This document shows positions 1 to 64,000 of a stretch of 64,000 nt of DNA, piece by piece. The stretch lies in sequence record MH383160.1. The stretch is one strand, 5' to 3'. The position numbers were made by a program, and so were the translations under genes. The notes below the pieces were generated by a model, which worked only from the letters and a program-made list of their open reading frames with translations, ran no database searches and was not told the DNA's origin. The first letter of the stretch is position 1. The number at the start of each line of letters is the position of its first letter.

Positions 1-4
1 ATAT

Positions 5-30
5 AAAAAATCCCTGCCAAAAGACAGGGA
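5..30 (-). terminator. Rho-independent terminator
   Basis: TCCCTG/CAGGGA stem followed by a T6 run on the minus strand. Confidence 0.7.
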
Positions 31-134
31 CGAAAAACTGAAATAACACATGGAGTTCTTTTTAATTTAATAAAAAGTATTATTATTCTTATAAAAGTAT
101 TTATTAAGAACTCCACAATATGTCTTCAAATGAA

Positions 135-323
135 TCAAAAACCTTTCTGAGCTACTAGTTCACGGTACTGTGCACGAGTTAGTACACCTTGTTTGCGTAG
201 AGCTTGTAGACCGGATAGGGTTTCACTCTTACGTTGTTCGTACATACGTTGTTCTTTAGATTGAATAACTTTCTCTTTCTTTACTTTTGCTACTGGTTCT
301 TTTTTCTTAGGTTGTTTAGCCAT
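135..323 (-). CDS. small basic hypothetical protein
   Basis: 62 aa, K/R rich, AGGAG RBS. Confidence 0.75.
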   Translation of the reverse strand: MAKQPKKKEPVAKVKKEKVIQSKEQRMYEQRKSETLSGLQALRKQGVLTRAQYRELVAQKGF

Positions 324-354
324 TTTATATCTCCTTCTGTATTATGATAACAAC

Positions 355-388
355 ATTATATCATGTATGGGACATTATGTCCCATACA
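355..388 (-). promoter_or_regulatory. extended -10 promoter overlapped by a perfect 11-bp inverted repeat
   Basis: GGGACA-N17-TATAAT with TG extension; TGTATGGGACA/TGTCCCATACA at 364-388. Confidence 0.6.
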
Positions 389-391
389 ATA

Positions 392-1831
392 TTACATATT
401 TTCTTCAGCAAATTCAGCTAGTGGTGAGCGAACAACACCTTCAAGTTCGATGACACGACAACCTGCCCAATCTTTAAACTTTTCAGTTACATATGTCAAA
501 CCACTGTTAACAGGACTAATAAACTTACTGTCAATCTGACTCAAGTTACCCATAATTACTACTTTACAGTTTAATCCTGCTCGTGTCAAGATTGTTTTGG
601 CTTGTGCAGGTGTAATGTTTTGGAATTCATCAACTACTAGAATAGTGTTGGTGAATGAACGTCCACGTACAAAGTTTAGTGCTTTAAATTGAATAACATT
701 ACGTTTCATAATCTCTTCAATACTACCTTGTGGGTTAGCATCATCTTTATGAAGAAACTCTAACGCGTCAATTGCGGCTCCACAGAATGGAATAACTTTT
801 TCTGCTTCTGAACCTGGCAAGAAACCAATATCTTCAAACTGTGAGTCTTGAGTTTTAGAGAAGATGATTCGGTCGTATTTACGTTTTTCCAGTACTAATT
901 CTAATGCAGTAGCAATCGTAATTAGTGTTTTACCAGTACCAGCAGAACCTAGCAGTACTGTTAGATGTACATCAGGATCGAGAATACTGTTGATGGCGAG
1001 TGCTTGTTGGATATTCTTTGCTTTAATATCCCATACTTTAGCACGTAAAGCTACTGATTGTCCAATATCTTGGAATACCAAAATATCTTCTGGTGTTAGT
1101 GTTCCATCATCTTCCTCAATTGCTGATTGACCTTCGTACACAAATAATACGTCTGCATCATCATATAGATAATCACCGATGCATAGATTTTGTGGAAGCA
1201 AATGTTCAATCAAGCTTTTAGAAATGTAATGATACAAACGACGACCAACTTGTTCGGATTGAATATTAGTATTGGTTAAGTTGCTATATACTTCCCAAAA
1301 ATTGATTTCCAAATGGTGTTGACCAATGTGAATCAAATCACTATCACCAATAACAATATCATGGCGATAATCTTGTACCTCGACACCATAACTTAGTGCT
1401 TTGATACGCATGTTGATATCACGAGTTACCAGTACTGATTCTGTTGCTAAAGCTACCAGAATGATTTTATCATCAGGTACTGTGCTTTTGAGAAGGGTTT
1501 GAACTTTCTCTTCTGAACCTTTAGTACGAATTAGTGCTTCAGCTTCTTCGTTTGTAATAACAAACAATTTGCTATCAGGATTCATATTGGTATGAACATC
1601 AGCAATATTAACACCAGTACTACTAATCTCATCATGTGATGCATCTGCAATAATTGCTTCAATGTTACGAATAGCAACACGAGCATCGCGTGAAACATCT
1701 ACATTACGACTCTTAATTGAATCCAATTCTTCCAGTACTGTAAATGGTAGAATGATTGCAGCACCATCAAAAGCAATAGATGCATTAGGGTCAGATAGTA
1801 GTACGTTTGTGTCAATTGTATATTTTTTCAT
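392..1831 (-). CDS. phoH: PIN domain-PhoH ATPase (PhoH2-type)
   Basis: N-terminal DTNVLL PIN motif; GSAGTGKT Walker A; RGRS and VVDEFQN PhoH motifs. Confidence 0.92.
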   Translation of the reverse strand: MKKYTIDTNVLLSDPNASIAFDGAAIILPFTVLEELDSIKSRNVDVSRDARVAIRNIEAIIADASHDEISSTGVNIADVHTNMNPDSKLFVITNEEAEALIRTKGSEEKVQTLLKSTVPDDKIILVALATESVLVTRDINMRIKALSYGVEVQDYRHDIVIGDSDLIHIGQHHLEINFWEVYSNLTNTNIQSEQVGRRLYHYISKSLIEHLLPQNLCIGDYLYDDADVLFVYEGQSAIEEDDGTLTPEDILVFQDIGQSVALRAKVWDIKAKNIQQALAINSILDPDVHLTVLLGSAGTGKTLITIATALELVLEKRKYDRIIFSKTQDSQFEDIGFLPGSEAEKVIPFCGAAIDALEFLHKDDANPQGSIEEIMKRNVIQFKALNFVRGRSFTNTILVVDEFQNITPAQAKTILTRAGLNCKVVIMGNLSQIDSKFISPVNSGLTYVTEKFKDWAGCRVIELEGVVRSPLAEFAEENM

Positions 1832-1891
1832 AAAACATCCTTGAGTTATGAGTACATCCTTGTACTCGACTAATGTTATTGACTCGGATTA

Positions 1892-2194
1892 TTACATATT
1901 TGGTTCGTATTCAACATAGCAACGTGAACCTCGAACCTTTTCTTCCCAGCACTCCTGGTAAACAAGTTGACCAATTGAAACTGGTTCTCTTGATAGTCCA
2001 TTACGTACTTCACCACTTTGGGTTTTATACATAAATGAACATTTGGACTCGCTACATTGTCCTAAACTAACAACTTCTGCGGTATTGTAGTGAATGTTGG
2101 TACGCTTAGTGTTCTCGTGATACTGTCCGAACCAAAGAACTCCTGCACCTAACAGAACAGTACAAATAAGACTTTTGATGTGTGTTTGAATCAT
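1892..2194 (-). CDS. membrane-anchored hypothetical protein
   Basis: N-terminal hydrophobic helix; 4-bp overlap with neighbour. Confidence 0.7.
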   Translation of the reverse strand: MIQTHIKSLICTVLLGAGVLWFGQYHENTKRTNIHYNTAEVVSLGQCSESKCSFMYKTQSGEVRNGLSREPVSIGQLVYQECWEEKVRGSRCYVEYEPNM

Positions 2195-2511
2195 AATGAG
2201 TTAAATCCATTGTTTAAGTATGTTTCAATATTAATTTTACCAACAGGATTACTACTGTGAACAAAGTACTCAAACGGTTCTTTAATATTATTATCAAACA
2301 TATAATCAATAAGAAACTTAGCAAAAGAATATCCAGTCTTTTCGTCTTCGCTCACATCACCCAAGTCATGGTCGAATGATACAAATGCTGGAATTCCATT
2401 TTCAATAACATATTCACATGCACTTTTAAAGTCACGACATACCACCATATCTTGGTTTGGATAATATAGATTTGCATCACGAATATCATCCAAAAACATT
2501 GAGTAAGACAT
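2191..2511 (-). CDS. cyclic-phosphate-processing receiver (cREC-like) domain protein
   Basis: FLDDIR, SFDHDLG, TGY and HSSNPVG motifs. Confidence 0.8.
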   Translation of the reverse strand: MSYSMFLDDIRDANLYYPNQDMVVCRDFKSACEYVIENGIPAFVSFDHDLGDVSEDEKTGYSFAKFLIDYMFDNNIKEPFEYFVHSSNPVGKINIETYLNNGFNSL

Positions 2512-2520
2512 GTTAAACTC

Positions 2521-3072
2521 CTATAGATAACTAATTAGTAAGTTTTCTTTTTGAACCAGATACTCCAATTCTTGTTTTGCTGTACCGATGAAGTTCTGTG
2601 TCATAAGATTATTATATCCCGCTTCTCGATTTTGTCCCTTAGAATAACGAGAAATATGACATAAATTTACACCAGCAACTTCTGCACTTGCATGTTTAGC
2701 ATTAGTGTATCCATCTCTAATGTGTTTCAACTCGTCATAGCTCACTTCATAGCTAAAACTATGACTGTTTGCACCTGGGTAAATTTCAAAAGTTTTGAGT
2801 GGTCGAAGATGGGAAACAAAAATATTGTAATCCATTTCTTCTTGAACTTCACGACGCAACGCATCTTCTAGTGAGATATCAGTACTTTCTACGGTTCCAC
2901 CACATCCACCAAGAAGACCATCCCATCGTAATTGCAGTAATACTAAATTTACTTCTGGTATATCATTCAACTCATAGTTTTTGTAAGGGTTGCATTTTCT
3001 TGCAAAGAAATAACAAAATACAAAATTTGCACGTGTGCCATATTCACCAAAGGGAACTTCTTTAACACTCAT
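2521..3072 (-). CDS. NUDT16-like Nudix hydrolase
   Basis: LRWDGLLGGCGG...LEDALRREVQEE Nudix box; NFIGTAKQEL resembles the NUDT16 C-terminus. Confidence 0.8.
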   Translation of the reverse strand: MSVKEVPFGEYGTRANFVFCYFFARKCNPYKNYELNDIPEVNLVLLQLRWDGLLGGCGGTVESTDISLEDALRREVQEEMDYNIFVSHLRPLKTFEIYPGANSHSFSYEVSYDELKHIRDGYTNAKHASAEVAGVNLCHISRYSKGQNREAGYNNLMTQNFIGTAKQELEYLVQKENLLISYL

Positions 3073-3827
3073 TTCATACGTTCCTTAATTATAGTCTCTA
3101 GATGCGGTATTGCTTTGGTTGCTGGCTTGATAACTTTTTCATTAAACAAAAAATCATTATCATTTTTACGAATGTTAACATTAACACTATAACATGGTAA
3201 TGCTGCTGCTAATCTCGACCATACCAGTACTGTATCGCTACTACCAATTACAATAACTGTATCATTTTCATTAAGAGATTTCAACACATTATTTCGTTCT
3301 TCGTAAATTGGTAAGCGAATACCATCAACATAACGATGATATTCTCCAATCATTACTACATTTGGTTTGGCAAAAACATCATGTTTTGGTATGTATGGTT
3401 CGTATCCGCAGTTAATAACATTATAATCATCGGAATTGATACTATAATTTTCAATAACTTCGCACAAGTTTCCATGAAGTTTAAGCTCATGACCACCAAT
3501 ACGAGTATAAAGATCGTCCATGTTAGAAGTCATATGAAGGAAGCAATCACCATATTGATCTTCTAACGATTTTATAAAATAATGCATTGCATTGGGTTTG
3601 CATTGACCCAATTTTACACGTAATGTATTATAGAAGGAATGAACAACGTGATATTTCGTAGTTAAACTAGCAATGTTACATACATCATTAATTTTAAATG
3701 TATCCCACAAACCATCATCAAATCGAAAAGGTTCCATACCACTTTCAACAGAAAGTCCTGCACCTGATATAATCAGTAATCGCTTTTTACCTTCATTGCT
3801 TATAAATTTTTCTGATATCATATTCAA
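3069..3827 (-). CDS. Sir2/CobB-family NAD-dependent deacylase
   Basis: GAGLSVESG, SNMDDL, HG, KPNVV and GSS motifs. Confidence 0.88.
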   Translation of the reverse strand: MNMISEKFISNEGKKRLLIISGAGLSVESGMEPFRFDDGLWDTFKINDVCNIASLTTKYHVVHSFYNTLRVKLGQCKPNAMHYFIKSLEDQYGDCFLHMTSNMDDLYTRIGGHELKLHGNLCEVIENYSINSDDYNVINCGYEPYIPKHDVFAKPNVVMIGEYHRYVDGIRLPIYEERNNVLKSLNENDTVIVIGSSDTVLVWSRLAAALPCYSVNVNIRKNDNDFLFNEKVIKPATKAIPHLETIIKERMK

Positions 3828-3830
3828 TCC

Positions 3831-4025
3831 TTATAAAAAAACAATTAAATATATTGATAATAACAGAATGATTCCAATATGATAGGCATACATAAAATTA
3901 TTATCTTTGTGATAACCATTGGATTTCAAGTCCCTATATAAGCATTTAGCATTGTTATAAATTACAACAATAGAAAAAACTATAAAAAAACTCAAAACCC
4001 ATTCATAAATTGTGTATGCCATCAT
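3831..4025 (-). CDS. small membrane protein
   Basis: two hydrophobic segments. Confidence 0.6.
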   Translation of the reverse strand: MMAYTIYEWVLSFFIVFSIVVIYNNAKCLYRDLKSNGYHKDNNFMYAYHIGIILLLSIYLIVFL

Positions 4026-4052
4026 CTATTCTCTCTTATAATATTAGTACTT

Positions 4053-4646
4053 TTAATATTTTAAAACATCAAACTCTTCGCTTACGNNNNNNNNNNNNNN
4101 NNNNNNNNNNNNNNNNNNNNNNNNNNNNNNNNNNNNNNNNNNNNNNNNNNNNNNNNNNNNNNNNNNNNNNNNNNNNNNNNNNNNNNNNNNNNNNNNNNNN
4201 NNNNNNNNNNNNNNNNNNNNNNNNNNNNNNNNNNNNNNNNNNNNNNNNNNNNNNNNNNNNNNNNNNNNGATTGTATGATTGTGGAGAATGATAAATTGTC
4301 CACCACCTACATCTTGTGATGCATCTCGTGCACCCCATTCTTCTTTAAACATTTGACGAATAATTGGAATAACTTTAAGAACCAAATATTGTGAAAATGT
4401 TTGACTAGCATCTTGTTCAGGTAAATTAAGGTTATAATTTAACAACTGACCCATACGAAATGATGTAGTATAACCCAATGCCATTACTTCTTTAGTTCTA
4501 GTTAGTCCATCATCATGTAACTTGATAAATTCTTTCTCGAATACCTTTGGCTCAGTTTGAACAGTTTTTGTAAATCCATTGCTTCCTAACTTATCCCCAG
4601 CAATAAAAGAACTTACTCCGTCAGTGTGTGCAATAATACAGGTCAT
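4053..4646 (-). CDS. HslV/proteasome-beta-like Ntn peptidase (interrupted by an N gap)
   Basis: likely start MTCIIA..GD exposes an N-terminal Thr; ATGA overlap with the upstream gene supports this start. Confidence 0.65.
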   Translation of the reverse strand: MTCIIAHTDGVSSFIAGDKLGSNGFTKTVQTEPKVFEKEFIKLHDDGLTRTKEVMALGYTTSFRMGQLLNYNLNLPEQDASQTFSQYLVLKVIPIIRQMFKEEWGARDASQDVGGGQFIILHNHTIXXXXXXXXXXXXXXXXXXXXXXXXXXXXXXXXXXXXXXXXXXXXXXXXXXXXXXXXXXXXXVSEEFDVLKY

Positions 4647-4903
4647 AAAATAGCTCCAATTGCAAATAATGTTGTGTATAAGATATAAATTAGTGCTCCT
4701 AACAACATTAGGCACACCAAGTATGAAGTTGATAGTACATAATAAATTATTGCTTCGAATTTTGAATTGAACTTCATTGTAGTTGGATCAATAAAGCCAT
4801 TACGATAATCTTTGTAAATGAAAACTGTTAGAAAAAGTACTGTAGCATACATTACTACAGTAGCATAAAAAATAATAGATGTCAAGTTTTGGATGTTTGT
4901 CAT
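4643..4903 (-). CDS. small membrane protein
   Basis: two TM-like segments. Confidence 0.65.
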   Translation of the reverse strand: MTNIQNLTSIIFYATVVMYATVLFLTVFIYKDYRNGFIDPTTMKFNSKFEAIIYYVLSTSYLVCLMLLGALIYILYTTLFAIGAIL

Positions 4904-4973
4904 AGTTATATAATCTCAATATAATTAATAACAAAGGAAGTACATCATAATCATCCTGTTATTTTAATTATTT

Positions 4974-5597
4974 TTATTGTTTGACTGAACCGTAAAAAAC
5001 CAGTTCTGGTTTTGTTAATATTACAACATCTTCACCACGAGAACGACTAACTCTAAATAGAACTTCTGGTGGGATTCCATTTGCTGCATATAGTGAAAAA
5101 AGGAAACCTACCTTTGTTGCCATTTCTTCGGTAAAAGTTGATAGCTGTCTTACAGACACAAATGAATTATCACCATCAGTAACATTACTTTTAATCGAAA
5201 TGTTATGAAGACCCAGTACTGAGCGATTTGTCATATATCGCTTTTCGGGAGATACACTAAAGAATACCACAGTACATGCTGAGTTGCAATACCTAGAAAC
5301 AATTAAATTTATACCATTGTCTCTAACGAAGTTTGCCATTTTAATCCCAGCATCAAAATCACCACCAGGAGATGTAATTGTGATGGTATCATAGTGTTCT
5401 TTATCATACAACTCTATCATACGCTTGAGTGACCCATCTGTAATATCTGATATGAAATATACATTTCGGGTTTCAGGATTATACTTTATCACATTTTTAC
5501 TTTCAATACCAGCACTAGCTGGAAAATTTATTAACAATAGAAACATTGCTGCTTGTACCACTTCAAGCCATAGTCTTTTCATATAACAAGTCCTCAA
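4974..5597 (-). CDS. exported ClpP/crotonase-fold peptidase-like protein
   Basis: signal peptide-like N-terminus; ITSPGG, CNSAC and LGLH motifs. Confidence 0.7.
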   Translation of the reverse strand: MRTCYMKRLWLEVVQAAMFLLLINFPASAGIESKNVIKYNPETRNVYFISDITDGSLKRMIELYDKEHYDTITITSPGGDFDAGIKMANFVRDNGINLIVSRYCNSACTVVFFSVSPEKRYMTNRSVLGLHNISIKSNVTDGDNSFVSVRQLSTFTEEMATKVGFLFSLYAANGIPPEVLFRVSRSRGEDVVILTKPELVFYGSVKQ

Positions 5598-5617
5598 TTT
5601 TGTTTAGGAAGATATAA

Positions 5618-5646
5618 ATAATATAGTACTTAAACACTTAAGTCAA
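5618..5646 (-). promoter_or_regulatory. sigma70-type promoter
   Basis: TTGACT-N17-TATTAT. Confidence 0.6.
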
Positions 5647-5708
5647 ACTTTTTCTGTACTTAACTCAAATTTTTAAAAATAAAACTTAAGGTGTACAGTT
5701 TATAACAG

Positions 5709-5737
5709 ATCATATCATACCACTGATGTTTTGTCAA
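5709..5737 (-). promoter_or_regulatory. sigma70-type promoter
   Basis: TTGACA-N17-TATGAT with TG extension. Confidence 0.75.
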
Positions 5738-5808
5738 CTAGTTCATGGTGCATCTGATGTAAAAAAACAAATATATTTCATACTTATATTTAAAAAAGGA
5801 AATAAAAT

Positions 5809-6186
5809 ATGAAAGCTATCGCAGCACAAGGTAAACTACCATTCAATATCGGCGGGTTTTGTGTAACCGCAGCTAATATAAACGGTGAATTGAAATATAA
5901 CTTGAACATCTTTAATCAACGTTCTAGTTGTGTTTACGATCTCATTGATACTGATTTTAATGTTTATCGTTTTGTAACTATCACTAGTTATGATAAAGAT
6001 AAAATTAGATTAGATGCATCTAAAACAGCATTGGAAATTGCACCAACTCTAGCCAAAAACACTTTTTGTATTAAGATTGACGATAGTGCATTTGCCGAAT
6101 CATTCCAGTTTCATAAAATTAAATTGAGTACTGGTGCGATGAAATATCACCCTTGGGATTTGTATTATTGTAACCTCCCTGGTTAA
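5809..6186 (+). CDS. hypothetical protein (only convincing plus-strand gene)
   Basis: 125 aa ORF filling a gap between minus-strand genes; AAGGA RBS. Confidence 0.8.
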   Translation: MKAIAAQGKLPFNIGGFCVTAANINGELKYNLNIFNQRSSCVYDLIDTDFNVYRFVTITSYDKDKIRLDASKTALEIAPTLAKNTFCIKIDDSAFAESFQFHKIKLSTGAMKYHPWDLYYCNLPG

Positions 6187-6473
6187 CAAAAAAGGAGCCA
6201 TACNNNNNNNNNNNNNNNNNNNNNNNNNNNNNNNNNNNNNNNNNNNNNNNNNNNNNNNNNNNNNNNNNNNNNNNNNNNNNNNNNTCCAAATCTACTTGTT
6301 ACCCTTTTCTCACTACGGTGTATACAGTTTACAATATAGTACTTATTATTTTGTGCAGAAAAACGAACTTCATAATTTCGAAAAGAAGTATTAGGTTCAT
6401 CCATAGCAACTATATATAACATAAAAATAAAAAACACTGTTATTAGAAAAGCAATAATAATTATTACTGTCAT
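6183..6473 (-). CDS. membrane-anchored hypothetical protein (gap)
   Basis: N-terminal TM helix; N run inside. Confidence 0.55.
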   Translation of the reverse strand: MTVIIIIAFLITVFFIFMLYIVAMDEPNTSFRNYEVRFSAQNNKYYIVNCIHRSEKRVTSRFGXXXXXXXXXXXXXXXXXXXXXXXXXXXVWLLFC

Positions 6474-6961
6474 TTATCAAGACCCTTATCATAAATGCAA
6501 TTAACAATAATTNNNNNNNNNNNNNNNNNNNNNNNNNNNNNNNNNNNNNNNNNNNNNNNNNNNNNNNNNNNNNNNNNNNNNNNNNNNNNNNNNNNNNNNN
6601 NNNNNNNNNNNNNNNNNNNNNNNNNNNNNNNNNNNNNNNNNNNNNNNNNNNNNNNNNNNNNNNNNNNNNNNNNNNNNNNNNNNNNNNNNNNNNNNNNNNN
6701 NNNNNNNNNAATATTACTCCACTCATGATGTTCATGCTTTGCTTCATCACTAACCCAGTCTTGAAAACGTCCATCATTGACTAAGTGTTGATTCACATCA
6801 CAACAATTTGGTTGTTTTGATGGAGTACCATTGTATCCAGTACTCAATACTCGATTATTTTTGACAATAACACAACCAACTTTTTGTGAAATACATTTAC
6901 TTTCCTCAGCAACTACTTCTGCTATCTTCAACCAAGTCGTATGTTTCATTATAAGCTCCAA
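6470..6961 (-). CDS. cd: dCMP deaminase (gap over the catalytic HAE region)
   Basis: SKCISQKVGCVIVK...STGYNGTP...CCD. Confidence 0.88.
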   Translation of the reverse strand: MELIMKHTTWLKIAEVVAEESKCISQKVGCVIVKNNRVLSTGYNGTPSKQPNCCDVNQHLVNDGRFQDWVSDEAKHEHHEWSNIXXXXXXXXXXXXXXXXXXXXXXXXXXXXXXXXXXXXXXXXXXXXXXXXXXXXXXXXXXXXXXXXXXIIVNCIYDKGLDK

Positions 6962-7430
6962 TACTTAACAATGCGTTTTTACACAAATCATGAATTTTCA
7001 TAACTCGAATATAGTTTAACACATCTGTTTCATTAATTTCAAATGGTTTATCTGCATATGTAGACCACGTTTGATTTAATTCAATAACAAATGTAATTTT
7101 ATCTGTATCCATAATATTATCACAAAATCTACGAAAATCTTGCTCTTCATCGGAAAGTCTGAAATTTAAATCATTTTTTAAACCATTAACTGTGAAGCAA
7201 ATACCAGTACTGTAACCGATGCAAATATCTTCAATATCATATAATCCATAAATTAATTTAGAGATAAACGTGCTATATTTGTTTCTATGATAATAGTTTA
7301 ATATTTCTTGTTTAATATTAATTTCAATATCAGTAGTTTTTTGTAATGTAAGTTTAATTAATTCTAATGTCTTGATTATGTTATCTAACCAGATATTAGT
7401 ATCATCTATACTTAGGTGTGTGTATTTCAT
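6906..7430 (-). CDS. hypothetical protein
   Basis: 174 aa; KPFEINE resembles KPYVLDE in the neighbouring ORF. Confidence 0.7.
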   Translation of the reverse strand: MKYTHLSIDDTNIWLDNIIKTLELIKLTLQKTTDIEINIKQEILNYYHRNKYSTFISKLIYGLYDIEDICIGYSTGICFTVNGLKNDLNFRLSDEEQDFRRFCDNIMDTDKITFVIELNQTWSTYADKPFEINETDVLNYIRVMKIHDLCKNALLSIGAYNETYDLVEDSRSSC

Positions 7431-7956
7431 TATGTCCCTCTAGATTCCAATCATCAACGAGTTTAGAACAAACTTCCATATGATTATAGTACTTTTCATC
7501 CAATACATACGGTTTATTATGATNNNNNNNNNNNNNNNNNNNNNNNNNNNNATTTCTATATATGAATGACATATTTTTATGCATTAATTCTATAGTTTTC
7601 CAAATTTTCTCAATATCATATAGAATTGTTTCTAATGACAAACCTGTTAACTTGGAAATTCTTTCAACTTTAAACCCTGATAACATCATAGTACTATTGT
7701 GTTTAGTTAAGTAACTATATCCAATAGAACTATGTATTAACTCAATACTATCAGTATATGTGATTGTTTTTAGAAATGATTTTATATTTCTATTTAACCA
7801 ATACCACTTTTTGTTTTTATTATAACATCTATACCATTTCTTCAATATATCAATTGCTTCAGAATTAATTTTTAAANNNNNNNNNNNNNNNNNNNNNNNA
7901 TGATGGTAAAAAATATCACTTTGTTCTTCAGTTAAATTATATTGCTGCATATTCAC
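7402..7956 (-). CDS. hypothetical protein (gaps)
   Basis: 184 aa ORF, probable paralog of 6906-7430. Confidence 0.65.
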   Translation of the reverse strand: MNMQQYNLTEEQSDIFYHHXXXXXXXXLKINSEAIDILKKWYRCYNKNKKWYWLNRNIKSFLKTITYTDSIELIHSSIGYSYLTKHNSTMMLSGFKVERISKLTGLSLETILYDIEKIWKTIELMHKNMSFIYRNXXXXXXXXXXHNKPYVLDEKYYNHMEVCSKLVDDWNLEGHNEIHTPKYR

Positions 7957-8035
7957 CTACCCTAGTAACAATGATTCCTTGGGTATTTAGCTCATATAGA
8001 TCAAAATATGATCAATGGAAATTGATATACAGCAA

Positions 8036-8068
8036 TAAAAATAGGAATCCATGATAGGATTCCTTTTC
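8036..8068 (-). terminator. Rho-independent terminator
   Basis: AGGAATCC/GGATTCCT stem flanked by A and T runs. Confidence 0.7.
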
Positions 8069-8074
8069 ACGATA

Positions 8075-8521
8075 TTATTTTTGATATGGGGTGTACTGAT
8101 ATTTTTCACAATCAGCGACAGTTAGAACACCTTCATCATAACCATATTGAAGTACAAGGNNNNNNNNNNNNNNNNNNNNNNNAACAACATCTTTATAACG
8201 AACAATCTTATGAGATTGATTCTCAACTGCTTTCATAATCCCCATTAGCAACCAGCGACCTTCATCGGTGTGTAATTTAGCAAAGCGTGGACGCTTTGTC
8301 GCTGCCATAATATCAGTCCATTCAGCTTTAAAAATGTGTGGACGTTTTGGAATATCATATAGTGTAGTAGGAAAAGTTACATTATTTTTCTTCATTGCTT
8401 CTGCTTGTGCTGCACGATAGCCCTGACGATATAATGGATGCTGCATTTTTAGCTGTTCAGCACTTAGAACTACTTTTGCTTTGTATGCGTCATAACCATC
8501 TTTATATTGTGCATTGGACAT
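8075..8521 (-). CDS. hypothetical protein
   Basis: 148 aa ORF. Confidence 0.7.
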   Translation of the reverse strand: MSNAQYKDGYDAYKAKVVLSAEQLKMQHPLYRQGYRAAQAEAMKKNNVTFPTTLYDIPKRPHIFKAEWTDIMAATKRPRFAKLHTDEGRWLLMGIMKAVENQSHKIVRYKDVVXXXXXXXXLVLQYGYDEGVLTVADCEKYQYTPYQK

Positions 8522-8522
8522 A

Positions 8523-8840
8523 TTATTCTTTTACCTCATCAGTTTGAATGTATTTTTTGTCAGAGAATGTACCGTGTTCTTTACGCACAGCTTCTGCATG
8601 TTGAACCGCATCAACNNNNNNNNNNNNNNNNNNNNNTAGTACTTCCTTCATTAATTCAAGTACAATTGCAAAACCATTCAGCACACGCTCAGATTCATCT
8701 ACATTTTTTAATTCAAGTGCTACTGCACTAATTTGATCGAACGCAACATTAATAAAATCGGAATCTTCTAATACATTTGCTACTTCCGTATTATTACGTA
8801 CTAGTACTTTCATATAATCTCCACAAAGATGATGCCCCAT
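8523..8840 (-). CDS. hypothetical protein
   Basis: ORF in operon context; true start may be the internal MKV. Confidence 0.65.
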   Translation of the reverse strand: MGHHLCGDYMKVLVRNNTEVANVLEDSDFINVAFDQISAVALELKNVDESERVLNGFAIVLELMKEVLXXXXXXXVDAVQHAEAVRKEHGTFSDKKYIQTDEVKE

Positions 8841-8861
8841 ATTGAGGCATCAAAATCTATC

Positions 8862-9557
8862 TTACACCCACTCTTCCACGCCACCGCGACGCTTAACTAA
8901 GTACTTACCTTCTTCATTGCGTGGCCCAAGAATAATACCATCGATGAAACCATGTTCACCATATTCAAGAGCTTCTTCTGCATTTAACCACAAATCACGG
9001 TCTGCATCTTTAAGTAGTTGTTCGTGTGTTACACCAACTGCTTCTGCAATTTCTTTAGTCAATAGAGTGTTTAGGGCATCAGAATGTTTAAGTGAAATCT
9101 TCTGGTCAGTAATTAGACCTTGTGTACCAGAACTTACTTGGTGACACATGAAATAAGAACGCTTACCACCTAAACGGAAACCTTTAGTGCCAATTACAGA
9201 TTGTGTATAGCAACCCATTGATGCTGCATAGCCCATTACTACAGTGCGAATTGGAGAAATACAAGACTTAGCAACATCTGCAATACCCAAACCTGCGTGT
9301 ACTGAACCACCCGGTGAACTAATGTAGAATGTAATAGGGGAATCACCTTGTGAGTCTAACCATACCAATTGTTGTTTGATGATATGTGCCATTTGATCAT
9401 TGAAATCAGTATCAAGGAAAATGATACGGTCTTGCATCATACGAGATGCTAGATCATATGTACGTTCTGAACCATTAACTTTCTCAACTACGTAAGGAAT
9501 AGAAATGTTACGTACTTCGCCATTAGCATAACCACCAAACATGAATTGTTCAACCAT
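8862..9557 (-). CDS. clpP: ClpP serine protease
   Basis: SRMMQDRIIFL, SSPGGSV, AASMG, MCHQ and DRDLWLNAEEALEYG motifs. Confidence 0.95.
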   Translation of the reverse strand: MVEQFMFGGYANGEVRNISIPYVVEKVNGSERTYDLASRMMQDRIIFLDTDFNDQMAHIIKQQLVWLDSQGDSPITFYISSPGGSVHAGLGIADVAKSCISPIRTVVMGYAASMGCYTQSVIGTKGFRLGGKRSYFMCHQVSSGTQGLITDQKISLKHSDALNTLLTKEIAEAVGVTHEQLLKDADRDLWLNAEEALEYGEHGFIDGIILGPRNEEGKYLVKRRGGVEEWV

Positions 9558-9591
9558 TATTTATTTCCTCTATTATTTCGTTGTTGTGAGT

Positions 9592-9620
9592 ATTATATCA
9601 CTAAGATTTAAAATGTCCAA
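9592..9620 (-). promoter_or_regulatory. sigma70-type promoter for clpP
   Basis: TTGGAC-N17-TATAAT with TG extension. Confidence 0.7.
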
Positions 9621-9621
9621 A

Positions 9622-10062
9622 CTATTTTACTGGAATATTTGAAAAGAAATCAGTCATCCAATACGCCGTCTCTTTGTTGAATAATACTGGATCAAACTTA
9701 AGTAACTCAACATGACTTGTATCATACACGCTTGTATCGGTAATGTCAAACAAAGTTTTAGTACTGAATAGTGGATTACTCACTAGAAAGTAGTAATCAG
9801 CAGTAGTGCTAATGTCATCATAAAACACACCGTCATACCATCCATCATCATATACATAAACAGAATCGTCATGAAGATAGTAAACTTCTATATGTAAACT
9901 CAAGTTCTTCATGGTTTCAATCATTTTTGCCGTATGAGGATTTAACTTATTGACATTTTCAAAAACATAAGAGTGTTTTTTATTCATATCAACAAATGAA
10001 AATATTCGTACTGAACGTATATTCATATTACTCCAAATAAACAAGTGAATTAATGAAATCAT
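9622..10062 (-). CDS. hypothetical protein
   Basis: ORF in operon context. Confidence 0.65.
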   Translation of the reverse strand: MISLIHLFIWSNMNIRSVRIFSFVDMNKKHSYVFENVNKLNPHTAKMIETMKNLSLHIEVYYLHDDSVYVYDDGWYDGVFYDDISTTADYYFLVSNPLFSTKTLFDITDTSVYDTSHVELLKFDPVLFNKETAYWMTDFFSNIPVK

Positions 10063-10411
10063 ATTTCAATTTATCATCAACATAATTCAAATCAACTTTA
10101 ATCATCGGAGCATGGGAACGTATAGACAGTGTTTCCATAAAGTACTGATTAAGTTTGTATGTATGGAAAAGATGAATATCTCGTTTCAACACCACCATTA
10201 CTTCCCCGAACAGATCACAGAGTTCAACTTCAGTGTTAGTTGGGTCAAACCCATAACGATTCTTTAATGTACGTGGTTCTTTATTTCGATAATAATGCAC
10301 AGCTTTATTACTATTCACTAACAAGTGATGATATGCATTACTATAAACTGAGCAAATAACTCGGCTTGGATAATTGGTATATTCTGGTAGTTCAAAATAA
10401 ATTAATGACAC
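10028..10411 (-). CDS. hypothetical protein
   Basis: 127 aa ORF, GAGG RBS. Confidence 0.7.
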   Translation of the reverse strand: MSLIYFELPEYTNYPSRVICSVYSNAYHHLLVNSNKAVHYYRNKEPRTLKNRYGFDPTNTEVELCDLFGEVMVVLKRDIHLFHTYKLNQYFMETLSIRSHAPMIKVDLNYVDDKLKYDFINSLVYLE

Positions 10412-10423
10412 AATATCCTCTCA

Positions 10424-11215
10424 TTAAATTTCAAATACAAATTTAGGATTGTAATCAAAATTCTCACAAGCTCCACTGTATGATTCATAGCCTCGTGGAT
10501 TACAAATGATACGTGTCTTACCAATGTGGTAGTCAAAGCTACTATGAACATGACCATGAATCCAAACATCAGCACCCAAATCTTCAATGTACTGATCCAT
10601 ATCGGAACAGTAACAACCATTCAGTGAATCATTTTTATATTTTGGTGAAACACTTTGATAACTTGGTGCGTGATGGGTAACCACGATGACCTTGAAATCA
10701 TTATCATGCATAAAGCGAACTGTGTCAATAGAATTTTTGATAAATTGTTTATCTTTGTGATGCATAAACTCAGTATCATCTGGTGTCAGTTTCTTACGCC
10801 AAGGCTCTGATGTTGTTCCATGACGGATATGTTTGTAATCGTTCATCTTCTGACGAGCATCAAACTTCGTCAAAGAATTACCTTTATCGAAGTCTGTCCA
10901 CAGAGTACTACCAACAAGCAGTACTCCATCCAGCCATACAAATTTGTTTTGCAAAAAGATGAAATTTGGAATCTCATCTTGTATATCGGACAGTACTTGG
11001 TGCGTCTTGTGAATGTTTGAACCGTAATATTCATGGTTACCTGGAACCAGTACTACATTCTTAAACTGCTTACACAGGGATTCAATGCCAGTACGATAAC
11101 GACTACGTTTAACTTCATCAAAATCCCCAGCAATAATCAGTACTGTATCACTGTAATCACCACTATGGAGGTAATCAGTACCACCGTGTACGTCAGACGT
11201 TACAACAAATTTCAT
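10424..11215 (-). CDS. calcineurin-like metallophosphoesterase
   Basis: SDVH, AGD, GNHEYY, THHAP and HGHVH motifs. Confidence 0.92.
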   Translation of the reverse strand: MKFVVTSDVHGGTDYLHSGDYSDTVLIIAGDFDEVKRSRYRTGIESLCKQFKNVVLVPGNHEYYGSNIHKTHQVLSDIQDEIPNFIFLQNKFVWLDGVLLVGSTLWTDFDKGNSLTKFDARQKMNDYKHIRHGTTSEPWRKKLTPDDTEFMHHKDKQFIKNSIDTVRFMHDNDFKVIVVTHHAPSYQSVSPKYKNDSLNGCYCSDMDQYIEDLGADVWIHGHVHSSFDYHIGKTRIICNPRGYESYSGACENFDYNPKFVFEI

Positions 11216-11234
11216 AATTACCTCCTATAAGTGT

Positions 11235-12653
11235 TTAGCCAAGTGATTCAATGATACTGTTTGAGAACACCTCAACAGCACTATCACGAATTTCTAAAAT
11301 ACGAGTATAGTCGTCACAAGTGTTTTTGTCAAATCTAAATTCAATAAACACTGGTAAGAACAGTGATGGCTCACCAGTACGCTTGTCGAATACAATGTCA
11401 TTACACTCAACTGTAACCACTTTACCAATAAGTTCTTGCATTCTTTCCCAAATGGTTTTAAAGGTCCATTCAGCATCTTTCTCTTTGATACCAGTACCCA
11501 CATTAACTTTCAATGAACCACAAGCACTTTCCAGTTGTAAAGAACCTAGGCTTCCTTTACGTTTACCTTCACCTTCATTGAAACCAACAATACGCAAGTC
11601 TAGTTGCATTTTCAATTTCATTTTCAACTGCTTCGGAGAAGTGTGAGATTTCCAGATACCATCTTCACATTTCAGTACTGAACCCTCTTCACCTTCGTTC
11701 ATTAGTTCACTATTGTACTCAAATGCTTCTTTGATGTTTAGAACTTTACGGAATCTAACCATACGAACAAAATCACTATTGAGTTCGTTAATTGCATCTA
11801 CTAAGATCTCGCGACGTTCTTTACGTTTTACATCCCATACACCTTCACAAAATGCATCATATGGAACAACATCCCATAGAACGAATACAGTACGCATTGC
11901 TTCATTCTGACTGATGCTATCTTTACCAGCTTTCTGAATTATACCGTTGCCAGTAGTGCGTGGGAGAATGGTTTCTCCATCATTGTCCAGTACTACACCT
12001 TCCCCCATAAAGACCACACCACTACTAAAACGTTCATCTTTACTTTGGATGATGTGAGCAAGACCTGCCATCTCACCATCACGACAACCCAGGAAGTCGT
12101 ATAGTTTACCATTACGGGATGTAGAAGTTAATGAACCATTAATGACAACGTGGTTCAAGTACTGACCATCCATTTTCACTTCTGATATAGCGTAACCATA
12201 ATCTTTGAAGTTGATGTTCTTTGCAGTCTTTTTGTCAATCAAAGAACAACGCATATATGGTTCGTCTTTAATAAAGCCTTTACCAAATACATCATTGCAG
12301 TTCTTTTCTTGAATACCACAATCAAGGTTTTTAGTAAGCATTTTACGGAGAACTTCCTGATCATCTTCAGATACAGAACCCAGTACTGAAGCAATGAAAT
12401 CACGCCCCGCATTTCCTGTCACATCACGCTTGTAAATGCATTCTAGCTTATCAATTGCTTCATCTAACGTCATATGTTGATATACGTCATCAGCGGCAGG
12501 GAGCTTCTTATAGCCACTAACGATAGAAGGGTCTAGAGTATATTTCAGTACTTTTTGTAAAGTTACATTATCTTTATTTTGTTCAAGAATAGCTTTTTTG
12601 CCTAGTGTACTGCTAGTATTTTTAATGCTTTCAAGAATTGCTAAAATGCTCAT
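11235..12653 (-). CDS. lig: ATP-dependent DNA ligase (T4 gp30-like)
   Basis: EVKMDG adenylation motif; GEG, EGSVLK, KMK motifs; C-terminal OB fold LFLPVF. Confidence 0.95.
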   Translation of the reverse strand: MSILAILESIKNTSSTLGKKAILEQNKDNVTLQKVLKYTLDPSIVSGYKKLPAADDVYQHMTLDEAIDKLECIYKRDVTGNAGRDFIASVLGSVSEDDQEVLRKMLTKNLDCGIQEKNCNDVFGKGFIKDEPYMRCSLIDKKTAKNINFKDYGYAISEVKMDGQYLNHVVINGSLTSTSRNGKLYDFLGCRDGEMAGLAHIIQSKDERFSSGVVFMGEGVVLDNDGETILPRTTGNGIIQKAGKDSISQNEAMRTVFVLWDVVPYDAFCEGVWDVKRKERREILVDAINELNSDFVRMVRFRKVLNIKEAFEYNSELMNEGEEGSVLKCEDGIWKSHTSPKQLKMKLKMQLDLRIVGFNEGEGKRKGSLGSLQLESACGSLKVNVGTGIKEKDAEWTFKTIWERMQELIGKVVTVECNDIVFDKRTGEPSLFLPVFIEFRFDKNTCDDYTRILEIRDSAVEVFSNSIIESLG

Positions 12654-12664
12654 TGTATATTCCT

Positions 12665-13867
12665 TTATAGATAATACTTTCCAATATAAAGTGGATTACT
12701 AATTGATAGTTGAACGTGACACGGCTTATCTTGGTAGTAACGAGAACTTGATGTTTTGCGTTCATTTGGTGGGAAGAATGGGGAACGATAGCCATTCCAT
12801 GTACTAAATGATGAGTGTTCATTAATATCAACATCCATTACCATAATCCCATTATCATCAATTTGAACTGGATATGCACTAAAGCGTTCAAATTTATCAT
12901 TATAATGGATATTATAATCTCCACTACGCCCATAATAACTACGCGTTGTATTATTACTTACACCAAAAAATACGCGATATGTTTGTTCATTATCTTTAGT
13001 CATAAATGGTACGTTCTCGTTGAAACGTCCATTATTCATAAGATCATCAACATTTATTTCTTCATATTTAATTTTTAGGTCTTTTGCTTTAAATGATTTA
13101 TTGTGTACCAGTACTGGAATGTTAGATTCACCTAATGGGTTATGTCTGTTTGTTCTATAGCTTTGCCAAAATTCATTAGCAAGTTTAATTTCTTCATCTG
13201 CCGTAGTCTTCTTATTCAAGAGTGCACGAGGTTCAAGATTGTAATTATCCAAACGTTGATTCAATGCATAAGTTCCACGAGTACTGTTAAAAAGTAAATG
13301 ATAAACTGAACTTTTGTCTGGATATGCAAATTCTTTAGTTTTCTTTATACAAATTGCATGTACTTTACCGCAGTAATAGTAATCTTCTTTAAGATAAGTG
13401 AAACCATCACCAACTTTAAGACCTGCTACAGTTTCTTTTTGTTGTTCTTTTTTATTTTCTTTTTCAACTAACTTAGCAAACGTTTTTGTTTTACCATTAA
13501 TTAATTCTAAGTTATTGTTGAAAAACATTGGGTCTACAAAAACACCTTTGATTATATCGTTATTGATAATTAAATCATTCATGTTTTTTGCACTAATCAT
13601 AAATTCAAATCCTTCTGGGTGACGGATCGTGAAATATGTTTCTCGTGCATGAGTTGTTAATTTATCAACTACACAAAATCCCGTAGTTGGAACGTTGTCA
13701 ATATATAACGATGGAAGATTGTTCTTCTTTGCCCAGTACTCTGCTCTCTCTTTCTTTGTTTCAAACGCTTTTGTATGTGATTTTGTTGCATCGATAATAA
13801 AACCATCAACTTGGTTGTGGTTTACATAGGAACGTGCAACAAATAACTTCTCTGGAAAATCCATCAA
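12665..13867 (-). CDS. hypothetical protein
   Basis: 400 aa intact ORF. Confidence 0.8.
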   Translation of the reverse strand: MMDFPEKLFVARSYVNHNQVDGFIIDATKSHTKAFETKKERAEYWAKKNNLPSLYIDNVPTTGFCVVDKLTTHARETYFTIRHPEGFEFMISAKNMNDLIINNDIIKGVFVDPMFFNNNLELINGKTKTFAKLVEKENKKEQQKETVAGLKVGDGFTYLKEDYYYCGKVHAICIKKTKEFAYPDKSSVYHLLFNSTRGTYALNQRLDNYNLEPRALLNKKTTADEEIKLANEFWQSYRTNRHNPLGESNIPVLVHNKSFKAKDLKIKYEEINVDDLMNNGRFNENVPFMTKDNEQTYRVFFGVSNNTTRSYYGRSGDYNIHYNDKFERFSAYPVQIDDNGIMVMDVDINEHSSFSTWNGYRSPFFPPNERKTSSSRYYQDKPCHVQLSISNPLYIGKYYL

Positions 13868-14283
13868 ATTGTCCTCATTGTGCTGATTGCTTTTAATGTG
13901 TCAAACAATGCACCATATTTTACTTGCATTAGTTGATCACCAGCAGGAAGATTCATACGCATAACAGCCATGTCTTCAATCATTTCAGACGTACACAGTA
14001 CTGCTACACAGGTAATAGCATCATTCAATCCAGCTTCATTGAATTTGGCAAACGGAACTTTTCCCTGTTTGCTAAGGTTGTTATAATAAGAATTTAACTT
14101 ATCATGTCCACCAGCATTTAGTACTACAATAGTTTCGTGTTCATAGTACCATTCATCAATAATAGTACTGAAAGCAGTACCTTCATATTCTTTAATTAGT
14201 TTAACACCAGCATGGAATGCTTGAATACCAGCTTGGACACCTTGGCAGTACATATTAGTTAAACAATACAATTTCATTTCCAT
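13864..14283 (-). CDS. peptidyl-tRNA hydrolase 2-like protein
   Basis: AGIQAFHA, W...TIVVLN and FNEAGLNDAITCVA pattern of the PTH2 fold. Confidence 0.55.
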   Translation of the reverse strand: MEMKLYCLTNMYCQGVQAGIQAFHAGVKLIKEYEGTAFSTIIDEWYYEHETIVVLNAGGHDKLNSYYNNLSKQGKVPFAKFNEAGLNDAITCVAVLCTSEMIEDMAVMRMNLPAGDQLMQVKYGALFDTLKAISTMRTI

Positions 14284-14501
14284 ACCTCTTGTTTTTCTAA
14301 AAACCCTTTACCATCACAGCGTGGACATGCATAATAGCTGCGATAGTCTTCAGATGGCACTTGTTGTGTTCCATTACATGTAGGACACACTTTACGTGCA
14401 CCTGAAATAATACGTTCATGATGTTCAGCTTGTTTAGCTGAATCAAAAATGCGACCATCTTCAGTTTGGTATTTTTCTACCATAACTTGAATTACTTTCA
14501 T
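14274..14501 (-). CDS. DnaJ-type zinc-finger protein
   Basis: CPTCNGT...CPRCDGKG. Confidence 0.75.
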   Translation of the reverse strand: MKVIQVMVEKYQTEDGRIFDSAKQAEHHERIISGARKVCPTCNGTQQVPSEDYRSYYACPRCDGKGFLEKQEVWK

Positions 14502-14511
14502 TTCTATTTCC

Positions 14512-14781
14512 TTATAAAAATGTTAAATCTTCAGTACTTAATTGTGATAATTTACCATCATATTCAATTTCAACATATACATTTTGGTCATAAACAGCAA
14601 CTACACGTTTAATAACTCCAACCTTCACGACATTCTTTTTGTAGTTGAACTCAACTGAACAACCAATAAGTTTATTTGATAGAATCTCACGTATTTGATT
14701 TGCATGATCTTTTAGGATAGAATTAATAGATTTTTTCATAATATATCTATCATTCAAATATTTTTTAACTACATCATGCAT
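14512..14781 (-). CDS. small helix+barrel family protein
   Basis: LSNKLIGCSV motif shared with several neighbours. Confidence 0.7.
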   Translation of the reverse strand: MHDVVKKYLNDRYIMKKSINSILKDHANQIREILSNKLIGCSVEFNYKKNVVKVGVIKRVVAVYDQNVYVEIEYDGKLSQLSTEDLTFL

Positions 14782-14786
14782 AATTA

Positions 14787-15530
14787 TTACCTTTTGAAAC
14801 GATTGAATGAGTACTCATCTTTTTCTTTACGTAAGTATCTCATTCCACCACTTTGTGGAGTAGCGAGAGTTAAGTCACCCGTCAAGAACTGACTATCAAT
14901 CCAAATGCGATTACCGTAAATTAGTGGATCTGTAACTGCTGTATGTCCACTAAAGACACAATGCACTCCATCTAACTTAGGTGCATAATATGTATTATTA
15001 GTTCTACAATAATCGAATGTTTTTCTATCCCACAAGCACTTATCAATTATATCAGCACTAAGTGATTTTGTCCCATTAACAAATCGTTCCCATGTTGTAT
15101 ATTCCAACGGAACTCCAGCATGAACTAACCCAATCTTCAATCCTCGGTGATTGATTTGGATAATCATAGGGAGATCCTTTAAGTACTGACGAAAGAATTG
15201 AATGCCTGTTCCTCCAACTTCATCAAGGAATTTATCACCACCATTACTTATCCAGCAATGATACCAATCTCGAAGTGTTTCCGAATCAACGCACATCATC
15301 TCATGATTACCCGCAATCATGTAACGATTTTCTCCGAACAAAAATTCAAAAAGGAGCTTTGAATTTTGTTCTCCACGGTCGATAATATCACCTACACTGA
15401 AAACATAATCATTGTGTGTAATACCAAATTCTTTCACTGTAGCATCCCATAGTTTTCCATTACCATGCAAATCACCTACAATGTATAAATCTTTATCATC
15501 AGGTACGGTTACTTCTAAGAAGTGTTTCAT
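14787..15530 (-). CDS. Ser/Thr protein phosphatase (NinI/PphA-like)
   Basis: GDLHG, GDIIDRG, GNHE, HAG and GHT motifs. Confidence 0.92.
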   Translation of the reverse strand: MKHFLEVTVPDDKDLYIVGDLHGNGKLWDATVKEFGITHNDYVFSVGDIIDRGEQNSKLLFEFLFGENRYMIAGNHEMMCVDSETLRDWYHCWISNGGDKFLDEVGGTGIQFFRQYLKDLPMIIQINHRGLKIGLVHAGVPLEYTTWERFVNGTKSLSADIIDKCLWDRKTFDYCRTNNTYYAPKLDGVHCVFSGHTAVTDPLIYGNRIWIDSQFLTGDLTLATPQSGGMRYLRKEKDEYSFNRFKR

Positions 15531-15532
15531 TA

Positions 15533-15784
15533 TTACTCCAACCATATAATATTAGTGTGTTTAGTAACTTGTGTTCCAGCAAAAGAACCATCTTTAAGAT
15601 AAGTATTAATTTTAAAACGCCATTCACCACCACTAATATACATATCAGTAATAATATACTTTCCATACCCTCTGGAGTTTATTAATCGTACTTCTTGACC
15701 AATATATTTTGGCTTCAGATCATTTATAAAATCATCAGCCAAAGACATAAGATATCGCAGATGTGATAAGTCAGTGTTGAACAT
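15533..15784 (-). CDS. small helix+barrel family protein
   Basis: LKPKYIGQEV. Confidence 0.7.
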   Translation of the reverse strand: MFNTDLSHLRYLMSLADDFINDLKPKYIGQEVRLINSRGYGKYIITDMYISGGEWRFKINTYLKDGSFAGTQVTKHTNIIWLE

Positions 15785-15999
15785 TATTTCTTTCTCTTAT
15801 ATTTGTTAATAATATCTTGGGTAAGTGAAATAAAAATATATACTAATGTTACAGGCCAAATAATAGCCATCAGTGCTGCTGTTTGGAGATTCATGATAAT
15901 CATGATTTCATCTTTAAAACAACCCCAATTGAGTACTAGAAAGTTGGTTATAAATGTAACAAATGCTACAAATCCATATATTGCAAAAAATGTTATCAT
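15784..15999 (-). CDS. small membrane protein
   Basis: two TM segments, AIIWP motif. Confidence 0.7.
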   Translation of the reverse strand: MITFFAIYGFVAFVTFITNFLVLNWGCFKDEIMIIMNLQTAALMAIIWPVTLVYIFISLTQDIINKYKRKK

Positions 16000-16001
16000 A
16001 A

Positions 16002-16331
16002 TTATTCCTCATCATCCACTAAAACAAGATAATCCAAACTCAACTCGGTATCTATGTAACAATCACAATTCAAGTACTCAATTTCAGCACCTATAGTTCT
16101 CCCATTCTTAAATATCTCAATGATTTTCATTCTAGTATTGGGATTAATGTGTTCAATGTCGTATTCGTATTCAGGGTCAATATACTGACTTGTCATACGT
16201 TTGATGTATTGTTCCGAATATCGTACAGTTTTACCTATAAGATCATTACTCAACGTCTGATAAAAATCATCTTGAATTTTGAATAATGACCTATAAAAAA
16301 TATTATGTTGAATTAGTGGTTTCATTGACAT
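16002..16331 (-). CDS. small helix+barrel family protein
   Basis: LSNDLIGKTV. Confidence 0.7.
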   Translation of the reverse strand: MSMKPLIQHNIFYRSLFKIQDDFYQTLSNDLIGKTVRYSEQYIKRMTSQYIDPEYEYDIEHINPNTRMKIIEIFKNGRTIGAEIEYLNCDCYIDTELSLDYLVLVDDEE

Positions 16332-16960
16332 TAATCACAACTTCCAGACGATGAACTTGAATCAGAACTAGAGCTATCATAGGAACAAGAATCAGAGGAA
16401 GAACTGCTGTGACGGCTATAATCACTGTAATCATCATTGTTGTAGATTGGTGATGTTACGATTGCTGCTGCGGTCGCTGCCGTTGCAATTTGTGCAGTAT
16501 GGTCATGAACATCTAGTTTTGGTTCATCCTTAGATTTACCTTTGTTCTTACCTTTAGTGTAACGAGCTTTCTTTGCAGTTTTAGTATTTTTCTGTACTTT
16601 AGGAGCTTTTGGTTTCACATCTTCAACTACTGGAACTACATTCACTACAACTTTAGGATCAGTTTCTTCAAGTGTATTATACACTTTAACTTGCATTTGA
16701 ACTTCAACTTCTTTAACTTCTTCTTTAACTTCTGGAATAACTGTTTCTGGTGCTGGAGTGATTTTATCAAGTTCTTTAGTAATAAAGAAGCTTGTATTTT
16801 TCTCACCTAGCATAACAAGAAGACCAATGGCAATCACTGGACTTAGTACTGTACCAAGTACTACATAACCTAGAACACTTCTGTTATAGTTATATGCAAG
16901 CATACCAGAAATAATAATACCGATTACATATGCACTGCTAAGAATAATTGGGGTTAACAT
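16331..16960 (-). CDS. membrane protein with low-complexity Ser-rich tail
   Basis: two N-terminal TM helices, K-rich linker, SSSSSDSCSYDSSSS tail. Confidence 0.75.
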   Translation of the reverse strand: MLTPIILSSAYVIGIIISGMLAYNYNRSVLGYVVLGTVLSPVIAIGLLVMLGEKNTSFFITKELDKITPAPETVIPEVKEEVKEVEVQMQVKVYNTLEETDPKVVVNVVPVVEDVKPKAPKVQKNTKTAKKARYTKGKNKGKSKDEPKLDVHDHTAQIATAATAAAIVTSPIYNNDDYSDYSRHSSSSSDSCSYDSSSSDSSSSSGSCD

Positions 16961-17264
16961 ATTCTACTCCTTTGTATATAAATTTACTAACTTCTTCGAT
17001 GTATAAAGACAACCCTGAACGTTCATTTAGAACTAACCAAGCACCAAAACCACATCGAATCTCGGATATACGAAACTCTTCTACACTATAAATTGAATAC
17101 GCGTTAAATGGACATATTTCATCAGATATACTTACCACATAGTTATTATTAATTGAATCTAACACCTGGGTATTGTATAAATTATTAGTACTGAAAATCT
17201 GCATTAACGAGCTAGAAAGCATCTCGGTTGTCTTTTCTAATATTGTTAAAAACGAACCATTCAC
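16938..17264 (-). CDS. hypothetical protein
   Basis: 108 aa ORF. Confidence 0.65.
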   Translation of the reverse strand: MNGSFLTILEKTTEMLSSSLMQIFSTNNLYNTQVLDSINNNYVVSISDEICPFNAYSIYSVEEFRISEIRCGFGAWLVLNERSGLSLYIEEVSKFIYKGVEYVNPNYS

Positions 17265-17321
17265 TTCAACTTCTCCCTATTGGTGATGTAATCAAATTAT
17301 ATCACCGAATTCTGATACGTC

Positions 17322-17627
17322 TCATGATATTCGCATTTCATCTATATATAATGAACATGATTCAGAATTATCGTCTAAACTTAAACCTAAATCGACCATC
17401 AAACCGCAATGCGTTCCCCAGAATTTCTTTATGTATAGTTTTTTGCTACTATTACCTAAATCATAAACATATTCATTTTTAAATATACTTTTTAATTCTT
17501 CACATATACATTTTATTATCTTCATTACTTGATTATGATATTCGTATGGTATTCCATCAAGTTCGTTAATTATTAATGCAAAACCATTATCATAGTACTT
17601 AAGTTTATTGAATGTTTGTATATCCAT
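17322..17627 (-). CDS. hypothetical protein
   Basis: 101 aa ORF. Confidence 0.65.
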   Translation of the reverse strand: MDIQTFNKLKYYDNGFALIINELDGIPYEYHNQVMKIIKCICEELKSIFKNEYVYDLGNSSKKLYIKKFWGTHCGLMVDLGLSLDDNSESCSLYIDEMRIS

Positions 17628-17924
17628 TTAATATATAATCTCACTAGCTTCTATTGTGTAGACACCATCATCAGTCATTAATCTTACTGCAACTTTAATA
17701 TTACTAGACATTCGTGTAACTATCAATCCAATAATTATACCATTCTTTAAAGTACCATTATGGTATCTAACTTTTACTTCAGTTTTATTATCAATTAAGT
17801 ATCTTCTAATTATGTGTATTTCATTTCTGAATAATTCTAAAAAAGCTTCACTATTTTCTTTATCTGACCCGTCTGAACACCAGTACAATAAATTTACTTG
17901 TTCAAATAATTTTTTTATATTCAT
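17628..17924 (-). CDS. hypothetical protein
   Basis: 98 aa ORF. Confidence 0.65.
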   Translation of the reverse strand: MNIKKLFEQVNLLYWCSDGSDKENSEAFLELFRNEIHIIRRYLIDNKTEVKVRYHNGTLKNGIIIGLIVTRMSSNIKVAVRLMTDDGVYTIEASEIIY

Positions 17925-18280
17925 AAAAATCTCACAGATTTAATATTACTGGTTACATGATTTACCCAAGTGTTATCGAACTTGTAAACAATTGTATTAA
18001 GTGATTTATGAAAATTAACCTCGCACACTAAAGCCTTGGAACCATTGATTGTACAGACCGTGGATGGTAAGTTGTTTGCTAATATCTCTTTTTCATCTAA
18101 ACATAGTGAACTAATACAATCATAATAGAGAGGTTCAAGAACTTTTTCAGTACTGAGAAATTCAAAAGAAAGATCATCTATTAGTTTTATGTAATCGAAT
18201 AAATTATGATAATATTCATTCATTGTAGATCCTTTTAAATTTAGCATTATTAGAATATGTATATGAATGACCAAAATCAT
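17921..18280 (-). CDS. hypothetical protein
   Basis: ORF; true start likely the internal MNEYY. Confidence 0.6.
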   Translation of the reverse strand: MILVIHIHILIMLNLKGSTMNEYYHNLFDYIKLIDDLSFEFLSTEKVLEPLYYDCISSLCLDEKEILANNLPSTVCTINGSKALVCEVNFHKSLNTIVYKFDNTWVNHVTSNIKSVRFL

Positions 18281-18467
18281 TTACACCATGTACATTTAGT
18301 ACACCGTCACTGAAATAAATTCGATCAATAGTGAGTTCACGTTTATAATCCCAATCATCATACCAGCACAGAACACGAATGCCTTTGTACTTTGTAGTTA
18401 AATCATTTTCTAATATAGTCAAGTAATCAATATGACTTTTGAATATCTCTAAGTCCTGCTCAAACAT
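18216..18467 (-). CDS. small helix+barrel family protein
   Basis: LTTKYKGIRV. Confidence 0.7.
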   Translation of the reverse strand: MFEQDLEIFKSHIDYLTILENDLTTKYKGIRVLCWYDDWDYKRELTIDRIYFSDGVLNVHGVNDFGHSYTYSNNAKFKRIYNE

Positions 18468-18727
18468 TATTGTTCCTCGTATAATTCTATATCATCAACT
18501 CCAACTTGGCGAATTGCAGTACTTCTGATGAATGTATTTTTTTCAAACAAACATACTGTTAAACGTATTTCACACTTCAATGCACTGTAATAAATCATAT
18601 CAATAACACCATATGTTTCATACATTTCTACGTATACATTTCGACCTAAGTACTTTTCTTCTAAATCAGTAATTAGACTATTGATAAGATTACCTATCTG
18701 TGTTATATCTGTGTGAAATTTATCCAT
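18467..18727 (-). CDS. small helix+barrel family protein
   Basis: LEEKYLGRNV. Confidence 0.7.
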   Translation of the reverse strand: MDKFHTDITQIGNLINSLITDLEEKYLGRNVYVEMYETYGVIDMIYYSALKCEIRLTVCLFEKNTFIRSTAIRQVGVDDIELYEEQ

Positions 18728-18972
18728 TATAATAAACCTCTCACATAAAACATTGATGAAAATAGATAATCATCAGTACTTGTGTTTAGATGTTTAGAAA
18801 AGCTATATTTTTTATTTTTATTTTCGTATAAAGACAATCTATAGAACATTTCTATATTTTCTAAGTATTCTTTTTGTAATAACATCTGTGTTTTTACATT
18901 CATTATAATATTCCTTAAAAGAAAAAGGGACCAACATATGATCCCTTTTGTATTAGAAATTTCCTTCTGCAA
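18727..18972 (-). CDS. hypothetical protein
   Basis: true start likely the internal MNVK. Confidence 0.5.
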   Translation of the reverse strand: MQKEISNTKGIICWSLFLLRNIIMNVKTQMLLQKEYLENIEMFYRLSLYENKNKKYSFSKHLNTSTDDYLFSSMFYVRGLL

Positions 18973-19885
18973 CTTGAAAAACTTTCAAGCCAAGTAGCTT
19001 ACGCCACATGAATACGACTTGTGCTCGGTCATCATATACCTTTTTAACATCGTAATGATCAACCACATTTTTCATGTACAGGTCGAATTTTACAACATCA
19101 TCAGGACGTTTATCATCGATATCTCGCATAAACAATGCATCGTAAGGAACACCCCAATTCTTAAGCCACTGTTCGGTATCAGCACGACACCCTTCAGTAC
19201 GCCCACTCATGACGATAATCTTGCGTTTATGAAAAACTGCTTCAGCGATAATAGACAAAATAACTTCTTCATCAGGTGTATCCTGAAGAACAGTACTTTC
19301 ATCGTAAGGATTACGACCCCATTTATGAGCAAGAGTACCGTCAATATCAACGATAACAGCAGCTTCGCGTGAATTACCATAGTAACCAATGTGTAATGCT
19401 TTACTATAATAGTACGTATCTGCCATTTTGTCAATGATATCATCTGGTACTGAACGCCCACGCTGGAGGTTATATTTCTTACAAAGTTTTACGAACTCTT
19501 TAATCTTAAAGAATTCATGAACATCTGCACCACGGTCTTCATTAGGTACAAAATCATCATAGAAGTTCTTTTCTTTGTAATCATAACCATTATCTGTAGC
19601 CCATACTTTCCAGAGATCACGGAAATGTGGTTTAAGGTTCGTATCGGATACGATGATGTTCCAACCATTCTCTGCTGCTGAATTTGCTGCACTGAACTGT
19701 AAATTATCTACGTACTGCTCATTAGCATCGTTGAATTTGTAAGCATCATGTGACCCAGCCATAGATTCACGAATATCATCACGGTTGATGTTGATAGTCT
19801 TGGATTTGGCTTTTTTAATCTCTTGCACTGCCCATGTAGTTTTACCACACCCAGGCAATCCAACTGTTAATGTGATAGTTGGCAT
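18953..19885 (-). CDS. pseT: polynucleotide 5'-kinase/3'-phosphatase
   Basis: GLPGCGKTT P-loop; DIDGTLA HAD motif; SGR and YDDR motifs. Confidence 0.95.
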   Translation of the reverse strand: MPTITLTVGLPGCGKTTWAVQEIKKAKSKTININRDDIRESMAGSHDAYKFNDANEQYVDNLQFSAANSAAENGWNIIVSDTNLKPHFRDLWKVWATDNGYDYKEKNFYDDFVPNEDRGADVHEFFKIKEFVKLCKKYNLQRGRSVPDDIIDKMADTYYYSKALHIGYYGNSREAAVIVDIDGTLAHKWGRNPYDESTVLQDTPDEEVILSIIAEAVFHKRKIIVMSGRTEGCRADTEQWLKNWGVPYDALFMRDIDDKRPDDVVKFDLYMKNVVDHYDVKKVYDDRAQVVFMWRKLLGLKVFQVAEGNF

Positions 19886-19888
19886 CCT

Positions 19889-20218
19889 TTAATCCTCTAA
19901 AAATTTAACATGCTCTATATTATGATAGGTGAGCCATTCCTGTGGTGTTCCCTTTCGTATTAAAACACCAATATACGCAATACCATTAATTAGACCATTA
20001 CTATCAGTATTCACATCAACTTTCACAATCTCGGAATCGTACCAGTGTTTAAATGTGTAATCCCAACATCTGACTTTCTTCCCAATAAGATTGCTCTTGT
20101 ATTTGTCAATCATTTCATCGACGATAGTTTGCACTGAATTTTTAATTTCAGCTTCTACTGACTTTATATATAGTAAATTACTTTGTGCATTGTTTATCAT
20201 TATATTTCCCAACTCCAA
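19889..20218 (-). CDS. small helix+barrel family protein
   Basis: YKSNLIGKKV. Confidence 0.7.
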   Translation of the reverse strand: MELGNIMINNAQSNLLYIKSVEAEIKNSVQTIVDEMIDKYKSNLIGKKVRCWDYTFKHWYDSEIVKVDVNTDSNGLINGIAYIGVLIRKGTPQEWLTYHNIEHVKFLED

Positions 20219-20414
20219 ATCGCTTGGAGATTTTCACAAGTACAGATTCATCACAACGAATACTAGCAGTATCATTGGATGAACTGTACTTTAATGGGGT
20301 CCACTGTAATTGAGATTCTTCTAGGAACTTGATACATCTGAAATAATCTTTCAAGGAAAGAAATTTAACTACTGACATATCCTGAACAATACTATGCTGA
20401 ACTTCAACTTTCAT
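20178..20414 (-). CDS. hypothetical protein
   Basis: 78 aa, GGAG RBS. Confidence 0.65.
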   Translation of the reverse strand: MKVEVQHSIVQDMSVVKFLSLKDYFRCIKFLEESQLQWTPLKYSSSNDTASIRCDESVLVKISKRFGVGKYNDKQCTK

Positions 20415-20423
20415 ATGAACTCC

Positions 20424-20681
20424 TTATAGTGGGTCGAATTTATTTTCACGTTTCGATGTATAGCGAGTTACATCATGTATTCTCGGCTTAACACCTTTTG
20501 GTTTCCTTTTCTTCTTGTATTCAGTACTACTACATCCGAAGGTATTCTCGATTCGTTTCTTACTTATCTTCACACCTTTCATTGAGCGTTTGTGCTGTAA
20601 TTCATCGATTTCTTCTTGTATTTTCCTGAACTCAGTCGGAGAAAGGGAACCGTCATTTTTATACTTAGGTTTAGCCATCAC
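20424..20681 (-). CDS. small basic hypothetical protein
   Basis: 85 aa, K/R rich, AGGAG RBS. Confidence 0.7.
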   Translation of the reverse strand: MMAKPKYKNDGSLSPTEFRKIQEEIDELQHKRSMKGVKISKKRIENTFGCSSTEYKKKRKPKGVKPRIHDVTRYTSKRENKFDPL

Positions 20682-20708
20682 TTCTCCTTGTGCTTAGGCT
20701 AGATAGTA

Positions 20709-21851
20709 CTAAAAATCCTTTAGTACAATTTTCATGTATTTTATAAGAGTCTCTTTGTAATCAACTTTCTTATTGTTATACATTGCAAAGGCCAAGCCCT
20801 GACGATTCAGTTCATTAGTTAAACACTCCTGAACCTTCATTGCGAATTCCTTTCGCTCCAAGTGCTTGTGTTCCTTGACGAAGCTTTCTACTTCATCTTG
20901 TAATGCATTATAGCACGAAAATACCAATTGTTCCATTCTTAATATCTTTTGCATAGCATATTCATCAGTACTGAACAATTGTTTTAAATCATCACTTGAA
21001 CCATTTAATACTGCTTCATATAAATGAGAATCAATAATAATACTATCTTTTGTAAGATGTAATGAACTGTACCAGTCAGTCTTTATTTTACACATTGTCC
21101 CATTATTTAGGATGCACACAAAACCCTCAATATCAAGCATTTTATGAACTTCCTCCACGCTTTCACGGAAGGTATTTCGTACCGGAAAAGTGTGATGAAT
21201 ATCTTTTCCAGTCATATTAGTACTGTACTGTGCAAGACATGGAAACTTATCACGTAGTGCTTTACCACATAGCAACTCACCACTCACACGATGACGAACG
21301 TTCAGTACAAACAGTTGTTCTACCTGATATGGTAATACAATTCGGTACTCTGGGCTTGTATACTCCATATTAACTGTGTAACCTAAACGTTCCGCTTCGT
21401 CGATGTACTGATACAAATTCTGGTTCTCGTTAATAAGTCGAGTACTGTTAATCGCATGGTCAGAATACAATGCTGTATGTGATTTACAACGAATCTCACC
21501 ATCATTATCACGGTAAGTACTGATAATCGAACCATCCAACTTAGGCATCACTACCGCAATGTCATCGCATGTGGTGTTAGCAGGGAACATTGTAGCAGGA
21601 TTCTCGTAAGCATTGAAGAACTTTTTCATTGTACGTGCTGCACAACGTATCATGTCACCTTCTTCATCAATTTCCCACATAGAGCCACGGGTTTCCAATG
21701 CATTTGGTTGCATGAAATCAGTGTATGATGCTAGACGATAACTGAATACACGATACGTGCCACCAGCAGGACTTTTATGATCCACATAAAAGAATGCATC
21801 GTTTGTATTACATAAGTGCATTAAATCTTCATATATTTGCAAAAGGGTCAT
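20709..21851 (-). CDS. rnlA: RNA ligase 1 (T4 RnlA-like)
   Basis: ETRG, KFFN, KLDGS, EGFV and KIKTDWY motifs. Confidence 0.93.
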   Translation of the reverse strand: MTLLQIYEDLMHLCNTNDAFFYVDHKSPAGGTYRVFSYRLASYTDFMQPNALETRGSMWEIDEEGDMIRCAARTMKKFFNAYENPATMFPANTTCDDIAVVMPKLDGSIISTYRDNDGEIRCKSHTALYSDHAINSTRLINENQNLYQYIDEAERLGYTVNMEYTSPEYRIVLPYQVEQLFVLNVRHRVSGELLCGKALRDKFPCLAQYSTNMTGKDIHHTFPVRNTFRESVEEVHKMLDIEGFVCILNNGTMCKIKTDWYSSLHLTKDSIIIDSHLYEAVLNGSSDDLKQLFSTDEYAMQKILRMEQLVFSCYNALQDEVESFVKEHKHLERKEFAMKVQECLTNELNRQGLAFAMYNNKKVDYKETLIKYMKIVLKDF

Positions 21852-22156
21852 TTTATTACCTCTATATCTACATCAGTTCCATAATATGATATTAATCCAT
21901 CATCAGATTCACACTGAATAGACAACTCAGATTCATAGTATGTTACTTTATTCACTGTTAGTACTTGTTCTTCAATTACTCCAGAAAAATAATTCATCTC
22001 ACGTACACGAACTTTAGTTCCTTTAGGTAGTTCATCTGAGATTTTTCGAACAAGATCATAAGCAGCCTGTTCAAGTGTGTACAGTAATTGTAATCTATCT
22101 TGAATATTCATATTATTTCCACCAACTGGTATCACGTCCATTAGACAAAGATTCAT
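21848..22156 (-). CDS. small helix+barrel family protein
   Basis: ELPKGTKVRV. Confidence 0.65.
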   Translation of the reverse strand: MNLCLMDVIPVGGNNMNIQDRLQLLYTLEQAAYDLVRKISDELPKGTKVRVREMNYFSGVIEEQVLTVNKVTYYESELSIQCESDDGLISYYGTDVDIEVIK

Positions 22157-22802
22157 TGTACTGATGCCTAAAATTAGTTTTTGGATTATTGTTCATAGTA
22201 CTAATAAAATCAAATTTAACATTCTCTTGAATATATTTTTTAACACTATCTTTAAATTTAATAGTACTGAAGTCTAAATCTAGATGTTCATACAATACCG
22301 GATGACAAAACTCATGTGTACGCAACGCTGGCATGGTATCCTTAATGTATTGCACAGTGTTAATCATTGCATTGTATTCAGGCATAGCACGCATCATCAT
22401 TAGCTGAAAGTGTTCTTCCTCTGACATTGACTCATCCAAATCAATAACGACTTCATCATTTTTAGAGTCATAAACTTTAATGGTACTCTTGGTTGGATCA
22501 AGCATAGCCCACTCTGGATACAGGCATGTTTTCCAAAAAGGATTATTGCACTGAAACATACTAATGAGATTTTGATCTTTATCAAAAATAGCAAATCCAA
22601 GATCCGAACTTGGTTGTACTTCACATACACAAATATCGTAAGACGAGTCTTCAGTACTGAGTGAACCAACTACATTTGATATATGTGAATATGGAGTTTC
22701 TCTTGACTCCAACTGAAATGTACTTTCAATTCGATTGATTTGTGGATGTAATGTAATTACACCCCTTAGTACATATAAAATTCTATCTAAATCTTTAATC
22801 AA
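22113..22802 (-). CDS. FQ-module family protein (outlier)
   Basis: SEEEHFQLMMM. Confidence 0.75.
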   Translation of the reverse strand: MIKDLDRILYVLRGVITLHPQINRIESTFQLESRETPYSHISNVVGSLSTEDSSYDICVCEVQPSSDLGFAIFDKDQNLISMFQCNNPFWKTCLYPEWAMLDPTKSTIKVYDSKNDEVVIDLDESMSEEEHFQLMMMRAMPEYNAMINTVQYIKDTMPALRTHEFCHPVLYEHLDLDFSTIKFKDSVKKYIQENVKFDFISTMNNNPKTNFRHQYNESLSNGRDTSWWK

Positions 22803-23377
22803 AATTCTATCCCCGTATCAGTTAATTTCGTTCCGTCCATGTACTTAACAGTTATTTCAATGCGTCGATCAGTACTCAATTTTTGAAGATCATTGTAGTA
22901 CAATTTAAATTCTTCAAAGAATTCAAGTGGTGGAATATCGTATAAAGTACTAATCTGGAAGTGCTCAGGTAATCCAAATTCCAATATATCAATCTTAGGC
23001 ATAAGTCCATCGGCTGCTGCACCTTCTGGAGTACTGCTGTCTGCTACATAAAACATAGAATTACCATGACGCTGGATAACGAATACGCAATCATCTTCAC
23101 TTATATAAATCATATTTCCAAGGTATGGATCGTTATCACACCAATTGTCATGGACGAATTGATCAACTTGAAGTAAATCGTGTATAATTCCTCGACCACT
23201 ATCATCGATTCTAATATGTAAACCAGAATCACTTTTGCTCAACCAGCGGTATCTTGAATCACATCCTGATTCCATAAATGGATATTTTGAAAAATCCATA
23301 TCAGTACCATTATAAAACCAATCGTACCACTCATTACGCATACTAATCAGCTTAGTACTTAATTCTAATACATTCAT
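22799..23377 (-). CDS. FQ-module family protein (outlier)
   Basis: LPEHFQISTLYD. Confidence 0.75.
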   Translation of the reverse strand: MNVLELSTKLISMRNEWYDWFYNGTDMDFSKYPFMESGCDSRYRWLSKSDSGLHIRIDDSGRGIIHDLLQVDQFVHDNWCDNDPYLGNMIYISEDDCVFVIQRHGNSMFYVADSSTPEGAAADGLMPKIDILEFGLPEHFQISTLYDIPPLEFFEEFKLYYNDLQKLSTDRRIEITVKYMDGTKLTDTGIEF

Positions 23378-23384
23378 TTTAGTT

Positions 23385-23687
23385 TTATCCTCTTAATTTA
23401 ATAGTACTGGCTGGATATTCTACAAAAGTATTATCTGGTAATCCTATACAGTAATAAGGTAAATACCCCATCTTTATATTAATACCAATTAAAATTCCTG
23501 TTTTATATGAAGTATTAATTCCATAGTAATCGTCTATATCAACAGCAAGTCCATATAATGATATGTTACAATCCTTGATGTATCGGTCAAACATTTTATA
23601 CATTGATGGATATAAAGTTCCATTGGATTGTCTCACCAAATCAGCCAACATTTTGATAGTACTGTTAATTAAATCTATACTGAACAT
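23385..23687 (-). CDS. hypothetical protein
   Basis: 100 aa ORF. Confidence 0.65.
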   Translation of the reverse strand: MFSIDLINSTIKMLADLVRQSNGTLYPSMYKMFDRYIKDCNISLYGLAVDIDDYYGINTSYKTGILIGINIKMGYLPYYCIGLPDNTFVEYPASTIKLRG

Positions 23688-23731
23688 CTTTGTACCTGCG
23701 AAAAAAGACCAGCAAACGCTGGTCTAAGAAT

Positions 23732-24013
23732 TTAAATTATTTCATAAAGACAATATACACCATCAACGCCAGCATCAGGAAAATCAACATAGAAATTCAC
23801 ACTAACAGTGTCGTAATCTATATTAGTGATTCGTCCGGTTTTACCTACACTTTTTACAAATATATCAGACCCAAGATACACAAACTCGAACTCGTCAGCA
23901 TACTCTTTTATGATATCTGCGAACCAACAACCACACCTAGGTTCTGTGTTAATAATTTCAAGATATAATGTAATATATTGTTCGTATGTCCATGTGTGTA
24001 GATAAAAATCCAT
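23732..24013 (-). CDS. hypothetical protein
   Basis: 93 aa; EFVYLGSDI resembles the helix+barrel family. Confidence 0.65.
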   Translation of the reverse strand: MDFYLHTWTYEQYITLYLEIINTEPRCGCWFADIIKEYADEFEFVYLGSDIFVKSVGKTGRITNIDYDTVSVNFYVDFPDAGVDGVYCLYEII

Positions 24014-24023
24014 AGAAGTTTCC

Positions 24024-24761
24024 TTAGAAATATATCATACCCATCAATTCAGAATCGGCGGGGCGAGTGTAACCTTGCTTCTTAACTTTAAAATAGAATG
24101 ATTCATGCTCTTCTAAATTATAACGTTTTTTCAAGCAACGAGTGTATGTCTGACAATTTGGGTGAACCCATTCATAAATGTGAATGCCATTTTCGTCATA
24201 ACCATTTATACTACAACGATTTCCTTCATGCTTCATGAAGTTTTTACTTTTTTCAGTAAATTCTTTCACTGTAGTTGTATATGGAGATTTGTATTCAAAA
24301 GGAACTTCAGTCATACGAAAATAATAGTATTCTTCGTCTTCATCATATCCCAAGAGCACTGTGTTAGTTTCACGTACATTGTAATGATTCTTACTTTTTA
24401 ATTCATTTTCGTATATATCTTTCAGTACTTCTGCAAAAACTTCCTCGCTTGATGCATTAGGATTAGATACACCTGATACTCGGCGTTCAATAATAAAATC
24501 AGTGAATTTACGGTCTTCGGCAATATCTTCGTTCATATAAAGACTAACAAACTTATCCTTATATGTCTTTACACTATATTGCTTACTTTGCACTTCACTA
24601 TAAACATCTGCTAACATATTCTCCTGACCACACTGCACACCACTTACAGAATAAGCACATGCATGTTCAGCCATTACTGATGTTAACATTTGGAAATTTG
24701 CCATGTTTAATTCATTCGCCATCTCTGTAGCGAAACGGATACGGTCAAGCATTTCACACAC
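24024..24761 (-). CDS. hypothetical protein
   Basis: 245 aa, GGAG RBS. Confidence 0.8.
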   Translation of the reverse strand: MCEMLDRIRFATEMANELNMANFQMLTSVMAEHACAYSVSGVQCGQENMLADVYSEVQSKQYSVKTYKDKFVSLYMNEDIAEDRKFTDFIIERRVSGVSNPNASSEEVFAEVLKDIYENELKSKNHYNVRETNTVLLGYDEDEEYYYFRMTEVPFEYKSPYTTTVKEFTEKSKNFMKHEGNRCSINGYDENGIHIYEWVHPNCQTYTRCLKKRYNLEEHESFYFKVKKQGYTRPADSELMGMIYF

Positions 24762-24792
24762 TCCTTGTGTTAATTATTGTTCCTTACCCATT

Positions 24793-24820
24793 ATTATATC
24801 ATGAATTAAACTATTGTCCC
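24793..24820 (-). promoter_or_regulatory. extended -10 promoter
   Basis: GGGACA-N16-TATAAT with TG extension. Confidence 0.55.
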
Positions 24821-25107
24821 TGTTTATAGCAATAAAGATTCTCTAATTTAAAGTCCACTAGGTCACATTCAGAACGTACTCGATTCTTGTTCCAGAATAA
24901 AATACGAATCCTTTCATAATCACGATAAACACTAATAATGCTTCGGTGCTTGGATTTGTAGTACTCCTGTACTATCCCCAGATACACAGTCCTCAATAAA
25001 GACTTAGTTGGATAGGGCATATTCTGTGCTGACGTGATATTGTAAATCATCTTCATTGTTTCAGCAATAAGTACTTCATTTGTTCTCATTGTAATCCTTA
25101 CATACAC
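24811..25107 (-). CDS. hypothetical protein
   Basis: true start likely MRTNE. Confidence 0.6.
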   Translation of the reverse strand: MYVRITMRTNEVLIAETMKMIYNITSAQNMPYPTKSLLRTVYLGIVQEYYKSKHRSIISVYRDYERIRILFWNKNRVRSECDLVDFKLENLYCYKQGQ

Positions 25108-25252
25108 TATGCAAAGTAAACCCTAAACCAACACCGACAAATGGAAATAGTAAATTGATATACCAAGTATTAATTGATGAAAGGAAACAAATCCCACATA
25201 CTGTCAGTACTGCCAATGAAAAAAGACTCCAGATAAAAAATACTGTTCTCAT
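25076..25252 (-). CDS. small membrane protein (not in ORF track)
   Basis: 58 aa MRTVFFIWSLF..., two hydrophobic segments, ATGA overlap with upstream gene. Confidence 0.6.
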   Translation of the reverse strand: MRTVFFIWSLFSLAVLTVCGICFLSSINTWYINLLFPFVGVGLGFTLHSVCKDYNENK

Positions 25253-25539
25253 AAAAATATTACCTCATCAAATGAAAAGTTTAAGTACGTTGTTGAATCT
25301 TGGTCTAAACTATGAATAGTAATATGACCATTGAAATAAAAAGAAACATCAACTATTTGAAGTTTTGGGTATTTTCTAGTACTGAAATATCTACCCACTA
25401 ACACAGCATATATATAATCCCTGTACTCTTGAGTAATGAATTCATACATATTATGATTTGCACTGCACTTTTCATCATAAGTATTAGTATATTCTTTCAT
25501 CAGTAGAGCATATGTTTTTTGTATTAATATGATATTCAT
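25249..25539 (-). CDS. IQxTY tandem family protein
   Basis: LIQKTYALL. Confidence 0.7.
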   Translation of the reverse strand: MNIILIQKTYALLMKEYTNTYDEKCSANHNMYEFITQEYRDYIYAVLVGRYFSTRKYPKLQIVDVSFYFNGHITIHSLDQDSTTYLNFSFDEVIFL

Positions 25540-25922
25540 AAATCACCTAATACCTCAAAAATTACTGATATTGGGTATAATGGGTTACCAGTTGAAGTAA
25601 TACATACAATTAGTACGTTTTTTCCTGGTCCCACATCCGTTATAGTGAAATTAATATTATTAATATTCAGTGATTTACCAATATAATGCTCTTTCAATAA
25701 TTCAACAAAATAATCCAGTACTGGATTATCTGCACTATATGATAACTCAGTACTTGATATCATTTTATATGTATGAACTATTAGTTCAGCTTTAGTCATG
25801 AACACGCTCACAATTAAGGCAATAAATGCACTCAATGTCAGGTCGCCATGATTTATCAAAATCTTTGTGCTGTTCTTCGGTGTATTCTGCATCATCATTA
25901 ATAGGGAAGAAATCACCAGCAC
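25536..25922 (-). CDS. hypothetical protein
   Basis: LKEHYIGKSL; true start likely the internal MTKAE. Confidence 0.6.
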   Translation of the reverse strand: MLVISSLLMMMQNTPKNSTKILINHGDLTLSAFIALIVSVFMTKAELIVHTYKMISSTELSYSADNPVLDYFVELLKEHYIGKSLNINNINFTITDVGPGKNVLIVCITSTGNPLYPISVIFEVLGDL

Positions 25923-25992
25923 CAGTCGCCCAGTCTGAATCTAAACGGAAACGAGCTAATTGAGTACTGTTACAATATGGACATTTATTCAA
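25792..25992 (-). CDS. small zinc-ribbon protein
   Basis: CPYC...CLNC. Confidence 0.7.
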   Translation of the reverse strand: MNKCPYCNSTQLARFRLDSDWATGAGDFFPINDDAEYTEEQHKDFDKSWRPDIECIYCLNCERVHD

Positions 25993-26269
25993 AATTTATT
26001 CCTTCTAACTGATATACGTTTAATGAAAATGACCCACTATTATTATCGCATCTGAAACACAGTGTTAAAGAACCATTAAAACTAACTACATCCGTACAGA
26101 TACATTTTTCACCATTGGATATGATAGATTTTCCTATATATAAATCTCTTACTATAGTACGGTAATGTTGCCATAAAAAATAATACACACTTTCATAGTA
26201 CTCATCTTTTACATATGATAAGTATAAGAATTTATAAAATACTTGTATTTCCTTTAAGTTGTTTTTCAT
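25985..26269 (-). CDS. IQxTY tandem family protein
   Basis: EIQVFYKFLY...DVVSFNGSL. Confidence 0.75.
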   Translation of the reverse strand: MKNNLKEIQVFYKFLYLSYVKDEYYESVYYFLWQHYRTIVRDLYIGKSIISNGEKCICTDVVSFNGSLTLCFRCDNNSGSFSLNVYQLEGINFE

Positions 26270-26543
26270 TCTTCAATTCCAGTAAATTTACACCAATCCA
26301 ATCAACATCACTATCAGTACTTAATTCCAATCGTAGCTTACCGCTATGACTAACAATATCGCGGAATTTGTATATTTTATTATCACGAACTATACACAAA
26401 TCATGGTAATAATCATGTAATTCATCCAAAAACTTTATCCATACCGAACGATAGATTTCACTGTAGAGATATTCTCCAGCATCAACCGTAGCGTATTGGA
26501 TATACAAAAATTTGTATGTGAATTGTATATCATTTAATAACAT
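26232..26543 (-). CDS. IQxTY tandem family protein
   Basis: NDIQFTYKFLY...DIVSHSGKL. Confidence 0.75.
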   Translation of the reverse strand: MLLNDIQFTYKFLYIQYATVDAGEYLYSEIYRSVWIKFLDELHDYYHDLCIVRDNKIYKFRDIVSHSGKLRLELSTDSDVDWIGVNLLELKNEKQLKGNTSIL

Positions 26544-26553
26544 ATGTAACCTC

Positions 26554-26865
26554 TTATAAATTCACCAACTTCACAACTTTAATCTCGATAAATCCCCTAT
26601 CGGTTATTTCCTGAAATTGAACATGGATTATACCATTATATGATTGCACACCATAGAAATCGAATTTATCATTTCCATCGATAAAAGTACTGTAATTCTT
26701 TTTTATATATTCACCTACTGAATCTAAGTACTCAATATATAAATCAATAAATGGTTGTTCTTTGTATCGGTTATGTGAACCTATGTTGTTACTAACAAGG
26801 TATACATCATACAAATCATATAGGATCTTATAAGTGAATTGTATATCATTTAAATTTAATCCCAA
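26554..26865 (-). CDS. IQxTY tandem family protein
   Basis: NDIQFTYKILY...GVQSYNGII. Confidence 0.75.
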   Translation of the reverse strand: MGLNLNDIQFTYKILYDLYDVYLVSNNIGSHNRYKEQPFIDLYIEYLDSVGEYIKKNYSTFIDGNDKFDFYGVQSYNGIIHVQFQEITDRGFIEIKVVKLVNL

Positions 26866-27122
26866 GGGAATATCTCCAACGGAATACTGGTAAATCCAAA
26901 ATCAGTGTAGTACTGAACCTCAACTTTACCATCACGTCTAATGATTATATCAGAAAATTCTGCATGGTCATCACCAATAATAACAGTACTGAATTTTTTT
27001 TTAATCTTACCACGAATCGTATGAATCATTTCAGTGCCTGTGTCTTCTAGACTAGGGCTATCATTGTCGTGTGCTAAATCTCGAATAATCTTGTATGTTA
27101 GTAGGAAATCTTTATAATTCAT
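26856..27122 (-). CDS. IQxTY tandem family protein
   Basis: DFLLTYKIIRDL. Confidence 0.7.
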   Translation of the reverse strand: MNYKDFLLTYKIIRDLAHDNDSPSLEDTGTEMIHTIRGKIKKKFSTVIIGDDHAEFSDIIIRRDGKVEVQYYTDFGFTSIPLEIFPWD

Positions 27123-27394
27123 ATGTCCACCAAATCTATACTATATCTTTCATTAGTATTACTATCTATAAATGATAGTACTAATTTACCACCAAAACTA
27201 TTAACTTGTTCTATCTTCTGTTTTTTACCACGAATGATTATCTCACTATTAACAAAATATTCACGTATCATTATTAAGTGATTAATCCAGATAGTATGAG
27301 TGAATGTGTTTTCTCGTATTGTATTGAGATATCTTCCATTGTGATGTAAATCAAACAAAACACTGTATGTATATTGTAGAACTTTATAATTCAT
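27119..27394 (-). CDS. IQxTY tandem family protein
   Basis: VLQYTYSVLFDL...VNSFGGKL. Confidence 0.75.
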   Translation of the reverse strand: MNYKVLQYTYSVLFDLHHNGRYLNTIRENTFTHTIWINHLIMIREYFVNSEIIIRGKKQKIEQVNSFGGKLVLSFIDSNTNERYSIDLVDI

Positions 27395-27406
27395 ATATCC
27401 CCTTAC

Positions 27407-27435
27407 AAAAATAGCCCGAACTTATGTCGGGCTAT
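27407..27435 (-). terminator. Rho-independent terminator
   Basis: ATAGCCCGA/TCGGGCTAT stem plus T run. Confidence 0.8.
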
Positions 27436-27440
27436 GTACA

Positions 27441-28127
27441 TTATTCATCGTCGTCATCGTCATCTAGATCGATATAGATACTATCATCACCATCATCAAA
27501 GTACTCCACAATAACTCCTGGAATATTAAGAGCAGTAAACATTGCATCATATTTCTCATCAGATGGAATCAAAACAAATTCATCAATGTTTTGGACTTCT
27601 GGCATTTTATCTTCGGGGATACCCATATCAACAAGTGACTGAATAATCTTTTCTTTGAATTCTAAAAACTTCTCTTCAGATTCAAAATCCATAATAAGCT
27701 GTGCAACATATCCTTCATCGTTACCGAATGAAATTGACATTTGTGCATCAGTACCGACATAGCACCAAACACGTTTGCCTGTGTGTTGCTCAATAAAGTT
27801 TTGAATCTGTAACACAATGTCATGGCGAGAACTGTTAGCAATGTTGTTAAGATTTTCTACACCAGCATTAATTCCAGTACTGTCATTTGTTTCTTCAAAT
27901 TCACCATAATCACCCAATACATACTGTACACCTTCATGATGTAATGCATATGCATAGTCAAGGTCAGCGAGTGAATCGCACTTTCCACGGATCGGACGTA
28001 GGGAAAGACCTAAGCGAAGATAACGGAAGTATGTATTAGTATTTGTATTTGTCAACGTAATGCTCCTTAACAATATAAAAGTAGTTGCTGTTATTGTCAA
28101 AAAAGATAACCATCCCTTTATAGACAT
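27441..28127 (-). CDS. acidic hypothetical protein
   Basis: 228 aa, hydrophobic N-terminus, poly-Asp C-terminus. Confidence 0.75.
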   Translation of the reverse strand: MSIKGWLSFLTITATTFILLRSITLTNTNTNTYFRYLRLGLSLRPIRGKCDSLADLDYAYALHHEGVQYVLGDYGEFEETNDSTGINAGVENLNNIANSSRHDIVLQIQNFIEQHTGKRVWCYVGTDAQMSISFGNDEGYVAQLIMDFESEEKFLEFKEKIIQSLVDMGIPEDKMPEVQNIDEFVLIPSDEKYDAMFTALNIPGVIVEYFDDGDDSIYIDLDDDDDDE

Positions 28128-28335
28128 TTACACCAATTTTGATTTCACATATGTTATTTGATTTACTGGCTTCAGTCAATAACATTTTGTGCTCTTTACT
28201 GAAAGTGTGGAACAGTGGTTTGACATGCCACATTTCGATACCATCCAGTACTGAAAATTTATCACTAAATTTAATCATTGATTCTTGTAAAAAATATCCT
28301 GTAAGATTTATTTCATCACACATGTAAGTTTCCAA
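28036..28335 (-). CDS. hypothetical protein
   Basis: 99 aa; overlaps the downstream ORF by 92 bp. Confidence 0.5.
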   Translation of the reverse strand: METYMCDEINLTGYFLQESMIKFSDKFSVLDGIEMWHVKPLFHTFSKEHKMLLTEASKSNNICEIKIGVNVYKGMVIFFDNNSNYFYIVKEHYVDKYKY

Positions 28336-28609
28336 GAAAATTAATCACATCTTCATGGGTTAATGTATCATTACCTTCTAGTACATTAATGATAAACGGC
28401 ACTTGACGATATAGTTCAGCCAGGAATTGAACCTCATCAGATGTGTAAGAATATCCCATAGGAACAACCTGTGCAGTCCAGTTTCCTAGAGTTTTGTTAG
28501 CAATAATTGCAACTACAGTATTACCTTTGTATTCAACATGGATGGAACGAAATCCTGATTGCTCATTTTGATCCCAAAGTACTGGATTGGTTTTGAACAG
28601 TACTGACAT
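28316..28609 (-). CDS. hypothetical protein
   Basis: 97 aa, GAGG RBS. Confidence 0.7.
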   Translation of the reverse strand: MSVLFKTNPVLWDQNEQSGFRSIHVEYKGNTVVAIIANKTLGNWTAQVVPMGYSYTSDEVQFLAELYRQVPFIINVLEGNDTLTHEDVINFLGNLHV

Positions 28610-28611
28610 AA

Positions 28612-29145
28612 TTATTTCCTCATGTATTTTATAACGTCTTCAAATAATTGTATTTTTAAGTCCTCGTCATTTCCAGGTAAAAACTCACGAAAACTATCAA
28701 AATCTTCATTTTTTGCGAAGTTACGCATTTGTGTTGAGCTATATTGACTTGATTGGCGGTCAATACCTGCTTGAATTGCTTTTATATTACAAAAATTATA
28801 CAACTTCCCATTGTAACTGTCAAGTGTTTTCTGAAAAGAATCAATACGGTCTGAACCACATATAAAAAATACATCTAAATATTTTCCATCTAATTCACGC
28901 ATTATATCAAAAAGATTATCTTCAGTATAAATGTTTTCTTGAACCGAAGGATAGAAACCCTCAGTGTAATACATCTTTAATTCAGGAGGAAGCGGGTTTT
29001 TTATATTATCAGTACTGGTGCTTAGATATATTTTCAAATCTGCATTGTACTGTTCTTGTAATGTTTTGGCCTTTTCAAAAACTAAACCATGACCATTGTG
29101 GACTGGGTTACATCTCATAAATGATAATATACATGTTTCTTTCAT
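28612..29145 (-). CDS. HIGH-family nucleotidyltransferase (cytidylyltransferase-like)
   Basis: FMRCNPVHNGH, GSDR and YSSTQMR motifs. Confidence 0.85.
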   Translation of the reverse strand: MKETCILSFMRCNPVHNGHGLVFEKAKTLQEQYNADLKIYLSTSTDNIKNPLPPELKMYYTEGFYPSVQENIYTEDNLFDIMRELDGKYLDVFFICGSDRIDSFQKTLDSYNGKLYNFCNIKAIQAGIDRQSSQYSSTQMRNFAKNEDFDSFREFLPGNDEDLKIQLFEDVIKYMRK

Positions 29146-29663
29146 AAATTCTTCATCACCAATCCAAGAGATTTAAGATAATTGATTTTAGCAGTGGTTA
29201 AGTACTTATCTAGTACTATCAGACACGAAGGAAATGGTGCTGAATCTGTTTTCTTCTCTGGTTCTTCTGGGATACCAAATCGTAACCTTCCCTTAATAAA
29301 ACAAATACAATCACAAACTTTCGCAGCATAATCCTGAAAAGCTATAGTATCCGTTCTTGATGGTACAAGAATTAATACAGTTGCCCCTTTATTATACGCA
29401 TCTACTGCTTTAGATAACCATGTTTTCAAATCACTATATGGAGGGTTCAACCAAACTATATTCTTTCCCCAATCCTGTGAAAGAGAATCATCATTTGGTG
29501 TAAAATAATTCTCACATAATGCAGTCTCATCAACACAAGCAGCATCAAGCGTAAATCCCCATAACTCATCTAACTCTTCAAAGAAATCTTTTGGAGTTGT
29601 CCAGTTATCTTTACCAGTACTGAAGTGTACTGAATGTTTGTTCGAAGTATCCTTCTTCGACAT
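29142..29663 (-). CDS. DNA N6-adenine methyltransferase (phage Dam/PF05869-type)
   Basis: WTTP, FTLDAA, WLNPPYS and PSRTDT motifs. Confidence 0.92.
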   Translation of the reverse strand: MSKKDTSNKHSVHFSTGKDNWTTPKDFFEELDELWGFTLDAACVDETALCENYFTPNDDSLSQDWGKNIVWLNPPYSDLKTWLSKAVDAYNKGATVLILVPSRTDTIAFQDYAAKVCDCICFIKGRLRFGIPEEPEKKTDSAPFPSCLIVLDKYLTTAKINYLKSLGLVMKNL

Positions 29664-29679
29664 GTTATAAATCCTTTTG

Positions 29680-30225
29680 TTATAGACAGTTCTGTACTAT
29701 CTTATCAAAAGTACTACTGTCAATGTTATATTCATACAAAAATTTAAAATGTGAACCATAACGCATCATCAGATTAAACTCTTCTTCAGTATTAAATTTG
29801 TAATCATGAAGAGTTTCAGGGGTACATGTTAAACCTAAAAACTCAATTATTTCAGATGTTACATCATTTCCTGAATTGAAGTATTTAACCCAAACACATT
29901 TTCCTTGTGGGTTGTATTTTCTATATTCTCCTTCTAGTTCTCCTTTTATAATATGAGCCTTAACACTTATTAAATTATTACTATATCTTTCCTCGAAATA
30001 ATTACCATACTGTGCTTTTAATATTGTTGGTTTTTGTGTAGGAAGTAATTTGACTGAAGTAACTTCAATGCCGTTCTGTAATTCCTTTATGTACGAAATG
30101 CATCCTTTTTCTTTAATAACAACAAATCCTGTAAAGTTATCTTCATCTTGTAATTGGTTTTCACAATCAACAAAATCCAAAGTCTTATAGGTAAAAGTTT
30201 TTTGTTTTCTAATAAATGCCATCAT
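29680..30225 (-). CDS. MORN-like repeat protein with degenerate FQ-type module
   Basis: GELEGEYRKYNPQG; TEEEFNLMMRY; start reassigned to MMAF after an AGGA RBS. Confidence 0.65.
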   Translation of the reverse strand: MMAFIRKQKTFTYKTLDFVDCENQLQDEDNFTGFVVIKEKGCISYIKELQNGIEVTSVKLLPTQKPTILKAQYGNYFEERYSNNLISVKAHIIKGELEGEYRKYNPQGKCVWVKYFNSGNDVTSEIIEFLGLTCTPETLHDYKFNTEEEFNLMMRYGSHFKFLYEYNIDSSTFDKIVQNCL

Positions 30226-30329
30226 TATTCCTATGGAAACATCAATGAATATACGTGACGTTGATTTCATCAACATCAGTAGAATTACCATGCTACGCAT
30301 GTCTAATTCTACAAGTACTATTTTCTTTT

Positions 30330-30871
30330 AATTAATATTGACGGGGTTTGCTTGAGCATATTTCATCCCCCCGCAGGGGAAAGAACAAAAAAGTTTGACG
30401 CTGGTGGCCTTCACATAGTTCATATCACGAATTCTCTTACGAGACGAAAGCGGGTTGCTCTGTTTCTCTCTATCGCGGTTCTTGTAGCAACGGTCGTCGG
30501 TCTTAAACATCCCGACACATAATACAAATACCATATGACCAGTACTTGTATTTGATTTCACAAAATTTGGACGCAACTATATTGTATAATTCCGACCGCA
30601 TATTTCTTATGAAATCTCCCTTAGATAATTGGTAAGGTGCGATCCTTATATGTCTATCGAGGAACTCTCTTTATCCTATTGGAGTTCTTTATACAGCCGC
30701 ATTGCCGTGAGTGGTTCAAACTATGCCATCATCTAACGGGTTTCATCTGCTGTTCGTACTGAAAGGACTACTCATCTACCCTCTACATTTTCGAGTGGAT
30801 TAGGCTTTTAATCATTTCCTCATAGGAACCTTTCAGGATTAAAAAAAAGGTGACAACAACATCTGCTGTCA
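30330..30871 (-). ncRNA. candidate large structured non-coding RNA (~500 nt), boundaries approximate
   Basis: 41% GC over 30361-30840; many local and long-range helices; promoter directly upstream; no credible CDS. Confidence 0.65.
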
Positions 30872-30875
30872 CCTT
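30841..30875 (-). terminator. Rho-independent terminator
   Basis: AAGGTGACA/TGTCACCTT stem plus T run. Confidence 0.8.
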
Positions 30876-30877
30876 AC

Positions 30878-30905
30878 ATTATATCATTAACTTATTCTTT
30901 GTCTC
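30878..30905 (-). promoter_or_regulatory. extended -10 promoter for the candidate ncRNA
   Basis: GAGACA-N16-TATAAT with TG extension. Confidence 0.65.
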
Positions 30906-31758
30906 AGTTATATTCTGTTTTTTCAGTAAAATTTGTCAGTATATCAACGCTTACGCATCTAATAATTTCAATCTTACTTGGCATTAAACGGTGTTTATTT
31001 TTAACGTACAATTCATCATCTTCAATAAAAGACGTAAAAATGAATGCCATATCTTCACGTGGAATTTGTAAAATATCACACATTTCATTTGCCGATGCTA
31101 CTGGTGAATCATTGTAATACTTAGAGTATGCATTGGATTGGCGACCGATTATAATAGAATTTCTGATTAGAAAATTACTACAGTACTGAAAATCTTTGTA
31201 GTACTTTTCAATAATGTACGGCATAAGTGCTTCTTTCACGTCTTCATACCCATTAGTACTATCAATTGCTATACAGTAATCTTCACGTTCTTTTTTCTCA
31301 TGATGGTAATCATAAACATACTCAAAGAATGAATTTTTATTTAATGAATCATTTAAACCAACTGATCCACTATAGTATGATTTTCTATCATTCAATCGAT
31401 CATCTGGGCATGATGCATACATAGAAGTGTCATGTGATGATGTACCAATATAAATTTTCTTAGTAATATGATTATATGCTATGTAATCATAATCTTGAAC
31501 TCCAGTTAGCATTAACTGGAACATTAAATCATCAGGAACATCAATTAACGGGTACTCAAACTTCGAATATCTACTGCGGCAGAAGTTCTTTTCAAATGCT
31601 CGGTATGTGATAAAATCTTTTAGATTTTTACAAGATTCATGTTCATGAGCACTACTGATACGTACATTGACATTAGTCGATGTGCAATATCCATCCGAAT
31701 CTTCGGTGAAGTTACCAGCATAATCCTTATTGTAGTCAACGATTAGATAAAGTTTCAT
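30904..31758 (-). CDS. hypothetical protein with internal FQ-type module
   Basis: 284 aa; PDDLMFQLML. Confidence 0.8.
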   Translation of the reverse strand: MKLYLIVDYNKDYAGNFTEDSDGYCTSTNVNVRISSAHEHESCKNLKDFITYRAFEKNFCRSRYSKFEYPLIDVPDDLMFQLMLTGVQDYDYIAYNHITKKIYIGTSSHDTSMYASCPDDRLNDRKSYYSGSVGLNDSLNKNSFFEYVYDYHHEKKEREDYCIAIDSTNGYEDVKEALMPYIIEKYYKDFQYCSNFLIRNSIIIGRQSNAYSKYYNDSPVASANEMCDILQIPREDMAFIFTSFIEDDELYVKNKHRLMPSKIEIIRCVSVDILTNFTEKTEYN

Positions 31759-31770
31759 ACATCTCCAGAC

Positions 31771-31805
31771 AAAAAAAAAGGACGAGATAACAAATCCCGT
31801 CCTTT
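31771..31805 (-). terminator. Rho-independent terminator
   Basis: AAAGGACG/CGTCCTTT stem plus T run. Confidence 0.75.
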
Positions 31806-31811
31806 GGTTTA

Positions 31812-32117
31812 TTAGTGACTTGCCCAGCAGTAAACAGGACGTAGATTTTCCATTGGATTTACTTCAGGCTTCAGTACTGTTACACGTACTTCATATGGAG
31901 TTCCATCTGCATGATGGAATGTTTCATAATGAATACTTTCAATAAATGTTTCGTATTCTTCTTGTGAACGTGAACGTACTGCTGATGAATATTTCTTCTT
32001 AGAATCTGCTTTAAGTGTAACACTGACTAGTTCTGATTCCTCACCTTCTTCAAGTTTGTTGAAATCGAACTCTGGTACACCTTCAAACATATCAAATTTC
32101 ATTCCATTGTCTTCCAT
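31812..32117 (-). CDS. hypothetical protein
   Basis: 101 aa, AAGGA RBS. Confidence 0.75.
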   Translation of the reverse strand: MEDNGMKFDMFEGVPEFDFNKLEEGEESELVSVTLKADSKKKYSSAVRSRSQEEYETFIESIHYETFHHADGTPYEVRVTVLKPEVNPMENLRPVYCWASH

Positions 32118-32166
32118 TTTTAAATTCCTTTTATATAATGTTAATTAGATATTTTTAATAAGCAGA

Positions 32167-32553
32167 TTAGATTGTGTCATACTGTAGTGTTCCGTGACGG
32201 AATTTTTCAAGTCGTGCTAGGACTTCTTTTCGTTCGACAATTTCTGGAACATCTTCTTGTAGTTGATCACAAACTTCAACAATGAAGTCCCAATCACTCT
32301 CACAACTTTGTCGTACCGCCTCAATTGTTTTCCAATCAGTACTGATATCACCATCAGCATTTTGATATACAGGCCAAACTTTTCCATAATCAGCAATGGA
32401 TTTGTCATTTAGAATACGAATGGCATTGAAAATCTGACCAGTACTGAAGTGTTTTGTATTCTTCATATCTTCTAAACAGCATAGCTTTGGTTCACCTTTT
32501 ACTTCAATGAGTAAAACACCACCAATTGCTTTTAGGATTGAACTTGTATTCAT
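32167..32553 (-). CDS. hypothetical protein
   Basis: 128 aa, GGAG RBS. Confidence 0.75.
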   Translation of the reverse strand: MNTSSILKAIGGVLLIEVKGEPKLCCLEDMKNTKHFSTGQIFNAIRILNDKSIADYGKVWPVYQNADGDISTDWKTIEAVRQSCESDWDFIVEVCDQLQEDVPEIVERKEVLARLEKFRHGTLQYDTI

Positions 32554-32570
32554 CTATATCTCCGTTATCA

Positions 32571-32616
32571 AAAAAAGATGTGAACATTATATCACAAGAA
32601 TCTAATATGTTCACAT
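32571..32616 (-). promoter_or_regulatory. nested terminator and promoter
   Basis: ATGTGAACAT/ATGTTCACAT stem plus T run enclosing TGAACA-N16-TATAAT. Confidence 0.65.
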
Positions 32617-32624
32617 TATTTTCA

Positions 32625-32918
32625 TTAGATTTTAATAATATTGTACCAGTTATCAAAATCCTCAATTGCTAGAATGAACATATTTTCATCATTGAAATCT
32701 AAAATATGTTCATTGTATAGGTAACTAATGTACTTGTTTTTGCATAGTCTAGCATTCATTAGTAACATTTCTACTGCACGTTCATAAGAACAAGGAACAA
32801 GGTATAACTTTGTACCATCTTGGTGAATAATTTCCTCAGCACCATGTGGTATAAAACGTTCTGCTGTATGTGGAATATACGGCTTAGTTTTAAAAATAAT
32901 TTTGAATTTAGTATCCAT
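32625..32918 (-). CDS. hypothetical protein
   Basis: 97 aa, GGAGG RBS. Confidence 0.75.
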   Translation of the reverse strand: MDTKFKIIFKTKPYIPHTAERFIPHGAEEIIHQDGTKLYLVPCSYERAVEMLLMNARLCKNKYISYLYNEHILDFNDENMFILAIEDFDNWYNIIKI

Positions 32919-32934
32919 ACCAAATCCTCCAGAT

Positions 32935-33789
32935 TTATAATGTTTCTTTTATGTTATGTAACATAGTATTAACTATGCACATCTTACCACCTAACTTGTA
33001 GTAATATTCTAACTTATTAATAATATTACTTTTTAATATATCAAATATTTGATATTCATTTGGATCGAAACTAAGTTCGAATTGGAATGTATATAAATTG
33101 TTAAAGATGTGAACTAATGATGCATCTGGTGATTCCATTGTAACTGTATATTTTTCACGATAACCAGTACTAATCACTACTTCGGATATATCACCTTTCA
33201 TGTATATGTCAATATTGTACATCATTGGTCTGCCTGTGGCAATATCTTTCATGCGAAAGAATGCAGTGCTACGATATACAATGCCTTCTGAAACCTGTTC
33301 TTGTATAGTGATATTTGAAACTTCACTCTCTTGGAATTTGGACTCGAATGAATGAGTGTAATTTGTTTTTTCATTATCCGTGTGCATAGTACATGTGTAT
33401 TTTCCAAAATCATCTCTAGATGTATATGATTTATCACTGCTAGTTTTATAGAACGAAACACCATTGATATGTTGTTCTTTATACATCATCGTGTCATGTG
33501 ATTTGTAGTATGAACAATTAGGTGTTGCAAGAGATTCAAACTTGTTCACATCATGACAGTAAGAAATAGAAGAATCGCTATACATTACTACATCACGAAT
33601 TGCAACTTCTTTTGTAAAACCTTTTTTGACGGAAATTTGAAAGTCATTGTATGGGAAGATTGTATATCCATCGTATGCATCTGATGTACTGATACCAAAT
33701 GGTGTAGTAGAATTCAGAAATTCGTTGATATGTTCAAGTACTGAATACTTTTTAAAATTAAGAAAATCTGAAATGTCTAACATATACAA
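32935..33789 (-). CDS. hypothetical protein with degenerate FQ-type C-terminus
   Basis: 284 aa; FQFELSFDP. Confidence 0.8.
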   Translation of the reverse strand: MYMLDISDFLNFKKYSVLEHINEFLNSTTPFGISTSDAYDGYTIFPYNDFQISVKKGFTKEVAIRDVVMYSDSSISYCHDVNKFESLATPNCSYYKSHDTMMYKEQHINGVSFYKTSSDKSYTSRDDFGKYTCTMHTDNEKTNYTHSFESKFQESEVSNITIQEQVSEGIVYRSTAFFRMKDIATGRPMMYNIDIYMKGDISEVVISTGYREKYTVTMESPDASLVHIFNNLYTFQFELSFDPNEYQIFDILKSNIINKLEYYYKLGGKMCIVNTMLHNIKETL

Positions 33790-33806
33790 TCCTCATAAAT
33801 TTAGAC

Positions 33807-33836
33807 AAAAAATTAGTCGAGAATAAATCTCGACTT
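33807..33836 (-). terminator. Rho-independent terminator
   Basis: AGTCGAGA/TCTCGACT stem plus T run. Confidence 0.75.
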
Positions 33837-33944
33837 GTGTTTTACTTTACCATTTTTCATTTCTTTTTTACGATCCACATGTGTCTGTGGCTTGTTAAAC
33901 TCATTCATGTGTTTCTGTACGAAATTGTTTACTTTCTTAGCCAT
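33813..33944 (-). CDS. small basic phage protein (not in ORF track)
   Basis: 43 aa MAKKVNNFVQKHMNEFNKPQTHVDRKK...KHK, a pattern common in myophage mini-proteins; GGAG RBS. Confidence 0.75.
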   Translation of the reverse strand: MAKKVNNFVQKHMNEFNKPQTHVDRKKEMKNGKVKHKSRFILD

Positions 33945-33946
33945 AC

Positions 33947-34420
33947 TTACTCCAAACTGGGATCTTTAACTGTTAGACTTTCTATGTCACTCGCATAAAG
34001 AACTACATTGGATTGATTTTCAGATACTTTAAAGTCGTGATAACTGTCTTTTACAATAAAATTATCTAATATAAACCCTTTACTACAGCACATCATAATT
34101 TTATCATCTTTGATTGTGTAGGTGTTTTTCTTTTTACGTACTTCAGATTGTGGCGTAATACTATCGTTATTACGAATAACACAATCAATATATTGTTCAT
34201 TTGTACTCATAGGCATACCCATGATAAACGAGTTTTCAGTACTGATTGTTAGTATAAAAACGTTAGTATTTGGGTTGTGAAAAAAATCATGCATTGTCTT
34301 GCTACACAAAAATAGACATTGAATAATGTCCTTCACATTAAACATTATATCATGAACTTTGAATGCGTCCAACTCTAAAATGTCATCAATTTTCCCATTT
34401 TCAACAGTTTTAATCTCCAT
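33947..34420 (-). CDS. hypothetical protein
   Basis: 157 aa, AGGA RBS. Confidence 0.75.
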   Translation of the reverse strand: MEIKTVENGKIDDILELDAFKVHDIMFNVKDIIQCLFLCSKTMHDFFHNPNTNVFILTISTENSFIMGMPMSTNEQYIDCVIRNNDSITPQSEVRKKKNTYTIKDDKIMMCCSKGFILDNFIVKDSYHDFKVSENQSNVVLYASDIESLTVKDPSLE

Positions 34421-34462
34421 GATCTATCCTTGATCTTCTAATGCACTCCATGTGCGTTTTTA

Positions 34463-34960
34463 TTAAGTCACTGCATTATACTTCTCTATAGCATTAGTAA
34501 TATTTAATATAGCTTCAGGAACCATTTCTTTATTGTATTCACGTTTTAAATTTTCCATTTTCTTAATAATTTCCAAGAAAAATGGCAAAATACATGAAGT
34601 ATCTGTAAAATTACATGAGTACAAAGTACTCATTTGAAATAATTCACCTGAATCAATATTAAGAGTATTGTATTCCTTAACAATGTTTTCGTTTGAATTG
34701 AAAATGTGAAATACTGTTCCCATGTGATGAAGATATACACCATTCTCATTTTGAATATTGCATGGTGTGATTACAATAGCAGTGTTGTCAATATTATTTA
34801 CTATTGATAAACGCAGACTATGTAAACCAAAAATAACAGTGCAATCACTTGAACTGCTTTGAATTTGGTCAGCAGTTTGTGTAACACTTGTAATATTTTC
34901 TCCATCAAGACAACTCTTGATTTTATCAAATGAATTTTTCATTGATTTAGTTAGATACAT
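34463..34960 (-). CDS. FQ-module family protein
   Basis: SGELFQMSTLY. Confidence 0.8.
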   Translation of the reverse strand: MYLTKSMKNSFDKIKSCLDGENITSVTQTADQIQSSSSDCTVIFGLHSLRLSIVNNIDNTAIVITPCNIQNENGVYLHHMGTVFHIFNSNENIVKEYNTLNIDSGELFQMSTLYSCNFTDTSCILPFFLEIIKKMENLKREYNKEMVPEAILNITNAIEKYNAVT

Positions 34961-35364
34961 TTATGAACACCTTCGAAATATTTGATTAATGATTTTATCA
35001 TATCGCTACTAATGCCATGTAAGTCAACACCTAAACACTCGTATTGAAAAAAATCAATATCCTCCAGCGTGTTTAGATCAATTTCCACCTTATCATGACC
35101 CAACGAATTCATAATAACGTTTTTATCATTAATTGTCAAGAAAGTTTTATTACTTGAACCTAAAAAGATTTTAACATGTTTATTTGGCATTGCATCATAA
35201 GACAACGATTGTGAACCATAAATGTATGTACCTTCCATCGAACCAGTATCTATAAAGTATAGACGAATCCCTTTATGGTATTTTGACTCCTTAGTGATCG
35301 CCTCTATTAGTTCATCTGTGGTTGTTAACCTTGTTTCTTTCTTCTCTAAATTGCTCAAATGCAT
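34951..35364 (-). CDS. FQ-module family protein
   Basis: EDIDFFQYECL. Confidence 0.7.
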   Translation of the reverse strand: MHLSNLEKKETRLTTTDELIEAITKESKYHKGIRLYFIDTGSMEGTYIYGSQSLSYDAMPNKHVKIFLGSSNKTFLTINDKNVIMNSLGHDKVEIDLNTLEDIDFFQYECLGVDLHGISSDMIKSLIKYFEGVHKCI

Positions 35365-35785
35365 AAAATAATACCTTGATCATTTGTAATGTTTCCGACA
35401 TTACATCAGCAGAAAATTGAACATCAGTGTATTTTACCATAGTACTTTGAGTAAAGAAAGTAGCTTCAATATCTTCAAGGTCAAATGGCTCATCAAATAA
35501 ATTAGTACTGAACATATCAGTTTTTTTCTTATAAGTCAACATAAACTTAGCACTGTATCTCAATACAATTTCATCTTTACTTACTAAAATTCGTGCAATG
35601 TTCTGTCTACCCAGTGTTGTAATGTTAACATTAAACGTATTCTTTCGTGCCTCAACAATATCAACGAAATAACCATCACCTTGGTAAACGTTATGACGAA
35701 CTTCTAATCCTTGTTGAACTGTATTGAACAGTGCGTCCTGGATAAAATAATTTGCAGTATCGATGTTTCCTAAAATATCTAACAT
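35312..35785 (-). CDS. FQ-module family protein (degenerate)
   Basis: EATFFTQSTMV. Confidence 0.7.
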   Translation of the reverse strand: MLDILGNIDTANYFIQDALFNTVQQGLEVRHNVYQGDGYFVDIVEARKNTFNVNITTLGRQNIARILVSKDEIVLRYSAKFMLTYKKKTDMFSTNLFDEPFDLEDIEATFFTQSTMVKYTDVQFSADVMSETLQMIKVLFYAFEQFREERNKVNNHR

Positions 35786-36315
35786 AACTTCTCCTTTATA
35801 GCTGTCATATTTAGAAGAAATTCAGTAAGCAATTCCTCCGTAACATGCTCTGTATACCAGAATATCACAATATCTTTTGAAAGTCGTGTATTCATAAAAA
35901 TATCTACTAACTCTTTGTAGTACTCTAGCGTTTCGAGATTTGTGAGAATTAACGAGTACTGAAAGAGTAATTCTTCCGTTAGATTAAATTCTGGATAAAG
36001 TAAATCATTGAACTCATGTGATGCAGTTTGAACTTTAATTTCTTTGAAGTTATTGGTTATACAACCGGAATAAATATTTCGGTGCAACTCTCTGTACAAC
36101 GCAGCATAATCTATGAATTTTGCTTTAGGGTTAAAATCAAGAACACTTTCACCTTTATATGACAATCGGTGGAACGCCGAGAACATAGTCACTTCCCACG
36201 GTTGCTTAATATCTAGCTCAGTAATATCAATATTATTGGACAGAAGAACCGTAAAAATCTCACCAATCTTTAATAGTAACTTAGTACGTGCTAGTACTGT
36301 CATAGGTTCAATCAT
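35779..36315 (-). CDS. FQ-module family protein
   Basis: TEELLFQYSLIL. Confidence 0.8.
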   Translation of the reverse strand: MIEPMTVLARTKLLLKIGEIFTVLLSNNIDITELDIKQPWEVTMFSAFHRLSYKGESVLDFNPKAKFIDYAALYRELHRNIYSGCITNNFKEIKVQTASHEFNDLLYPEFNLTEELLFQYSLILTNLETLEYYKELVDIFMNTRLSKDIVIFWYTEHVTEELLTEFLLNMTAIKEKLC

Positions 36316-36728
36316 TATACACCTTCATATTCATCAAGGAAATCTTCGATGATCATTTCAGCTTCATCCATATGCATCGCATCAACTTCAATAATACGAA
36401 TTTTAGATGTATCCCAAATCATAAAGCTAGGAACATTGTCTGGCTCGTAATCATTTTTGTACTGAACAGCATCATAACCTTGAGCCGTGCAATTCTCAAT
36501 AAGTGAACGCCACTCATCATCACTGCCTAAATCTTCACACAGAAGCACGTTATCAACATCAACTTCTAAGGTATGCAAGTATACTGTACATGCGTCAACA
36601 ACGTTTAGTGGGCTTCTCAGCTTGCGTAAGGCAGCTTCCAAAGCACTGTGTTTACCTCCCATATGAAGTCCACCATACGGGATATAAAAGTTATCAATTT
36701 TTACAGTACTCGCATGATACAGTTTCAT
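36315..36728 (-). CDS. ADP-ribosyltransferase-fold-like protein
   Basis: LYHAS, GLHMG, LY and GYDAVQYKNDYE pattern seen in ART-like phage domains. Confidence 0.55.
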   Translation of the reverse strand: MKLYHASTVKIDNFYIPYGGLHMGGKHSALEAALRKLRSPLNVVDACTVYLHTLEVDVDNVLLCEDLGSDDEWRSLIENCTAQGYDAVQYKNDYEPDNVPSFMIWDTSKIRIIEVDAMHMDEAEMIIEDFLDEYEGV

Positions 36729-36737
36729 ATTTCATTC

Positions 36738-37322
36738 CTATTTCAGTACTTTAGTCAATGCTTTCACAGCGGTTTCGAGTTGAGCATAGTCGTTAATTGT
36801 AAGGTAATGAATACCATGTGCATTCATTTCAGCATCTATTTTACTATATAAATCAAACATGTCAAGGATATGATTGTATGCATATGAAGTATTTGAAACA
36901 CACAATTCTTGGAACAAACGTTCTTCCAAGTCATTCACAACTTCACCATGAATGTCAAGTACTACACCATCTTTGTAAGTATAGTATTCTTCACTCCACT
37001 CTTCAGAAAGTCGGAACAGTAACGGATTCCCGCCGAACACTTCCATGTCATAGGAATTTATCTCACTAAGTAGTGTTTCACCTGGTTCTGGTGTGAAGTC
37101 GAAATATGCGAGTGTTGAACCATCATAGTCCTTGAGTGATATACCAGTATGATTTAAGCTTACTTCACCATAATTATTATTCTTGAACTTAATTTTGATA
37201 TTAATCTCAATGTATTTTATTGTCTCATCATCACTGAAATTGTAATCAATTTTATACTTTTCCCAAAGAAGTTTGATATCTTTGAAGTACTTTAATTTAC
37301 TTTCAATTTCTTTAAAGTCCAT
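36738..37322 (-). CDS. FQ-module family protein
   Basis: LEERLFQELCV. Confidence 0.8.
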   Translation of the reverse strand: MDFKEIESKLKYFKDIKLLWEKYKIDYNFSDDETIKYIEINIKIKFKNNNYGEVSLNHTGISLKDYDGSTLAYFDFTPEPGETLLSEINSYDMEVFGGNPLLFRLSEEWSEEYYTYKDGVVLDIHGEVVNDLEERLFQELCVSNTSYAYNHILDMFDLYSKIDAEMNAHGIHYLTINDYAQLETAVKALTKVLK

Positions 37323-37914
37323 CTGGAACCACCATTTCTTGAATGTGCTTACATTTTATATTTCCCATATTAGTATGCAATATAAGGGTGTGATTACGCA
37401 ATGATTTTACTTTATAGCACTCATTGAGTACTGAAATAATTCCCCATAACTCTTCTACACTAATAGTGATAGGTTCACTTGTACTCAGTTGCATTAGTGC
37501 TGCTTCAACATCATCTTTGTTATTAATAGTGAACTGAATTCCTCTTTTGAGAATTTTAGTTTTTGGATTGTATTCAGCTAATACATCACCTTCTGGATAA
37601 CCCTCATGAAGTAATAATGTTGTTTCAAAATCACCGCAGTTGAAGTTAATTTCATCATAATCAGGTACACAAATGTTTCCTTCCCCGTACTCATTAGGTT
37701 CAGATTCTAGTGTTAAAATACGCTGAGTCTCATTGCTCAGGATGATAGAATCATTCCAGTACTGGGTAGTGAATGCTCTACGTTTCTTTTGAAAGCACAT
37801 ACTCGACATTGACCCATACTTCTTGTATATGGACTTCTTGAACTCAATAGCAGCAGGAGCCACCTTGATAACTTCACGAATTAAGTCAATAGCTTCTTGA
37901 TAACTTTTTCTCAT
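37312..37914 (-). CDS. FQ-module family protein
   Basis: VEAALMQLSTSEP. Confidence 0.75.
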   Translation of the reverse strand: MRKSYQEAIDLIREVIKVAPAAIEFKKSIYKKYGSMSSMCFQKKRRAFTTQYWNDSIILSNETQRILTLESEPNEYGEGNICVPDYDEINFNCGDFETTLLLHEGYPEGDVLAEYNPKTKILKRGIQFTINNKDDVEAALMQLSTSEPITISVEELWGIISVLNECYKVKSLRNHTLILHTNMGNIKCKHIQEMVVPDGL

Positions 37915-38462
37915 TTATCGTATCCATATAAAATATGATCTAGTGTACTTTGGACTTCTTCATGAAAGAATGAAGGGTAAACTTGTATTAATTTATCTTT
38001 AAGTTCAAGGGAATGGCATAGTTCTAATGTTTTGTAACAATCCTCGTACTGTGCCAGTACATGCAATGTACTTAACTGAAAATGTTGTTCTTCGGAGTAC
38101 AATAAATCATAAACCATATTATCGGATAAAAGATTAGATTTGATTGAAGGATCAAGTACTGTCTGATGGTGACCAACCCAAAAGATAGCTTTGGAGTTAA
38201 TGTTATTACAACCCCATCCTTTCCCCATCTTTTGGTGAATAGCAAATACACAGGAATCATACAAATTAATGTTCAGACGTTCTTCGTCTGCATGGATAGT
38301 TACACCATCAATAGATAGTGTATATTTGAAATCCATAGCCCCCTCACTTCGTGCACGGGAACTAAAGACGAGATATCGATGAATTATGGTATTGATTTTA
38401 TCTGCCCATCCTTCAACACATTTGGATGCACATAATGTAAAAAGATCATGATTGTAGTTCAT
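37911..38462 (-). CDS. FQ-module family protein
   Basis: SEEQHFQLSTLH. Confidence 0.8.
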   Translation of the reverse strand: MNYNHDLFTLCASKCVEGWADKINTIIHRYLVFSSRARSEGAMDFKYTLSIDGVTIHADEERLNINLYDSCVFAIHQKMGKGWGCNNINSKAIFWVGHHQTVLDPSIKSNLLSDNMVYDLLYSEEQHFQLSTLHVLAQYEDCYKTLELCHSLELKDKLIQVYPSFFHEEVQSTLDHILYGYDK

Positions 38463-38480
38463 AAAATTCTCCTTGAGAAC

Positions 38481-38516
38481 AATGTATCATACAAAAAAAC
38501 CAGAGTCAACCCCTGG
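38481..38516 (-). promoter_or_regulatory. nested terminator and promoter
   Basis: TTGACT-N17-TACATT with the -35 inside the CCAG/CTGG-T7 terminator hairpin. Confidence 0.7.
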
Positions 38517-38523
38517 TACAAAT

Positions 38524-39105
38524 TTAATCCATCATAAGTGGGATGATTGCCCATATCTTTTTCATAATCATATCTTCAGTAAAAACAAATGTTTTAGGAG
38601 CAGTATATGATATTGACACACCAAATGGAAGTTTGATTGCATCATCAATTATATTATGAATATCAAACCATGTTTTAACATAATCATATGGTGGAAGTTC
38701 ATGAATTGTACTTAACTGAAAGTAATGTTCTTCACCAAAATCATTATATTCAATTTCACAAATTTTAGTGAATTGTTGATTCCATTTAGATATAATACTA
38801 TTTTTATTATTGTACATAGTAGTTCTATGCATAAAACCATTTTTGCTAGTATGATTTGATATTATGTTTTCTTCAATGTCAGTATCTATTTTAAAATTCA
38901 TATCAAAGTTGTAGTACGGACTCGAAGATTCTTTGAATTTTAAATGTAAATTGCGATTGTTATTAATTTCAATTTCAATACAAAACACATCTGAATCAAA
39001 ACGATTAAACTTGTAATCGTTATCTTCCGGTAGATTCTGTATTTTTTTCATAATACTAAGCATAGGGTGTACTACACTTTTAATAAAATCATTTGTTATT
39101 TTCAT
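38524..39105 (-). CDS. FQ-module family protein
   Basis: GEEHYFQLSTIHE. Confidence 0.8.
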   Translation of the reverse strand: MKITNDFIKSVVHPMLSIMKKIQNLPEDNDYKFNRFDSDVFCIEIEINNNRNLHLKFKESSSPYYNFDMNFKIDTDIEENIISNHTSKNGFMHRTTMYNNKNSIISKWNQQFTKICEIEYNDFGEEHYFQLSTIHELPPYDYVKTWFDIHNIIDDAIKLPFGVSISYTAPKTFVFTEDMIMKKIWAIIPLMMD

Positions 39106-39598
39106 AGTATTCCTTTAGAACTTTATATGATTCAACAATACTATCTTGTGTATAATTTGAACTATATACAACAGCACTTGTTTTAGTTGACCATAGATAT
39201 GACATAAAGGTTATAACACTACTACATGGACTTAATGTATTGTTTTGAAATTCAATTTCTTCAATGTTATCAGTACTGGTATAGATGAATTGGAAAGTAT
39301 CTCGTTTCTGATTCGATACCGAAACTAAAGTGCAATCAGTATAAGGGTTGTATATAAATGTCTCATTACTAATTGAACTATCATTAGTATATGAAGGTTT
39401 GGGAATATAAATCAAACGCATGATATCACGTTCAAGACCTGACTTATTACTTTCCACCAAAGAAATCATATCTATAATTGTCATATGTTCAACACTGACA
39501 TGGAACTTTTTGTTTAGAATTACATCTTTTGGAGAATTTTTATATGAAGACAAAATCTCATACATCTCAACCAATTCGCGTGCATTTAATAAACTCAT
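39089..39598 (-). CDS. FQ-module family protein
   Basis: IEEIEFQNNTL. Confidence 0.75.
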   Translation of the reverse strand: MSLLNARELVEMYEILSSYKNSPKDVILNKKFHVSVEHMTIIDMISLVESNKSGLERDIMRLIYIPKPSYTNDSSISNETFIYNPYTDCTLVSVSNQKRDTFQFIYTSTDNIEEIEFQNNTLSPCSSVITFMSYLWSTKTSAVVYSSNYTQDSIVESYKVLKEYYENNK

Positions 39599-40023
39599 AT
39601 TTTGTCTCTTAATGAAAGAATATCCTTAGTATAAACTGAAACAGAAATATGATTATATTTCATCATTAATTTATACACATAAGAAGCTAGTACTAAATCG
39701 TAAATTAATTTAGTATTATATAGTACTTGGTATTGTAACGCAAGTGAATCAATATCATCTTTACTTTCAATATCCAGAAATGTACCAAAAATTGTAGTAC
39801 CGTAGAGATGAAAAGTGGAATTAATGCAATCAATGCATTCATTGTCCAACAGAGTAGATGATGATGCCCTCGGTGAATCCCAAATAGTCACTGCGTGTAT
39901 GCCCTCAACGAACAAATCTATCCATATTTTGTGTCGTTGTCTTTTTTTTGTTTTATAATTTTCTGGATTTGAAAGTGTAGTTTCAATTATATCCCATATG
40001 TACAAACAATCATCTCTTGTCAT
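39595..40023 (-). CDS. FQ-module family protein
   Basis: DSLALQYQVLYN. Confidence 0.7.
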   Translation of the reverse strand: MTRDDCLYIWDIIETTLSNPENYKTKKRQRHKIWIDLFVEGIHAVTIWDSPRASSSTLLDNECIDCINSTFHLYGTTIFGTFLDIESKDDIDSLALQYQVLYNTKLIYDLVLASYVYKLMMKYNHISVSVYTKDILSLRDKI

Positions 40024-40601
40024 TATAGCACCTTATCCATTGCTGCATTTAATGCTTTTAAACGATCTACATTCAAATTATTGAAGATGTATGTTCCTAA
40101 CATGTGGAAATCGAACTGGTACTTTTTGTATTCATGATAAATTAAACTACAAAAAATAACAGTACTAAGAACCTCTTCAGGTATAACAGTGCTCATCTGG
40201 AACAGTTCTTCTTCAACTGTACTTGATTCTGGATTGATAGATTTTAACACATACTCTTCATCACCGAATAGTACTTTAATATTATATAAAACACCAATAG
40301 TACTAATATGGAATGGGTGGTGTGAAAAACTTCCATCATCCTTAATTTGTATATCGGTTCTAATCTCACACTCTTGATTACTTTTATTTTTATTTTTTAC
40401 AATACAAATATTTCTAGCCCCAGAAATAGTAAGAATACCGTGATCGTAATATTCATTGGACCAACATTTAGATGAAATTGCTACATCACGGATGAGGTAT
40501 TGTTTTTCAATTTCTTTCGCACTACTAACAATTGATAACATTTTTGTACTGATATCATATAATAACTGATGGCGTTCTGTCATATAACTATAAGCGTTCA
40601 T
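40023..40601 (-). CDS. FQ-module family protein
   Basis: VEEELFQMSTVIP. Confidence 0.8.
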   Translation of the reverse strand: MNAYSYMTERHQLLYDISTKMLSIVSSAKEIEKQYLIRDVAISSKCWSNEYYDHGILTISGARNICIVKNKNKSNQECEIRTDIQIKDDGSFSHHPFHISTIGVLYNIKVLFGDEEYVLKSINPESSTVEEELFQMSTVIPEEVLSTVIFCSLIYHEYKKYQFDFHMLGTYIFNNLNVDRLKALNAAMDKVL

Positions 40602-41172
40602 ATTTTTCCTTAACCGATTCTATATTTTGAAGTAGTGTATTCAGAACATCAGTCTTGTAATTGATAAAATCATTGTACATAACTAGTTCACCACAATCAA
40701 GAACTTTTGCAGTATCGTAACAAAGCATTAAGTACTCGAATTCTTTGTAATTGTCCAACAATGATTTCTGGAAAATGAATGCATCTCGAATATCTTCACT
40801 TTGGTCTAATTCTGGTGGAACATCCAACCCAATAAAACCATCATCTTCACTGAAATCAGATTCTACAATTTTATTCATTTTTTCATGTAATGCATTCGCA
40901 AATACCATATTAGAAGAAATAGAACCAATACGTTCACGATTTCTGGATGTGCGAATGTACATAGTAATCGTATCCCATGAACTTTTAATTTTTTTAGAAA
41001 ATTCATAAGTTTTATATACATCCAACTGAACTGATCCAAAACGATGTTTGGATTTGTTTTCAATTTTCAGTCGATAATCATCAAATTCAACAATTTCTGT
41101 AATGTCATGAATCTCTGAAAGTTCTGCAATGTCATGCATGAGTCTCAAAATTTTAGTTCTGATATGGTTCAT
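40588..41172 (-). CDS. FQ-module family protein
   Basis: DAFIFQKSLLD. Confidence 0.8.
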   Translation of the reverse strand: MNHIRTKILRLMHDIAELSEIHDITEIVEFDDYRLKIENKSKHRFGSVQLDVYKTYEFSKKIKSSWDTITMYIRTSRNRERIGSISSNMVFANALHEKMNKIVESDFSEDDGFIGLDVPPELDQSEDIRDAFIFQKSLLDNYKEFEYLMLCYDTAKVLDCGELVMYNDFINYKTDVLNTLLQNIESVKEKYERL

Positions 41173-41735
41173 TGTGCATCCTCGAATTTAACAGGTACAT
41201 GTTCATTAATGAAATTCTTAAGAGCCTGTACTAAATCCTCTAATTCTTTTGTACTGTATTTTAAAATAGTTTTAAAGTGAATCAAATCTTTTCTTTCCAT
41301 GATCTTTGGAATTTTATATGCTAACTCTAAACAGCGTACAGTACTGGCATCATACAAAAGGTTTGCGTTGAACATTAGCACATTGTATTCATCAGATGAA
41401 ATTTTATAATTATATGTATCAATCACTTCATGTGTGTATAAATTCTTATACACAATTTTATTCTCACTGAAGTTTGAGCAAACACACAGATAATCGTTGT
41501 AAAATGAAGAACGATAATCTTGTTTACGTTGTACATCTGCTATGATTTGTAATACTGTATATTTTTCTTCAGAATCCAACTCAATGTTAGCATAACTGCT
41601 CGCAGTTTCAGATACAAGGATATTGATGTTATATTTCTCATTAACTTTAATGTACTGGCGTGAACCAGTATCAGGAATGAACTTAAAACAATGCTTCAGA
41701 AGTAAGGTAACTTCTTTAATTAATTCAGTACTCAT
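41169..41735 (-). CDS. FQ-module family protein
   Basis: VLMFNANLLYD. Confidence 0.7.
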   Translation of the reverse strand: MSTELIKEVTLLLKHCFKFIPDTGSRQYIKVNEKYNINILVSETASSYANIELDSEEKYTVLQIIADVQRKQDYRSSFYNDYLCVCSNFSENKIVYKNLYTHEVIDTYNYKISSDEYNVLMFNANLLYDASTVRCLELAYKIPKIMERKDLIHFKTILKYSTKELEDLVQALKNFINEHVPVKFEDAQ

Positions 41736-41762
41736 ATCTTCTCCTGTCCTCTATTAAAAGCG

Positions 41763-41791
41763 ATTATAACACATCTAAATGCTACTGTAAA
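41763..41791 (-). promoter_or_regulatory. sigma70-type promoter
   Basis: TTTACA-N17-TATAAT with TG extension. Confidence 0.75.
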
Positions 41792-41802
41792 GACATAAAC
41801 AC

Positions 41803-41826
41803 AAAAAGACCCATAAGGGTCTTTAT
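41803..41826 (-). terminator. Rho-independent terminator
   Basis: AAAGACCC/GGGTCTTT stem plus T run. Confidence 0.75.
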
Positions 41827-42389
41827 TTTGGTAAAACACTGTCAATGTACGCTAGAGCTTCATCTCCGAGGTACGTTCCATCTATTGTTATGTAATAGTT
41901 CATGGGAATATCACACCCAACCTTCTCATAAATTTTCATACATGATATCACATCTTCATCACAAATGGTACTCAATTGAAAAAGTACTTCATCAGTTAAA
42001 GGTACGATATCATGTTTAGATATAGGATTGGTATTTTCATTTAAAACAATATCAAACAAGTTGGGAGTATTCTTTGACGAAATGTAACGATGCTTACTAC
42101 GAATTACCATTCTCGATAGTGAAATACTGGAACTCCATCTTGGATCAACATCTTCATATGATAACGATATTAACATCTCGTGAAAATCTTGGAATTTCAT
42201 TGATGCATAATATGTTTTTTCCTCACCGTACATTCCAAATGATTTGAATTCAATGTCACCTATATTGTGTGTATCACTGGCACTATTCACGAAATTTAAC
42301 AGACTATTGATTAGTCTGATTAGAATATCATCTTTATCCATTCTTAAATAACTCCAAGTGCATGTCGTATAAATCTCTGAAGTCTTCAT
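41823..42389 (-). CDS. FQ-module family protein
   Basis: TDEVLFQLSTICD. Confidence 0.8.
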   Translation of the reverse strand: MKTSEIYTTCTWSYLRMDKDDILIRLINSLLNFVNSASDTHNIGDIEFKSFGMYGEEKTYYASMKFQDFHEMLISLSYEDVDPRWSSSISLSRMVIRSKHRYISSKNTPNLFDIVLNENTNPISKHDIVPLTDEVLFQLSTICDEDVISCMKIYEKVGCDIPMNYYITIDGTYLGDEALAYIDSVLPK

Positions 42390-42897
42390 AGAAATCTTTT
42401 TCTTCCAGAATATCCTTTAAACTAGGAAACTCTTCCATAATTTCTTCTATATCCGATTCTATGAAAAACCCTGATGGATTATCGTAGTTTTGTAACAGAT
42501 AACTGAAAGTAATAATGTAAAGAAGTTCATTAGGATCGTGAATTAAACTTAGCTGGAACATAGCTGATTCTAAATCGGATTCAGTACTAAGATCAACCCA
42601 ACGTGAATTTCTATAATCAATTCGTACTTGACTTGTATTTGGATTCCATGTGAAGCAATGTGTACCAATATGACCTATACAACCAACCCTTGTACTGTCT
42701 CCGGTATCAACACTGATATCAACAAATAGTTCAACACTGATATCGGATGATGTTACACGACCTTTTTTCAGAAATAAATCATTATCCTTACGAAATTGTT
42801 TGGATGAAAGAGTGTCAATGATGCACATCAATGTTTTTGCAAATGCAACACAATGACGAAATTCAAGCCTATGAAATTGGTAATCATTGATATTCAT
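42334..42897 (-). CDS. FQ-module family protein
   Basis: LESAMFQLSLIHD. Confidence 0.8.
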   Translation of the reverse strand: MNINDYQFHRLEFRHCVAFAKTLMCIIDTLSSKQFRKDNDLFLKKGRVTSSDISVELFVDISVDTGDSTRVGCIGHIGTHCFTWNPNTSQVRIDYRNSRWVDLSTESDLESAMFQLSLIHDPNELLYIITFSYLLQNYDNPSGFFIESDIEEIMEEFPSLKDILEEKDFYEDFRDLYDMHLELFKNG

Positions 42898-43436
42898 AAT
42901 TCAACCCCCAATATTTTATCAGCAATTGATATAACCTTATCATTGAATACATTACCAATCTCAATCCTTATATACATAGCAGGTGGAATCTTTCCTTGTA
43001 GTGAATAATATGTTTGTATACCTAAGTACTCATTATCTGATAATGAAAATTTGATTCTCTCCATATCAATGTCTGTTACTGGTAAATCAATCATTTCATA
43101 ATGGTAGTCAACGTTTTCAGTGTATATTTTATCGAAGTAATTTGAATAATCACTACTAATATAGATGCTATCATCACGAATAATCACTTTATAATCAGAA
43201 GGTTCAAATTTATCTTTAGAAGAAAAGAATGCATCATCTATCTTCTCTTCTCTTATACCGAATAACATTTTACCATCATATTTTACATCAAGAATACTAC
43301 CTAGTATATTAATGGTACAATGCTCATCAATATTATGACGTAAAGAACGAGTCTTGTATTTTGGGTTAATGAAAATTTTCATTAATTTTATACAAATGTC
43401 AGTAATGCATTTTACATTCTCATTTTCTATGTACAT
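42894..43436 (-). CDS. FQ-module family protein (degenerate)
   Basis: MERIKFSLSD at the equivalent position. Confidence 0.7.
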   Translation of the reverse strand: MYIENENVKCITDICIKLMKIFINPKYKTRSLRHNIDEHCTINILGSILDVKYDGKMLFGIREEKIDDAFFSSKDKFEPSDYKVIIRDDSIYISSDYSNYFDKIYTENVDYHYEMIDLPVTDIDMERIKFSLSDNEYLGIQTYYSLQGKIPPAMYIRIEIGNVFNDKVISIADKILGVEL

Positions 43437-43914
43437 TAAAAGCCCTCTTTAATTCTTTTACATTTTTAATGAATACTTTCATTGCAGAAATCTCAAAAGA
43501 TAATGTATTAAATTTGCAGTACTTTTTAAAGTACGACATTATGAATAACATTTTGAGTTCTTTTTCTGTGTAAATTAAACTATTTTGAAAGTAACTTTCT
43601 TCTGATAAATCATCAAGAAACGGATATAAAACTCCATTTGTTCTCAAGAACATGATACCTTCACTCCATGATCTAAATGAAAGGTAATCAGTCTTACCAC
43701 ATTCATATAAGGAGTTTATCATTCCATCAATCATTAAGGAGAACTCAATACTGTATCCTAATCTTTCACACTTGTATCTCTTATCTTCTTTCTTTGTAAT
43801 TACGAAGTGATGACCCAGTGAGTCTTTGTTATCGAAAATGAAATCAACTGTCTCTAAACACTCCTTAGCGAACTTCATAGTTTCTCTGTACTTTCGGTTC
43901 ATTAGTCTCTCCAA
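43420..43914 (-). CDS. FQ-module family protein
   Basis: SEESYFQNSLIY. Confidence 0.8.
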   Translation of the reverse strand: MERLMNRKYRETMKFAKECLETVDFIFDNKDSLGHHFVITKKEDKRYKCERLGYSIEFSLMIDGMINSLYECGKTDYLSFRSWSEGIMFLRTNGVLYPFLDDLSEESYFQNSLIYTEKELKMLFIMSYFKKYCKFNTLSFEISAMKVFIKNVKELKRAFNVHRK

Positions 43915-44315
43915 ACTTTACCAGGGAAGTGTTTCTCGTAGTACTCATCATCACTTAACATATAATCAGGAGTTTCTACTTCTATGGTTTTGAAGATTGT
44001 TTCTGGAATGTGTGTGACTTTATTGGGTTGTACTTTATGTTCGCGTAAAACCTTCTGTATCGCTCCTAGACGTTGTAAATCGATACATGTAGGAAAGACT
44101 AAGCTGTACTGAAATAGCTCGTCGGGGGTCATTATAGACACATCCTTAGCTTGTTTGATTTTATTGTTGGCATCAATGAATATATCAAATCCTTGTACAG
44201 CATTATAGCTTACATAGGTTGTTTTATTTTTGTCAATAGGAGCACTTAAACGATATCCATATACCCCGTGTTGGTCAACAATGCATCGTTGCATAATTTT
44301 AATCATTTCGAACAT
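43902..44315 (-). CDS. FQ-module family protein (short type)
   Basis: TPDELFQYSLVF. Confidence 0.8.
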   Translation of the reverse strand: MFEMIKIMQRCIVDQHGVYGYRLSAPIDKNKTTYVSYNAVQGFDIFIDANNKIKQAKDVSIMTPDELFQYSLVFPTCIDLQRLGAIQKVLREHKVQPNKVTHIPETIFKTIEVETPDYMLSDDEYYEKHFPGKVWRD

Positions 44316-44661
44316 AATTTACCTCGTATGTGTTATAATTCCACGCTTTAACACTATCCATTTGTATATCCTGAACTTCATGGAAATATTTAAGTACCTT
44401 CTGGTATTCCATTATTTCATATACATCTTCAGTATTGACAGTGCTCTCCTGAAACAATTCCTCTTCTGATAAAGTACTATAATCCGGGATTTTTATTTCA
44501 GAATATATCTCATTCATATATGAATCATTTTGGTAAATCTGTAGATAAAACTGATTATATTCAGGGATATAGGTTACGAAATGGTTCTTGTTGAATTCAT
44601 ATCTTGAAGCAAAGCATTCATTGCCATCCGTCATGTACTGAATTGTTTTCTTATTTTGCAT
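44299..44661 (-). CDS. FQ-module family protein (short type)
   Basis: PDYSTLSEEELFQESTV. Confidence 0.8.
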   Translation of the reverse strand: MQNKKTIQYMTDGNECFASRYEFNKNHFVTYIPEYNQFYLQIYQNDSYMNEIYSEIKIPDYSTLSEEELFQESTVNTEDVYEIMEYQKVLKYFHEVQDIQMDSVKAWNYNTYEVNYVRND

Positions 44662-45121
44662 TCAAATAATCCACGCATTTATAGTAGACTGCTAAATCTA
44701 AAAAGAATCGTTGATTGTATTTGTAATGATTAAGTAGTGCACCATAAAATAACATAGCATTAAGTACTTTTACATCATGAATACAAGAACCCTGAAAGTA
44801 CATTTCCTCTGACATGAAGACTAAATCATTATACGGAACAAATACTGCTTCTCTAAATGTATCAATATTAATCTTCAAATCAGACCCAGGGCAATATGAA
44901 ATGTATTCGGCTTTGTAATGAAAGTCATTATCATCAAAGTACTCCGCGTAGATTTGATTACCTCTACCATTAGTAAATGCTAGTCTTCCTTTAGATGAAC
45001 TGAACTCATCGTATTGAAACATACCACCAAAAGGCTTAGGACTTCTGAACTCCTTTGCAATGCGATAGATATTTTCTGTAAATTCTAAAACACCATAGTA
45101 ATCATATTCTGTAGTAATCAT
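44651..45121 (-). CDS. FQ-module family protein
   Basis: SEEMYFQGSCIHD. Confidence 0.8.
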   Translation of the reverse strand: MITTEYDYYGVLEFTENIYRIAKEFRSPKPFGGMFQYDEFSSSKGRLAFTNGRGNQIYAEYFDDNDFHYKAEYISYCPGSDLKINIDTFREAVFVPYNDLVFMSEEMYFQGSCIHDVKVLNAMLFYGALLNHYKYNQRFFLDLAVYYKCVDYLNAK

Positions 45122-45594
45122 AAACCATTTTTCTCCAGGTACTCAATAATACAATCGACATTGTTCAGGTCCAAGTAGAAATGATCACTATCGGAATTTA
45201 GTTCATTTTTAAGGGCTGTTAAAATCACTGAACTGAAAACAATCCTCTCTGGATACACAGTACTGTACTGGAAGAACTCTTCTTCAGTGTTAATTACAAT
45301 CGTATTAAATGCTTCATTTATAAGAAGATGATTGTAGTATTTGAAATTATCTGAACTTGGAAAATGGTATGAAATAAAATCACCACTTGGTACTTCATCA
45401 AGTACTCTAATGCTACAAGTTGATTCATCTGAACTATAGAGTAACCCATCCATAAAGGAAAGGTATCCATTTCGTTTAATAACTTTATGTTCCCCCACGG
45501 AAAAATCTTCAGTAACATTCGCAAGGAATTTATAAACCCTGATAATGTCTTTTGCTATTTTTTGTGCATTGCTAAATGATAGGTCTTTGGACAT
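45118..45594 (-). CDS. FQ-module family protein
   Basis: TEEEFFQYSTVYP. Confidence 0.8.
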   Translation of the reverse strand: MSKDLSFSNAQKIAKDIIRVYKFLANVTEDFSVGEHKVIKRNGYLSFMDGLLYSSDESTCSIRVLDEVPSGDFISYHFPSSDNFKYYNHLLINEAFNTIVINTEEEFFQYSTVYPERIVFSSVILTALKNELNSDSDHFYLDLNNVDCIIEYLEKNGL

Positions 45595-45627
45595 TGTGAT
45601 ATAACCCTTTACAATTAATATAAAGAG

Positions 45628-45657
45628 ATTATATCACAAAGAATCGGAGGGTGTCAA
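45628..45657 (-). promoter_or_regulatory. sigma70-type promoter
   Basis: TTGACA-N18-TATAAT with TG extension. Confidence 0.8.
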
Positions 45658-46238
45658 GATGGGTTGCGAAGTTCTACCATTTCTTTCCAAACTAATTGGT
45701 AATCTTCTAAGTCCAGATAGAAGTCTTCATTCCAGTGCTCATGAAAGTACTTATACATGAATAGAACTCCTAAATCGTATGCAGGAAACAATAATGATAG
45801 TTGAAAGTAGTATTCCTGATTTAAAACTATATCAATGAACTCTAATGTACGTATGCCACCTTTCGATGAACGTATCTCAATGTGTGAGGTATCCTTTATA
45901 CTGTAACACATGAAACCGCCTCTGAATTCTGGATCATATTCACATTCGAACTGCTCACTGTTGTTATAGAAATCTCTCCCACTTTCTTTATCTTTCGGTC
46001 TACGTACTGATACATGAATATTGTTATCACGGTACATTGAACGATTTAGTATTTTCAAACATTTGAACTTATTTTCTTTAATGAACTTGATAATATCAAT
46101 TATATCTTGTGCAGTACTGATAGCTGATTCGAATGTATCCAACTTAAGATGATTATATTGTGTTCCATTGTTCATTTTTTCATCTAACATATAAACCTCA
46201 TAATTCATACATTTTTGATTTGAACTGCATATGACCAC
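45654..46238 (-). CDS. FQ-module family protein
   Basis: QEYYFQLSLLFP; true start likely internal. Confidence 0.8.
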   Translation of the reverse strand: MVICSSNQKCMNYEVYMLDEKMNNGTQYNHLKLDTFESAISTAQDIIDIIKFIKENKFKCLKILNRSMYRDNNIHVSVRRPKDKESGRDFYNNSEQFECEYDPEFRGGFMCYSIKDTSHIEIRSSKGGIRTLEFIDIVLNQEYYFQLSLLFPAYDLGVLFMYKYFHEHWNEDFYLDLEDYQLVWKEMVELRNPS

Positions 46239-46533
46239 CTATTTCACATGGATAACAATTCATAATTTTGTTCAATAAAATCTGGTATTTTTTAATAACT
46301 TCTATATCAATTTTTATATTACTATTAAAAACTAATGATTCTTGAAATAATTCACCCTCGTCAAGTGAAGTAAAATCATTTATCTTCAACGGTATATTGT
46401 TGCATCGCAAGGAGAATGTATTTTCATCACGAATTAAAGTATAGAAATCATTATGTTTTTTATTATAATCAAATTTCACAAGTAGTAGTTTAATATGAGT
46501 AGCGTACATTACTTTCACTAATTCAGTCTTCAT
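46198..46533 (-). CDS. FQ-module family protein (short type)
   Basis: DEGELFQESLVF. Confidence 0.8.
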   Translation of the reverse strand: MKTELVKVMYATHIKLLLVKFDYNKKHNDFYTLIRDENTFSLRCNNIPLKINDFTSLDEGELFQESLVFNSNIKIDIEVIKKYQILLNKIMNCYPCEIGGHMQFKSKMYEL

Positions 46534-46885
46534 AACGGAATAAAATTCTCCTGTACTGCTCCGGTCCAGTACTCAATCTCTTCACTGGATAATTATCAAA
46601 GATTCTTTTCATTTCTTTCTGGATTAAACATAAGAAATCAAAGTTACAATCGTACTTATTATCCCATACTAAACTTTCTTGGAATAACTCATCCTCTTGC
46701 ATTAGTGTAGTGTCAATTACATCTTCACGAACATAGCTATATACTTCATAGCTCTTGAAGCCATCTTCTGATAATTCTAATTCATATGCCGCCATATCAA
46801 ACATATCATCATGGTTTGTCTTCAATGATATTAAACAAGTAACTAATTTTTTAGTTGTATAGTATGTAATACTTAATGTGTTCAT
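46523..46885 (-). CDS. FQ-module family protein (short type)
   Basis: QEDELFQESLVWD. Confidence 0.8.
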   Translation of the reverse strand: MNTLSITYYTTKKLVTCLISLKTNHDDMFDMAAYELELSEDGFKSYEVYSYVREDVIDTTLMQEDELFQESLVWDNKYDCNFDFLCLIQKEMKRIFDNYPVKRLSTGPEQYRRILFRYED

Positions 46886-46890
46886 TTGTT

Positions 46891-47493
46891 TTATACCTCA
46901 GTATAAAGCTTACAATAGCTTTCATCAAAATCACAAACACTTCTCAAGTACTGACACAGGTCAGTAAAAATATTTACATTTGCTATATATACATTATCAA
47001 ATTCTACTCGTTGAAAGAATGTATGCATAGAATTTGTAATATATCTCATTGCAGATTCACGTTCCATCGTTAAATCATTTGTGAACATTGCATCTTCATC
47101 AGTACTGACTAATTCAATATCAAATGATTGCATATATGGAATACTCTTTCCTAGGGCATAACTATCACCATATGATGCTTCTACTGCACCTTTAGAATAC
47201 ACCAATTGATATAAGTCCGAAATAGGGTTATAAAACGTGCGGCAAATTGAGGAACATAATTTATTATTCATCCAATAGAAAACCCTATTTGAATTACCGT
47301 CAAATGCTATACGCAATCCATCACCATCTAGAGTAATAATCCCATCCAGCATAAAAGAGAACTGAACTAATGCTTTTTCTAAGTCCATTCTTTTGTGATA
47401 AATGATTTCTTGCATATAGATAATATCATTTACTAATTTCTTAAAAAACAAATGCACATCTGCACTACAACATTTATTTGCATTTATTGGCAT
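46891..47493 (-). CDS. FQ-module family protein (degenerate)
   Basis: DEDAMFTNDL. Confidence 0.7.
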   Translation of the reverse strand: MPINANKCCSADVHLFFKKLVNDIIYMQEIIYHKRMDLEKALVQFSFMLDGIITLDGDGLRIAFDGNSNRVFYWMNNKLCSSICRTFYNPISDLYQLVYSKGAVEASYGDSYALGKSIPYMQSFDIELVSTDEDAMFTNDLTMERESAMRYITNSMHTFFQRVEFDNVYIANVNIFTDLCQYLRSVCDFDESYCKLYTEV

Positions 47494-48044
47494 AATAGTT
47501 CCTTATACATATTATGTACTTTACAAATCTCATTATAGTATTTCATATCAATATCATTTGTATTAAAAACGGAAACAGACAATACCGCTAAATCATCAAT
47601 GAAGTAATTATTATCGGCGTACTCTTTTAACTTATTGAACATATAGATGCATTTTATACTTAATTCATCATGCAACACACTGTTCTGAAAAATATTCTCT
47701 TCAGTATTAGGAGATAAGTAATCTTCAATTATATACGATAAACTACTATCGCAATCTTTATAGATTGAAATTGATGGATGTAATGTGTCATACATTACAC
47801 TAAACAGATCACCGTCATATGTGGATATTAAACTATTATTGGAAACAGTAGGATGATAATATTTCAGTACTGAAAACTTTGAACAATCAGTGCAGTAAAA
47901 ATGATCCATCCCTCGACGACTTTCGTATGAGAATAGTTTACTTGTATATTCAATCCCTTTGGTGCGACGGATTGTTTCATGCATTTCTGCACATTGCATT
48001 AAAATTACCATACGTTCAAACGCAAGATCTAAATCATCGTACAT
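47484..48044 (-). CDS. FQ-module family protein
   Basis: TEENIFQNSVLHD. Confidence 0.8.
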   Translation of the reverse strand: MYDDLDLAFERMVILMQCAEMHETIRRTKGIEYTSKLFSYESRRGMDHFYCTDCSKFSVLKYYHPTVSNNSLISTYDGDLFSVMYDTLHPSISIYKDCDSSLSYIIEDYLSPNTEENIFQNSVLHDELSIKCIYMFNKLKEYADNNYFIDDLAVLSVSVFNTNDIDMKYYNEICKVHNMYKELLCQ

Positions 48045-48225
48045 AACGGATATCCTTCTTCAACGAATTAATATATTCCAAAATAACTTGTTCCTGATAT
48101 TGAGTTCCCAAGTACATCAGGACTTTCAACTCTTTGAATTCAGTACTATATGAGTCTGTTTGCATCATTCTAGTAGAATATATATTGAATAGTTTAGCAA
48201 TGTCATTTTGGTCTATTATTTTCAT
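48034..48225 (-). CDS. LGTxxQE family mini-protein
   Basis: LMYLGTQYQEQVILEYINSL. Confidence 0.75.
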   Translation of the reverse strand: MKIIDQNDIAKLFNIYSTRMMQTDSYSTEFKELKVLMYLGTQYQEQVILEYINSLKKDIRYVR

Positions 48226-48421
48226 ATATTCTCTTCTGGATTAGTTCCTGTAAGTGCTGAATATAACCCTTCATTGCAACATCCTGTTTGTTAGAGCCAA
48301 CGAAGAACAAGAGCTTAAAGTCATGGTAATCCATTTTTGGTTTAGTAGTGAACCATATGTCCCACACTGCACTCACAGTTCTCATGTATTCAATTCGATT
48401 AAATGTTTTTGAATACTTCAT
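48203..48421 (-). CDS. LGTxxQE family mini-protein
   Basis: LFFVGSNKQDVAMKGYIQHL. Confidence 0.75.
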   Translation of the reverse strand: MKYSKTFNRIEYMRTVSAVWDIWFTTKPKMDYHDFKLLFFVGSNKQDVAMKGYIQHLQELIQKRIYENNRPK

Positions 48422-48935
48422 CGATGTTCATCGCCAATAAGTTAATATACAAATTACTGTTAAATGCTATCTGCAATTCCATATAGAACTGAATGATAGC
48501 ATAGTCAGGGTCAGTACACGATAGTTGAAAGCACTGTTCTTCAAATGAATTGTAATTGTACTTAGGGATGTGAATTTCACGCTTCAAATCAGGTTGACCC
48601 CACTTCATCGCGTACACACCAATGTTATTGTTCTTTTTCCTTTTCTTAAATGTTAATTGTTGAATATTTCCTGCGTCATCCAGGAAAATAGTATTATTCG
48701 ACACAGGTGCACCAATAGAAAACAATGATGTATCAATTACGTGTGTCGCACGCACCTCACACTTCTGGAATGCCCCAGTACCCTGTAATACATAATGAAA
48801 ATTGTACTTCTCATTAACAACAGTACTAGGATCGATTAAACCAGTACTGCATTTTTTGAGTACTGGTACAATGGTGCGAATCTTTTTTGATAAATCTTGT
48901 AATGCATCAAAGTCATTGATGTTAACTTTCATCAC
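48399..48935 (-). CDS. FQ-module family protein
   Basis: FEEQCFQLSCTD. Confidence 0.8.
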   Translation of the reverse strand: MMKVNINDFDALQDLSKKIRTIVPVLKKCSTGLIDPSTVVNEKYNFHYVLQGTGAFQKCEVRATHVIDTSLFSIGAPVSNNTIFLDDAGNIQQLTFKKRKKNNNIGVYAMKWGQPDLKREIHIPKYNYNSFEEQCFQLSCTDPDYAIIQFYMELQIAFNSNLYINLLAMNIDEVFKNI

Positions 48936-49381
48936 TCGAATGTAGCCTCTTCAGTAGTAACAAAATTGGTTAGTGTATCCAGTTCAGCAGTGTCAAGATA
49001 AAATACATCTAGTACAGATTTCTGATATATTACACTGAATGTGCATAGATTGTCAAGTGTTCCTTGTTCATAAACAGTACTACCCTGGAAGTACCCTTCT
49101 TCAGTACTCAGGGATAAAATATCTGAAATTTTAAAAGATTCTTCAGTTGCATGTCTTTCTATATTAACTATATTGCCGTTTCGGTTCAATGAAATATAAT
49201 CGTATGCTAACTCAATTAGACTATAATTATCCGCATTAGTGTCAAATAAAGCGACAATTTTTCGTCTCAATCTCTCATCGTGATCATGGTTTTCATCAGC
49301 TAAGTATTCAGGATTTTCTTTGAAGAATTTAACGACGCGTAGAATATCATTTGCTTTCTTGATTGCACTTTCGTAACTCAT
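48932..49381 (-). CDS. FQ-module family protein
   Basis: TEEGYFQGSTVYE...FYLD. Confidence 0.8.
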   Translation of the reverse strand: MSYESAIKKANDILRVVKFFKENPEYLADENHDHDERLRRKIVALFDTNADNYSLIELAYDYISLNRNGNIVNIERHATEESFKISDILSLSTEEGYFQGSTVYEQGTLDNLCTFSVIYQKSVLDVFYLDTAELDTLTNFVTTEEATFE

Positions 49382-49686
49382 AATAATTCAACCACTCCAT
49401 CTCTAAAGTACATATAACTACCACCATTGGATACTGTGAATTCTATTGTCCCCAATAATATATTATATTTTTTTATTTCACATGTAGTACTTGTAGTGTA
49501 AGGCTCACCATCTCCTAAGTACATTGACATATGACATAGAACTTTTCTACCAGCATATTTCTCTTCAAACGATTGTTCAAAACTATGCATAATTTGATTT
49601 AAAGCTGAAATGTAATTAATAAAGTCAGGTATTTCTGTCAATGAATTATAAACCGTACAAAGTGAATCAAATTCATTTTTAGTCAT
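49378..49686 (-). CDS. small helix+barrel family protein
   Basis: FEEKYAGRKV. Confidence 0.7.
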   Translation of the reverse strand: MTKNEFDSLCTVYNSLTEIPDFINYISALNQIMHSFEQSFEEKYAGRKVLCHMSMYLGDGEPYTTSTTCEIKKYNILLGTIEFTVSNGGSYMYFRDGVVELL

Positions 49687-50000
49687 TATATTTCTATCTC
49701 AATGTAATCCTGTGTGATTAAATAATCCCAATGATACTTCACCTGCTTTTGTAATTCAATTAACGTAAAGAAGTTGATCGATTTATCCCATACGAGCGAT
49801 TCCTGGAAAATAAATGATTCATGTTCATCGTAATAATCACACTCTAAAAAATCAGGTATATATTCACTATCGTGAATGTATTCAACAAACGAACTAGCTT
49901 GGCATTTCTTTACTACTAGTAATAATGAATTATCATGATCAAACAGATACAATAAACTAATTTCACCAGGGACGTACTGAACACTGAATAAGTTTTTCAT
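49686..50000 (-). CDS. FQ-module family protein (short type)
   Basis: ESFIFQESLVWD. Confidence 0.8.
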   Translation of the reverse strand: MKNLFSVQYVPGEISLLYLFDHDNSLLLVVKKCQASSFVEYIHDSEYIPDFLECDYYDEHESFIFQESLVWDKSINFFTLIELQKQVKYHWDYLITQDYIEIEI

Positions 50001-50449
50001 TCTATACCTTCTGGATCTTTACGAAGTTCTTCGAAATCCAAATAAAATCGAGGACAGTTAACACTCTTTAAGTACCACATAATAACTAATGCTTCAAGTA
50101 CTTCATCATCGTAAACAGTACTGTTTTGGAAGTAATACTCTTCACTATCCCACGGACCTTCCAGTACTTCATAATTCAAAATTAATGGTTTTTTGCGATT
50201 AATAAAACGAATGCTACCATTTTCAACATAACTAATAAATTCTGCATCTCTATTGTATTCAGAAAACGATATAGGACTATTGGAATTCAACCCAAGAATA
50301 ACCCTTACACCAACGGAGTTATTATACATTTCATCCTTGTAGTAGTTGCCGTTCTCGGCTTTGTACACTTCTTTGAACTTTCCTGCCTTTATATCGTCAA
50401 AGTATCCATGTAGTTCTTTTGCTTTTTCAAGAGCACTTTGTAATGACAT
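49997..50449 (-). CDS. FQ-module family protein, recent-expansion copy 1
   Basis: MSLQSALEKAK...GPWDSEEYYFQNSTVYD. Confidence 0.85.
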   Translation of the reverse strand: MSLQSALEKAKELHGYFDDIKAGKFKEVYKAENGNYYKDEMYNNSVGVRVILGLNSNSPISFSEYNRDAEFISYVENGSIRFINRKKPLILNYEVLEGPWDSEEYYFQNSTVYDDEVLEALVIMWYLKSVNCPRFYLDFEELRKDPEGIE

Positions 50450-50915
50450 TACCTTCTCCTACAGTATTCTCTACATATTCATAATCAAAATAGAAACTAC
50501 TGGAGTCAATACTTTTGAAATACCACATAATTACAATAACATCTAATTCTTCTTCATTGTACAACGTACTATTCTGGAAGTAATATTCTTCACTATCCCA
50601 CGGTCCTTCCAGTACTGAATAAGGAATGATAGTGTCATCAGCATCACTATCTGTGTTGTAGATGGTAATATCTTCATTACGGCAATAACTAATGTACTGA
50701 TTGTACATATGATATTCACAGTTATCACTGTCACCAGTATCAGTGTGCAGTACTAATGTTTCTGCACATATCTCGGACTCGTCATAATCGTCACGGTCTT
50801 TTACAAAAAATTCAGTATCAGATGTTTTATACACCCCAGGTACTGAACCTTCCTGTACCATAATCATGTACTCATGAATCTTCTTTGCTTCTTTCAATGC
50901 ACTTTGTAACGACAT
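50427..50915 (-). CDS. FQ-module family protein, copy 2
   Basis: GPWDSEEYYFQNSTLYN. Confidence 0.85.
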   Translation of the reverse strand: MSLQSALKEAKKIHEYMIMVQEGSVPGVYKTSDTEFFVKDRDDYDESEICAETLVLHTDTGDSDNCEYHMYNQYISYCRNEDITIYNTDSDADDTIIPYSVLEGPWDSEEYYFQNSTLYNEEELDVIVIMWYFKSIDSSSFYFDYEYVENTVGEGNVITKCS

Positions 50916-51358
50916 TACAAATCCCCTGTACTTAAATATTCACATGCTCCCCAGTCAAGAAAAAATGGTTCAAACTTCAATTCCTTAAAGTACCACAAAA
51001 CAACCAAGGAATCAAGCATTTCTTGGTTAAAAATAAGACTCTGTTGGAAGTAATACTCTTCAGTACCCCACGGGCCATCAAGTACCCCGAAGTCAACAGG
51101 TGTATTTGATGTGTCAAACGTAATCTTAGTACCTGGAATATATACAAAAAAACTAGTATATTGACTACATGAAGAGTACTGTATAGTATTGTCTTTATCC
51201 TGTCCCATAAGTAAAATATCATCAGAGTATGTCTTTATACCTGATAGATAATACTCATCACCAAATGCACTTACTTTATCACCATAGAACCCACTTTTTA
51301 TGTTATCGTGGAAGTGATGTATTCTGTGTGCTAGTTCAAGTGCACTTGCTAAACTCAT
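50915..51358 (-). CDS. FQ-module family protein, copy 3
   Basis: GPWGTEEYYFQQSLIFN. Confidence 0.85.
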   Translation of the reverse strand: MSLASALELAHRIHHFHDNIKSGFYGDKVSAFGDEYYLSGIKTYSDDILLMGQDKDNTIQYSSCSQYTSFFVYIPGTKITFDTSNTPVDFGVLDGPWGTEEYYFQQSLIFNQEMLDSLVVLWYFKELKFEPFFLDWGACEYLSTGDL

Positions 51359-51825
51359 ATATCCTCTTTAATAACTCGTAGTAGATCCAAGTCCAAATAG
51401 AAGCTAGGACAATCTGTATTATTAAAGTACCACAGAATGACAAGCTTGTCAAGTACATCTTCCTCGTAGATAGTATTCTGCTGGAAGTAGTACTCTTCAC
51501 TTCCCCAGTCATTATCCAGTACTGAATACGGAAGATGTTTCTCTGCTGCACCAGATATAATGTCAGAATCTTGTATTAAAATATCAGCATCACGACAGAA
51601 GTACATGTAATTATCTTCCAAATTAACATCACACCCATTGAGTGTTGTTTCAGAAGAATCTAAGTTTTCTTCATACATGTGAATGTACTCACTACTGTCA
51701 TCGTATCTCATTCGACAATAAGATTTACCTTCCTTGAATAGATATCCATTAAGACAATTTGCTACAATTTCTTTGCTGCATAAATCAATTAACTTCGCAA
51801 TCTCTAATGCTCTTTCTAAACTCAT
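51355..51825 (-). CDS. FQ-module family protein, copy 4
   Basis: NDWGSEEYYFQQNTIYE. Confidence 0.85.
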   Translation of the reverse strand: MSLERALEIAKLIDLCSKEIVANCLNGYLFKEGKSYCRMRYDDSSEYIHMYEENLDSSETTLNGCDVNLEDNYMYFCRDADILIQDSDIISGAAEKHLPYSVLDNDWGSEEYYFQQNTIYEEDVLDKLVILWYFNNTDCPSFYLDLDLLRVIKEDI

Positions 51826-51826
51826 T

Positions 51827-52318
51827 TCAACCCCTGTTAATACCGTTATCTACAGTTTTCTTTACGTATTTGTAATCGAAATAGAAGTTCCCAGAACCAA
51901 TACTTTTAAAGTACCACATAATTATAATAACATCAAGTACTTCATTATCATATACAGTACTTTGTTGGAAGTAATACTCTTCACTATCCCACGGACCTTC
52001 CAGTACTTCACTCGGAATTATAATGTCATTGGAATCGCTGTCAGTACTGTTGATGGTATCTGTATCATTAATATAGACCATGTACTCATTATGCATATTA
52101 ATGAAGCATTCATAATCATTAGGGTCGGTATCTAGTATGCACGTTTCTGTATCCAGTACGCACGTTTCTGTATCTGAGCAGTCATTATAAAGGAGGTTAT
52201 CCGGTACATAATATTGAGTACTTGTGTCTTTGAAAACACCGTAAACTGAACCTTCTTTTGCCATATTCATGTACTCATGAATCTTCTTTGCTTTTTCCAA
52301 TGAACTCTGTAATGTCAT
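51827..52318 (-). CDS. FQ-module family protein, copy 5
   Basis: GPWDSEEYYFQQSTVYD. Confidence 0.85.
   Translation of the reverse strand: MTLQSSLEKAKKIHEYMNMAKEGSVYGVFKDTSTQYYVPDNLLYNDCSDTETCVLDTETCILDTDPNDYECFINMHNEYMVYINDTDTINSTDSDSNDIIIPSEVLEGPWDSEEYYFQQSTVYDNEVLDVIIIMWYFKSIGSGNFYFDYKYVKKTVDNGINRG
52133..52174. repeat. 21-bp tandem duplication
   Basis: TAGTATGCACGTTTCTGTATC / CAGTACGCACGTTTCTGTATC, encoding DTETCVL-DTETCIL. Confidence 0.85.
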
Positions 52319-52327
52319 TTTATAATC

Positions 52328-52687
52328 TCATATATTGAAATAATAATTATTCGTTCTTGATGGGGATGGATTAAATACGTTTTCTTTTTCAAATCTCTTC
52401 ATTTCATTTTGCAAAGAAACCATTTCTTCAAATGTACAGGAGTACTTATTCTTATCAAACACTAATGCAGCCTGAAATAGTTCGCCATCGTCCAGTACTG
52501 TATAATCTATAAGACTCTCAGATTCATAGTCATAGTCGTCATGTGATACATGAATAAATTTAAAACAAGAATCTTTGTAATGCATATATAAACTCAACTC
52601 ATGTTCCGAGTCGCCCTTAATAAGATTACAGCACAAGTCCCATCCTTTAGGTAACTTATAATAGTACATAGAATAATCATATGTCAT
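52328..52687 (-). CDS. FQ-module family protein (short type)
   Basis: DDGELFQAALVFDK. Confidence 0.8.
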   Translation of the reverse strand: MTYDYSMYYYKLPKGWDLCCNLIKGDSEHELSLYMHYKDSCFKFIHVSHDDYDYESESLIDYTVLDDGELFQAALVFDKNKYSCTFEEMVSLQNEMKRFEKENVFNPSPSRTNNYYFNI

Positions 52688-53043
52688 TCTTGAATTCCTA
52701 AATTGAATTTGTATTCTTGATTAATACTTGCATTGGGTTTATGCAAAGCAGCATACTCTTTCATTTCATTTTGTATTGCAATAACTTCTTCAAATGTACA
52801 CAAGTACTTCTTATCAAATACTAATGATTCTTGGAATAGTTCTGCGGTATCCATTAATGTATAGTCCGGCATATCTTGGTGTGGATACTGTAATGAACTG
52901 TAATCAATGAATGTAAATTTACCCTGAGTGTAATGAATATACTCATTCGCACTGTGCATTAAATCACCTTTGTTTAAATTACAAAAGTACTGATAACTGT
53001 GCTTGAAAGTATGTACTGATATTAAAAAATCAAATTCCATCAC
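52684..53043 (-). CDS. FQ-module family protein (short type)
   Basis: DTAELFQESLVFDK. Confidence 0.8.
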   Translation of the reverse strand: MMEFDFLISVHTFKHSYQYFCNLNKGDLMHSANEYIHYTQGKFTFIDYSSLQYPHQDMPDYTLMDTAELFQESLVFDKKYLCTFEEVIAIQNEMKEYAALHKPNASINQEYKFNLGIQE

Positions 53044-53417
53044 TCTTCTCCTAGATTAAAAAATTTCCAGAAATCGGCCTCACCAGTACTGCACCAGATA
53101 TCTATACATTCCCTGTGAATACATTTAATTCTACGCTGTAATTCAATCATCTCTTCTAATGTACAGATGTACTTCTTATCAAATACTAATGCCTCCTGGA
53201 ACAGTGCAGCATCATCAAGTACTGTATAGTCCGGCATCTCGATAGATATCCCATGAAACCCAGTACTAAAATCCATCAAATAAAAGTCAGCATTCCAGTA
53301 CTTTAAAATCTTGTCCCTAGCGTAGTTTAAATCACCCTTGTATAAGTTAGAGTGCGTAACTAACTCACCAGTGTACATCCATGTCCTTGCACAAAATTCA
53401 TTATATTTTATTTCCAT
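53040..53417 (-). CDS. FQ-module family protein (short type)
   Basis: DDAALFQEALVFDK; start reassigned to MEIKY. Confidence 0.75.
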   Translation of the reverse strand: MEIKYNEFCARTWMYTGELVTHSNLYKGDLNYARDKILKYWNADFYLMDFSTGFHGISIEMPDYTVLDDAALFQEALVFDKKYICTLEEMIELQRRIKCIHRECIDIWCSTGEADFWKFFNLGEE

Positions 53418-53468
53418 CTTAATCTCTACTATAATTAATAAGGTAAACTCCAATATAAGGAGCACGTT

Positions 53469-53596
53469 GCGGGGGCGGGGTATTTTTTGTTTCAGGAAAC
53501 ATGAACTGTACTCTGAAAAACACAATANNNNNNNNNNNNNNNNNNNNNNNNNNNNNNNNNNNNNNNNNNNNNNNNNNNNNNNACCCCCCTGCGGCC
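53469..53596. repeat. G-rich/C-rich imperfect inverted repeat flanking an N gap
   Basis: GCGGGGGCGGGGT at 53469 and ACCCCCCTGCGGCC at 53583. Confidence 0.45.
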
Positions 53597-53614
53597 TGTA
53601 AAAATGAAACGTCT

Positions 53615-53824
53615 CTATTTATTCAGCCTAGAAAGCTTGATTTCTTCAATCCTTTTCATCGCACAAAGCCTTCGACTCGTCATCTCGTATAAATTCAATA
53701 CTCGGTGTACCGTATTATCTACACTCTGAACCAAATATGTATCCTTCAAAATCAAATCCATCATGTATTCAAAACCCTTAATACTATGCGAACTTAACAC
53801 TTCCGGCTCTTCAAACGTAATCAT
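53615..53824 (-). CDS. small hypothetical protein
   Basis: 69 aa. Confidence 0.6.
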   Translation of the reverse strand: MITFEEPEVLSSHSIKGFEYMMDLILKDTYLVQSVDNTVHRVLNLYEMTSRRLCAMKRIEEIKLSRLNK

Positions 53825-54041
53825 AATTCCAATCCCCTATCCCATCTAACCTTCTAAGATATCTTGCGTAAATTATTTCGAAATATCTGTGCAACGAAAT
53901 TACGGATTGCTCATAATCATCATTCCTGTACATTGTGCATGTAAGAAAATCATTTAACCCAAAATCTAAACTGCACTTGAACTTCTCCTTTGCAATATCA
54001 CTATTACTTGCACTTTTCATAATAAACCCTTTGTACCGCAT
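53811..54041 (-). CDS. small hypothetical protein
   Basis: true start likely MKSAS. Confidence 0.6.
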   Translation of the reverse strand: MRYKGFIMKSASNSDIAKEKFKCSLDFGLNDFLTCTMYRNDDYEQSVISLHRYFEIIYARYLRRLDGIGDWNYDYV

Positions 54042-54180
54042 TGGTGTACTGTGAACTCAGCACCACTAATAGGTAATCTATATTGTAAGCACGATTTCCT
54101 CGTTGACTAGCACGGCTGGAATAAAGAATATTATCCACATATGTATTGAACTGATCTTCAAATAACTCTTTCATCAGCAT
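54004..54180 (-). CDS. small hypothetical protein (not in ORF track)
   Basis: 58 aa MLMKELFEDQFNTYVDNILY... fills the gap. Confidence 0.55.
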   Translation of the reverse strand: MLMKELFEDQFNTYVDNILYSSRASQRGNRAYNIDYLLVVLSSQYTNAVQRVYYEKCK

Positions 54181-54195
54181 TATCCCATCACATAA

Positions 54196-54819
54196 TCATA
54201 CATTAACAACTTTATCGATGTAATCTTCTAACATATCAATATATCTGGTATTGGTTCTAACTAAAAGGTATGCAAATCCAGAGAACTCATGTGTATAATG
54301 CTTTACAGCGTACATACAACGAAGCTTATCATTGTCATACATTGTACTGTACTGAAACAAACTCTCGTCTGATAGCTCTAATAACGCTTGGGCTTCACTT
54401 CTCGTGAACTTCATAGGGTCATGTACTGCATCACAAAAACAAACCTGTGTCTCGCTATTGAAACCCTGTGATAGATATATACCTTCACACTCTGAACGCA
54501 CCGATACTGCATTATAACTATGTGTTGCCCCCATCATATCTGAACTCAAAACTAAAATCAACCCATTTTTATTTTTAATCAACAAATCTGACTTAAGGGA
54601 TTTGATCTCCGTATGGGAAATATCACCAAATCTTCCTGGGACTTCAAACTTATCAACGTTGTATACAATCTTTTGTACTTGCTCTTTTAAACGCTTAATT
54701 GCACTTCTGTCTTTTTCTAATGTATCTAATAAACTCATTGAACTCATTGTGCTTTCCTTACATATTTGTACCGAACAAAACGGAACTTTGAATGCCATTA
54801 ATCGACACTTCATGTACAT
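54196..54819 (-). CDS. FQ-module family protein
   Basis: SDESLFQYSTMYD; true start likely MSSMSL. Confidence 0.8.
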   Translation of the reverse strand: MYMKCRLMAFKVPFCSVQICKESTMSSMSLLDTLEKDRSAIKRLKEQVQKIVYNVDKFEVPGRFGDISHTEIKSLKSDLLIKNKNGLILVLSSDMMGATHSYNAVSVRSECEGIYLSQGFNSETQVCFCDAVHDPMKFTRSEAQALLELSDESLFQYSTMYDNDKLRCMYAVKHYTHEFSGFAYLLVRTNTRYIDMLEDYIDKVVNV

Positions 54820-55102
54820 ATATATTTTGTCTGAACAAAGGAACTAATTGAACTAAACTCGTTTGCATAATAATATGCATATGTACATTGTCATATGCCG
54901 TTTCGTATTGGAAACGTGCAGCTTCATCTTCTATGAAATTCGGAACTTGGACTGGATTCTCAAAATTTGTCCTTGTACTGAACTGTACATCATTGTCCTG
55001 TACCTTAATACCATATGAATTATCATTGTTATCAACTACATCAAATTCAATTAAACTACCATCTTTACTGACGTTTACTATATAAACCGAAAATCGACTC
55101 AT
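54758..55102 (-). CDS. FQ-module family protein (short type)
   Basis: DEAARFQYETAYD. Confidence 0.75.
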   Translation of the reverse strand: MSRFSVYIVNVSKDGSLIEFDVVDNNDNSYGIKVQDNDVQFSTRTNFENPVQVPNFIEDEAARFQYETAYDNVHMHIIMQTSLVQLVPLFRQNIYVHEVSINGIQSSVLFGTNM

Positions 55103-55647
55103 AAACCTATTTCCTCTAAATCTTTGACAAATGTATCATAATCCGATAATGACAAAAATATGTCTGTACTGATGTTTTGACGTAATGTATTAAACAAATT
55201 ATGTACCTGTAATAAATCAGGTGCATAAATCAGGGATTGCTGGAAATACGATTCTTCTGTATCTAATATATCCCTGCACTCAATTTCACGAACTCGTTGG
55301 TATATTGAATTTAATAATACATTTTCATCTTTGAGCATTGGAAGGTATCGGATGTACATGTGCTCCATCAACTCATCCTGGATTGAACCCCTGAACTGCA
55401 ACACGTATTCAAAACACATCACTACATCTTGTAGGTAATTGGCACTGTAATTATTGCTGTAAACAATCTTATGACTTCTGAACTCATCATCATTTCTGAA
55501 CCAATTGTCACCTACTTTGGTGTACTTATGACTAAGCTTCCCATCCTCCAACGCTCGAATGAACTTCATAATGTTAATTGCAAAATCATATGAATGATGC
55601 TTGTGTTGATGCATTTTTACCTCAATTCTGTCCGAAAAAATAACCAA
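55099..55647 (-). CDS. FQ-module family protein
   Basis: TEESYFQQSLIY. Confidence 0.8.
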   Translation of the reverse strand: MVIFSDRIEVKMHQHKHHSYDFAINIMKFIRALEDGKLSHKYTKVGDNWFRNDDEFRSHKIVYSNNYSANYLQDVVMCFEYVLQFRGSIQDELMEHMYIRYLPMLKDENVLLNSIYQRVREIECRDILDTEESYFQQSLIYAPDLLQVHNLFNTLRQNISTDIFLSLSDYDTFVKDLEEIGL

Positions 55648-55816
55648 AATGTTTAAAGCAAGAAAGCATTACTATGTTCATCACTCTATCATCAAATTCA
55701 TCTTGTGTTTCTGCACATAATGTTTCACAGATATTCAAATGTAATAATTCAAGCTGGAAACTGTCGGTGAACCAATCAAACTTACGGTATTTTTGTTTAA
55801 CATCAACTGTAAGCAT
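55622..55816 (-). CDS. small hypothetical protein (possible LGTxxQE relative)
   Basis: LCAETQDEF. Confidence 0.6.
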   Translation of the reverse strand: MLTVDVKQKYRKFDWFTDSFQLELLHLNICETLCAETQDEFDDRVMNIVMLSCFKHFGYFFGQN

Positions 55817-55817
55817 A

Positions 55818-56441
55818 CTATATATCCAACCCTTTTACAACATCTACGAAATGTTCAAACACTTCTTTTGAAAAATAACCACCTTCACAAAAAAGCATAC
55901 TAAACGGTGGCAGCATGTCCGATAACTCTTTAGCTAAATTGATTTCTGCTCTTAACTCTTGAACATCAATGATATCATGTACTAAAGATAATTGAAACAT
56001 GAATGCATCTACATCTTCATTCATTTCTGAATTGTAATATAACTCTTCAGGGAATTTGTCGGTTTCGTAATAATAAAAAACTTTATTGTTGAACACACCA
56101 CTAATAGGAACATCATTTTCATCTTTCTTTGAAATGTTTGTTTCCCATGACTCTATATTATTAGGAACAAAAAAATCATAGGCTGACTTTGAACCCTGTA
56201 CTGAATCCAACTTTATTCCATAATATTCCGTATCCATGTATTTCTGCTGTAATGTAATACCACGTGTACTGACATTCACTTGGAATATATCATCTTTATC
56301 TGGAACACTAAATGGAATACATAACACTGAATTCTCAGGGTATTTGGCAATGAATGCATCCAGCACTTTATTAAGCACTGGAATGGCAATTTTACTGTAC
56401 TGCATCAAATCATACATTTTAATTCTGGTCATATCATTCAC
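55818..56441 (-). CDS. FQ-module family protein
   Basis: DAFMFQLSLVHD. Confidence 0.8.
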   Translation of the reverse strand: MNDMTRIKMYDLMQYSKIAIPVLNKVLDAFIAKYPENSVLCIPFSVPDKDDIFQVNVSTRGITLQQKYMDTEYYGIKLDSVQGSKSAYDFFVPNNIESWETNISKKDENDVPISGVFNNKVFYYYETDKFPEELYYNSEMNEDVDAFMFQLSLVHDIIDVQELRAEINLAKELSDMLPPFSMLFCEGGYFSKEVFEHFVDVVKGLDI

Positions 56442-56973
56442 CTGTGTATGTTTTCACCCTTAGCGATTCAAAATCCCATACATCACTGATTGTACCATTG
56501 TGCCTGTAATCATAATATTCTACTAATACATTATACAATAACTTCAACGATACAAATTCATGATTCCACGGAGCTTTATTGTCATGAACACATTTGGTGA
56601 TATAAGGTATAATATATAAACTAAACAACACTAATGGTGAATGTATACATTGCATTTGAAAATATTCTTCTTCTTGCATACAATGTTCAGGAATAATTAG
56701 ATCATAATGTGTCTCAAATAAATGTAAACCTATTGTGGTTTTTTTCGTATCACATGCGTACCATATTGTACTATCCGAAATAAATGGAATGATACCATTA
56801 TTGTTTGCAATGTACATCATATGGTAAGAGCGATTTGTCTTGTTAAATATCTCGATACTTTCGATATTACTACAAATCATGTATTCAAGGCAATCAATGA
56901 TCTTATCTTTAAATGTACCAATTTCATTGAATGACATTGCTTTCTGTACTTTTGATACTGTTGTACTGCTCAT
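56434..56973 (-). CDS. FQ-module family protein
   Basis: QEEEYFQMQCIHS. Confidence 0.8.
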   Translation of the reverse strand: MSSTTVSKVQKAMSFNEIGTFKDKIIDCLEYMICSNIESIEIFNKTNRSYHMMYIANNNGIIPFISDSTIWYACDTKKTTIGLHLFETHYDLIIPEHCMQEEEYFQMQCIHSPLVLFSLYIIPYITKCVHDNKAPWNHEFVSLKLLYNVLVEYYDYRHNGTISDVWDFESLRVKTYTGE

Positions 56974-57512
56974 ATGTTCTCCTTAAAAAAATCCAAATAC
57001 TCTTCATTGAAAGCATATGTATCATCTTTTTTGTTATGCACCACATAATCATAAAGAGCTATGAATGCAGGGATTATGATCTTACATGATTTATTATTGT
57101 ATTTGTACTGCTCCAAATCAACGGTGTTCAATTTAGCAATAAGCATAGCAGCAAAGATATCTTCATGGCGGTGTACTGTGCTGTACTGAAAATACTCATC
57201 CTCTCCAATATCGGGATGATATAACGGTATAACCAAATTATTACGAATTGACATTTTATATTTTTGTAATGCAGCTAAATGCATGAACCACAATCTATCT
57301 TCATGGAAAGATGGAAAAATAATTTTGTCTGTGCTAATAAAAATTTCTTCATTTCGATTATTTGTCACAAGAGGTGCATACATTTTAATTTTTGCAGATT
57401 TAATAATTAAATTAAAAATATAATGAATCTTATGAACTGCACTTGATGCATCTTCGTATGTACTTGGGATTATGAAACTCACTATATGTTCTCCTTTAAA
57501 ATGAATACACAT
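56970..57512 (-). CDS. FQ-module family protein
   Basis: GEDEYFQYSTVH. Confidence 0.8.
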   Translation of the reverse strand: MCIHFKGEHIVSFIIPSTYEDASSAVHKIHYIFNLIIKSAKIKMYAPLVTNNRNEEIFISTDKIIFPSFHEDRLWFMHLAALQKYKMSIRNNLVIPLYHPDIGEDEYFQYSTVHRHEDIFAAMLIAKLNTVDLEQYKYNNKSCKIIIPAFIALYDYVVHNKKDDTYAFNEEYLDFFKENI

Positions 57513-57564
57513 GATAACAGCTTTGGTCTTCTATGTCAATACCAAAACGAAAAAAGCCCATATC

Positions 57565-58071
57565 TTACGATACAGGCGTTATGGGCATGTTGATTTGAAT
57601 TTCATTGTACAAATCATCAATATATAGACATGAAAAAAATACACTATCTTGTACTATATTGTTGTGATAAAGCATTTTAAATACTACATAAAAAAATAAA
57701 TCAATATCATCGTGGACTAAATTCTGCTGGAACCACCACTCGTCTGTTAAATCTTGTGCATTAAAATCATCAGGAACTTCAATGAACGACATATCACAAT
57801 CTTCTTTGTACTCAAACCACATGTCGTCATTCGGATAACGTTCATGCTTCTCTGGGTAACAATTGCTGGGATTAAATGTTAAAATATTAAACCCCGTAGA
57901 GCAACGTTCTTTATTTAAAAATGTATTATTCCATACCTGATATTTTTCACCAACATCAAGCTCTTCTGTTACTGATTTTATTGCACATAATGTACTGTAT
58001 ATTGTTTCTATCTTGTGAACATATTTAAATGCAGCATCTAAGCTGAACTCTAAATCATACATGTACTGCAT
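57565..58071 (-). CDS. FQ-module family protein
   Basis: TDEWWFQQNLVHD. Confidence 0.8.
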   Translation of the reverse strand: MQYMYDLEFSLDAAFKYVHKIETIYSTLCAIKSVTEELDVGEKYQVWNNTFLNKERCSTGFNILTFNPSNCYPEKHERYPNDDMWFEYKEDCDMSFIEVPDDFNAQDLTDEWWFQQNLVHDDIDLFFYVVFKMLYHNNIVQDSVFFSCLYIDDLYNEIQINMPITPVS

Positions 58072-58391
58072 AAAATTACCTCAACTAAAGCAAGGACTGT
58101 ATTGAATTCCACTATACTTGTAATTCCTTGAAGGTACATGTACTTTGCTACTACATATTTCTGTACTAAATTATAATTATTAAATTCCTCAAAATTGTAA
58201 TTTAGAACATAATCTGTACTCAAAAATATCTTATGCATCTCTAATGCACTTTGATAATACGCGTACAACTCACGGATATCAATACTGGTTAAATTATATT
58301 GTTCATATCTATGATACGGGATGGCTTCAATTTCAATACTATAAAACCATTCTCTTAACTTATTAATATCAAATGTATTATTCAGCTTCAT
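58050..58391 (-). CDS. hypothetical protein
   Basis: 113 aa; NFEEFNNYNLV weakly FQ-like. Confidence 0.65.
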   Translation of the reverse strand: MKLNNTFDINKLREWFYSIEIEAIPYHRYEQYNLTSIDIRELYAYYQSALEMHKIFLSTDYVLNYNFEEFNNYNLVQKYVVAKYMYLQGITSIVEFNTVLALVEVILCSTCMI

Positions 58392-58944
58392 AACTCAATA
58401 CCTCCATTAAACACTCATACACACCGTCAATCGCATAAGCACAAAAATTGAAATTAATTTTGTGATTCTTGTGTAATGGACTATTGTGTACTGTACTCAT
58501 TATGACATTATAAAATAACAAACGCACTGGTACAAGCATTGAACCTTGGAAAAATTCTTCCTCTGATTTATATGTATTGTACTCTATTGCGTTGTTCGTT
58601 TCTTTATCATATGTTACCATTACTAACGGGGCATTTTTATTATACCATGCGTACTCTAAATCATTCTTTCCAATAACAGAACCAGGTGCGAAATCCAAAA
58701 GACCAATAACACTACGGGCATTTGGTATATCTGGTGTATTGAATCGTTTATCAAAATGACTCGTGCACGCAATATATGTATTGTACTTCGATGGAATAAT
58801 ACCAATACATTTGTGGAAATGACGCTTGTGATATTTCTGGGCATTATATAAGGCTGCAACAATACAAGCTAACTTTTGTCCCATAAGGATGGCATTAGCG
58901 TAGGTGTACTGAATTTCATTGCTGGTATGGTACTTCGAGGTCAT
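58378..58944 (-). CDS. FQ-module family protein
   Basis: SEEEFFQGSMLVP. Confidence 0.8.
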   Translation of the reverse strand: MTSKYHTSNEIQYTYANAILMGQKLACIVAALYNAQKYHKRHFHKCIGIIPSKYNTYIACTSHFDKRFNTPDIPNARSVIGLLDFAPGSVIGKNDLEYAWYNKNAPLVMVTYDKETNNAIEYNTYKSEEEFFQGSMLVPVRLLFYNVIMSTVHNSPLHKNHKINFNFCAYAIDGVYECLMEVLSYEAE

Positions 58945-59227
58945 AATATTTCCTTTGCCATATCATGGGCTTAAAATCAATAACAGCTTTCTGTATCTTT
59001 TTTAATAATAAGACATCATAACCACCCGTGTCAATCACTAATTGCTGTTGGAACAATTCTTCATCGGATAATGTATTGAAATCTACAAAATAATCTGTAA
59101 CTATCGAATCATTTAAATGTGCCATGTACCAACCTGAACTTCTTGAATAAATCAAATTCCACCCATCGTCATCATCTTCTAATTCAACATAAATCATATC
59201 TGGGGTATACATCATTTTATACTTCAT
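58916..59227 (-). CDS. FQ-module family protein (short type)
   Basis: SDEELFQQQLVID. Confidence 0.8.
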   Translation of the reverse strand: MKYKMMYTPDMIYVELEDDDDGWNLIYSRSSGWYMAHLNDSIVTDYFVDFNTLSDEELFQQQLVIDTGGYDVLLLKKIQKAVIDFKPMIWQRKYYDLEVPYQQ

Positions 59228-59765
59228 AACTATATCCTTGCATTAATAAATCATAAACTACATGGACTAAATTTAATTGAATATAAAATTTTAAACCTTT
59301 AATTAATGAATTCAAATGCATTGTACTGAATAACATTAGATACATCATCTCATGCGGTTTTGTGATTAATGATTTTTGAAATACTTCAGCTTCATCATAA
59401 GGGTCTATGAACTGAAATTTGTCTTCATCATAATTTGTATTGGAATGCTGATATATAAAATAATCATCATTGGTATTGTACCACAAATATCCTTCGAATC
59501 CTGTACTAACATCTTTGGTCAATGGGGATGCTGATACTGGATTTGAACTGATTAATGCACCTACATCAACAATCCCCGTTGTATCATATTCGATTTCAAC
59601 ATCAATATCAATGTATTTCCTTGCGATATCTGCGTTTATGGACAAATATAAACTACCACCTGTCCTCTGACTCAGGATTCCATCTATCTGCGATATAGGA
59701 TGGTTGTTATTGAGGATAAGCATTATTGTACTTATCTTGTGTGCTAATAACTCTATCTCATTCAT
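59217..59765 (-). CDS. FQ-module family protein
   Basis: DEAEVFQKSLIT. Confidence 0.8.
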   Translation of the reverse strand: MNEIELLAHKISTIMLILNNNHPISQIDGILSQRTGGSLYLSINADIARKYIDIDVEIEYDTTGIVDVGALISSNPVSASPLTKDVSTGFEGYLWYNTNDDYFIYQHSNTNYDEDKFQFIDPYDEAEVFQKSLITKPHEMMYLMLFSTMHLNSLIKGLKFYIQLNLVHVVYDLLMQGYSYEV

Positions 59766-59965
59766 AATTTACCTATCGATGGATACCTAGGATTTGTAGG
59801 ATGTAAAATCCTGTCCTGTACTGAAAGGTGCTCAAATGTAATTAAACTCAAATAATAATCGTAATTATCAATACCACCCTTCAAATGTATATTGTAATAC
59901 ATCTTAATACTATCTAATAATGAATCCTGTAATGCATTTAATGTTATCGTATTAATCTTTTGCAT
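59762..59965 (-). CDS. small hypothetical protein
   Basis: 67 aa, overlapping start/stop context. Confidence 0.55.
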   Translation of the reverse strand: MQKINTITLNALQDSLLDSIKMYYNIHLKGGIDNYDYYLSLITFEHLSVQDRILHPTNPRYPSIGKL

Positions 59966-60171
59966 TAATGTTCTTCTCTTAAAAATCGTTTGATAGCATA
60001 ATCTAAATAAAATTCATAACACATGCTATCTCTGTTCTTTATCCATATTTTGTAATCGGATTTTATATTACTCAACAAATAATTTGTATTAATTGTGTAA
60101 TAATCCAAACGACCTAATCGTGCCATTTGATAGGATACTCCGTTCCATTTATTGTATAAGATATAATCCAT
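59965..60171 (-). CDS. small hypothetical protein
   Basis: true start likely MARLG. Confidence 0.5.
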   Translation of the reverse strand: MDYILYNKWNGVSYQMARLGRLDYYTINTNYLLSNIKSDYKIWIKNRDSMCYEFYLDYAIKRFLREEH

Positions 60172-60524
60172 CCGTAATGAATAGGACTATTCTTTTCTCC
60201 TTTAGGAATAAAATATAAAGATGTACTGGGGTTATAACTGAATAAATCGTTGTTACCAAATGTAAAATGCGATAACTCAATTTTCCTTGTACCTGTACTT
60301 GGACGAAGAGCATTCTTAACACCGAAGACTGTACCTTGATATTTCTCGGAAAATTCAAACAATACATCTGTAATTAAATCACGAAACTCCGCATGTATGG
60401 TTTCAAAAAAATCTATATTACACGATGTTTTAATATCCTTGAACTCATTATAAAAAGCATGTCTTGTATTCAAAAGAAATATTACTTTTTTAAGATCCTG
60501 AACTATTTCTGGATTCATATTCAT
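60114..60524 (-). CDS. helix+barrel family-like protein
   Basis: FSEKYQGTVF. Confidence 0.7.
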   Translation of the reverse strand: MNMNPEIVQDLKKVIFLLNTRHAFYNEFKDIKTSCNIDFFETIHAEFRDLITDVLFEFSEKYQGTVFGVKNALRPSTGTRKIELSHFTFGNNDLFSYNPSTSLYFIPKGEKNSPIHYGWIISYTINGTEYPIKWHD

Positions 60525-60756
60525 TTATCTCATTCTGTAACTTAAGCATCAAAATTTGCATATTAATTTTTTGTAAAAGGTGCTTGATAAATTTCTGTGC
60601 CATTTCTTCTTGTTCTTTTGTACCAAGATAAAATAACAGATTAAATTCTGATAATCGCAAAGAAAAATCTTCATCACCACCCTTTAAACAAAAATCCCTG
60701 TACTTTGTAGCGTACAAATATTGGTTTACCTTTTTATAATACCCTGTGTTTTGCAT
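60490..60756 (-). CDS. LGTxxQE family mini-protein
   Basis: LLFYLGTKEQEEMAQKFIKHL. Confidence 0.75.
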   Translation of the reverse strand: MQNTGYYKKVNQYLYATKYRDFCLKGGDEDFSLRLSEFNLLFYLGTKEQEEMAQKFIKHLLQKINMQILMLKLQNEINEYESRNSSGS

Positions 60757-60944
60757 ACTATCTCCGTTCGCAACGAATTTATATAATAATGAACAAATTG
60801 TTCTTGTGAACGTGTTCCAAGAAAAATAAACATATCAAACTCTGTTGTTTTTAAATTCAATGCATCTTTTGTAAAATTCCTGTTGAATTCCCTGTACTTT
60901 TGGGTCTTCCATTCTTGATTAATTGTCTTGTATATCGATTTCAA
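60726..60944 (-). CDS. LGTxxQE family mini-protein
   Basis: FIFLGTRSQEQFVHYYINSL. Confidence 0.75.
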   Translation of the reverse strand: MKSIYKTINQEWKTQKYREFNRNFTKDALNLKTTEFDMFIFLGTRSQEQFVHYYINSLRTEIVCKTQGIIKR

Positions 60945-61239
60945 TGATTCTCCCTGACATACCTTGTATTAGCTTATCATACATATCGAGCATCACTTTT
61001 TGAATATTAATTAGTACTGGCATCGTGCAAATATCAATGTCGTATACTAAGCTGTACTGGAATAATTCATCTTCCTGCATTTGTACTAAATTAGGTAAAA
61101 GATAATTGTCTGCCTCTTCATCCTGGTACTTGAAATGCATAACACCATCCTTTTTGTACAAAAGAATGTCAATATCACCTAACTCTTCTGCATAACCAAA
61201 AATACATATACTCGATGTTTTTGCTATATTAAATTTCAT
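60919..61239 (-). CDS. FQ-module family protein (short type)
   Basis: QEDELFQYSLVYD. Confidence 0.8.
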   Translation of the reverse strand: MKFNIAKTSSICIFGYAEELGDIDILLYKKDGVMHFKYQDEEADNYLLPNLVQMQEDELFQYSLVYDIDICTMPVLINIQKVMLDMYDKLIQGMSGRIIEIDIQDN

Positions 61240-62045
61240 GATTTATATTGTTCCTTAAAAACACCACAATGATAATTTTTATTGTATTGTGTAATACTAT
61301 AATCACACGGCATTGTCCCGCACGAAGCTCTGTGTTTTAAACGTTCCAATACCTTATCGTAATCTTTACTGAAAATGCCATTTTCATTGGGCGTAGCAAT
61401 CATTAATGCTTGCTCATATAAATCTTTTGTTCTTGTTGAACCATGCGAATGTTTGTTAAAATAAAATACATATTCAACTTCCCAATTACTTCTTAAATAG
61501 GATATTCCGTAATTGATAATCATATAATAATGTAAATCCTTGTAATAATTGAATGTCTTATCTGTATTAATCAAAATATATGAAGAACTATCATTGTCCT
61601 TAATAACAAATAAACGACCAATCTTATTTTCTTTATCTTTAACTAATTGTCTAATTTCATCACCTTCTTCAAATTTACGATGCACTTCAATTACAGATTT
61701 AGCAATCCCAGTCTGTACTAAAGATTCATATGTTGCGTACATAAAATCACTTACATGACCTAAACCAACATCTTCTTTTCTTGGTGTCTCTGTTGTATTG
61801 ACAAACATATTCAATAACTTTTGAATTGAAAAATCAGTACTGCAATCTTTATTAATTTTAATTTTTTCTCGAATCTCTTCCTTTAATGCATTAATATATT
61901 GCTCTTGTGCTGCTTCCTGATAATTTGTACCAAGATATAAACTCAAGGCAACTGAACCTTTGTAAGATGCTGATTTCTTTAAATCACCAGAACTAAATTT
62001 TTTCATAATCAAATTGGTTGCTTCAGATTCTGTTAAAAATTTCAT
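61236..62045 (-). CDS. LGTxxQE domain fused to a ~190 aa C-terminal domain
   Basis: LYLGTNYQEAAQEQYINAL within the first 60 aa of 269. Confidence 0.8.
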   Translation of the reverse strand: MKFLTESEATNLIMKKFSSGDLKKSASYKGSVALSLYLGTNYQEAAQEQYINALKEEIREKIKINKDCSTDFSIQKLLNMFVNTTETPRKEDVGLGHVSDFMYATYESLVQTGIAKSVIEVHRKFEEGDEIRQLVKDKENKIGRLFVIKDNDSSSYILINTDKTFNYYKDLHYYMIINYGISYLRSNWEVEYVFYFNKHSHGSTRTKDLYEQALMIATPNENGIFSKDYDKVLERLKHRASCGTMPCDYSITQYNKNYHCGVFKEQYKS

Positions 62046-62081
62046 ATCATTGTACCTTATCTTAAAATTGAATAGGTAAAC

Positions 62082-62110
62082 ATGTTAACACTATTCAAAT
62101 GGAGTGTCAA
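62082..62110 (-). promoter_or_regulatory. sigma70-type promoter
   Basis: TTGACA-N17-TAACAT with TG extension. Confidence 0.7.
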
Positions 62111-62153
62111 CATTGATCTTCATTCTGTGAATATTAAATTTCATATTATTCTC

Positions 62154-62486
62154 TTATATATTGAATTCACATACGTGTTGAACAAAATTCTTTGGAAGAT
62201 GACAATGTGCAATCATCTGCTGTTGCACTTTCTTCATATCTTCTAATGTAAAACCTAAAGAATCATCGTGTACTAACATGTACTGAAACTCTTCTTCTTC
62301 AGAGATAGAACATAAATTCGGTACTGAAATTGTTTTTGTTTTTCTTGCACCTAATTTCCAATGAAAAGAATTATTGCATTTTCTGTACTCAAATATCTTC
62401 AACCCAGCACCTCTATTAAAATCAGCTACTACAATGTAACATGAATTCTTACGTACAATACAATTAAATTTACGCATTATCTCCAC
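62154..62486 (-). CDS. FQ-module family protein (short type)
   Basis: SEEEEFQYMLVHD. Confidence 0.8.
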   Translation of the reverse strand: MEIMRKFNCIVRKNSCYIVVADFNRGAGLKIFEYRKCNNSFHWKLGARKTKTISVPNLCSISEEEEFQYMLVHDDSLGFTLEDMKKVQQQMIAHCHLPKNFVQHVCEFNI

Positions 62487-62722
62487 CTCTCTCCGTCATC
62501 GCAAGAGTACTGGTACGTTGTCGTTAGGGTAGGGACCATGTTGGTAATGGGCATATTATTAACAATAACCGTAACAGGCATAAGAATCGTCTCTACTCTA
62601 CTCTGTCCTGTCCTTGTGCAATTCATCTTTTGCATTTCATCTGAATCCATGAAATACAATACAAATGGTGCAATCCCAAGAACAATACACAAGACGATAA
62701 GGAAATTTAAAAAATTTAACAT
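62477..62722 (-). CDS. membrane-anchored small protein
   Basis: N-terminal TM helix, C..TG...YQYSC. Confidence 0.7.
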   Translation of the reverse strand: MLNFLNFLIVLCIVLGIAPFVLYFMDSDEMQKMNCTRTGQSRVETILMPVTVIVNNMPITNMVPTLTTTYQYSCDDGERWR

Positions 62723-62751
62723 AATTTTTACCCTATGATTAACGTTAGTGT

Positions 62752-62780
62752 ACTATATCAGTAATGAAAAGTACTGTCAA
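62752..62780 (-). promoter_or_regulatory. sigma70-type promoter with GTAC sites adjoining both boxes
   Basis: TTGACA-N17-TATAGT; GTAC abuts the -35 and overlaps the -10. Confidence 0.75.
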
Positions 62781-62781
62781 G

Positions 62782-63177
62782 CTAGTACTGCACTGTTCTA
62801 ATGAAAGTACCTTTACTCATGGATTTAAGCTTATGAACCTCTTCCTGCATACCCTTAATTAACCCTAAAGGTATAGGTAAATCATGTACTAAGCTGTACT
62901 GAAAGTATTCTTCTTCAGATAAAGTACTAACATCTGGGACTCCAATTTTAGTTAGATAATCTTGATGTGTTGACCAATAAATTATATCTTCAGTACTATT
63001 GTACTCCCCATATACTGAACAATATTGATGAATATCTTTCCTGTACCCTTGAGCAATAAAGAACTTATCTACTGCATTACCAGCATTAATAGAATTCACT
63101 TCTATTGTCACAGTACTTGAGCTTGTATAACTCTTAATATTATCAGTACTCAATAATGTGTTCTTCATAATCACCAT
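62782..63177 (-). CDS. FQ-module family protein (short type)
   Basis: STLSEEEYFQYSLVHD. Confidence 0.8.
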   Translation of the reverse strand: MVIMKNTLLSTDNIKSYTSSSTVTIEVNSINAGNAVDKFFIAQGYRKDIHQYCSVYGEYNSTEDIIYWSTHQDYLTKIGVPDVSTLSEEEYFQYSLVHDLPIPLGLIKGMQEEVHKLKSMSKGTFIRTVQY

Positions 63178-63487
63178 TAGGCTCCTGTTTAGATTCTTTC
63201 ATTAGTACTATCATCTTATGTACTAATGGCATAGGAAACTCTAAATCCCATACTAATGATTCCTGAAAGTATTCTTCTTCAGATAAAGTACTTAAATCTT
63301 TAATATCAACGTGCTTGTATATTTTATTTTCGTAATTAACAAATGATATATATAAATCACTAACATAAGAATCATAGGTAATTGTGAATGGCTTACCCTT
63401 GTAATCCATTACATCTCTACATAGACTACTTTTGATATATGTATGTTCAAATGATTTATATACCTTGAGTTGTATATTAGTTTTCAT
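63143..63487 (-). CDS. FQ-module family protein (short type)
   Basis: STLSEEEYFQESLVWD. Confidence 0.8.
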   Translation of the reverse strand: MKTNIQLKVYKSFEHTYIKSSLCRDVMDYKGKPFTITYDSYVSDLYISFVNYENKIYKHVDIKDLSTLSEEEYFQESLVWDLEFPMPLVHKMIVLMKESKQEPNGDYEEHIIEY

Positions 63488-63752
63488 ATTTCTCTTTATT
63501 AGCTTGTTTTGTTTTATGGTGAATTAAATCTATTAATGTAATCAAGTACAACGTCAAATAGTACTCTTGTTGATCTGTACCTAATGATACAAAGAACTTG
63601 TGCTCATAGATTAAAACCTGTTTCTCTTCAAATGGACATTTAATCCTCTGTATAGGCTTAAGTAAATGATAGTACTTATTAAATCTATGATACATTTCTA
63701 GTTCTGTCAGTACTTTCATATTAAACACGTACTCCATTAGCAGTAGCATCAC
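63477..63752 (-). CDS. LGTxxQE family mini-protein
   Basis: FVSLGTDQQEYYLTLYL. Confidence 0.7.
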   Translation of the reverse strand: MMLLLMEYVFNMKVLTELEMYHRFNKYYHLLKPIQRIKCPFEEKQVLIYEHKFFVSLGTDQQEYYLTLYLITLIDLIHHKTKQANKEKYEN

Positions 63753-63942
63753 GTAAAGCTGTCAAATACTTCTGTACTGCTTGCTCTTGTTTATTTGTAC
63801 CTAAAAGTATATACATCCATAATTCACTGTAATGTACATCTTCTGTATAAGGGTTGTTGTAACTTTTTGATAATATAGCATCAAATTCAGATGCATGAAC
63901 CCTTGTGAACTTAAGAATATCTTGTTGTGTTATGATTCTCAT
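63721..63942 (-). CDS. LGTxxQE family mini-protein
   Basis: YILLGTNKQEQAVQKYLTAL. Confidence 0.75.
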   Translation of the reverse strand: MRIITQQDILKFTRVHASEFDAILSKSYNNPYTEDVHYSELWMYILLGTNKQEQAVQKYLTALRDATANGVRV

Positions 63943-64000
63943 ATCTTTTCCTGTACAATCTGTATAAGAATACCTATGTGTGAATTAACAGTTCTCTCTT

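What the first reader, a model, noticed from the sequence alone, without database searches (positions are those of the whole stretch)
891..63714. Highly iterated palindrome AGTACT/CAGTACTG across the phage DNA
Seen: hand count gives about 185 AGTACT versus about 22 expected at 30% GC (approximate), often extended to CAGTACTG. It occurs in all three codon phases, even inside conserved enzymes: GGT AGT ACT CTG (GSTL, ~10894), GGA GTA CTG (GVL, ~10920) and GGT CAG TAC TTG in the ligase KMDGQY motif (~12158). This points to selection on DNA rather than protein. Established: phages usually avoid palindromes, whereas cyanobacterial HIP1 is an enriched palindrome linked to MTases. Inference: a phage HIP-like mark used for self/non-self discrimination, recombination, DNA organisation or packaging.
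Basis: partly seen in the sequence, partly recalled or inferred. Interest (0 to 1): 0.85.

Follow-up and report, generated by a model that had tools for sequence, protein, structure and literature searches.

The report
Hyper-abundant AGTACT palindrome in jumbo phages
A family of giant E. coli-type phages that otherwise purges palindromes from its DNA carries one six-letter palindrome, AGTACT, about ten times too often, evenly spread and kept by selection, which points to an undescribed DNA-level mark; one gene block in the window lacks it because its coding strand contains no ACT at all.

Summary
The window is Escherichia phage UB (353 kb, RaK2/PBECO4-type jumbo phage). It holds exactly 185 AGTACT against 17±4 expected, and AGTACT is its commonest hexamer. 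The excess survives protein- and codon-preserving shuffles (150 vs 41±5 in the window; 650 vs 185 genome-wide). It occurs in all codon phases and in non-coding DNA. Sites are conserved at synonymous positions (77% vs 31%) and more evenly spaced than chance.

The trait is clade-wide: 8.7–11.7× in five genera, none in two outgroup jumbo phages. These genomes lack GCGC entirely and, in UB, 21 of the 64 palindromic hexamers. Density is 2–3× higher in the ~21-kb terminal repeats. E. coli K-12 has 30× fewer sites per kb. A PF05869 adenine methyltransferase co-occurs with the trait (5/5 vs 0/2).

New finding: the site-free stretch (window 53,371–61,012) has no ACT at all on the sense strand (147 expected). 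This block is conserved in relatives. AGTACA replaces AGTACT there.

The best reading is a HIP1-like, selected double-stranded DNA mark, probably methylated. No literature on it was found.

The parts
891..53302 (.). Main field of the palindrome: 171 AGTACT sites (about 3.3/kb), often as CAGTACTG, with the consensus extending to TTCAGTACTGAA.
   Evidence: The flanks are dyad-symmetric (C at -1 and G at +6, each about 45%). One-mismatch neighbours are not enriched. Spacing CV is 0.79 against 0.99±0.08.
53371..61012 (-). ACT-free gene block (the 'island'). There is no ACT on the sense (-) strand, which is the same as no AGT on the + strand, for 7,643 nt, and so no AGTACT. 60 of 68 GTAC are TGTAC on the + strand; 40 of them are TGTACT, which reads AGTACA in sense. 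The block holds at least 11 ORFan genes of about 100-200 aa.
   Evidence: 0 observed against 138-147 expected, the unique outlier among all 64 trinucleotides. The same words sit at aligned positions in G17, PBECO4, 121Q and phAPEC6. AGTACA is in phases 12/10/8. The proteins are ORFans. A 55-nt mask (53528-53582) lies inside the block and was not read.
61013..64000 (.). Mixed zone upstream of the block in the sense direction: 14 AGTACT and 12 TGTACT, with the highest GTAC density (about 12/kb). The AGTACT at 61013-61018 is the last sense-strand ACT before the block. It lies 9 nt upstream of a sigma-70-like -35/-10 pair (61004-60976, - strand).
29142..29663 (-). Orphan DNA N6-adenine methyltransferase of the PF05869 'Dam' family (173 aa), the candidate writer of a mark on AGTACT. 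It lies next to a gene annotated as a cytidylyltransferase (28612-29145).
   Evidence: Pfam E = 6e-32 and TIGR01712. One copy is present in each of five AGTACT-rich genomes and none in the two outgroups. Its specificity has not been determined.
10904..10925 (-). Two sites inside the Ser/Thr phosphatase gene, in phase 0 (GSTL) and phase 2 (GVL).
12158..12163 (-). Site in phase 1 inside ligase motif I (KMDGQY).
4087..8636 (.). Cluster of seven masked N runs. One further run lies at 53528-53582. All are exact-length masks. The cluster was left out of the CDS-based statistics and its letters were not looked up.

Best explanation
AGTACT is a highly iterated palindrome of the RaK2-like jumbo phages of enterobacteria. 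It is a six-base word multiplied about ten-fold and kept by selection at the level of double-stranded DNA.

Shown:
- The excess is independent of protein sequence, codon usage and reading frame.
- Sites are retained at synonymous positions, yet turn over while their density is kept.
- They are spaced more evenly than chance, so nearly every gene of 400 nt or more has one.
- Only the exact hexamer is enriched, and its flanks are dyad-symmetric.
- The word is 30 times denser than in E. coli DNA and densest in the direct terminal repeats, right up to the physical end. There some copies abut the -10 box of early promoters.

Inferred:
- A word read with this all-or-none exactness, in a genome that removes other palindromes, is most likely the target of a restriction/modification-type enzyme and is protected in the virion.
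- The best candidate writer is the clade's conserved orphan PF05869 N6-adenine methyltransferase.
- The roughly 900 sites would then be a dense methylation-based self-mark. Some phage function reads it to tell phage DNA from host DNA, or parental from new DNA, during takeover, replication/repair or packaging. This parallels what is proposed for HIP1 and its orphan methylases.

The window's site-free island is a second layer. It is a co-oriented gene block whose sense strand carries no ACT at all. This most likely makes its transcripts ACU-free and so immune to an ACU-cutting endoribonuclease. Under that ban the palindrome is replaced by its nearest ACT-free relative, AGTACA.
For: - Count and chance.
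- Protein-preserving shuffles: 150 vs 41±5 in the window and 650 vs 185 genome-wide.
- K-mer scan: every top word is nested in TTCAGTACTGAA.
- Neighbours lie at 0.8-1.6× of expectation. Information sits in the hexamer, with symmetric flanks.
- Orthologue conservation: 36/47 vs about 31%.
- Spacing CV 0.79 vs 0.99±0.08. Only 1 of 35 genes of 400-600 nt lacks a site, against 6.2 expected.
- Clade: 8.7-11.7× in UB, EJP2, Munch, KP13-7 and CBB. Outgroups: 1 vs 4 and 0 vs 6.
- AGTACT is the only palindromic hexamer above 2×. 21 others are at zero, and GCGC is 0 vs 180.
- Terminal repeats: 6.4/kb vs 2.3-2.9/kb elsewhere. Within the repeat, non-coding DNA has 10.6/kb and coding DNA 4.6/kb. AGTACTGTATAAT occurs 11 times forward and once in reverse.
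- Host K-12 has 400 sites in 4.64 Mb.
- The PF05869 MTase is in 5/5 enriched genomes and 0/2 outgroups. The C5 MTase is missing from Munch, which keeps the enrichment.
- Island.
- HIP1 parallels: PMC5861425, PMC4390886.
Against: - No methylome or ScaI/RsaI digest of any clade member was found. The specificity of the PF05869 enzyme is unknown, and characterised members of that family (from my own knowledge) act on GATC or non-specifically.
- The nearest homologues outside the clade are at most 43% identical, so nothing can be transferred from them.
- The co-occurrence of 5/5 vs 0/2 is confounded by phylogeny.
- No reader was identified. RE_ScaI, MutH, N4/N6 and D12 MTase families are absent.
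- Methylation alone does not explain why more sites are better.
- Copies inside promoter spacers, and the excess in non-coding repeat DNA, fit a DNA-binding protein equally well.
- For the island, no ACU-specific RNase is known to me, and no PemK/MazF or RegB homologue is in the phage.
- The block's upstream edge lies inside an annotated gene.
Confidence: 0.4

Rival explanations
1. AGTACT is the binding site of a dimeric sequence-specific DNA-binding protein, phage-encoded or possibly co-injected, with no methylation involved. The protein would coat or organise the genome, protect the entering end, and act as an operator at early promoters.
For: - The consensus is a dyad-symmetric 12-bp word, TTCAGTACTGAA.
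- Density is highest in the non-coding DNA of the terminal repeat, from about 100 bp of the physical end.
- Sites sit at a fixed place abutting the -10 box of sigma-70-like early promoters: 11 forward vs 1 reverse in fEgEco12, 17 vs 0 in CBB.
- Even spacing fits a coverage role.
- These phages have no chimallin nucleus, so their DNA is exposed in the cytoplasm (PMC11895373).
Against: - Operator-type binders tolerate near-cognate sites. Here one-mismatch neighbours show no enrichment, and the flanks add only about 0.3 bit each.
- Most sites are inside genes, in every phase.
- No candidate protein was identified.
- It does not explain why this one palindrome escapes the purge that removed 21 others.
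Confidence: 0.25
2. AGTACT is a single-strand signal of the replication or recombination machinery, for example a strong start site of the phage primase or the site of a nickase, whose core is ACT. The palindrome would supply the signal to both strands at once. The ACT-free block would be a stretch where one strand must never be primed or nicked.
For: - A 3-mer is excluded totally and on one strand only over 2-8 kb. Trinucleotides are the size of word that primases read on single strands (T7 GTC, T4 GTT/GCT; from my own knowledge).
- Sites are evenly spaced on a sub-kilobase scale.
- AGTACA is still selected in the block, which keeps the word on the other strand only.
- The block sits at a fixed distance from the terminal repeat in four phages.
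Against: - ACT is already frequent everywhere, so a hexamer would not need enriching.
- Only the full palindrome is enriched, not AGTACN or NGTACT.
- The banned strand is the sense strand of a co-oriented gene block, and the ban starts at a promoter-like site. That suits an RNA-level cause better.
- There is no skew switch or other origin signature near the block.
Confidence: 0.12
3. AGTACT is an RNA-level signal. AGUACU contains UACU, a cleavage site of MazF/PemK-type endoribonucleases of enterobacteria. The sites would programme decay of phage mRNAs, or soak up such an enzyme. The ACU-free block would be the protected regulon.
For: [quoted passage not shown]
- The ban in the island is on the sense strand, in all phases.
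- Nearly every gene has at least one AGTACT.
Against: - Flank preferences are dyad-symmetric when sites are aligned in the sense orientation, which points to a double-stranded reader.
- Sites are densest in non-coding repeat DNA and occur inside promoter spacers.
- ACU is frequent anyway, so a hexamer adds no sensitivity.
- UACG is present in the island, so the ban does not match MazF-SEA.
- No PemK or RegB homologue is in the phage.
Confidence: 0.1
4. The excess is a by-product without function: codon or dipeptide usage, or a biased (Vsr-like) repair that converts near-cognate words into AGTACT.
For: - Codon usage does raise the expectation, from 19 under whole-codon permutation to 41 under synonymous shuffle.
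- The deamination neighbours AGTATT and AATACT lie 13-18% below expectation.
Against: - The excess is 3.5-fold over protein- and codon-preserving shuffles, with z = 21-40.
- It is present in non-coding DNA.
- The words missing among the neighbours (about 70) are far fewer than the surplus (465).
- Sites are conserved at synonymous positions and evenly spaced.
- No Vsr-like or MutH homologue was found.
Confidence: 0.03
5. The sites mimic binding sites of the host nucleoid-occlusion factor SlmA (GTGAGTACTCAC) in order to manipulate cell division.
For: The SlmA site has the same AGTACT core, and SlmA occurs in the enterobacterial hosts of this clade (PMC3020112).
Against: - SlmA needs G1, T2, A4 and G5 and a purine at position 3. 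The phage half-site is TTCAGT.
- GTRAGTACTYAC occurs 0 times in the genome.
- G at the -1 flank is depleted (8%), and GAGTACTC occurs only 4 times.
Confidence: 0.02

Closest known systems
HIP1 (GCGATCGC) and alternate highly iterated palindromes of cyanobacteria
   Same: - Short exact palindrome, hyper-abundant (HIP1 15-300×; here 9-12×), at about one or more per gene.
- Present in all reading frames and between genes.
- Conserved beyond neutral expectation.
- Non-random spacing.
- Genomes carry orphan DNA methyltransferases.
- Function still unknown.
(PMC5861425, PMC4390886.)
   Different: - It is in a virulent phage lineage, not a cellular genome.
- It is an AT-rich 6-mer, not a GC-rich 8-mer.
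- The rest of the genome is purged of palindromes.
- Density peaks in the direct terminal repeats.
- The cognate methylase is not established.
- It is combined with a strand-specific ACT-free block that has no counterpart in HIP1 biology.
Chi (GCTGGTGG), the RecBCD-modulating self-mark of enterobacteria
   Same: A short exact word about 7-10× over-represented and spread over the genome, marking self DNA for a DNA-processing machine.
   Different: - Chi is asymmetric and read on one strand. AGTACT is a palindrome with symmetric flanks.
- Genuine Chi is itself about 10× enriched in these phages (UB 25 vs 2.5; CBB 38 vs 3.0) and strand-biased in the terminal repeats. RecBCD is therefore already addressed, and AGTACT is a separate signal.
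ScaI restriction-modification target (AGTACT) and viral orphan AGTACT methylation
   Same: Identical recognition word, read with all-or-none exactness. Orphan methylation of AGTACT by a virus-encoded enzyme is described for Mollivirus (PMC7253447).
   Different: - No RE_ScaI endonuclease and no N4/N6 (PF01555) methylase is in the phage.
- Restriction targets are normally avoided by phages, not multiplied.
ACA-less transcripts that escape MazF, and other mRNA-interferase-immune messages (comparison for the island only)
   Same: Complete absence of a 3-nt word from the sense strand of a set of genes, in every frame. MazF-family enzymes have 3- to 7-nt specificities, including U^ACU in an enterobacterium (PMC10864209).
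   Different: - The banned word is ACU, for which no enzyme is known to me.
- It is a natural, conserved block of 2-8 kb and many genes in a phage.
- The cognate RNase is not identified.

Membership tests
Highly iterated palindrome (HIP-type sequence) | Short exact palindrome many-fold over compositional expectation | tested here: met
   185 vs 16.7±4.2 in the window. 8.7-11.7× in five whole genomes.
Highly iterated palindrome (HIP-type sequence) | Excess independent of coding: all frames, intergenic DNA, and survives protein-preserving shuffles | tested here: met
   Phases 66/31/53, non-coding 2.3/kb. 150 vs 41±5 in the window. 650 vs 185 genome-wide.
Highly iterated palindrome (HIP-type sequence) | Sites conserved between genomes beyond neutral expectation | tested here: met
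   The aligned hexamer is AGTACT at 21-29% of sites, against 8-10% identity for control hexamers. Where the amino acids are unchanged, 36/47 vs about 31%.
Highly iterated palindrome (HIP-type sequence) | Non-random distribution along the genome | tested here: met
   CV 0.79 vs 0.99±0.08 with p of about 0.001-0.009 in three regions, and fewer site-less genes than Poisson. Long-range periodicity as reported for HIP1 was not tested.
Highly iterated palindrome (HIP-type sequence) | A cognate orphan methyltransferase that recognises the word or its core | tested here: inconclusive
   Orphan PF05869 (N6A) and PF00145 (C5) enzymes are present. PF05869 tracks the trait 5/5 vs 0/2. Specificity is unknown.
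Highly iterated palindrome (HIP-type sequence) | Cyanobacterial genome, GC-rich octamer containing GATC/CGATCG | tested here: not met
   This is an enterobacterial phage and an AT-rich hexamer. It works like a HIP but is not HIP1.
Chi-type recombination hotspot | Asymmetric word read on one strand by RecBCD (GCTGGTGG in enterobacteria) | tested here: not met
   The word is a palindrome with symmetric flanks. True Chi is enriched separately.
SlmA-binding site | GTRAGTACTYAC with G1, T2, A4 and G5 required (PMC3020112) | tested here: not met
   0 copies in 353 kb. G at -1 is depleted to 8%.
ScaI-type restriction-modification system | RE_ScaI endonuclease and an N4-cytosine methylase encoded with the target | tested here: not met
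   PF09569 and PF01555 are absent from the whole record in six frames.
Promoter or terminator element | Concentrated between genes at a fixed distance from gene starts or ends | tested here: not met
   In the window 149 of 174 analysed sites are inside genes, spread along gene length. Only a minority of terminal-repeat copies are promoter-associated.
mRNA-interferase-immune transcripts (island) | Total absence of the enzyme's short target from the sense strand of the genes | tested here: met
   ACT is 0 vs 138-147 expected, in all phases and in non-coding parts. It is the unique outlier among the 64 trinucleotides, and the block is conserved in fEgEco12, Munch and EJP2.
mRNA-interferase-immune transcripts (island) | A cognate endoribonuclease of that specificity in phage or host | tested here: inconclusive
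   No PemK/MazF or RegB homologue is in the phage. Host toxins were not surveyed. MazF-SEA cuts UACU but also UACG, which the island contains (PMC10864209).

The most novel reading that the evidence does not exclude
RaK2-like jumbo phages, which have no protective nucleus, run a private sequence-based identity system with two layers.

1. A methylated, evenly spaced AGTACT mark, about 900 copies and saturating the terminal repeats that enter the cell first. Phage functions read it to tell their own DNA from host DNA.
2. A conserved operon written entirely without ACU. Its messages would survive an ACU-specific RNase that the phage or the host unleashes during takeover.

The first would be the first phage highly iterated palindrome with a defined use. 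The second would be the first natural multi-gene 'codon-word-free' immunity operon in a virus.
Probability: 0.2. Interest if true: 0.92.

Novelty: new variant of a known kind. Interest (0 to 1): 0.82.

Why it matters
Phage genomes are known for losing palindromes under restriction pressure. This clade has removed 21 palindromic hexamers and every GCGC, yet it multiplies one palindrome ten-fold, keeps it under selection across at least five genera, and packs it into the DNA that enters the host first. That implies an unknown machine that reads AGTACT on phage DNA.

Three reasons to care:
- What highly iterated palindromes are for has been open for cyanobacterial HIP1 for about 30 years. Here it can be tested in a fast genetic system with a single candidate methylase.
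- It bears on how nucleus-less jumbo phages protect and recognise a 350-kb genome.
- The sites are a simple diagnostic signature and a handle (ScaI/RsaI, methylome) for this group, which is being developed for therapy and biocontrol.

The ACT-free block is, as far as I could find, undescribed. It suggests an RNase-based layer of phage-host conflict, or of phage gene regulation, that can be tested directly.

Tried and rejected
- Codon or dipeptide artefact: rejected by synonymous and whole-codon shuffles.
- Biased (Vsr-like) repair as the source: neighbours are only 13-18% depleted, far short of the surplus. There is no MutH homologue; the one weak hit is full of stop codons.
- Artefact of one record for the island: rejected. 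Four independently sequenced relatives share it.
- Island genes as paralogues of neighbouring arrays: no BLAST links. Pfam and PHROGs give only ORFan families.
- SlmA decoy: the flanks do not fit.
- ScaI-type R-M, N4/N6 and D12 methylases: absent.
- C5 methylase as the writer: unlikely. It is absent from Munch, which keeps the enrichment.
- Transferring specificity from homologues of the PF05869 enzyme: the closest homologues outside the clade are at most 43% identical.
- Replication origin between the two palindrome-free zones: no GC/AT-skew switch. The zone next to the terminal repeat turned out to have no 3-mer ban, only few GTAC, so my earlier 'diverging polarity' idea rests on few sites and is not pressed.
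- The conserved gene upstream of the methylase: the Atlas look-up gave nothing useful.
- Public reads: all 24 runs found are held as assembled contigs only, so neither base modification nor transcript ends could be read.
- Literature: eight full-text searches and seven papers read. None mentions AGTACT enrichment or an ACT-free block in these phages.

Full report
**Identity and integrity of the window**

The window is 100% identical to Escherichia phage UB (MH383160.1, 353,081 bp; Asteriusvirus, a PBECO4/121Q/RaK2-type jumbo myovirus). Window position x equals record position x+124000. The three unmasked parts match the record with no mismatch at that one offset on both sides of every N run. 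The Ns are therefore exact-length masks, and continuity and frame are preserved. I did not read or fill masked letters. Window 4053–8861 was left out of the CDS-based statistics. For whole-genome counts, the window itself, with its Ns, was used for record 124001–188000. All genes in the window lie on the − strand.

**The observation**

AGTACT occurs exactly 185 times. Dinucleotide-preserving shuffles give 16.7 ± 4.2, with a maximum of 28. It is the commonest hexamer of a 32.5% GC sequence. CAGTACTG occurs 42 times against about 0.5 expected. Of the 174 sites that could be analysed, 149 are in genes (phases 66/31/53) and 24 in non-coding DNA, at similar density (3.05 vs 2.3 per kb).

**Is it more than coding bias?**

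- A shuffle that permutes synonymous codons within each gene keeps every protein and every gene's codon usage. It gives 41.3 ± 5.2 sites against 150 observed (z = 21). Permuting whole codons gives 19 ± 4.
- Over 419 ORFs of the whole genome the figures are 650 against 185, z ≈ 40.
- All 4- to 8-mers were scanned against the same null. Every top word is a piece of one palindrome, TTCAGTACTGAA: CAGTACTG 38 vs 3.2, TTCAGTAC 33 vs 6.2, GTACTGAA 17 vs 2.9.
- Information sits almost wholly in the exact hexamer. The flanks add about 0.3 bit each and are dyad-symmetric even when sites are aligned in the sense orientation, with C at −1 and G at +6 at 43–45%.
- One-mismatch neighbours lie at 0.8–1.6× of expectation.

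The unit is therefore the exact, symmetric, double-stranded hexamer. That degree of discrimination is typical of restriction/modification-type enzymes rather than operator-binding regulators. This last step is inference.

**Selection on individual sites and on coverage**

I took 16–23 orthologous genes from each of four other genera (51–58% amino-acid identity).

| Measure | UB AGTACT sites | Control hexamers |
|---|---|---|
| Aligned hexamer identical in the other genus (AGTACT at UB sites) | 21–29% | 8–10% |
| Identical where the encoded residues are unchanged | 36 of 47 | about 31% |

. About three quarters of sites are not at the same place, yet density is kept. So there is turnover under a constant demand.

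Spacing is more even than random:
- CV is 0.79 against 0.99 ± 0.08, with p ≈ 0.001–0.009 in three regions.
- The longest gap in the terminal-repeat zone is 539 bp (p = 0.004).
- Only 1 of 35 genes of 400–600 nt lacks a site, against 6.2 expected.

**Distribution in the clade**

| Genome | Genus or group | AGTACT count | Over expectation |
|---|---|---|---|
| UB | Asteriusvirus | 903 | 9.0× |
| EJP2 | Asteriusvirus | 1,312 | 10.3× |
| Munch | unassigned Salmonella phage | 850 | 8.7× |
| KP13-7 | Alcyoneusvirus | 954 | 11.7× |
| CBB | Mimasvirus | 1,235 | 11.3× |

. In each genome AGTACT is the only palindromic hexamer above 2×. Two more distant jumbo phages have no excess: Phosso 1 vs 4 and XacN1 0 vs 6.

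The same genomes are otherwise purged of palindromes. In UB, 21 of the 64 palindromic hexamers have no copy (for example CCATGG 0 vs 47 and GCATGC 0 vs 39). Even GGTACC (0 vs 32) and CGTACG (0 vs 18), which share the GTAC core, are absent. GCGC is absent from all five genomes, where 126–330 are expected. E. coli K-12 has 400 AGTACT in 4.64 Mb, while its same-composition control word has 1,147. The word is thus about 30× denser in the phage and about 74× denser in its terminal repeat.

**Link to the physical genome**

Asteriusviruses have direct terminal repeats of about 21 kb with fixed ends (fEgEco12: PhageTerm plus digests, PMC13070987; Sharanji, PMC11895373). CBB has repeats of 22.5 kb (PMC5259590).

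- In fEgEco12 the repeat (1–20,993) carries 138 sites, or 6.6/kb. They begin about 100 bp from the end, with 17 in the CDS-free first 1.7 kb. The palindrome stops at the repeat boundary.
- In CBB both repeats have 6.4/kb against 2.85/kb in unique DNA. In UB the equivalent zone (record about 193–214 kb) has 6.35/kb against 2.3/kb elsewhere.
- Within the repeat, non-coding DNA has 10.6/kb and coding DNA 4.6/kb.
- A subset of sites abuts the −10 box of σ70-like early promoters. TTGACT-N8-CAGTACTG-TATAAT is one example. AGTACTGTATAAT occurs 11 times forward and once in reverse in fEgEco12. AGTACT-N0–4-TATAAT occurs 17 vs 0 in CBB.

**The island**

No AGTACT lies between 53303 and 61012. GTAC is still dense there (68 copies), but 60 are preceded by T and none by A on the + strand. 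Forty are TGTACT, which reads AGTACA in sense. G17, PBECO4, 121Q and phAPEC6 were sequenced independently on three continents. They have the same words at aligned positions, so this is not an artefact.

The cause is more radical than loss of the palindrome. The sense strand of window 53,371–61,012 contains no ACT at all.
- Observed 0, against 138–147 expected.
- Phases 0/1/2: 0 of about 40, 27 and 29 expected.
- The Thr codon ACT is used 0% of the time, against 42% outside the island.
- Sense AGT is normal, at 190.

I scanned for free runs of all 64 trinucleotides. This run is a unique outlier.

| Phage | Length of the sense-strand ACT-free run | ACT expected in it |
|---|---|---|
| UB | 7,643 nt | 147 |
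| fEgEco12 | 8,293 nt | 160 |
| Munch | 1,955 nt | 38 |
| EJP2 | 2.2 kb, broken by a single ACT | about 50 |

The next-best run of any other trinucleotide in UB corresponds to only about 25 expected copies. The run is always on the sense strand and always a few kb beyond the terminal repeat. KP13-7 and CBB have none.

Inside the block AGTACA is still three times over the protein-preserving expectation (30 vs 9.7 ± 2.6) and occurs in all phases, 12/10/8. So the pressure for the palindrome persists there but yields to the ban on ACT. AGTACA is the closest ACT-free word.

In the sense direction, the run begins just after the AGTACT at 61013–61018. That site lies 9 nt upstream of a σ70-like −35/−10 pair (61004–60976). 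The run ends 10 nt into the next gene, 53040–53378. The block's proteins are ORFans.

A sense-strand ban that ignores reading frame, covers a co-oriented gene block and starts at a promoter is what immunity of transcripts to a sequence-specific endoribonuclease would look like. MazF-family enzymes have 3- to 7-nt targets, and one from an enterobacterium cuts U^ACU and U^ACG (PMC10864209). But UACG is present in the block, and no PemK/MazF or RegB homologue is in the phage. The enzyme is therefore unknown. A single-strand DNA reader, such as a primase or nickase, remains a rival.

**Candidate writers and readers**

The genome encodes an orphan PF05869 'Dam-family' N6-adenine methylase (window 29142–29663) and a short C5 methylase at record 286.4–287.3 kb.
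- The PF05869 gene is single-copy in all five enriched genomes and absent from both outgroups.
- The C5 enzyme is absent from Munch, which keeps the enrichment.
- No RE_ScaI, MutH, N4/N6 or D12 methylase family is present.
- fEgEco12 DNA is cut normally by ten ordinary enzymes, so there is no blanket hypermodification. ScaI and RsaI were not among them (PMC13070987).

**What it most likely is**

Shown: a clade-specific, selected, evenly spread, double-stranded DNA word, concentrated at the genome ends.

Inferred: a palindrome that escapes the purge of palindromes and is read with enzyme-like exactness is probably methylated by the phage. It would serve as a dense self-mark for an unidentified reader. 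The closest described phenomenon is cyanobacterial HIP1, whose function is likewise unknown and which is tied to orphan methylases (PMC5861425, PMC4390886).

Rivals:
- a non-methyl dimeric DNA-binding protein, favoured by the promoter-embedded and non-coding copies
- a replication or nicking signal
- an RNA-level signal

By-product explanations and the SlmA look-alike were tested and fail.

**Novelty**

Eight full-text searches and seven papers on this clade and related topics gave no mention of the AGTACT excess, the palindrome purge or the ACT-free block. The library does not cover subscription journals, for example the GAP32 paper. Prior mention cannot be excluded.

Noticed in passing
window 53371-61012 (- strand); also L021 (fEgEco12) 29020-37311, Munch record 25613-27566, EJP2 record 14819-17007: The sense strand lacks the trinucleotide ACT completely over a 2-8 kb multi-gene block (UB: 0 vs 147 expected; Thr codon ACT 0% vs 42% elsewhere). 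It is the unique outlier among all 64 trinucleotides and is conserved in position after the terminal repeat. It suggests ACU-free transcripts.
   Followed up: yes
whole UB record (window included); also EJP2, Munch, KP13-7 and CBB whole genomes: Extreme purge of palindromes. GCGC is absent from all five genomes (126-330 expected). 21 of 64 palindromic hexamers have no copy in UB, including CCATGG, GCATGC, GGATCC, GGTACC, CGTACG and TGGCCA. GATC is at 0.6× of expectation.
   Followed up: partly
UB record 193-214 kb (outside the window); CBB record 1-22456 and 355924-378379; L021 578-597: Genuine E. coli Chi (GCTGGTGG) is about 10× enriched in all five genomes (UB 25 vs 2.5; CBB 38 vs 3.0). It is concentrated, with a strand bias, in the terminal repeats. 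An inverted Chi pair, CCACCAGC-TTGT-GCTGGTGG, lies about 580 bp from the physical left end.
   Followed up: partly
UB record 188902-193640 (just beyond the window's right end); L021 20994-25500; Munch record 21027-23535: Directly inside the terminal-repeat boundary lies a stretch of 2.5-4.7 kb with no AGTACT and few GTAC. Most of its GTAC are the opposite asymmetric form (sense TGTACT: 8 of 11 in fEgEco12). No 3-mer is banned there. Unexplained.
   Followed up: partly
window CDS generally: TAAATA and TATTTA are 3- to 5-fold depleted inside genes (12 vs 41; 8 vs 43). This fits avoidance of the T4-type late promoter TATAAATA, which the CBB paper predicts for this clade.
   Followed up: no
window 43420-52318 (- strand): An eight-member paralogue family of proteins of about 150-165 aa in tandem (43420-43902, 44651-45121, 48932-49381, 49997-52318), plus three smaller families. 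Function unknown.
   Followed up: no
window 2521-3821, 10424-21851, 28612-29663 (- strand): By record annotation the window carries a nucleic-acid repair and takeover module: Nudix hydrolase, Sir2-like protein, protease, two Ser/Thr phosphatases, DNA ligase, polynucleotide kinase/phosphatase and RNA ligase 1 (a T4-like tRNA repair set), plus a 'cytidylyltransferase' next to the methylase. That last protein has no Pfam match at E ≤ 0.01.
   Followed up: no
L021 (fEgEco12) 387-402, 1684-1699, 2144-2159 and 780-915: In the non-coding genome end there is a repeated early-promoter core, GTATAATGTTnTACAT, and a run of CTAGACGG/CTGGATGG-type short repeats. The latter may be end-recognition or packaging elements.
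   Followed up: no
window 62265-63311 and 61040-61074: A repeat of 35-67 nt containing TGTACTAA..TGTACTGAAA..TTCTTCTTC occurs 3-4 times, within paralogous small genes upstream of the ACT-free block.
   Followed up: no

Follow-up and report, generated by a model that had tools for sequence, protein, structure and literature searches.

A new family of large structured RNA in the intergenic DNA of Rak2-like jumbo phages

We found that a stretch of intergenic DNA in a jumbo phage (positions 30333-30871, minus strand, of a 64,000-nucleotide window of sequence record MH383160.1) is a gene for an intricately folded non-coding RNA of roughly 500 bases, belonging to a family that is absent from Rfam 15 and for which we found no description in the literature. 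All Rak2-like jumbo phages searched (Asteriusvirus, Mimasvirus, Eneladusvirus, RaK2 and relatives) keep four or five diverged, same-strand copies per genome, and a few integrative islands of enterobacteria carry a single one. Its function is not yet known and is only inferred below. The analysis started from an original prediction made from the sequence alone, which described an intergenic region of raised G+C content with eight complementary segment pairs and an extended -10 promoter, and which read it as a new or divergent large structured RNA of about 500 nt with its own promoter. The observation is confirmed here, except that two of the eight helices are not kept in relatives, and the interpretation is supported by the comparative evidence, although neither a ribozyme nature, which was also raised, nor any functional link to the downstream hypothetical, methyltransferase and cytidylyltransferase genes has been shown. 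That the element is one of four or five paralogues per genome could not be seen from the single sequence.

The 801 bases around the element were 100% identical to Escherichia phage UB and 96% identical to phages 121Q and PBECO4, which are Asteriusvirus, Rak2-like jumbo myoviruses of about 350 kb. The element lies between two minus-strand ORFs, 30904..31758 (121Q gp415) and 29680..30300 (gp416), and is followed downstream by a DNA methyltransferase and a cytidylyltransferase. In 200-nt windows across 30300-30900 the G+C content was 0.38-0.43, against 0.27-0.35 in the flanking genes. The only sizeable ORF was an 82-aa frame with a TTG start (30328..30576, minus strand). Translation of this frame had been named beforehand as an outcome that would overturn the RNA reading; we examined its conservation and found it interrupted in 68 of 70 homologues, with a median of 19 codons open in the best frame, equal variability at the three codon positions (0.258/0.261/0.238) and indels that were not multiples of three. 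The possibility that the stretch is not an RNA gene, but either this ORF or a dispersed DNA repeat such as a protein-binding or packaging site, is thus most improbable, since the substitutions described below are compensatory in antiparallel Watson-Crick/GU fashion on one strand, with G-U pairs tolerated, which duplex DNA sites do not require.

To ascertain how widely the element is distributed, we carried out blastn searches, which disclosed the central 480 nt or so (window ~30812-30332) at 66-75% identity in mostly unannotated DNA of 62 phage records, with 4-5 places per record. These were phages of Escherichia, Salmonella (Munch, 7t3), Klebsiella (fENko-Kae01), Erwinia, Serratia (BF), Yersinia (fHe-Yen9-03/04), Xanthomonas (XbC2/XaC1), Cronobacter (GAP32) and Pectobacterium (CBB), and the database annotations under the element read "none", "hypothetical protein" or "terminator". 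Phage 121Q has four copies, all on one strand, at 90.3, 192.8, 247.5 and 326.6 kb, while the other genera have five. The copy orthologous to that of the window, which we call type A, keeps its synteny across genera (a 285-aa hypothetical gene, the RNA, a 175-aa hypothetical gene, Dam methylase and cytidylyltransferase). In contrast, the other copies have unrelated neighbours, including a sigma factor, a structural protein, and endonuclease VII with the baseplate hub, the last pair being on the opposite strand. An exact pattern from the most conserved core was then scanned against three collections. It matched 56 loci in IMG/VR, all on contigs of 345-378 kb (including one of 345,809 bp) or on shorter contigs taken to be fragments of such phages, 71 loci in metagenomes, and five loci in 185,579 species genomes, of which four are real and one (Sedimenticola) is a chance match. 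A profile HMM found the window copy and 185 other full-length copies in the loci retrieved, and extracted 110 distinct full-length copies of 440-607 nt; no covariance model was built, as these loci had already been found by profile HMM and pattern. The family is defined by a core of about 480 nt containing GACCGU...GAAAC...AACCCGC (domain 5), CACGGCAAUGCGGC, GAUAGAC and UAAGGGAG, with helices P1-P14, and the window copy, which serves as the reference sequence, fits this definition. A tree showed orthologous groups across genera, as expected of ancient paralogues.

The copies were aligned by sequence only (MAFFT), which, if anything, understates pairing. When all column pairs were ranked by APC-corrected mutual information, an unbiased scan, the top pairs were almost all Watson-Crick and fell into antiparallel runs, and from these we built a model of 19 covarying helices comprising P1-P14, four pseudoknots (PKa, PKb, PKc and P11) and the bracket P1b, with four or five of the helices counted as pseudoknots; a twentieth helix, P15, is conserved but showed no covariation. 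The features are summarized in Table 1, where position p in UB numbering corresponds to window 30844-p. A lack of covariation among homologues had been set out in advance as grounds for rejecting the prediction, but the opposite was observed: on 71 non-redundant copies (below 93% identity), the 99 proposed pairs were 91.3% canonical and 86 showed compensatory changes on both sides, against shuffle means of 70.2% and 68.8, and 0 of 500 shuffles reached the observed values. Per helix, canonical pairing was 62-100%, against 3-65% when the partner column was slid by one or two positions, with PKa at +2 (95%) as the one exception. For domain 5, the covariation score was 0.624 against 0.213 for shuffles, and RNAalifold independently found 15 of 16 pairs compensatory. 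About 90 positions were invariant or nearly so, mostly in junction strands, including CACGGCAAUGCGGC, GAUAGAC, UAAGGGAG, CGACCGUUG and GAAAC..CAACCCGC.

Table 1. Coordinates of the element in the window (all minus strand); helices that were also in the original prediction are marked with the coordinates given there.
Feature	Position	Components	Observations
-35-like promoter element	30900..30907	CTGAGACA; GAGACA 16-18 nt upstream of the -10	Corresponds to the GGGACA / TGAAAC / TGGAAC box found 16-17 nt upstream of the -10 in the other copies
Extended -10 promoter	30878..30886	TGATATAAT (TGnTATAAT)	Inferred transcription start about 30871 (not mapped); same relative position in all type-A orthologues
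5' stem-loop and U-run	30841..30875	13-bp hairpin (30875-30847), U-run to 30841	Looks like the intrinsic terminator of the upstream gene and would be the 5' hairpin of the RNA; terminators annotated at this place in Munch and GAP32
Domain 1	30756..30840	P1 (30836-30829 with 30766-30759; predicted as 30829-36/30759-66) enclosing hairpins P2 (30828-30816) and P3 (30798-30779, conserved GAAAAUGUA loop); P1b, GAG-NN / NN-CGA (30771-30769 with 30758-30756), bracketing the 3' strand of P1	P1 85% canonical, 8/8 pairs compensatory; P3 91%; P1b 100%, 2/3 compensatory
Domain 2	30693..30753	P4 (30753-30749 with 30697-30693) enclosing P5/P5a (30739-30705) and the near-invariant CACGGCAAUGCGGC strand	P4 100% canonical, 4/5 pairs compensatory; P5 99.6%
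Domain 3	30623..30702	Hairpins P6 (30687-30662; predicted as 30662-67/30682-87) and P7 (30648-30633); pseudoknot PKa, AUG/CAU (30702-30700 with 30652-30650); pseudoknot PKb, P6 loop with the strand after P7 (30676-30674 with 30625-30623); invariant GAUAGAC and UAAGGGAG strands	P6 90% canonical, 6/6 compensatory; PKa 98.6%; PKb 84%
Variable domain	30496..30616	P8 (30616-30610 with 30560-30554) enclosing the module with the conserved UACAAUAUA...CGUCCAAA (30603-30564); long hairpin P9 (30552-30521; predicted as 30542-52/30521-31); hairpin P10 (30516-30496; predicted as 30512-16/30496-500)	P8 82% canonical; P9 93%, 12/12 compensatory; P10 99%
Domain 5 (most conserved core)	30419..30491	Pseudoknot P11 (30491-30487 with 30458-30454; predicted as 30486-90/30455-59); P12 (30477-30473 with 30430-30426); P13 (30470-30446); P14, GUAA hairpin (30444-30433; predicted as 30433-44); PKc, P9 loop (30539-30533) with 30425-30419	99.4% of 1445 cells paired, 18/21 pairs compensatory, reached by 0/500 shuffles, slid controls 39-51%; PKc 96% canonical, 7/7 compensatory
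3' module	30333..30404	Direct repeat 1, CCAGCGUCAAA (30404-30394); U-run (30392-30387); C-run/G-run hairpin P15 (30381-30367); invariant GGAUGAAA; direct repeat 2, CCCCGUCAAU (30346-30337)	Terminator hairpin inserted at the U-run in other paralogues; the repeats change together as identical letters (UU/CC, GG/AA); conserved sequence ends at about 30333, true 3' end not known

All eight complementary segment pairs originally listed exist in the sequence, and six of them correspond to P1, P6, P9, P10, P11 and P14 of the model. In contrast, 30718-25/30414-21 (42% canonical) and 30706-10/30425-29 (49%) were at the level of slid controls and are rejected, the second also clashing with the well-supported P5 and P12. 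The evidence that the structure exceeds chance is comparative and not thermodynamic, since the minimum-free-energy fold of the 540-nt RNA (-136.4 kcal/mol) was not better than shuffles (z = -1.3, 10 of 100 as good), and the sequence alone does not prove structure. A local GACGA/UCGUC hairpin at repeat 1, considered on inspecting the alignment by eye, was inconsistent among copies. That the two CGUCAR repeats vary as identical letters rather than complementary ones is left unexplained.

With regard to transcription signals, 59 of 71 copies had a TGnTAnnnT within 95 nt upstream, and the rest had TCCTATAAT or TCCTATACT. The -35-like box resembles the TGAAACG -35 of the "divergent RpoD-like" promoters described for CBB and GAP32 (PMC5259590). 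In every type-A orthologue, across genera, the order was -10, hairpin plus U-run and then RNA core, so that the hairpin is both the terminator of the upstream gene and, if the promoter fires, the 5' stem-loop of the RNA; it could, however, terminate much of the transcription. Several paralogues and island copies have an intrinsic terminator just after the first CGUCAR repeat, and yet the segment that follows (P15 and repeat 2) is conserved even where the RNA should already have ended, which we cannot explain. Contigs from four RNA-labelled runs of two studies covered 30292-30850, with sparse or more diverged flanks, but these runs were chosen because they contain this stretch, carried-over DNA cannot be excluded, and contigs give no transcript ends, levels or timing. 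Expression is therefore plausible but not shown, and the discrete transcript whose absence would have spoken against the original prediction was not measured.

These arrangements also bear on whether the element is a giant cis-acting leader or attenuator of the downstream hypothetical/Dam methylase/cytidylyltransferase operon. The window copy has no clear terminator before the next gene, 30-110 nt downstream, and some paralogues carry the terminator hairpin inside the element. However, a riboswitch or leader should always lie 5' of a same-strand gene of a consistent functional class, and this was not so: downstream genes differ at every paralogue, the 121Q copy at 326.6 kb lies between minus-strand genes, opposite to it, and island copies converge on a repressor gene. 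We consider this explanation very unlikely.

Full-length homologues (nhmmer E 1e-88 to 1e-121) were found once each in Serratia fonticola and Serratia sp. 2723, Silvania hatchlandensis, an Enterobacteriaceae MAG and 2 of 5,426 complete E. coli genomes, whereas there was no match in 72,556 plasmids or in 400 other genomes sampled from the order of S. fonticola. All sit in integrated islands, either next to a large serine recombinase or converging on a CI-like S24 repressor, with host flanks that differ from case to case, and the island cargo includes Hachiman (HamA plus a helicase), AbiGi, an nSTAND3 NTPase, ParB-like genes, small resolvases and integrases. In the tree, the bacterial copies fell in three separate places among the phage copies, which implies repeated exchange. 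The islands share a CI/Cro-like pair and a resolvase with each other, but no protein was shared between the island neighbourhoods and the window, the whole 121Q genome or the phage collection, except for one unlinked DUF4326 homologue. The RNA is thus the only common part, and presumably needs no dedicated co-encoded protein.

Comparison with known RNAs was another test proposed with the prediction. A covariance-model search of Rfam 15 (including GOLLD, ROOL, OLE, HEARO, group I/II introns, RNase P, tmRNA and 6S) gave no match at gathering scores in the whole window, only three scattered chance hits at E<=10, and no recurrent hit in 15 homologous loci. ARAGORN detected no tRNA or tmRNA gene in the window. 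As to group I introns, all copies are intergenic with unrelated neighbours, with no exon context and with promoters of their own; the pseudoknots could not be mapped onto P3-P9, and self-splicing was not assayed. The element nevertheless shares with self-folding ribozymes of T4-like phages and bacteria (group I introns, RNase P RNA) a similar size range, GNRA loops, a pseudoknotted core and invariant junction nucleotides. A new large ribozyme, in which the pseudoknotted core with invariant junction nucleotides would form an active site that processes itself or a host or phage RNA, with the two CGUCAR repeats as substrate or junction sites, is a rival. In its favour are the invariant positions concentrated in junctions, the multiple pseudoknots, the GNRA-type loops of P2 and P14 and the absence of a shared protein partner in both phages and islands. 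Against it, no ribozyme family matched, no internal guide of 7 nt or more complementary to the repeats sits at a conserved place, several copies per genome suggest dosage rather than turnover, and there is no biochemical evidence of catalysis, so that we regard it as unlikely.

A second rival is a self-assembling "ornate" particle like ROOL or GOLLD, in which the paralogues would oligomerise, among themselves or with each other, into a large RNA-only complex during infection. ROOL and GOLLD, which form homo-oligomeric cages (bioRxiv 10.1101/2024.12.08.627333), are likewise several hundred nucleotides long, intergenic in phage genomes, rich in helices, pseudoknots and conserved junctions, of unknown function and without a dedicated protein partner encoded next to them. 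P1 (8 bp) and the two-base-pair bracket P1b both covary, yet they cannot easily coexist within one molecule because P1b closes directly around the 3' strand of P1, a conflict that the model leaves unexplained and that strand exchange between molecules would resolve; moreover, conserved apical loops such as GAAAAUGUA and CAUAGUUUGUA have no intramolecular partner. However, this clash is only an indirect hint, oligomerisation was not assayed, there was no detectable sequence or structure similarity to either RNA, and the P1 sequences are paralogue-specific, which makes hetero-oligomers formed through P1 unlikely. The element also differs from ROOL and GOLLD in its hosts (Enterobacterales and Xanthomonas jumbo myoviruses rather than Firmicutes or rumen phages), in its 4-5 diverged paralogues per genome, each with its own promoter, and in the lack of nearby tRNA genes. 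This reading is also unlikely, somewhat more so than the ribozyme.

The regular spacing of the copies (about 52-84 kb apart) hints at a DNA-level role that our preferred explanation does not account for. The loci could be replication origins, where a promoter-driven structured pre-primer RNA, as in ColE1 RNA II or T4 origin transcripts, would form a hybrid near the G-run and iteron-like repeats and prime DNA synthesis, and islands would carry one copy so as to be replicated by an infecting jumbo phage. In Serratia phage BF, the five copies lie at 30, 93, 175, 259 and 335 kb of 357 kb, and the smallest gap on a circle is 52 kb, for which (1-5d/L)^4 gives P of about 0.005 for random points. Like those primers, the element combines a dedicated promoter, a structured RNA of about 0.5 kb and a C-run/G6-run with direct repeats in its 3' part; T4 also has several origins per genome, and the islands showed no replication genes of their own in the parts inspected. 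However, cumulative GC skew and gene orientation in 121Q passed through all four copies without any inflection, initiation itself not being measured. In addition, a 480-nt core with this much covariation and this many invariant loops far exceeds what known primer RNAs need, the conserved terminators would stop the RNA before the G-run, and the repeat motif does not form iteron arrays, so that an origin primer is doubtful.

What the analysis demonstrates is a conserved, non-coding, heavily covarying element of about 0.5 kb with promoter-like and terminator-like signals, present in several ancient paralogues, whereas its abundance, free-standing state, action in trans and the roles of copy number and divergence are inferences. 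We believe that the most plausible explanation, held as a whole with moderate confidence, is a free-standing RNA of about 540 nt with its 5' hairpin, made in large amounts by the host RNA polymerase from its strong TG-extended -10 promoter and folding on its own. It would act in trans and stoichiometrically with host components rather than with a dedicated co-encoded protein, because phages and islands share no neighbouring protein, and it may, for example, bind, sequester or re-programme a host factor through its invariant core and its repeated AUCnCGUCA motifs. In this view, several copies would supply dosage, and their 25-35% sequence divergence, compensated inside helices, would prevent lethal recombination between direct repeats, since a recombination-proficient, T4-related phage would otherwise delete the 50-110 kb between them. 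We are highly confident that this is a real structured RNA of a new family and consider it likely to be free-standing and trans-acting, but host-factor binding is only tentative: no binding partner has been identified, and the conserved junctions and pseudoknots fit a catalytic or self-assembling RNA at least as well as a sponge. It is also conceivable, although unlikely, that the element represents a new class of RNA machine, either a ribozyme or a multi-subunit particle built from the paralogues, shared by jumbo phages and enterobacterial defence or satellite-like islands as a weapon or target in their conflict, the island copy mimicking or intercepting, for example, the partner of the phage RNA.

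Large ornate phage RNAs of unknown function are already known as a kind, and what is new here is the family. Literature searches found no description of it, no passage on non-coding or intergenic elements was found with the terms used in the Rak2 and Sharanji papers, the word "intergenic" does not occur in the CBB paper and none of its passages that we examined mentions such an element. A 2023 catalogue of viral structured-RNA candidates (PMC10690425) lists only motifs of 29-151 nt and could at most contain fragments, which was not checked. Pseudomonas jumbo phage PA5oct, a distant relative of the Rak2-like group, has long intergenic RNAs of 236-619 nt (ncRNA001-004) found by RNA-seq, two of which account for up to 5% of phage reads (PMC7318152). 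Using nhmmer, we found no similarity between the family and ncRNA001 or ncRNA002, which lie in the 17-kb stretch searched, whereas ncRNA003 and ncRNA004 lie outside it and were not compared; homology is not supported.

Large, highly structured bacterial and phage RNAs of unknown function are rare (OLE, GOLLD, ROOL, HEARO and raiA are the known examples), and each has opened new biology. The present one is tractable, as it sits in cultivable E. coli, Salmonella, Klebsiella, Serratia and Erwinia jumbo phages that grow on laboratory strains, offers more than 100 distinct natural sequences for structure work and comes in 4-5 anciently diverged paralogues that act as a natural mutagenesis series. 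Its occurrence on mobile islands next to defence genes makes a role in phage-host or phage-island conflict directly testable. The element also fills about 2.5 kb of "empty" intergenic DNA in every genome of this clade.

The copies of the RNA are all on one strand of the phage genomes (Serratia phage BF, GAP32, CBB and 121Q) and regularly spaced, lying about 52-84 kb apart in the five-copy genomes. For five random points on a 357-kb circle, a smallest gap of at least 52 kb has P about 0.005, although, since synteny is shared between genomes, this counts as one observation and not as ten. While the other genera have five copies, Asteriusvirus has four. In Xanthomonas phage XaC1, four of the five copies (loci L046, L053, L060 and L064) cluster together in the tree instead of with their positional orthologues, which suggests gene conversion or recent duplication in that lineage.

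Positions of the RNA copies in phage genomes and of other features
Feature	Position
Copies in phage BF	30.3, 93.1, 174.5, 258.8 and 335.4 kb
Copies in phage GAP32	35, 99, 178, 262 and 341 kb
Copies in phage CBB	32, 94, 174, 258 and 336 kb
Copies in phage 121Q	90, 193, 248 and 327 kb
Promoter (-35-like box plus TGnTATAAT)	window 30907-30878
Hairpin module of about 40 nt	window 30603-30564
Direct repeats (YCAnCGUCAR)	window 30404-30394 and 30346-30337
Further conserved motifs	30-90 nt downstream of the element in many copies
Runs of N	window 4087-4268, 6204-6284, 6513-6709, 7524-7551, 7877-7899, 8160-8182, 8616-8636 and 53528-53582

Single copies of the RNA were found in small integrative islands of Serratia fonticola (L135), Silvania (L216), Serratia sp. 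2723 (L217), an Enterobacteriaceae MAG (L218) and E. coli LR-29-1 (L219), the last in an island beside ffs. These islands carry large serine recombinases, CI/Cro-like switches and defence genes (HamA plus a helicase, AbiGi and nSTAND3), and could be satellites or defence islands that interact with jumbo phages.

Upstream of all copies, the RNA promoters share a -35-like TGAAAC/TGGAAC/GGGACA box plus TGnTATAAT, and this matches the "divergent RpoD-like" promoter class reported for CBB and GAP32. Phage 121Q has 101 TGnTATAAT sites, 85 of them on the plus strand. The runs of N in the window amount to 610 bases in all and were left untouched, and none of them is near the RNA element. Downstream of the element, in many copies (for example those at loci L020, L025, L030 and L062), further conserved motifs follow the RNA, namely AGTRTTAAAC, TGAATTGAG and GTACGAACG, which may be a promoter or leader for the next genes, or another small RNA element.

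The two direct repeats, present at the same places in all copies, change together as identical letters across lineages (UU/CC and GG/AA), and no conserved internal complement to them exists. In 121Q the motif is concentrated in the RNA copies, which account for 6 of 14 genome-wide matches to one form and 2 of 8 to the other. A portable hairpin module, with conserved UACAAUAUA and a CGUCC bulge, occurs once or twice per RNA, the second instance lying inside P14 of other paralogues (for example those at L004, L030 and L219), and its CGUCC resembles the 3' direct repeats.

What the first reader, a model, noticed from the sequence alone, without database searches (positions are those of the whole stretch)
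34463..63487. About 50-member paralog arsenal with a constant acidic FQ module and hypervariable middles
Seen: about 50 co-oriented ORFs (48 in this 29-kb span plus 2 outliers at 22 kb) carry an (S/T/D)EExx-F-Q-x-S-(L/T)-(V/I/L)-(Y/F/H/W)-D-like motif followed by 30-50 aa of predicted helix, often ending FYLD. Many long members also share an N-terminal helix (A...A..I). The sequence between these anchors differs almost completely from gene to gene. There is a long type (140-200 aa) and a short type (100-135 aa, often PDYxxL before the motif). Established: constant-dock/variable-binder architecture is how poxvirus ankyrin-PRANC and F-box adaptors work. Inference: these could be adaptors that bind many host targets (for example defence proteins) and dock on one hub such as a protease, RNA polymerase or a virion-loading site. 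The window encodes ClpP and HslV-like proteases. Function is unknown; paralog expansions may already be noted in relatives.
Basis: partly seen in the sequence, partly recalled or inferred. Interest (0 to 1): 0.9.

Follow-up and report, generated by a model that had tools for sequence, protein, structure and literature searches.

The report
Jumbo-phage multigene family with FQ helix
A giant E. coli phage devotes about a tenth of its genes to one unnamed family of small acidic proteins that share a short 'EE..FQ.S' helix and probably one unmatched fold, look like early non-virion genes, and have no tested function.

Summary
The window is Escherichia phage UB (Asteriusvirus, ~353 kb). On the minus strand, 49 ORFs carry [ST]-E-E-x-[LYF]-F-Q-x-S-[LT]-[VIL]-aromatic-D about 40-75 residues from the C-terminus: 47 in 34463-63487 and 2 at 22 kb. 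F and Q are each kept in 48 of 49. Shuffled proteins give 0.4 loose-motif matches against 40 observed. Parts before the motif are unalignable between paralogs (8 of 1176 pairs).

The 'constant dock, variable binder' reading is not what the models suggest. AlphaFold models of a long and a short member (pLDDT 83 and 88) give one compact alpha/beta domain with the motif in a confident helix. Independent models of paralogs at 16-21% identity superpose full-length (TM 0.5-0.65). No Pfam, PDB or Atlas match exists.

The family is old. Profile matches: 54 in UB, 37 in RaK2, about 20 in Munch-like phages, 8 and 4 in GAP32 and CBB, 0 in PA5oct. The UB and RaK2 arrays are roughly colinear. Orthologs are under purifying selection (dN/dS 0.26-0.42; neighbours 0.09-0.12). 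Sigma-70 early-type promoters fill the few spacers. Array members are absent from two particle proteomes.

Best reading: early, non-virion host-interaction proteins on one conserved scaffold. Function is untested.

The parts
22113..23377 (-). Two outlying family genes: 22799-23377 (192 aa, firm) and 22113-22802 (229 aa, motif SEEEHFQ, weak)
   Evidence: HMM E 7.6e-12 for 22799; E 0.0017 for 22113; motif table
34463..38462 (-). Array block A. Family genes start at 34463, 34951, 35312, 35779, 36738, 37312 and 37911. The gene at 36315-36728 is not a member (phrog_11632).
   Evidence: Members 34951, 35312, 36738 and 37312 rest on the motif only.
38499..38517 (-). Terminator-like hairpin with a T run in the spacer 38463-38523
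38524..41735 (-). Array block B. Family genes at 38524, 39089, 40023 and 40588. Possible degenerate members at 39595 and 41169 lack FQ.
41763..41824 (-). Terminator hairpin (41824-41805) followed by a sigma-70-like promoter, TTTACA-17-TATAAT with TG (41791-41763)
41823..45594 (-). Array block C. Family genes at 41823, 42334, 43420, 43902, 44299, 44651 and 45118. A possible member at 42894 lacks FQ.
45628..45657 (-). Consensus sigma-70 promoter, TTGACA-18-TATAAT with TG (12 of 12), in the spacer 45595-45653
45654..53420 (-). Array block D. Family genes at 45654, 46198, 46523, 47484, 48399, 48932, 49686, 49997, 50427, 50915, 51355, 51827, 52328, 52684 and 53040 (likely ATG at 53420). A possible member is at 46891. 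Non-members are at 48034, 48203 and 49378. Genes 49997-52318 form a five-gene tandem subfamily.
   Evidence: Models were made of 51827 and 52684.
53528..53582 (.). Run of N inside the spacer between ORF 53615-53824 and member 53040. A GC-rich half hairpin sits on its upstream side.
   Evidence: same record offset on both sides. The letters were not looked up.
54196..57512 (-). Array block E. Family genes at 54196, 54758 (weak), 55099, 55818, 56434 and 56970.
57511..57577 (-). Terminator hairpin (57577-57556) followed by promoter TTGACA-17-TATCAT with TG (57539-57511)
57565..61239 (-). Array block F. Family genes at 57565, 58378, 58916, 59217 and 60919. Non-members are at 58050, 59762, 59965, 60114, 60490 and 60726.
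62082..62110 (-). Promoter-like TTGACA-17-TAACAT with TG in the spacer 62046-62153
62154..62486 (-). Family gene, short type, 110 aa
   Evidence: HMM E 6.3e-16
62752..62780 (-). Promoter-like TTGACA-17-TATAGT with TG in the spacer 62723-62781
62782..63487 (-). Two short-type family genes, 62782-63177 (131 aa) and 63143-63487 (114 aa)
   Evidence: HMM E 3.4e-14 and 1.5e-13

Best explanation
This is an old lineage-specific expansion of one small acidic cytoplasmic domain in RaK2-like jumbo phages of enterobacteria. Profile matches number 54 in phage UB, at least a tenth of its 515 annotated features.

Every member appears to have the same alpha/beta architecture. A four- to five-stranded antiparallel sheet comes first. 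Then comes a short helix carrying the capping-box-like [ST]-E-E..F-Q.S motif, a longer helix, and a final strand. Long members add one helix at the N-terminus and one at the C-terminus.

The FQ motif is most likely the hallmark of the fold's helical core, which is why it stays fixed. The sheet and its loops have diverged beyond sequence recognition.

The genes sit in several short operons that look like early operons read by host sigma-70 RNA polymerase. Their products are not found in particle proteomes. I therefore infer that they act in the infected cell soon after entry.

The most likely mechanism is a repertoire of single-domain binders or inhibitors. Each paralog would recognise a different host (or competitor or defence) component through its diverged sheet surface.

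Shown: the family, the motif, its distribution, the selection regime, the promoter positions and the absence from proteomes. Predicted only: the shared fold. Inferred: early timing and a binder function.
For: - Family and motif.
- Restricted range: the module profile hit only 84 representatives among 1.84 billion proteins. All are 49-202 aa, with the motif placed near the C-terminus as in the window's members.
- Matches per genome at E<=0.01: UB 54, RaK2 37, Munch 22, fENko-Kae01 19, GAP32 8, CBB 4, PA5oct 0.
- Dense arrays on two metagenomic contigs: 18 of 29 and 19 of 27 ORFs carry the module.
- Fold: the long model has pLDDT 82.6 and pTM 0.79, with the motif in helix 113-119. The short model has pLDDT 87.6 and pTM 0.83, with the motif in helix 66-75.
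- Shared fold: BFVD models of other members at 13-21% identity align full-length at TM 0.5-0.65.
- Age: the RaK2 array is roughly colinear with UB's, and a few pairs are alignable end to end at 22-31% identity.
- Selection: pooled dN/dS is 0.28-0.48 before the motif and 0.20-0.34 for the module. The neighbouring region gives 0.09-0.12.
- Timing: the five best TG-extended sigma-70 matches on the coding strand all fall in spacers that make up 2% of the array. Two of them directly follow terminator hairpins.
- Location: in fENko-Kae01 the array starts right after the terminal repeat.
- Not in particles: phAPEC6 gp412c-gp444c (the block checked) are absent from the 62-protein virion list. None of ENKO_051-074 carries the LC-MS/MS note, although 220 phage proteins were detected.
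- Acidic: median pI 4.96 and median net charge -9.
Against: - No function has been tested for any member, and no homolog has a known role (Pfam none, PHROGs 'unknown function').
- The fold is predicted, not solved. I could not inspect coordinates, so burial of F and Q is inferred from the conservation pattern alone.
- An invariant glutamine is unusual for a purely structural position. It could mark a shared ligand, partner or catalytic site.
- Early timing rests on promoter consensus only. Metatranscriptome contigs were inconclusive.
- Absence from proteomes could reflect small size, low abundance or loss through the 300-kDa filter.
- Colinearity and purifying selection fit housekeeping roles in the phage cycle as well as host interaction.
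Confidence: 0.5

Rival explanations
1. The FQ module is an exposed constant dock that brings each paralog's variable part, with its bound host target, to one hub such as ClpP or another protease, RNA polymerase or a loading site.
For: F-Q is invariant and the flanking acidic residues are conserved across paralogs that share almost nothing else. A ClpP homolog lies in the window at 8862-9557.
Against: The motif lies in a confident helix inside a compact domain, not in a linker or tail. Nearly all positions from -5 to +7 are constrained, which suggests burial. The 'variable' part shares one fold. Virion loading is contradicted by two proteomes. Nothing beyond presence in the genome links ClpP to the family.
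Confidence: 0.12
2. The conserved E-E..Q.S..D residues form a shared small-molecule, metal or catalytic site. The family would then be a set of sponges or tiny enzymes with different specificities.
For: The conserved polar residues E-4, E-3, Q+1, S+3 and D+7 are kept in most members. An invariant Gln is atypical for a core position.
Against: Short members are only about 100-120 aa. There is no match to any known enzyme or sponge family or fold. The S/T-x-x-E and D positions fit helix-capping roles.
Confidence: 0.1
3. The module is a homo- or hetero-oligomerisation interface, so that paralogs assemble with each other into mixed complexes.
For: A surface conserved among many co-expressed paralogs is typical of families that pair with each other. 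The weak structural neighbours are polo boxes, which pair.
Against: No positive evidence. The polo-box similarity (Z 4.0-4.5) is below the noise level stated by the tool.
Confidence: 0.08
4. The motif E-x-x-[YLF]-F-Q followed by x-S is a cleavage site for a 3C/NIa-like protease (compare TEV ExxYxQ|S/G and rhinovirus 3C LEVLFQ|GP) that releases the C-terminal 40-75 residues.
For: Resemblance of the motif to those sites (the sites themselves are from my own knowledge).
Against: The motif is helical and well packed in both models. The conservation reaches seven residues past Q, further than such sites need. No Peptidase_C3 match exists in the UB genome, although the control search was silent too.
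Confidence: 0.02

Closest known systems
Multigene families of large DNA viruses (poxvirus ankyrin/PRANC proteins, ASFV MGF families, the ~35-copy zinc-ribbon expansion of Bacillus phage G noted in PMC7824862)
   Same: There are tens of tandem, co-oriented paralogs in one virus. A conserved element sits beside strongly diverged sequence. A role in host interaction is presumed.
   Different: There are no ankyrin, F-box/PRANC or zinc-ribbon signatures (Pfam none). The protein is a single small domain rather than repeats plus a dock. The host has no SCF ligase. The array is old and colinear between phage genera rather than fast-turning.
Tandem arrays of small acidic immunity or antitoxin-like proteins (SUKH and Imm families of polymorphic toxin systems)
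   Same: The proteins are small, acidic alpha+beta proteins. They sit in tandem arrays of very divergent paralogs. Each presumably neutralises a different partner.
   Different: No sequence match to any Pfam Imm or SMI1_KNR4 model at E<1. The comparison is by analogy only and comes from my own knowledge.
Polo-box domains (Plk1, Plk2, Plk4, Cdc5, KKT3)
   Same: These are the best structural neighbours of the short model. Both have an antiparallel sheet covered by a helix. Seven polo-box entries appear among the top 28 rows.
   Different: Z is only 4.0-4.5 with 68-76 residues aligned and 4-10% identity, below the level the tool calls meaningful. There are no tandem boxes and no phosphopeptide-binding residues to point to.
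T4-type early genes and internal proteins
   Same: The genes are small and tightly packed behind TTGACA / TG-extended -10 promoters. T4 IPI is a precedent for anti-defence proteins in variable loci (my own knowledge).
   Different: The products are not packaged in particles. There is no N-terminal capsid-targeting peptide. They form one homologous family rather than unrelated genes.

Membership tests
PHROGs 9317, 12674, 13866, 15629 and single-gene PHROGs (all 'unknown function') | Significant match to the PHROG profile | tested here: met
   E 1e-56 to 1e-144 to each member's own PHROG. Weak cross-hits between PHROGs occur through the motif region. PHROGs splits the family into many groups.
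Poxvirus-type ankyrin/PRANC or F-box adaptors | Ankyrin or other repeat domain plus a C-terminal F-box-like (PRANC) helix bundle | tested here: not met
   No Pfam match at E<1 in 10 members. The models show one alpha/beta domain, not repeats plus a box.
Poxvirus-type ankyrin/PRANC or F-box adaptors | Docking on a shared cellular hub (Skp1/cullin) | not testable with these tools
   No hub candidate is known. It would need pull-downs.
Polo-box domain | Six-stranded sheet plus helix fold with a clear structural match | tested here: inconclusive
   VIA-align Z 4.0-4.5, rmsd 3.0-4.3, 68-76 aligned. Foldseek found none.
3C/NIa protease substrates | Site in an accessible extended segment | tested here: not met
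   The motif is helical with pLDDT above 90 in both models.
3C/NIa protease substrates | Cognate chymotrypsin-like cysteine protease encoded by the virus | tested here: inconclusive
   PF00548 found nothing in the UB genome, but the control genomes were silent as well.
Bacterial sliding-clamp binding motif (QL[SD]LF / QLxLxL) | Short linear motif in a disordered terminus or linker | tested here: not met
   Q-x-S-L-V-F resembles it in about half the members, and the rest have T at the key Leu position. The segment is folded.
Packaged internal proteins (T4 IP type) | Presence in purified virions | tested here: not met
   phAPEC6 orthologs gp412c-gp444c are absent from Table 1 of PMC7247149. fENko-Kae01 array genes carry no LC-MS/MS note.
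Any solved structure or Pfam family | Sequence or fold match | tested here: not met
   PDB profile searches: best E 0.3 for the long profile and none for the short. Foldseek PDB: best E 1.1 and 0.099. VIA wide: best Z 3.1 and 4.5. Atlas: TM at most 0.34 and 0.50.

The most novel reading that the evidence does not exclude
RaK2-like jumbo phages carry a germline repertoire of about 20-60 single-domain binders built on a fold not yet seen in solved structures. The fixed FQ helix would be either the scaffold's keystone or a shared effector or docking site. The repertoire would be deployed in the first minutes of infection against many host defence or housekeeping targets. That would be a phage counterpart of the multigene host-range families of poxviruses and ASFV.
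Probability: 0.2. Interest if true: 0.85.

Novelty: new variant of a known kind. Interest (0 to 1): 0.6.

Why it matters
At least a tenth of the genes of a whole clade of 350-kb phages, several of them studied as therapy candidates, belong to one family. That family has no name, no Pfam entry, no known fold and no function. PHROGs splits it into many unrelated-looking groups, so it has stayed invisible in genome papers. The RaK2 paper only remarks that about 10% of its gene products are paralogues (PMC3622015).

Defining the family gives three things:
- a single handle (the module profile) for annotating hundreds of 'hypothetical proteins';
- a compact, confidently predicted domain for structural work;
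- a tractable set of early genes to screen for host-takeover or anti-defence activity.

If the members prove to be target-specific binders, the family would also be a natural library of small stable scaffolds.

Tried and rejected
- Homodimer test: complex prediction on the short type, two copies, gave 'no answer' (score 0.00, mark 0.42). It counts neither for nor against binding.
- TEV/3C-like cleavage site: rejected, because the motif is helical and packed and no C3 peptidase was found (weak).
- Clamp-binding motif: rejected for the same structural reason, and because half the members have Thr at the key Leu position.
- Pfam on 18 array proteins: nothing. PHROGs: only 'unknown function'.
- PDB by sequence profile: nothing.
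- Fold searches (Foldseek PDB, VIA wide, Atlas): nothing above noise.
- ESM Atlas feature search of the short member: best score 0.87, unnamed clusters, below the tool's lead threshold.
- Public RNA runs: wastewater metatranscriptome contigs cover parts of 47500-53000 at low depth. DNA carry-over cannot be excluded, so expression is not shown.
- Literature: no description of this family or motif in the RaK2, CBB, phAPEC6, Sharanji, fEgEco12 or fENko-Kae01 papers, or in the jumbo-phage comparative review.
- Positive selection on the variable part: pooled dN/dS stays well below 1. Site-level tests were not run.


Full report
**What the window is.** A 12-kb piece of the span is 100% identical to Escherichia phage UB (MH383160.1, 353 kb). 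UB belongs to the genus Asteriusvirus, species PBECO4. Window position equals record position minus 124000. About 35 related coliphage and Salmonella phage genomes match at 80-99%. Almost every gene in the window is on the minus strand. The first 34 kb encode ClpP, DNA ligase, RNA ligase, polynucleotide kinase, two Ser/Thr phosphatases, a Sir2-like protein and similar enzymes.

**The gap.** The N run at 53528-53582 lies in a spacer. Upstream of it is the stop of ORF 53615-53824. Downstream is the likely ATG at 53420 of family member 53040, whose 125-aa homolog P0032 starts at the equivalent Met.
- Two frames touch the N run. One is an upstream TTG extension of that member. The other is an antisense plus-strand frame.
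- The offset to the deposited record is the same on both sides.
- PBECO4 has the same spacing between the equivalents of 52000 and 54100. phAPEC6 and 121Q have about 540-610 more bases there.
- No family gene is interrupted. I did not look up the masked letters.

An HMM seeded on the strict motif and iterated on the window's own minus-strand ORFs converges on 38 ORFs at E<0.01. Adding ORFs with a clear acidic-x-x-FQ motif at the same distance from the C-terminus gives 49. Of these, 47 lie in 34463-63487 and two lie at 22113-23377. Seven of the 49 rest on the motif alone. Four further ORFs of family size have lost FQ and are only possible members.

The position counts over the 49 are as follows:

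| Position relative to F | Residues |
|---|---|
| -5 | S/T |
| -4 | E/D in 44 |
| -3 | mostly E |
| -1 | L/Y/F |
| 0 | F in 48 |
| +1 | Q in 48 |
| +2 | free |
| +3 | S in 37 |
| +4 | L/T |
| +5 | V/I/L |
| +6 | Y/H/F/W |
| +7 | D in 21 |

A loose regular expression hits 40 of the 67 genes in the span and none of the 73 outside it. Shuffled proteins give 0.39 on average. F-Q sits 40-75 residues from the C-terminus in every member.

BLASTP links only 8 of 1176 pairs for the part before the motif. For the motif plus tail it links 62 pairs and joins 34 members into one cluster. The 'FYLD' ending belongs to one subfamily of about ten genes. That subfamily includes the five tandem genes at 49997-52318.

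**Spread of the family.** The 58-position module profile was searched against 1.84 billion representative proteins. It found 84 at E<=0.001. All are 49-202 residues long, with the motif placed near the C-terminus as in the window's members. A word-indexed search with one member found only Asteriusvirus-type proteins.

Six-frame profile searches of whole phage genomes gave these matches at E<=0.01:

| Phage | Matches |
|---|---|
| UB | 54 |
| Klebsiella phage RaK2 | 37 |
| Salmonella phage Munch | 22 |
| Klebsiella phage fENko-Kae01 | 19 |
| Cronobacter phage GAP32 | 8 |
| Pectobacterium phage CBB | 4 |
| Pseudomonas phage PA5oct | 0 |

- In UB, eight of the weaker matches lie at record positions 268-292 kb, outside the window. 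ORFs there carry FQ, FM or LQ variants of the motif.
- Two metagenomic contigs that encode divergent members are dense arrays too. The module is present in 18 of 29 and 19 of 27 ORFs.
- Pfam has nothing. PHROGs places the members in many separate groups, all of unknown function.
- The papers I could search do not describe the family. The RaK2 paper only says that nearly 10% of its gene products are paralogues.

**Structure.** A long member, 51827-52318 (163 aa), was modelled with 22 aligned sequences (pLDDT 82.6, pTM 0.79). The model has an N-terminal helix, five short strands and a short helix. Next comes helix 113-119, which is the EEYYFQQ motif in a stretch with block-mean pLDDT 91-95. Then come helix 125-139, strand 145-148 (the FYFD ending) and a last helix.

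A short member, 52684-53043 (119 aa), was modelled with 40 sequences (pLDDT 87.6, pTM 0.83). It has five strands, helix 66-75 containing F70-Q71, helix 84-100 and a last strand.

The two types therefore share a core of sheet, FQ helix, long helix and closing strand. Long members add a helix at each end.

Foldseek against BFVD found only other members of this phage lineage: 121Q, SP27, RaK2, GAP32 and Serratia phage BF. Those models were made independently. Matches cover the full length at TM 0.5-0.65 even at 13-21% identity. The part that cannot be aligned by sequence is thus most likely the same sheet in all members.

No solved or Atlas structure matches:
- Foldseek PDB: best E 1.1 and 0.099.
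- VIA wide: best Z 3.1 and 4.5.
- Atlas: TM at most 0.34 and 0.50.

The best rows for the short model are polo boxes at Z 4.0-4.5. The tool itself rates that as common-arrangement level.

**What the motif is.** In both models the motif is a helix, not a linker. S/T at -5 with E at -4 and -3 reads as a helix N-cap with acidic residues at the positive end of the helix dipole. D at +7 sits immediately before the next helix in the long model. Only positions -2 and +2 vary freely. This pattern fits an element packed on most sides.

I could not read the coordinates, so burial is an inference. The strict invariance of Gln remains unexplained. A shared ligand, partner or catalytic role is not excluded.

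**Evolution.** I pooled Nei-Gojobori estimates for orthologs in phAPEC6, 121Q, UE-S1 and Ecwhy_1.

| Region | dN/dS |
|---|---|
| Family, before the motif | 0.28-0.48 |
| Family, motif plus tail | 0.20-0.34 |
| Family, whole genes | 0.26-0.42 |
| Neighbouring region 8.8-18 kb | 0.09-0.12 |
| Enzymes in that region | 0.05-0.07 |

The family is less constrained than its neighbours, but each paralog is kept by purifying selection. The variable part is only modestly more relaxed than the module.

Gene content changes faster in the array than next door. Distant Asteriusvirus relatives cover 36-71% of a 9.4-kb array piece. All but one (phage A4, 45%) cover 85-87% of an equally long enzyme region.

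The RaK2 array (28 module-bearing ORFs in 33 kb) runs roughly colinear with UB's. Some pairs are alignable end to end at 22-31% identity. Most duplications therefore predate the split of these genera.

**Expression and location.** Only nine spacers of 35 nt or more, 615 nt in all, exist between 34 and 64 kb. The five best TG-extended sigma-70 matches on the coding strand lie in those spacers. Their coordinates are 45657-45628 (12 of 12), 41791-41763, 57539-57511, 62780-62752 and 62110-62082. Two of them directly follow terminator hairpins. This is the layout of early operons read by unmodified host polymerase. It is an inference from consensus only.
- In fENko-Kae01 the array begins directly after the 19.7-kb terminal repeat.
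- phAPEC6 orthologs gp412c-gp444c, the block I checked, are absent from the 62-protein virion proteome. That list has no entry between gp347 and gp549.
- None of ENKO_051-074 carries the record's 'identified with LC-MS/MS' note. That study detected 220 phage proteins in a particle-enriched lysate.
- Members are acidic, with median pI 4.96 and median net charge -9.
- Wastewater metatranscriptome contigs cover parts of the array at low depth. They cannot prove transcription.

**Verdict.** The family is real, large, old, unnamed and structurally unmatched. The adaptor-with-constant-dock mechanism is not what the models suggest, and virion loading is contradicted. A shared hub remains untested.

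The best-supported reading is a repertoire of early, non-virion, single-domain proteins on one conserved scaffold. The sheet surface has diverged, most plausibly to bind different host components. I put about 0.5 on that composite statement. Within it, the family and fold parts are far more secure than the function.

Noticed in passing
window 48034-48225, 48203-48421, 60490-60756, 60726-60944, 61236-62045 (N-terminal 60 aa), 63477-63752, 63721-63942: A second, smaller paralog family of 63-91-aa proteins is interleaved with the FQ array. Its members share an 'xLGTxxQE...Y(I/L)xxL' signature. Three of them match phrog_4148 (unknown function).
   Followed up: partly
UB record 268000-293000 (loci L003, L004), outside the window: A second cluster of at least ten 120-180-aa genes carries motif variants such as EMFFQLSTVYD, TEEMYLQLNFVHD and TEESFFMASTIND. 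The family is therefore larger than the window shows, and Q or F can be replaced in this branch.
   Followed up: partly
window 50499-51892: In one public run (X1) a contig joins 50499 to 51892, skipping 1392 bases, at about a third of the local depth. The two ends lie in the paralogs 50427-50915 and 51827-52318. This looks like a deletion by recombination between tandem family genes.
   Followed up: no
window 52000-54100: phAPEC6 and 121Q have about 540-610 more bases than UB and PBECO4 between the equivalents of these points. There is therefore a gene-sized indel near the masked spacer. Only coordinates were compared; no letters at the gap were read.
   Followed up: partly
window 36315-36728: A 137-aa gene embedded in the array is not a family member. 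It matches its own PHROG 11632 (unknown function) and no Pfam family.
   Followed up: partly
window 4974-5597: A 207-aa protein gives a weak, sub-threshold Clp_protease match (E 0.0031, 17.9 bits against a cut-off of 20.2). It lies beside the clear ClpP at 8862-9557.
   Followed up: partly
locus L021 (Klebsiella phage fENko-Kae01, record 19000-33000): The family array starts immediately after the 19.7-kb direct terminal repeat at the left genome end.
   Followed up: no
window 24762-24810, 30577-30903, 32118-32166: Spacers upstream of the array also hold TG-extended -10 elements and terminator hairpins. The whole 20-64 kb stretch therefore looks like one early region.
   Followed up: no
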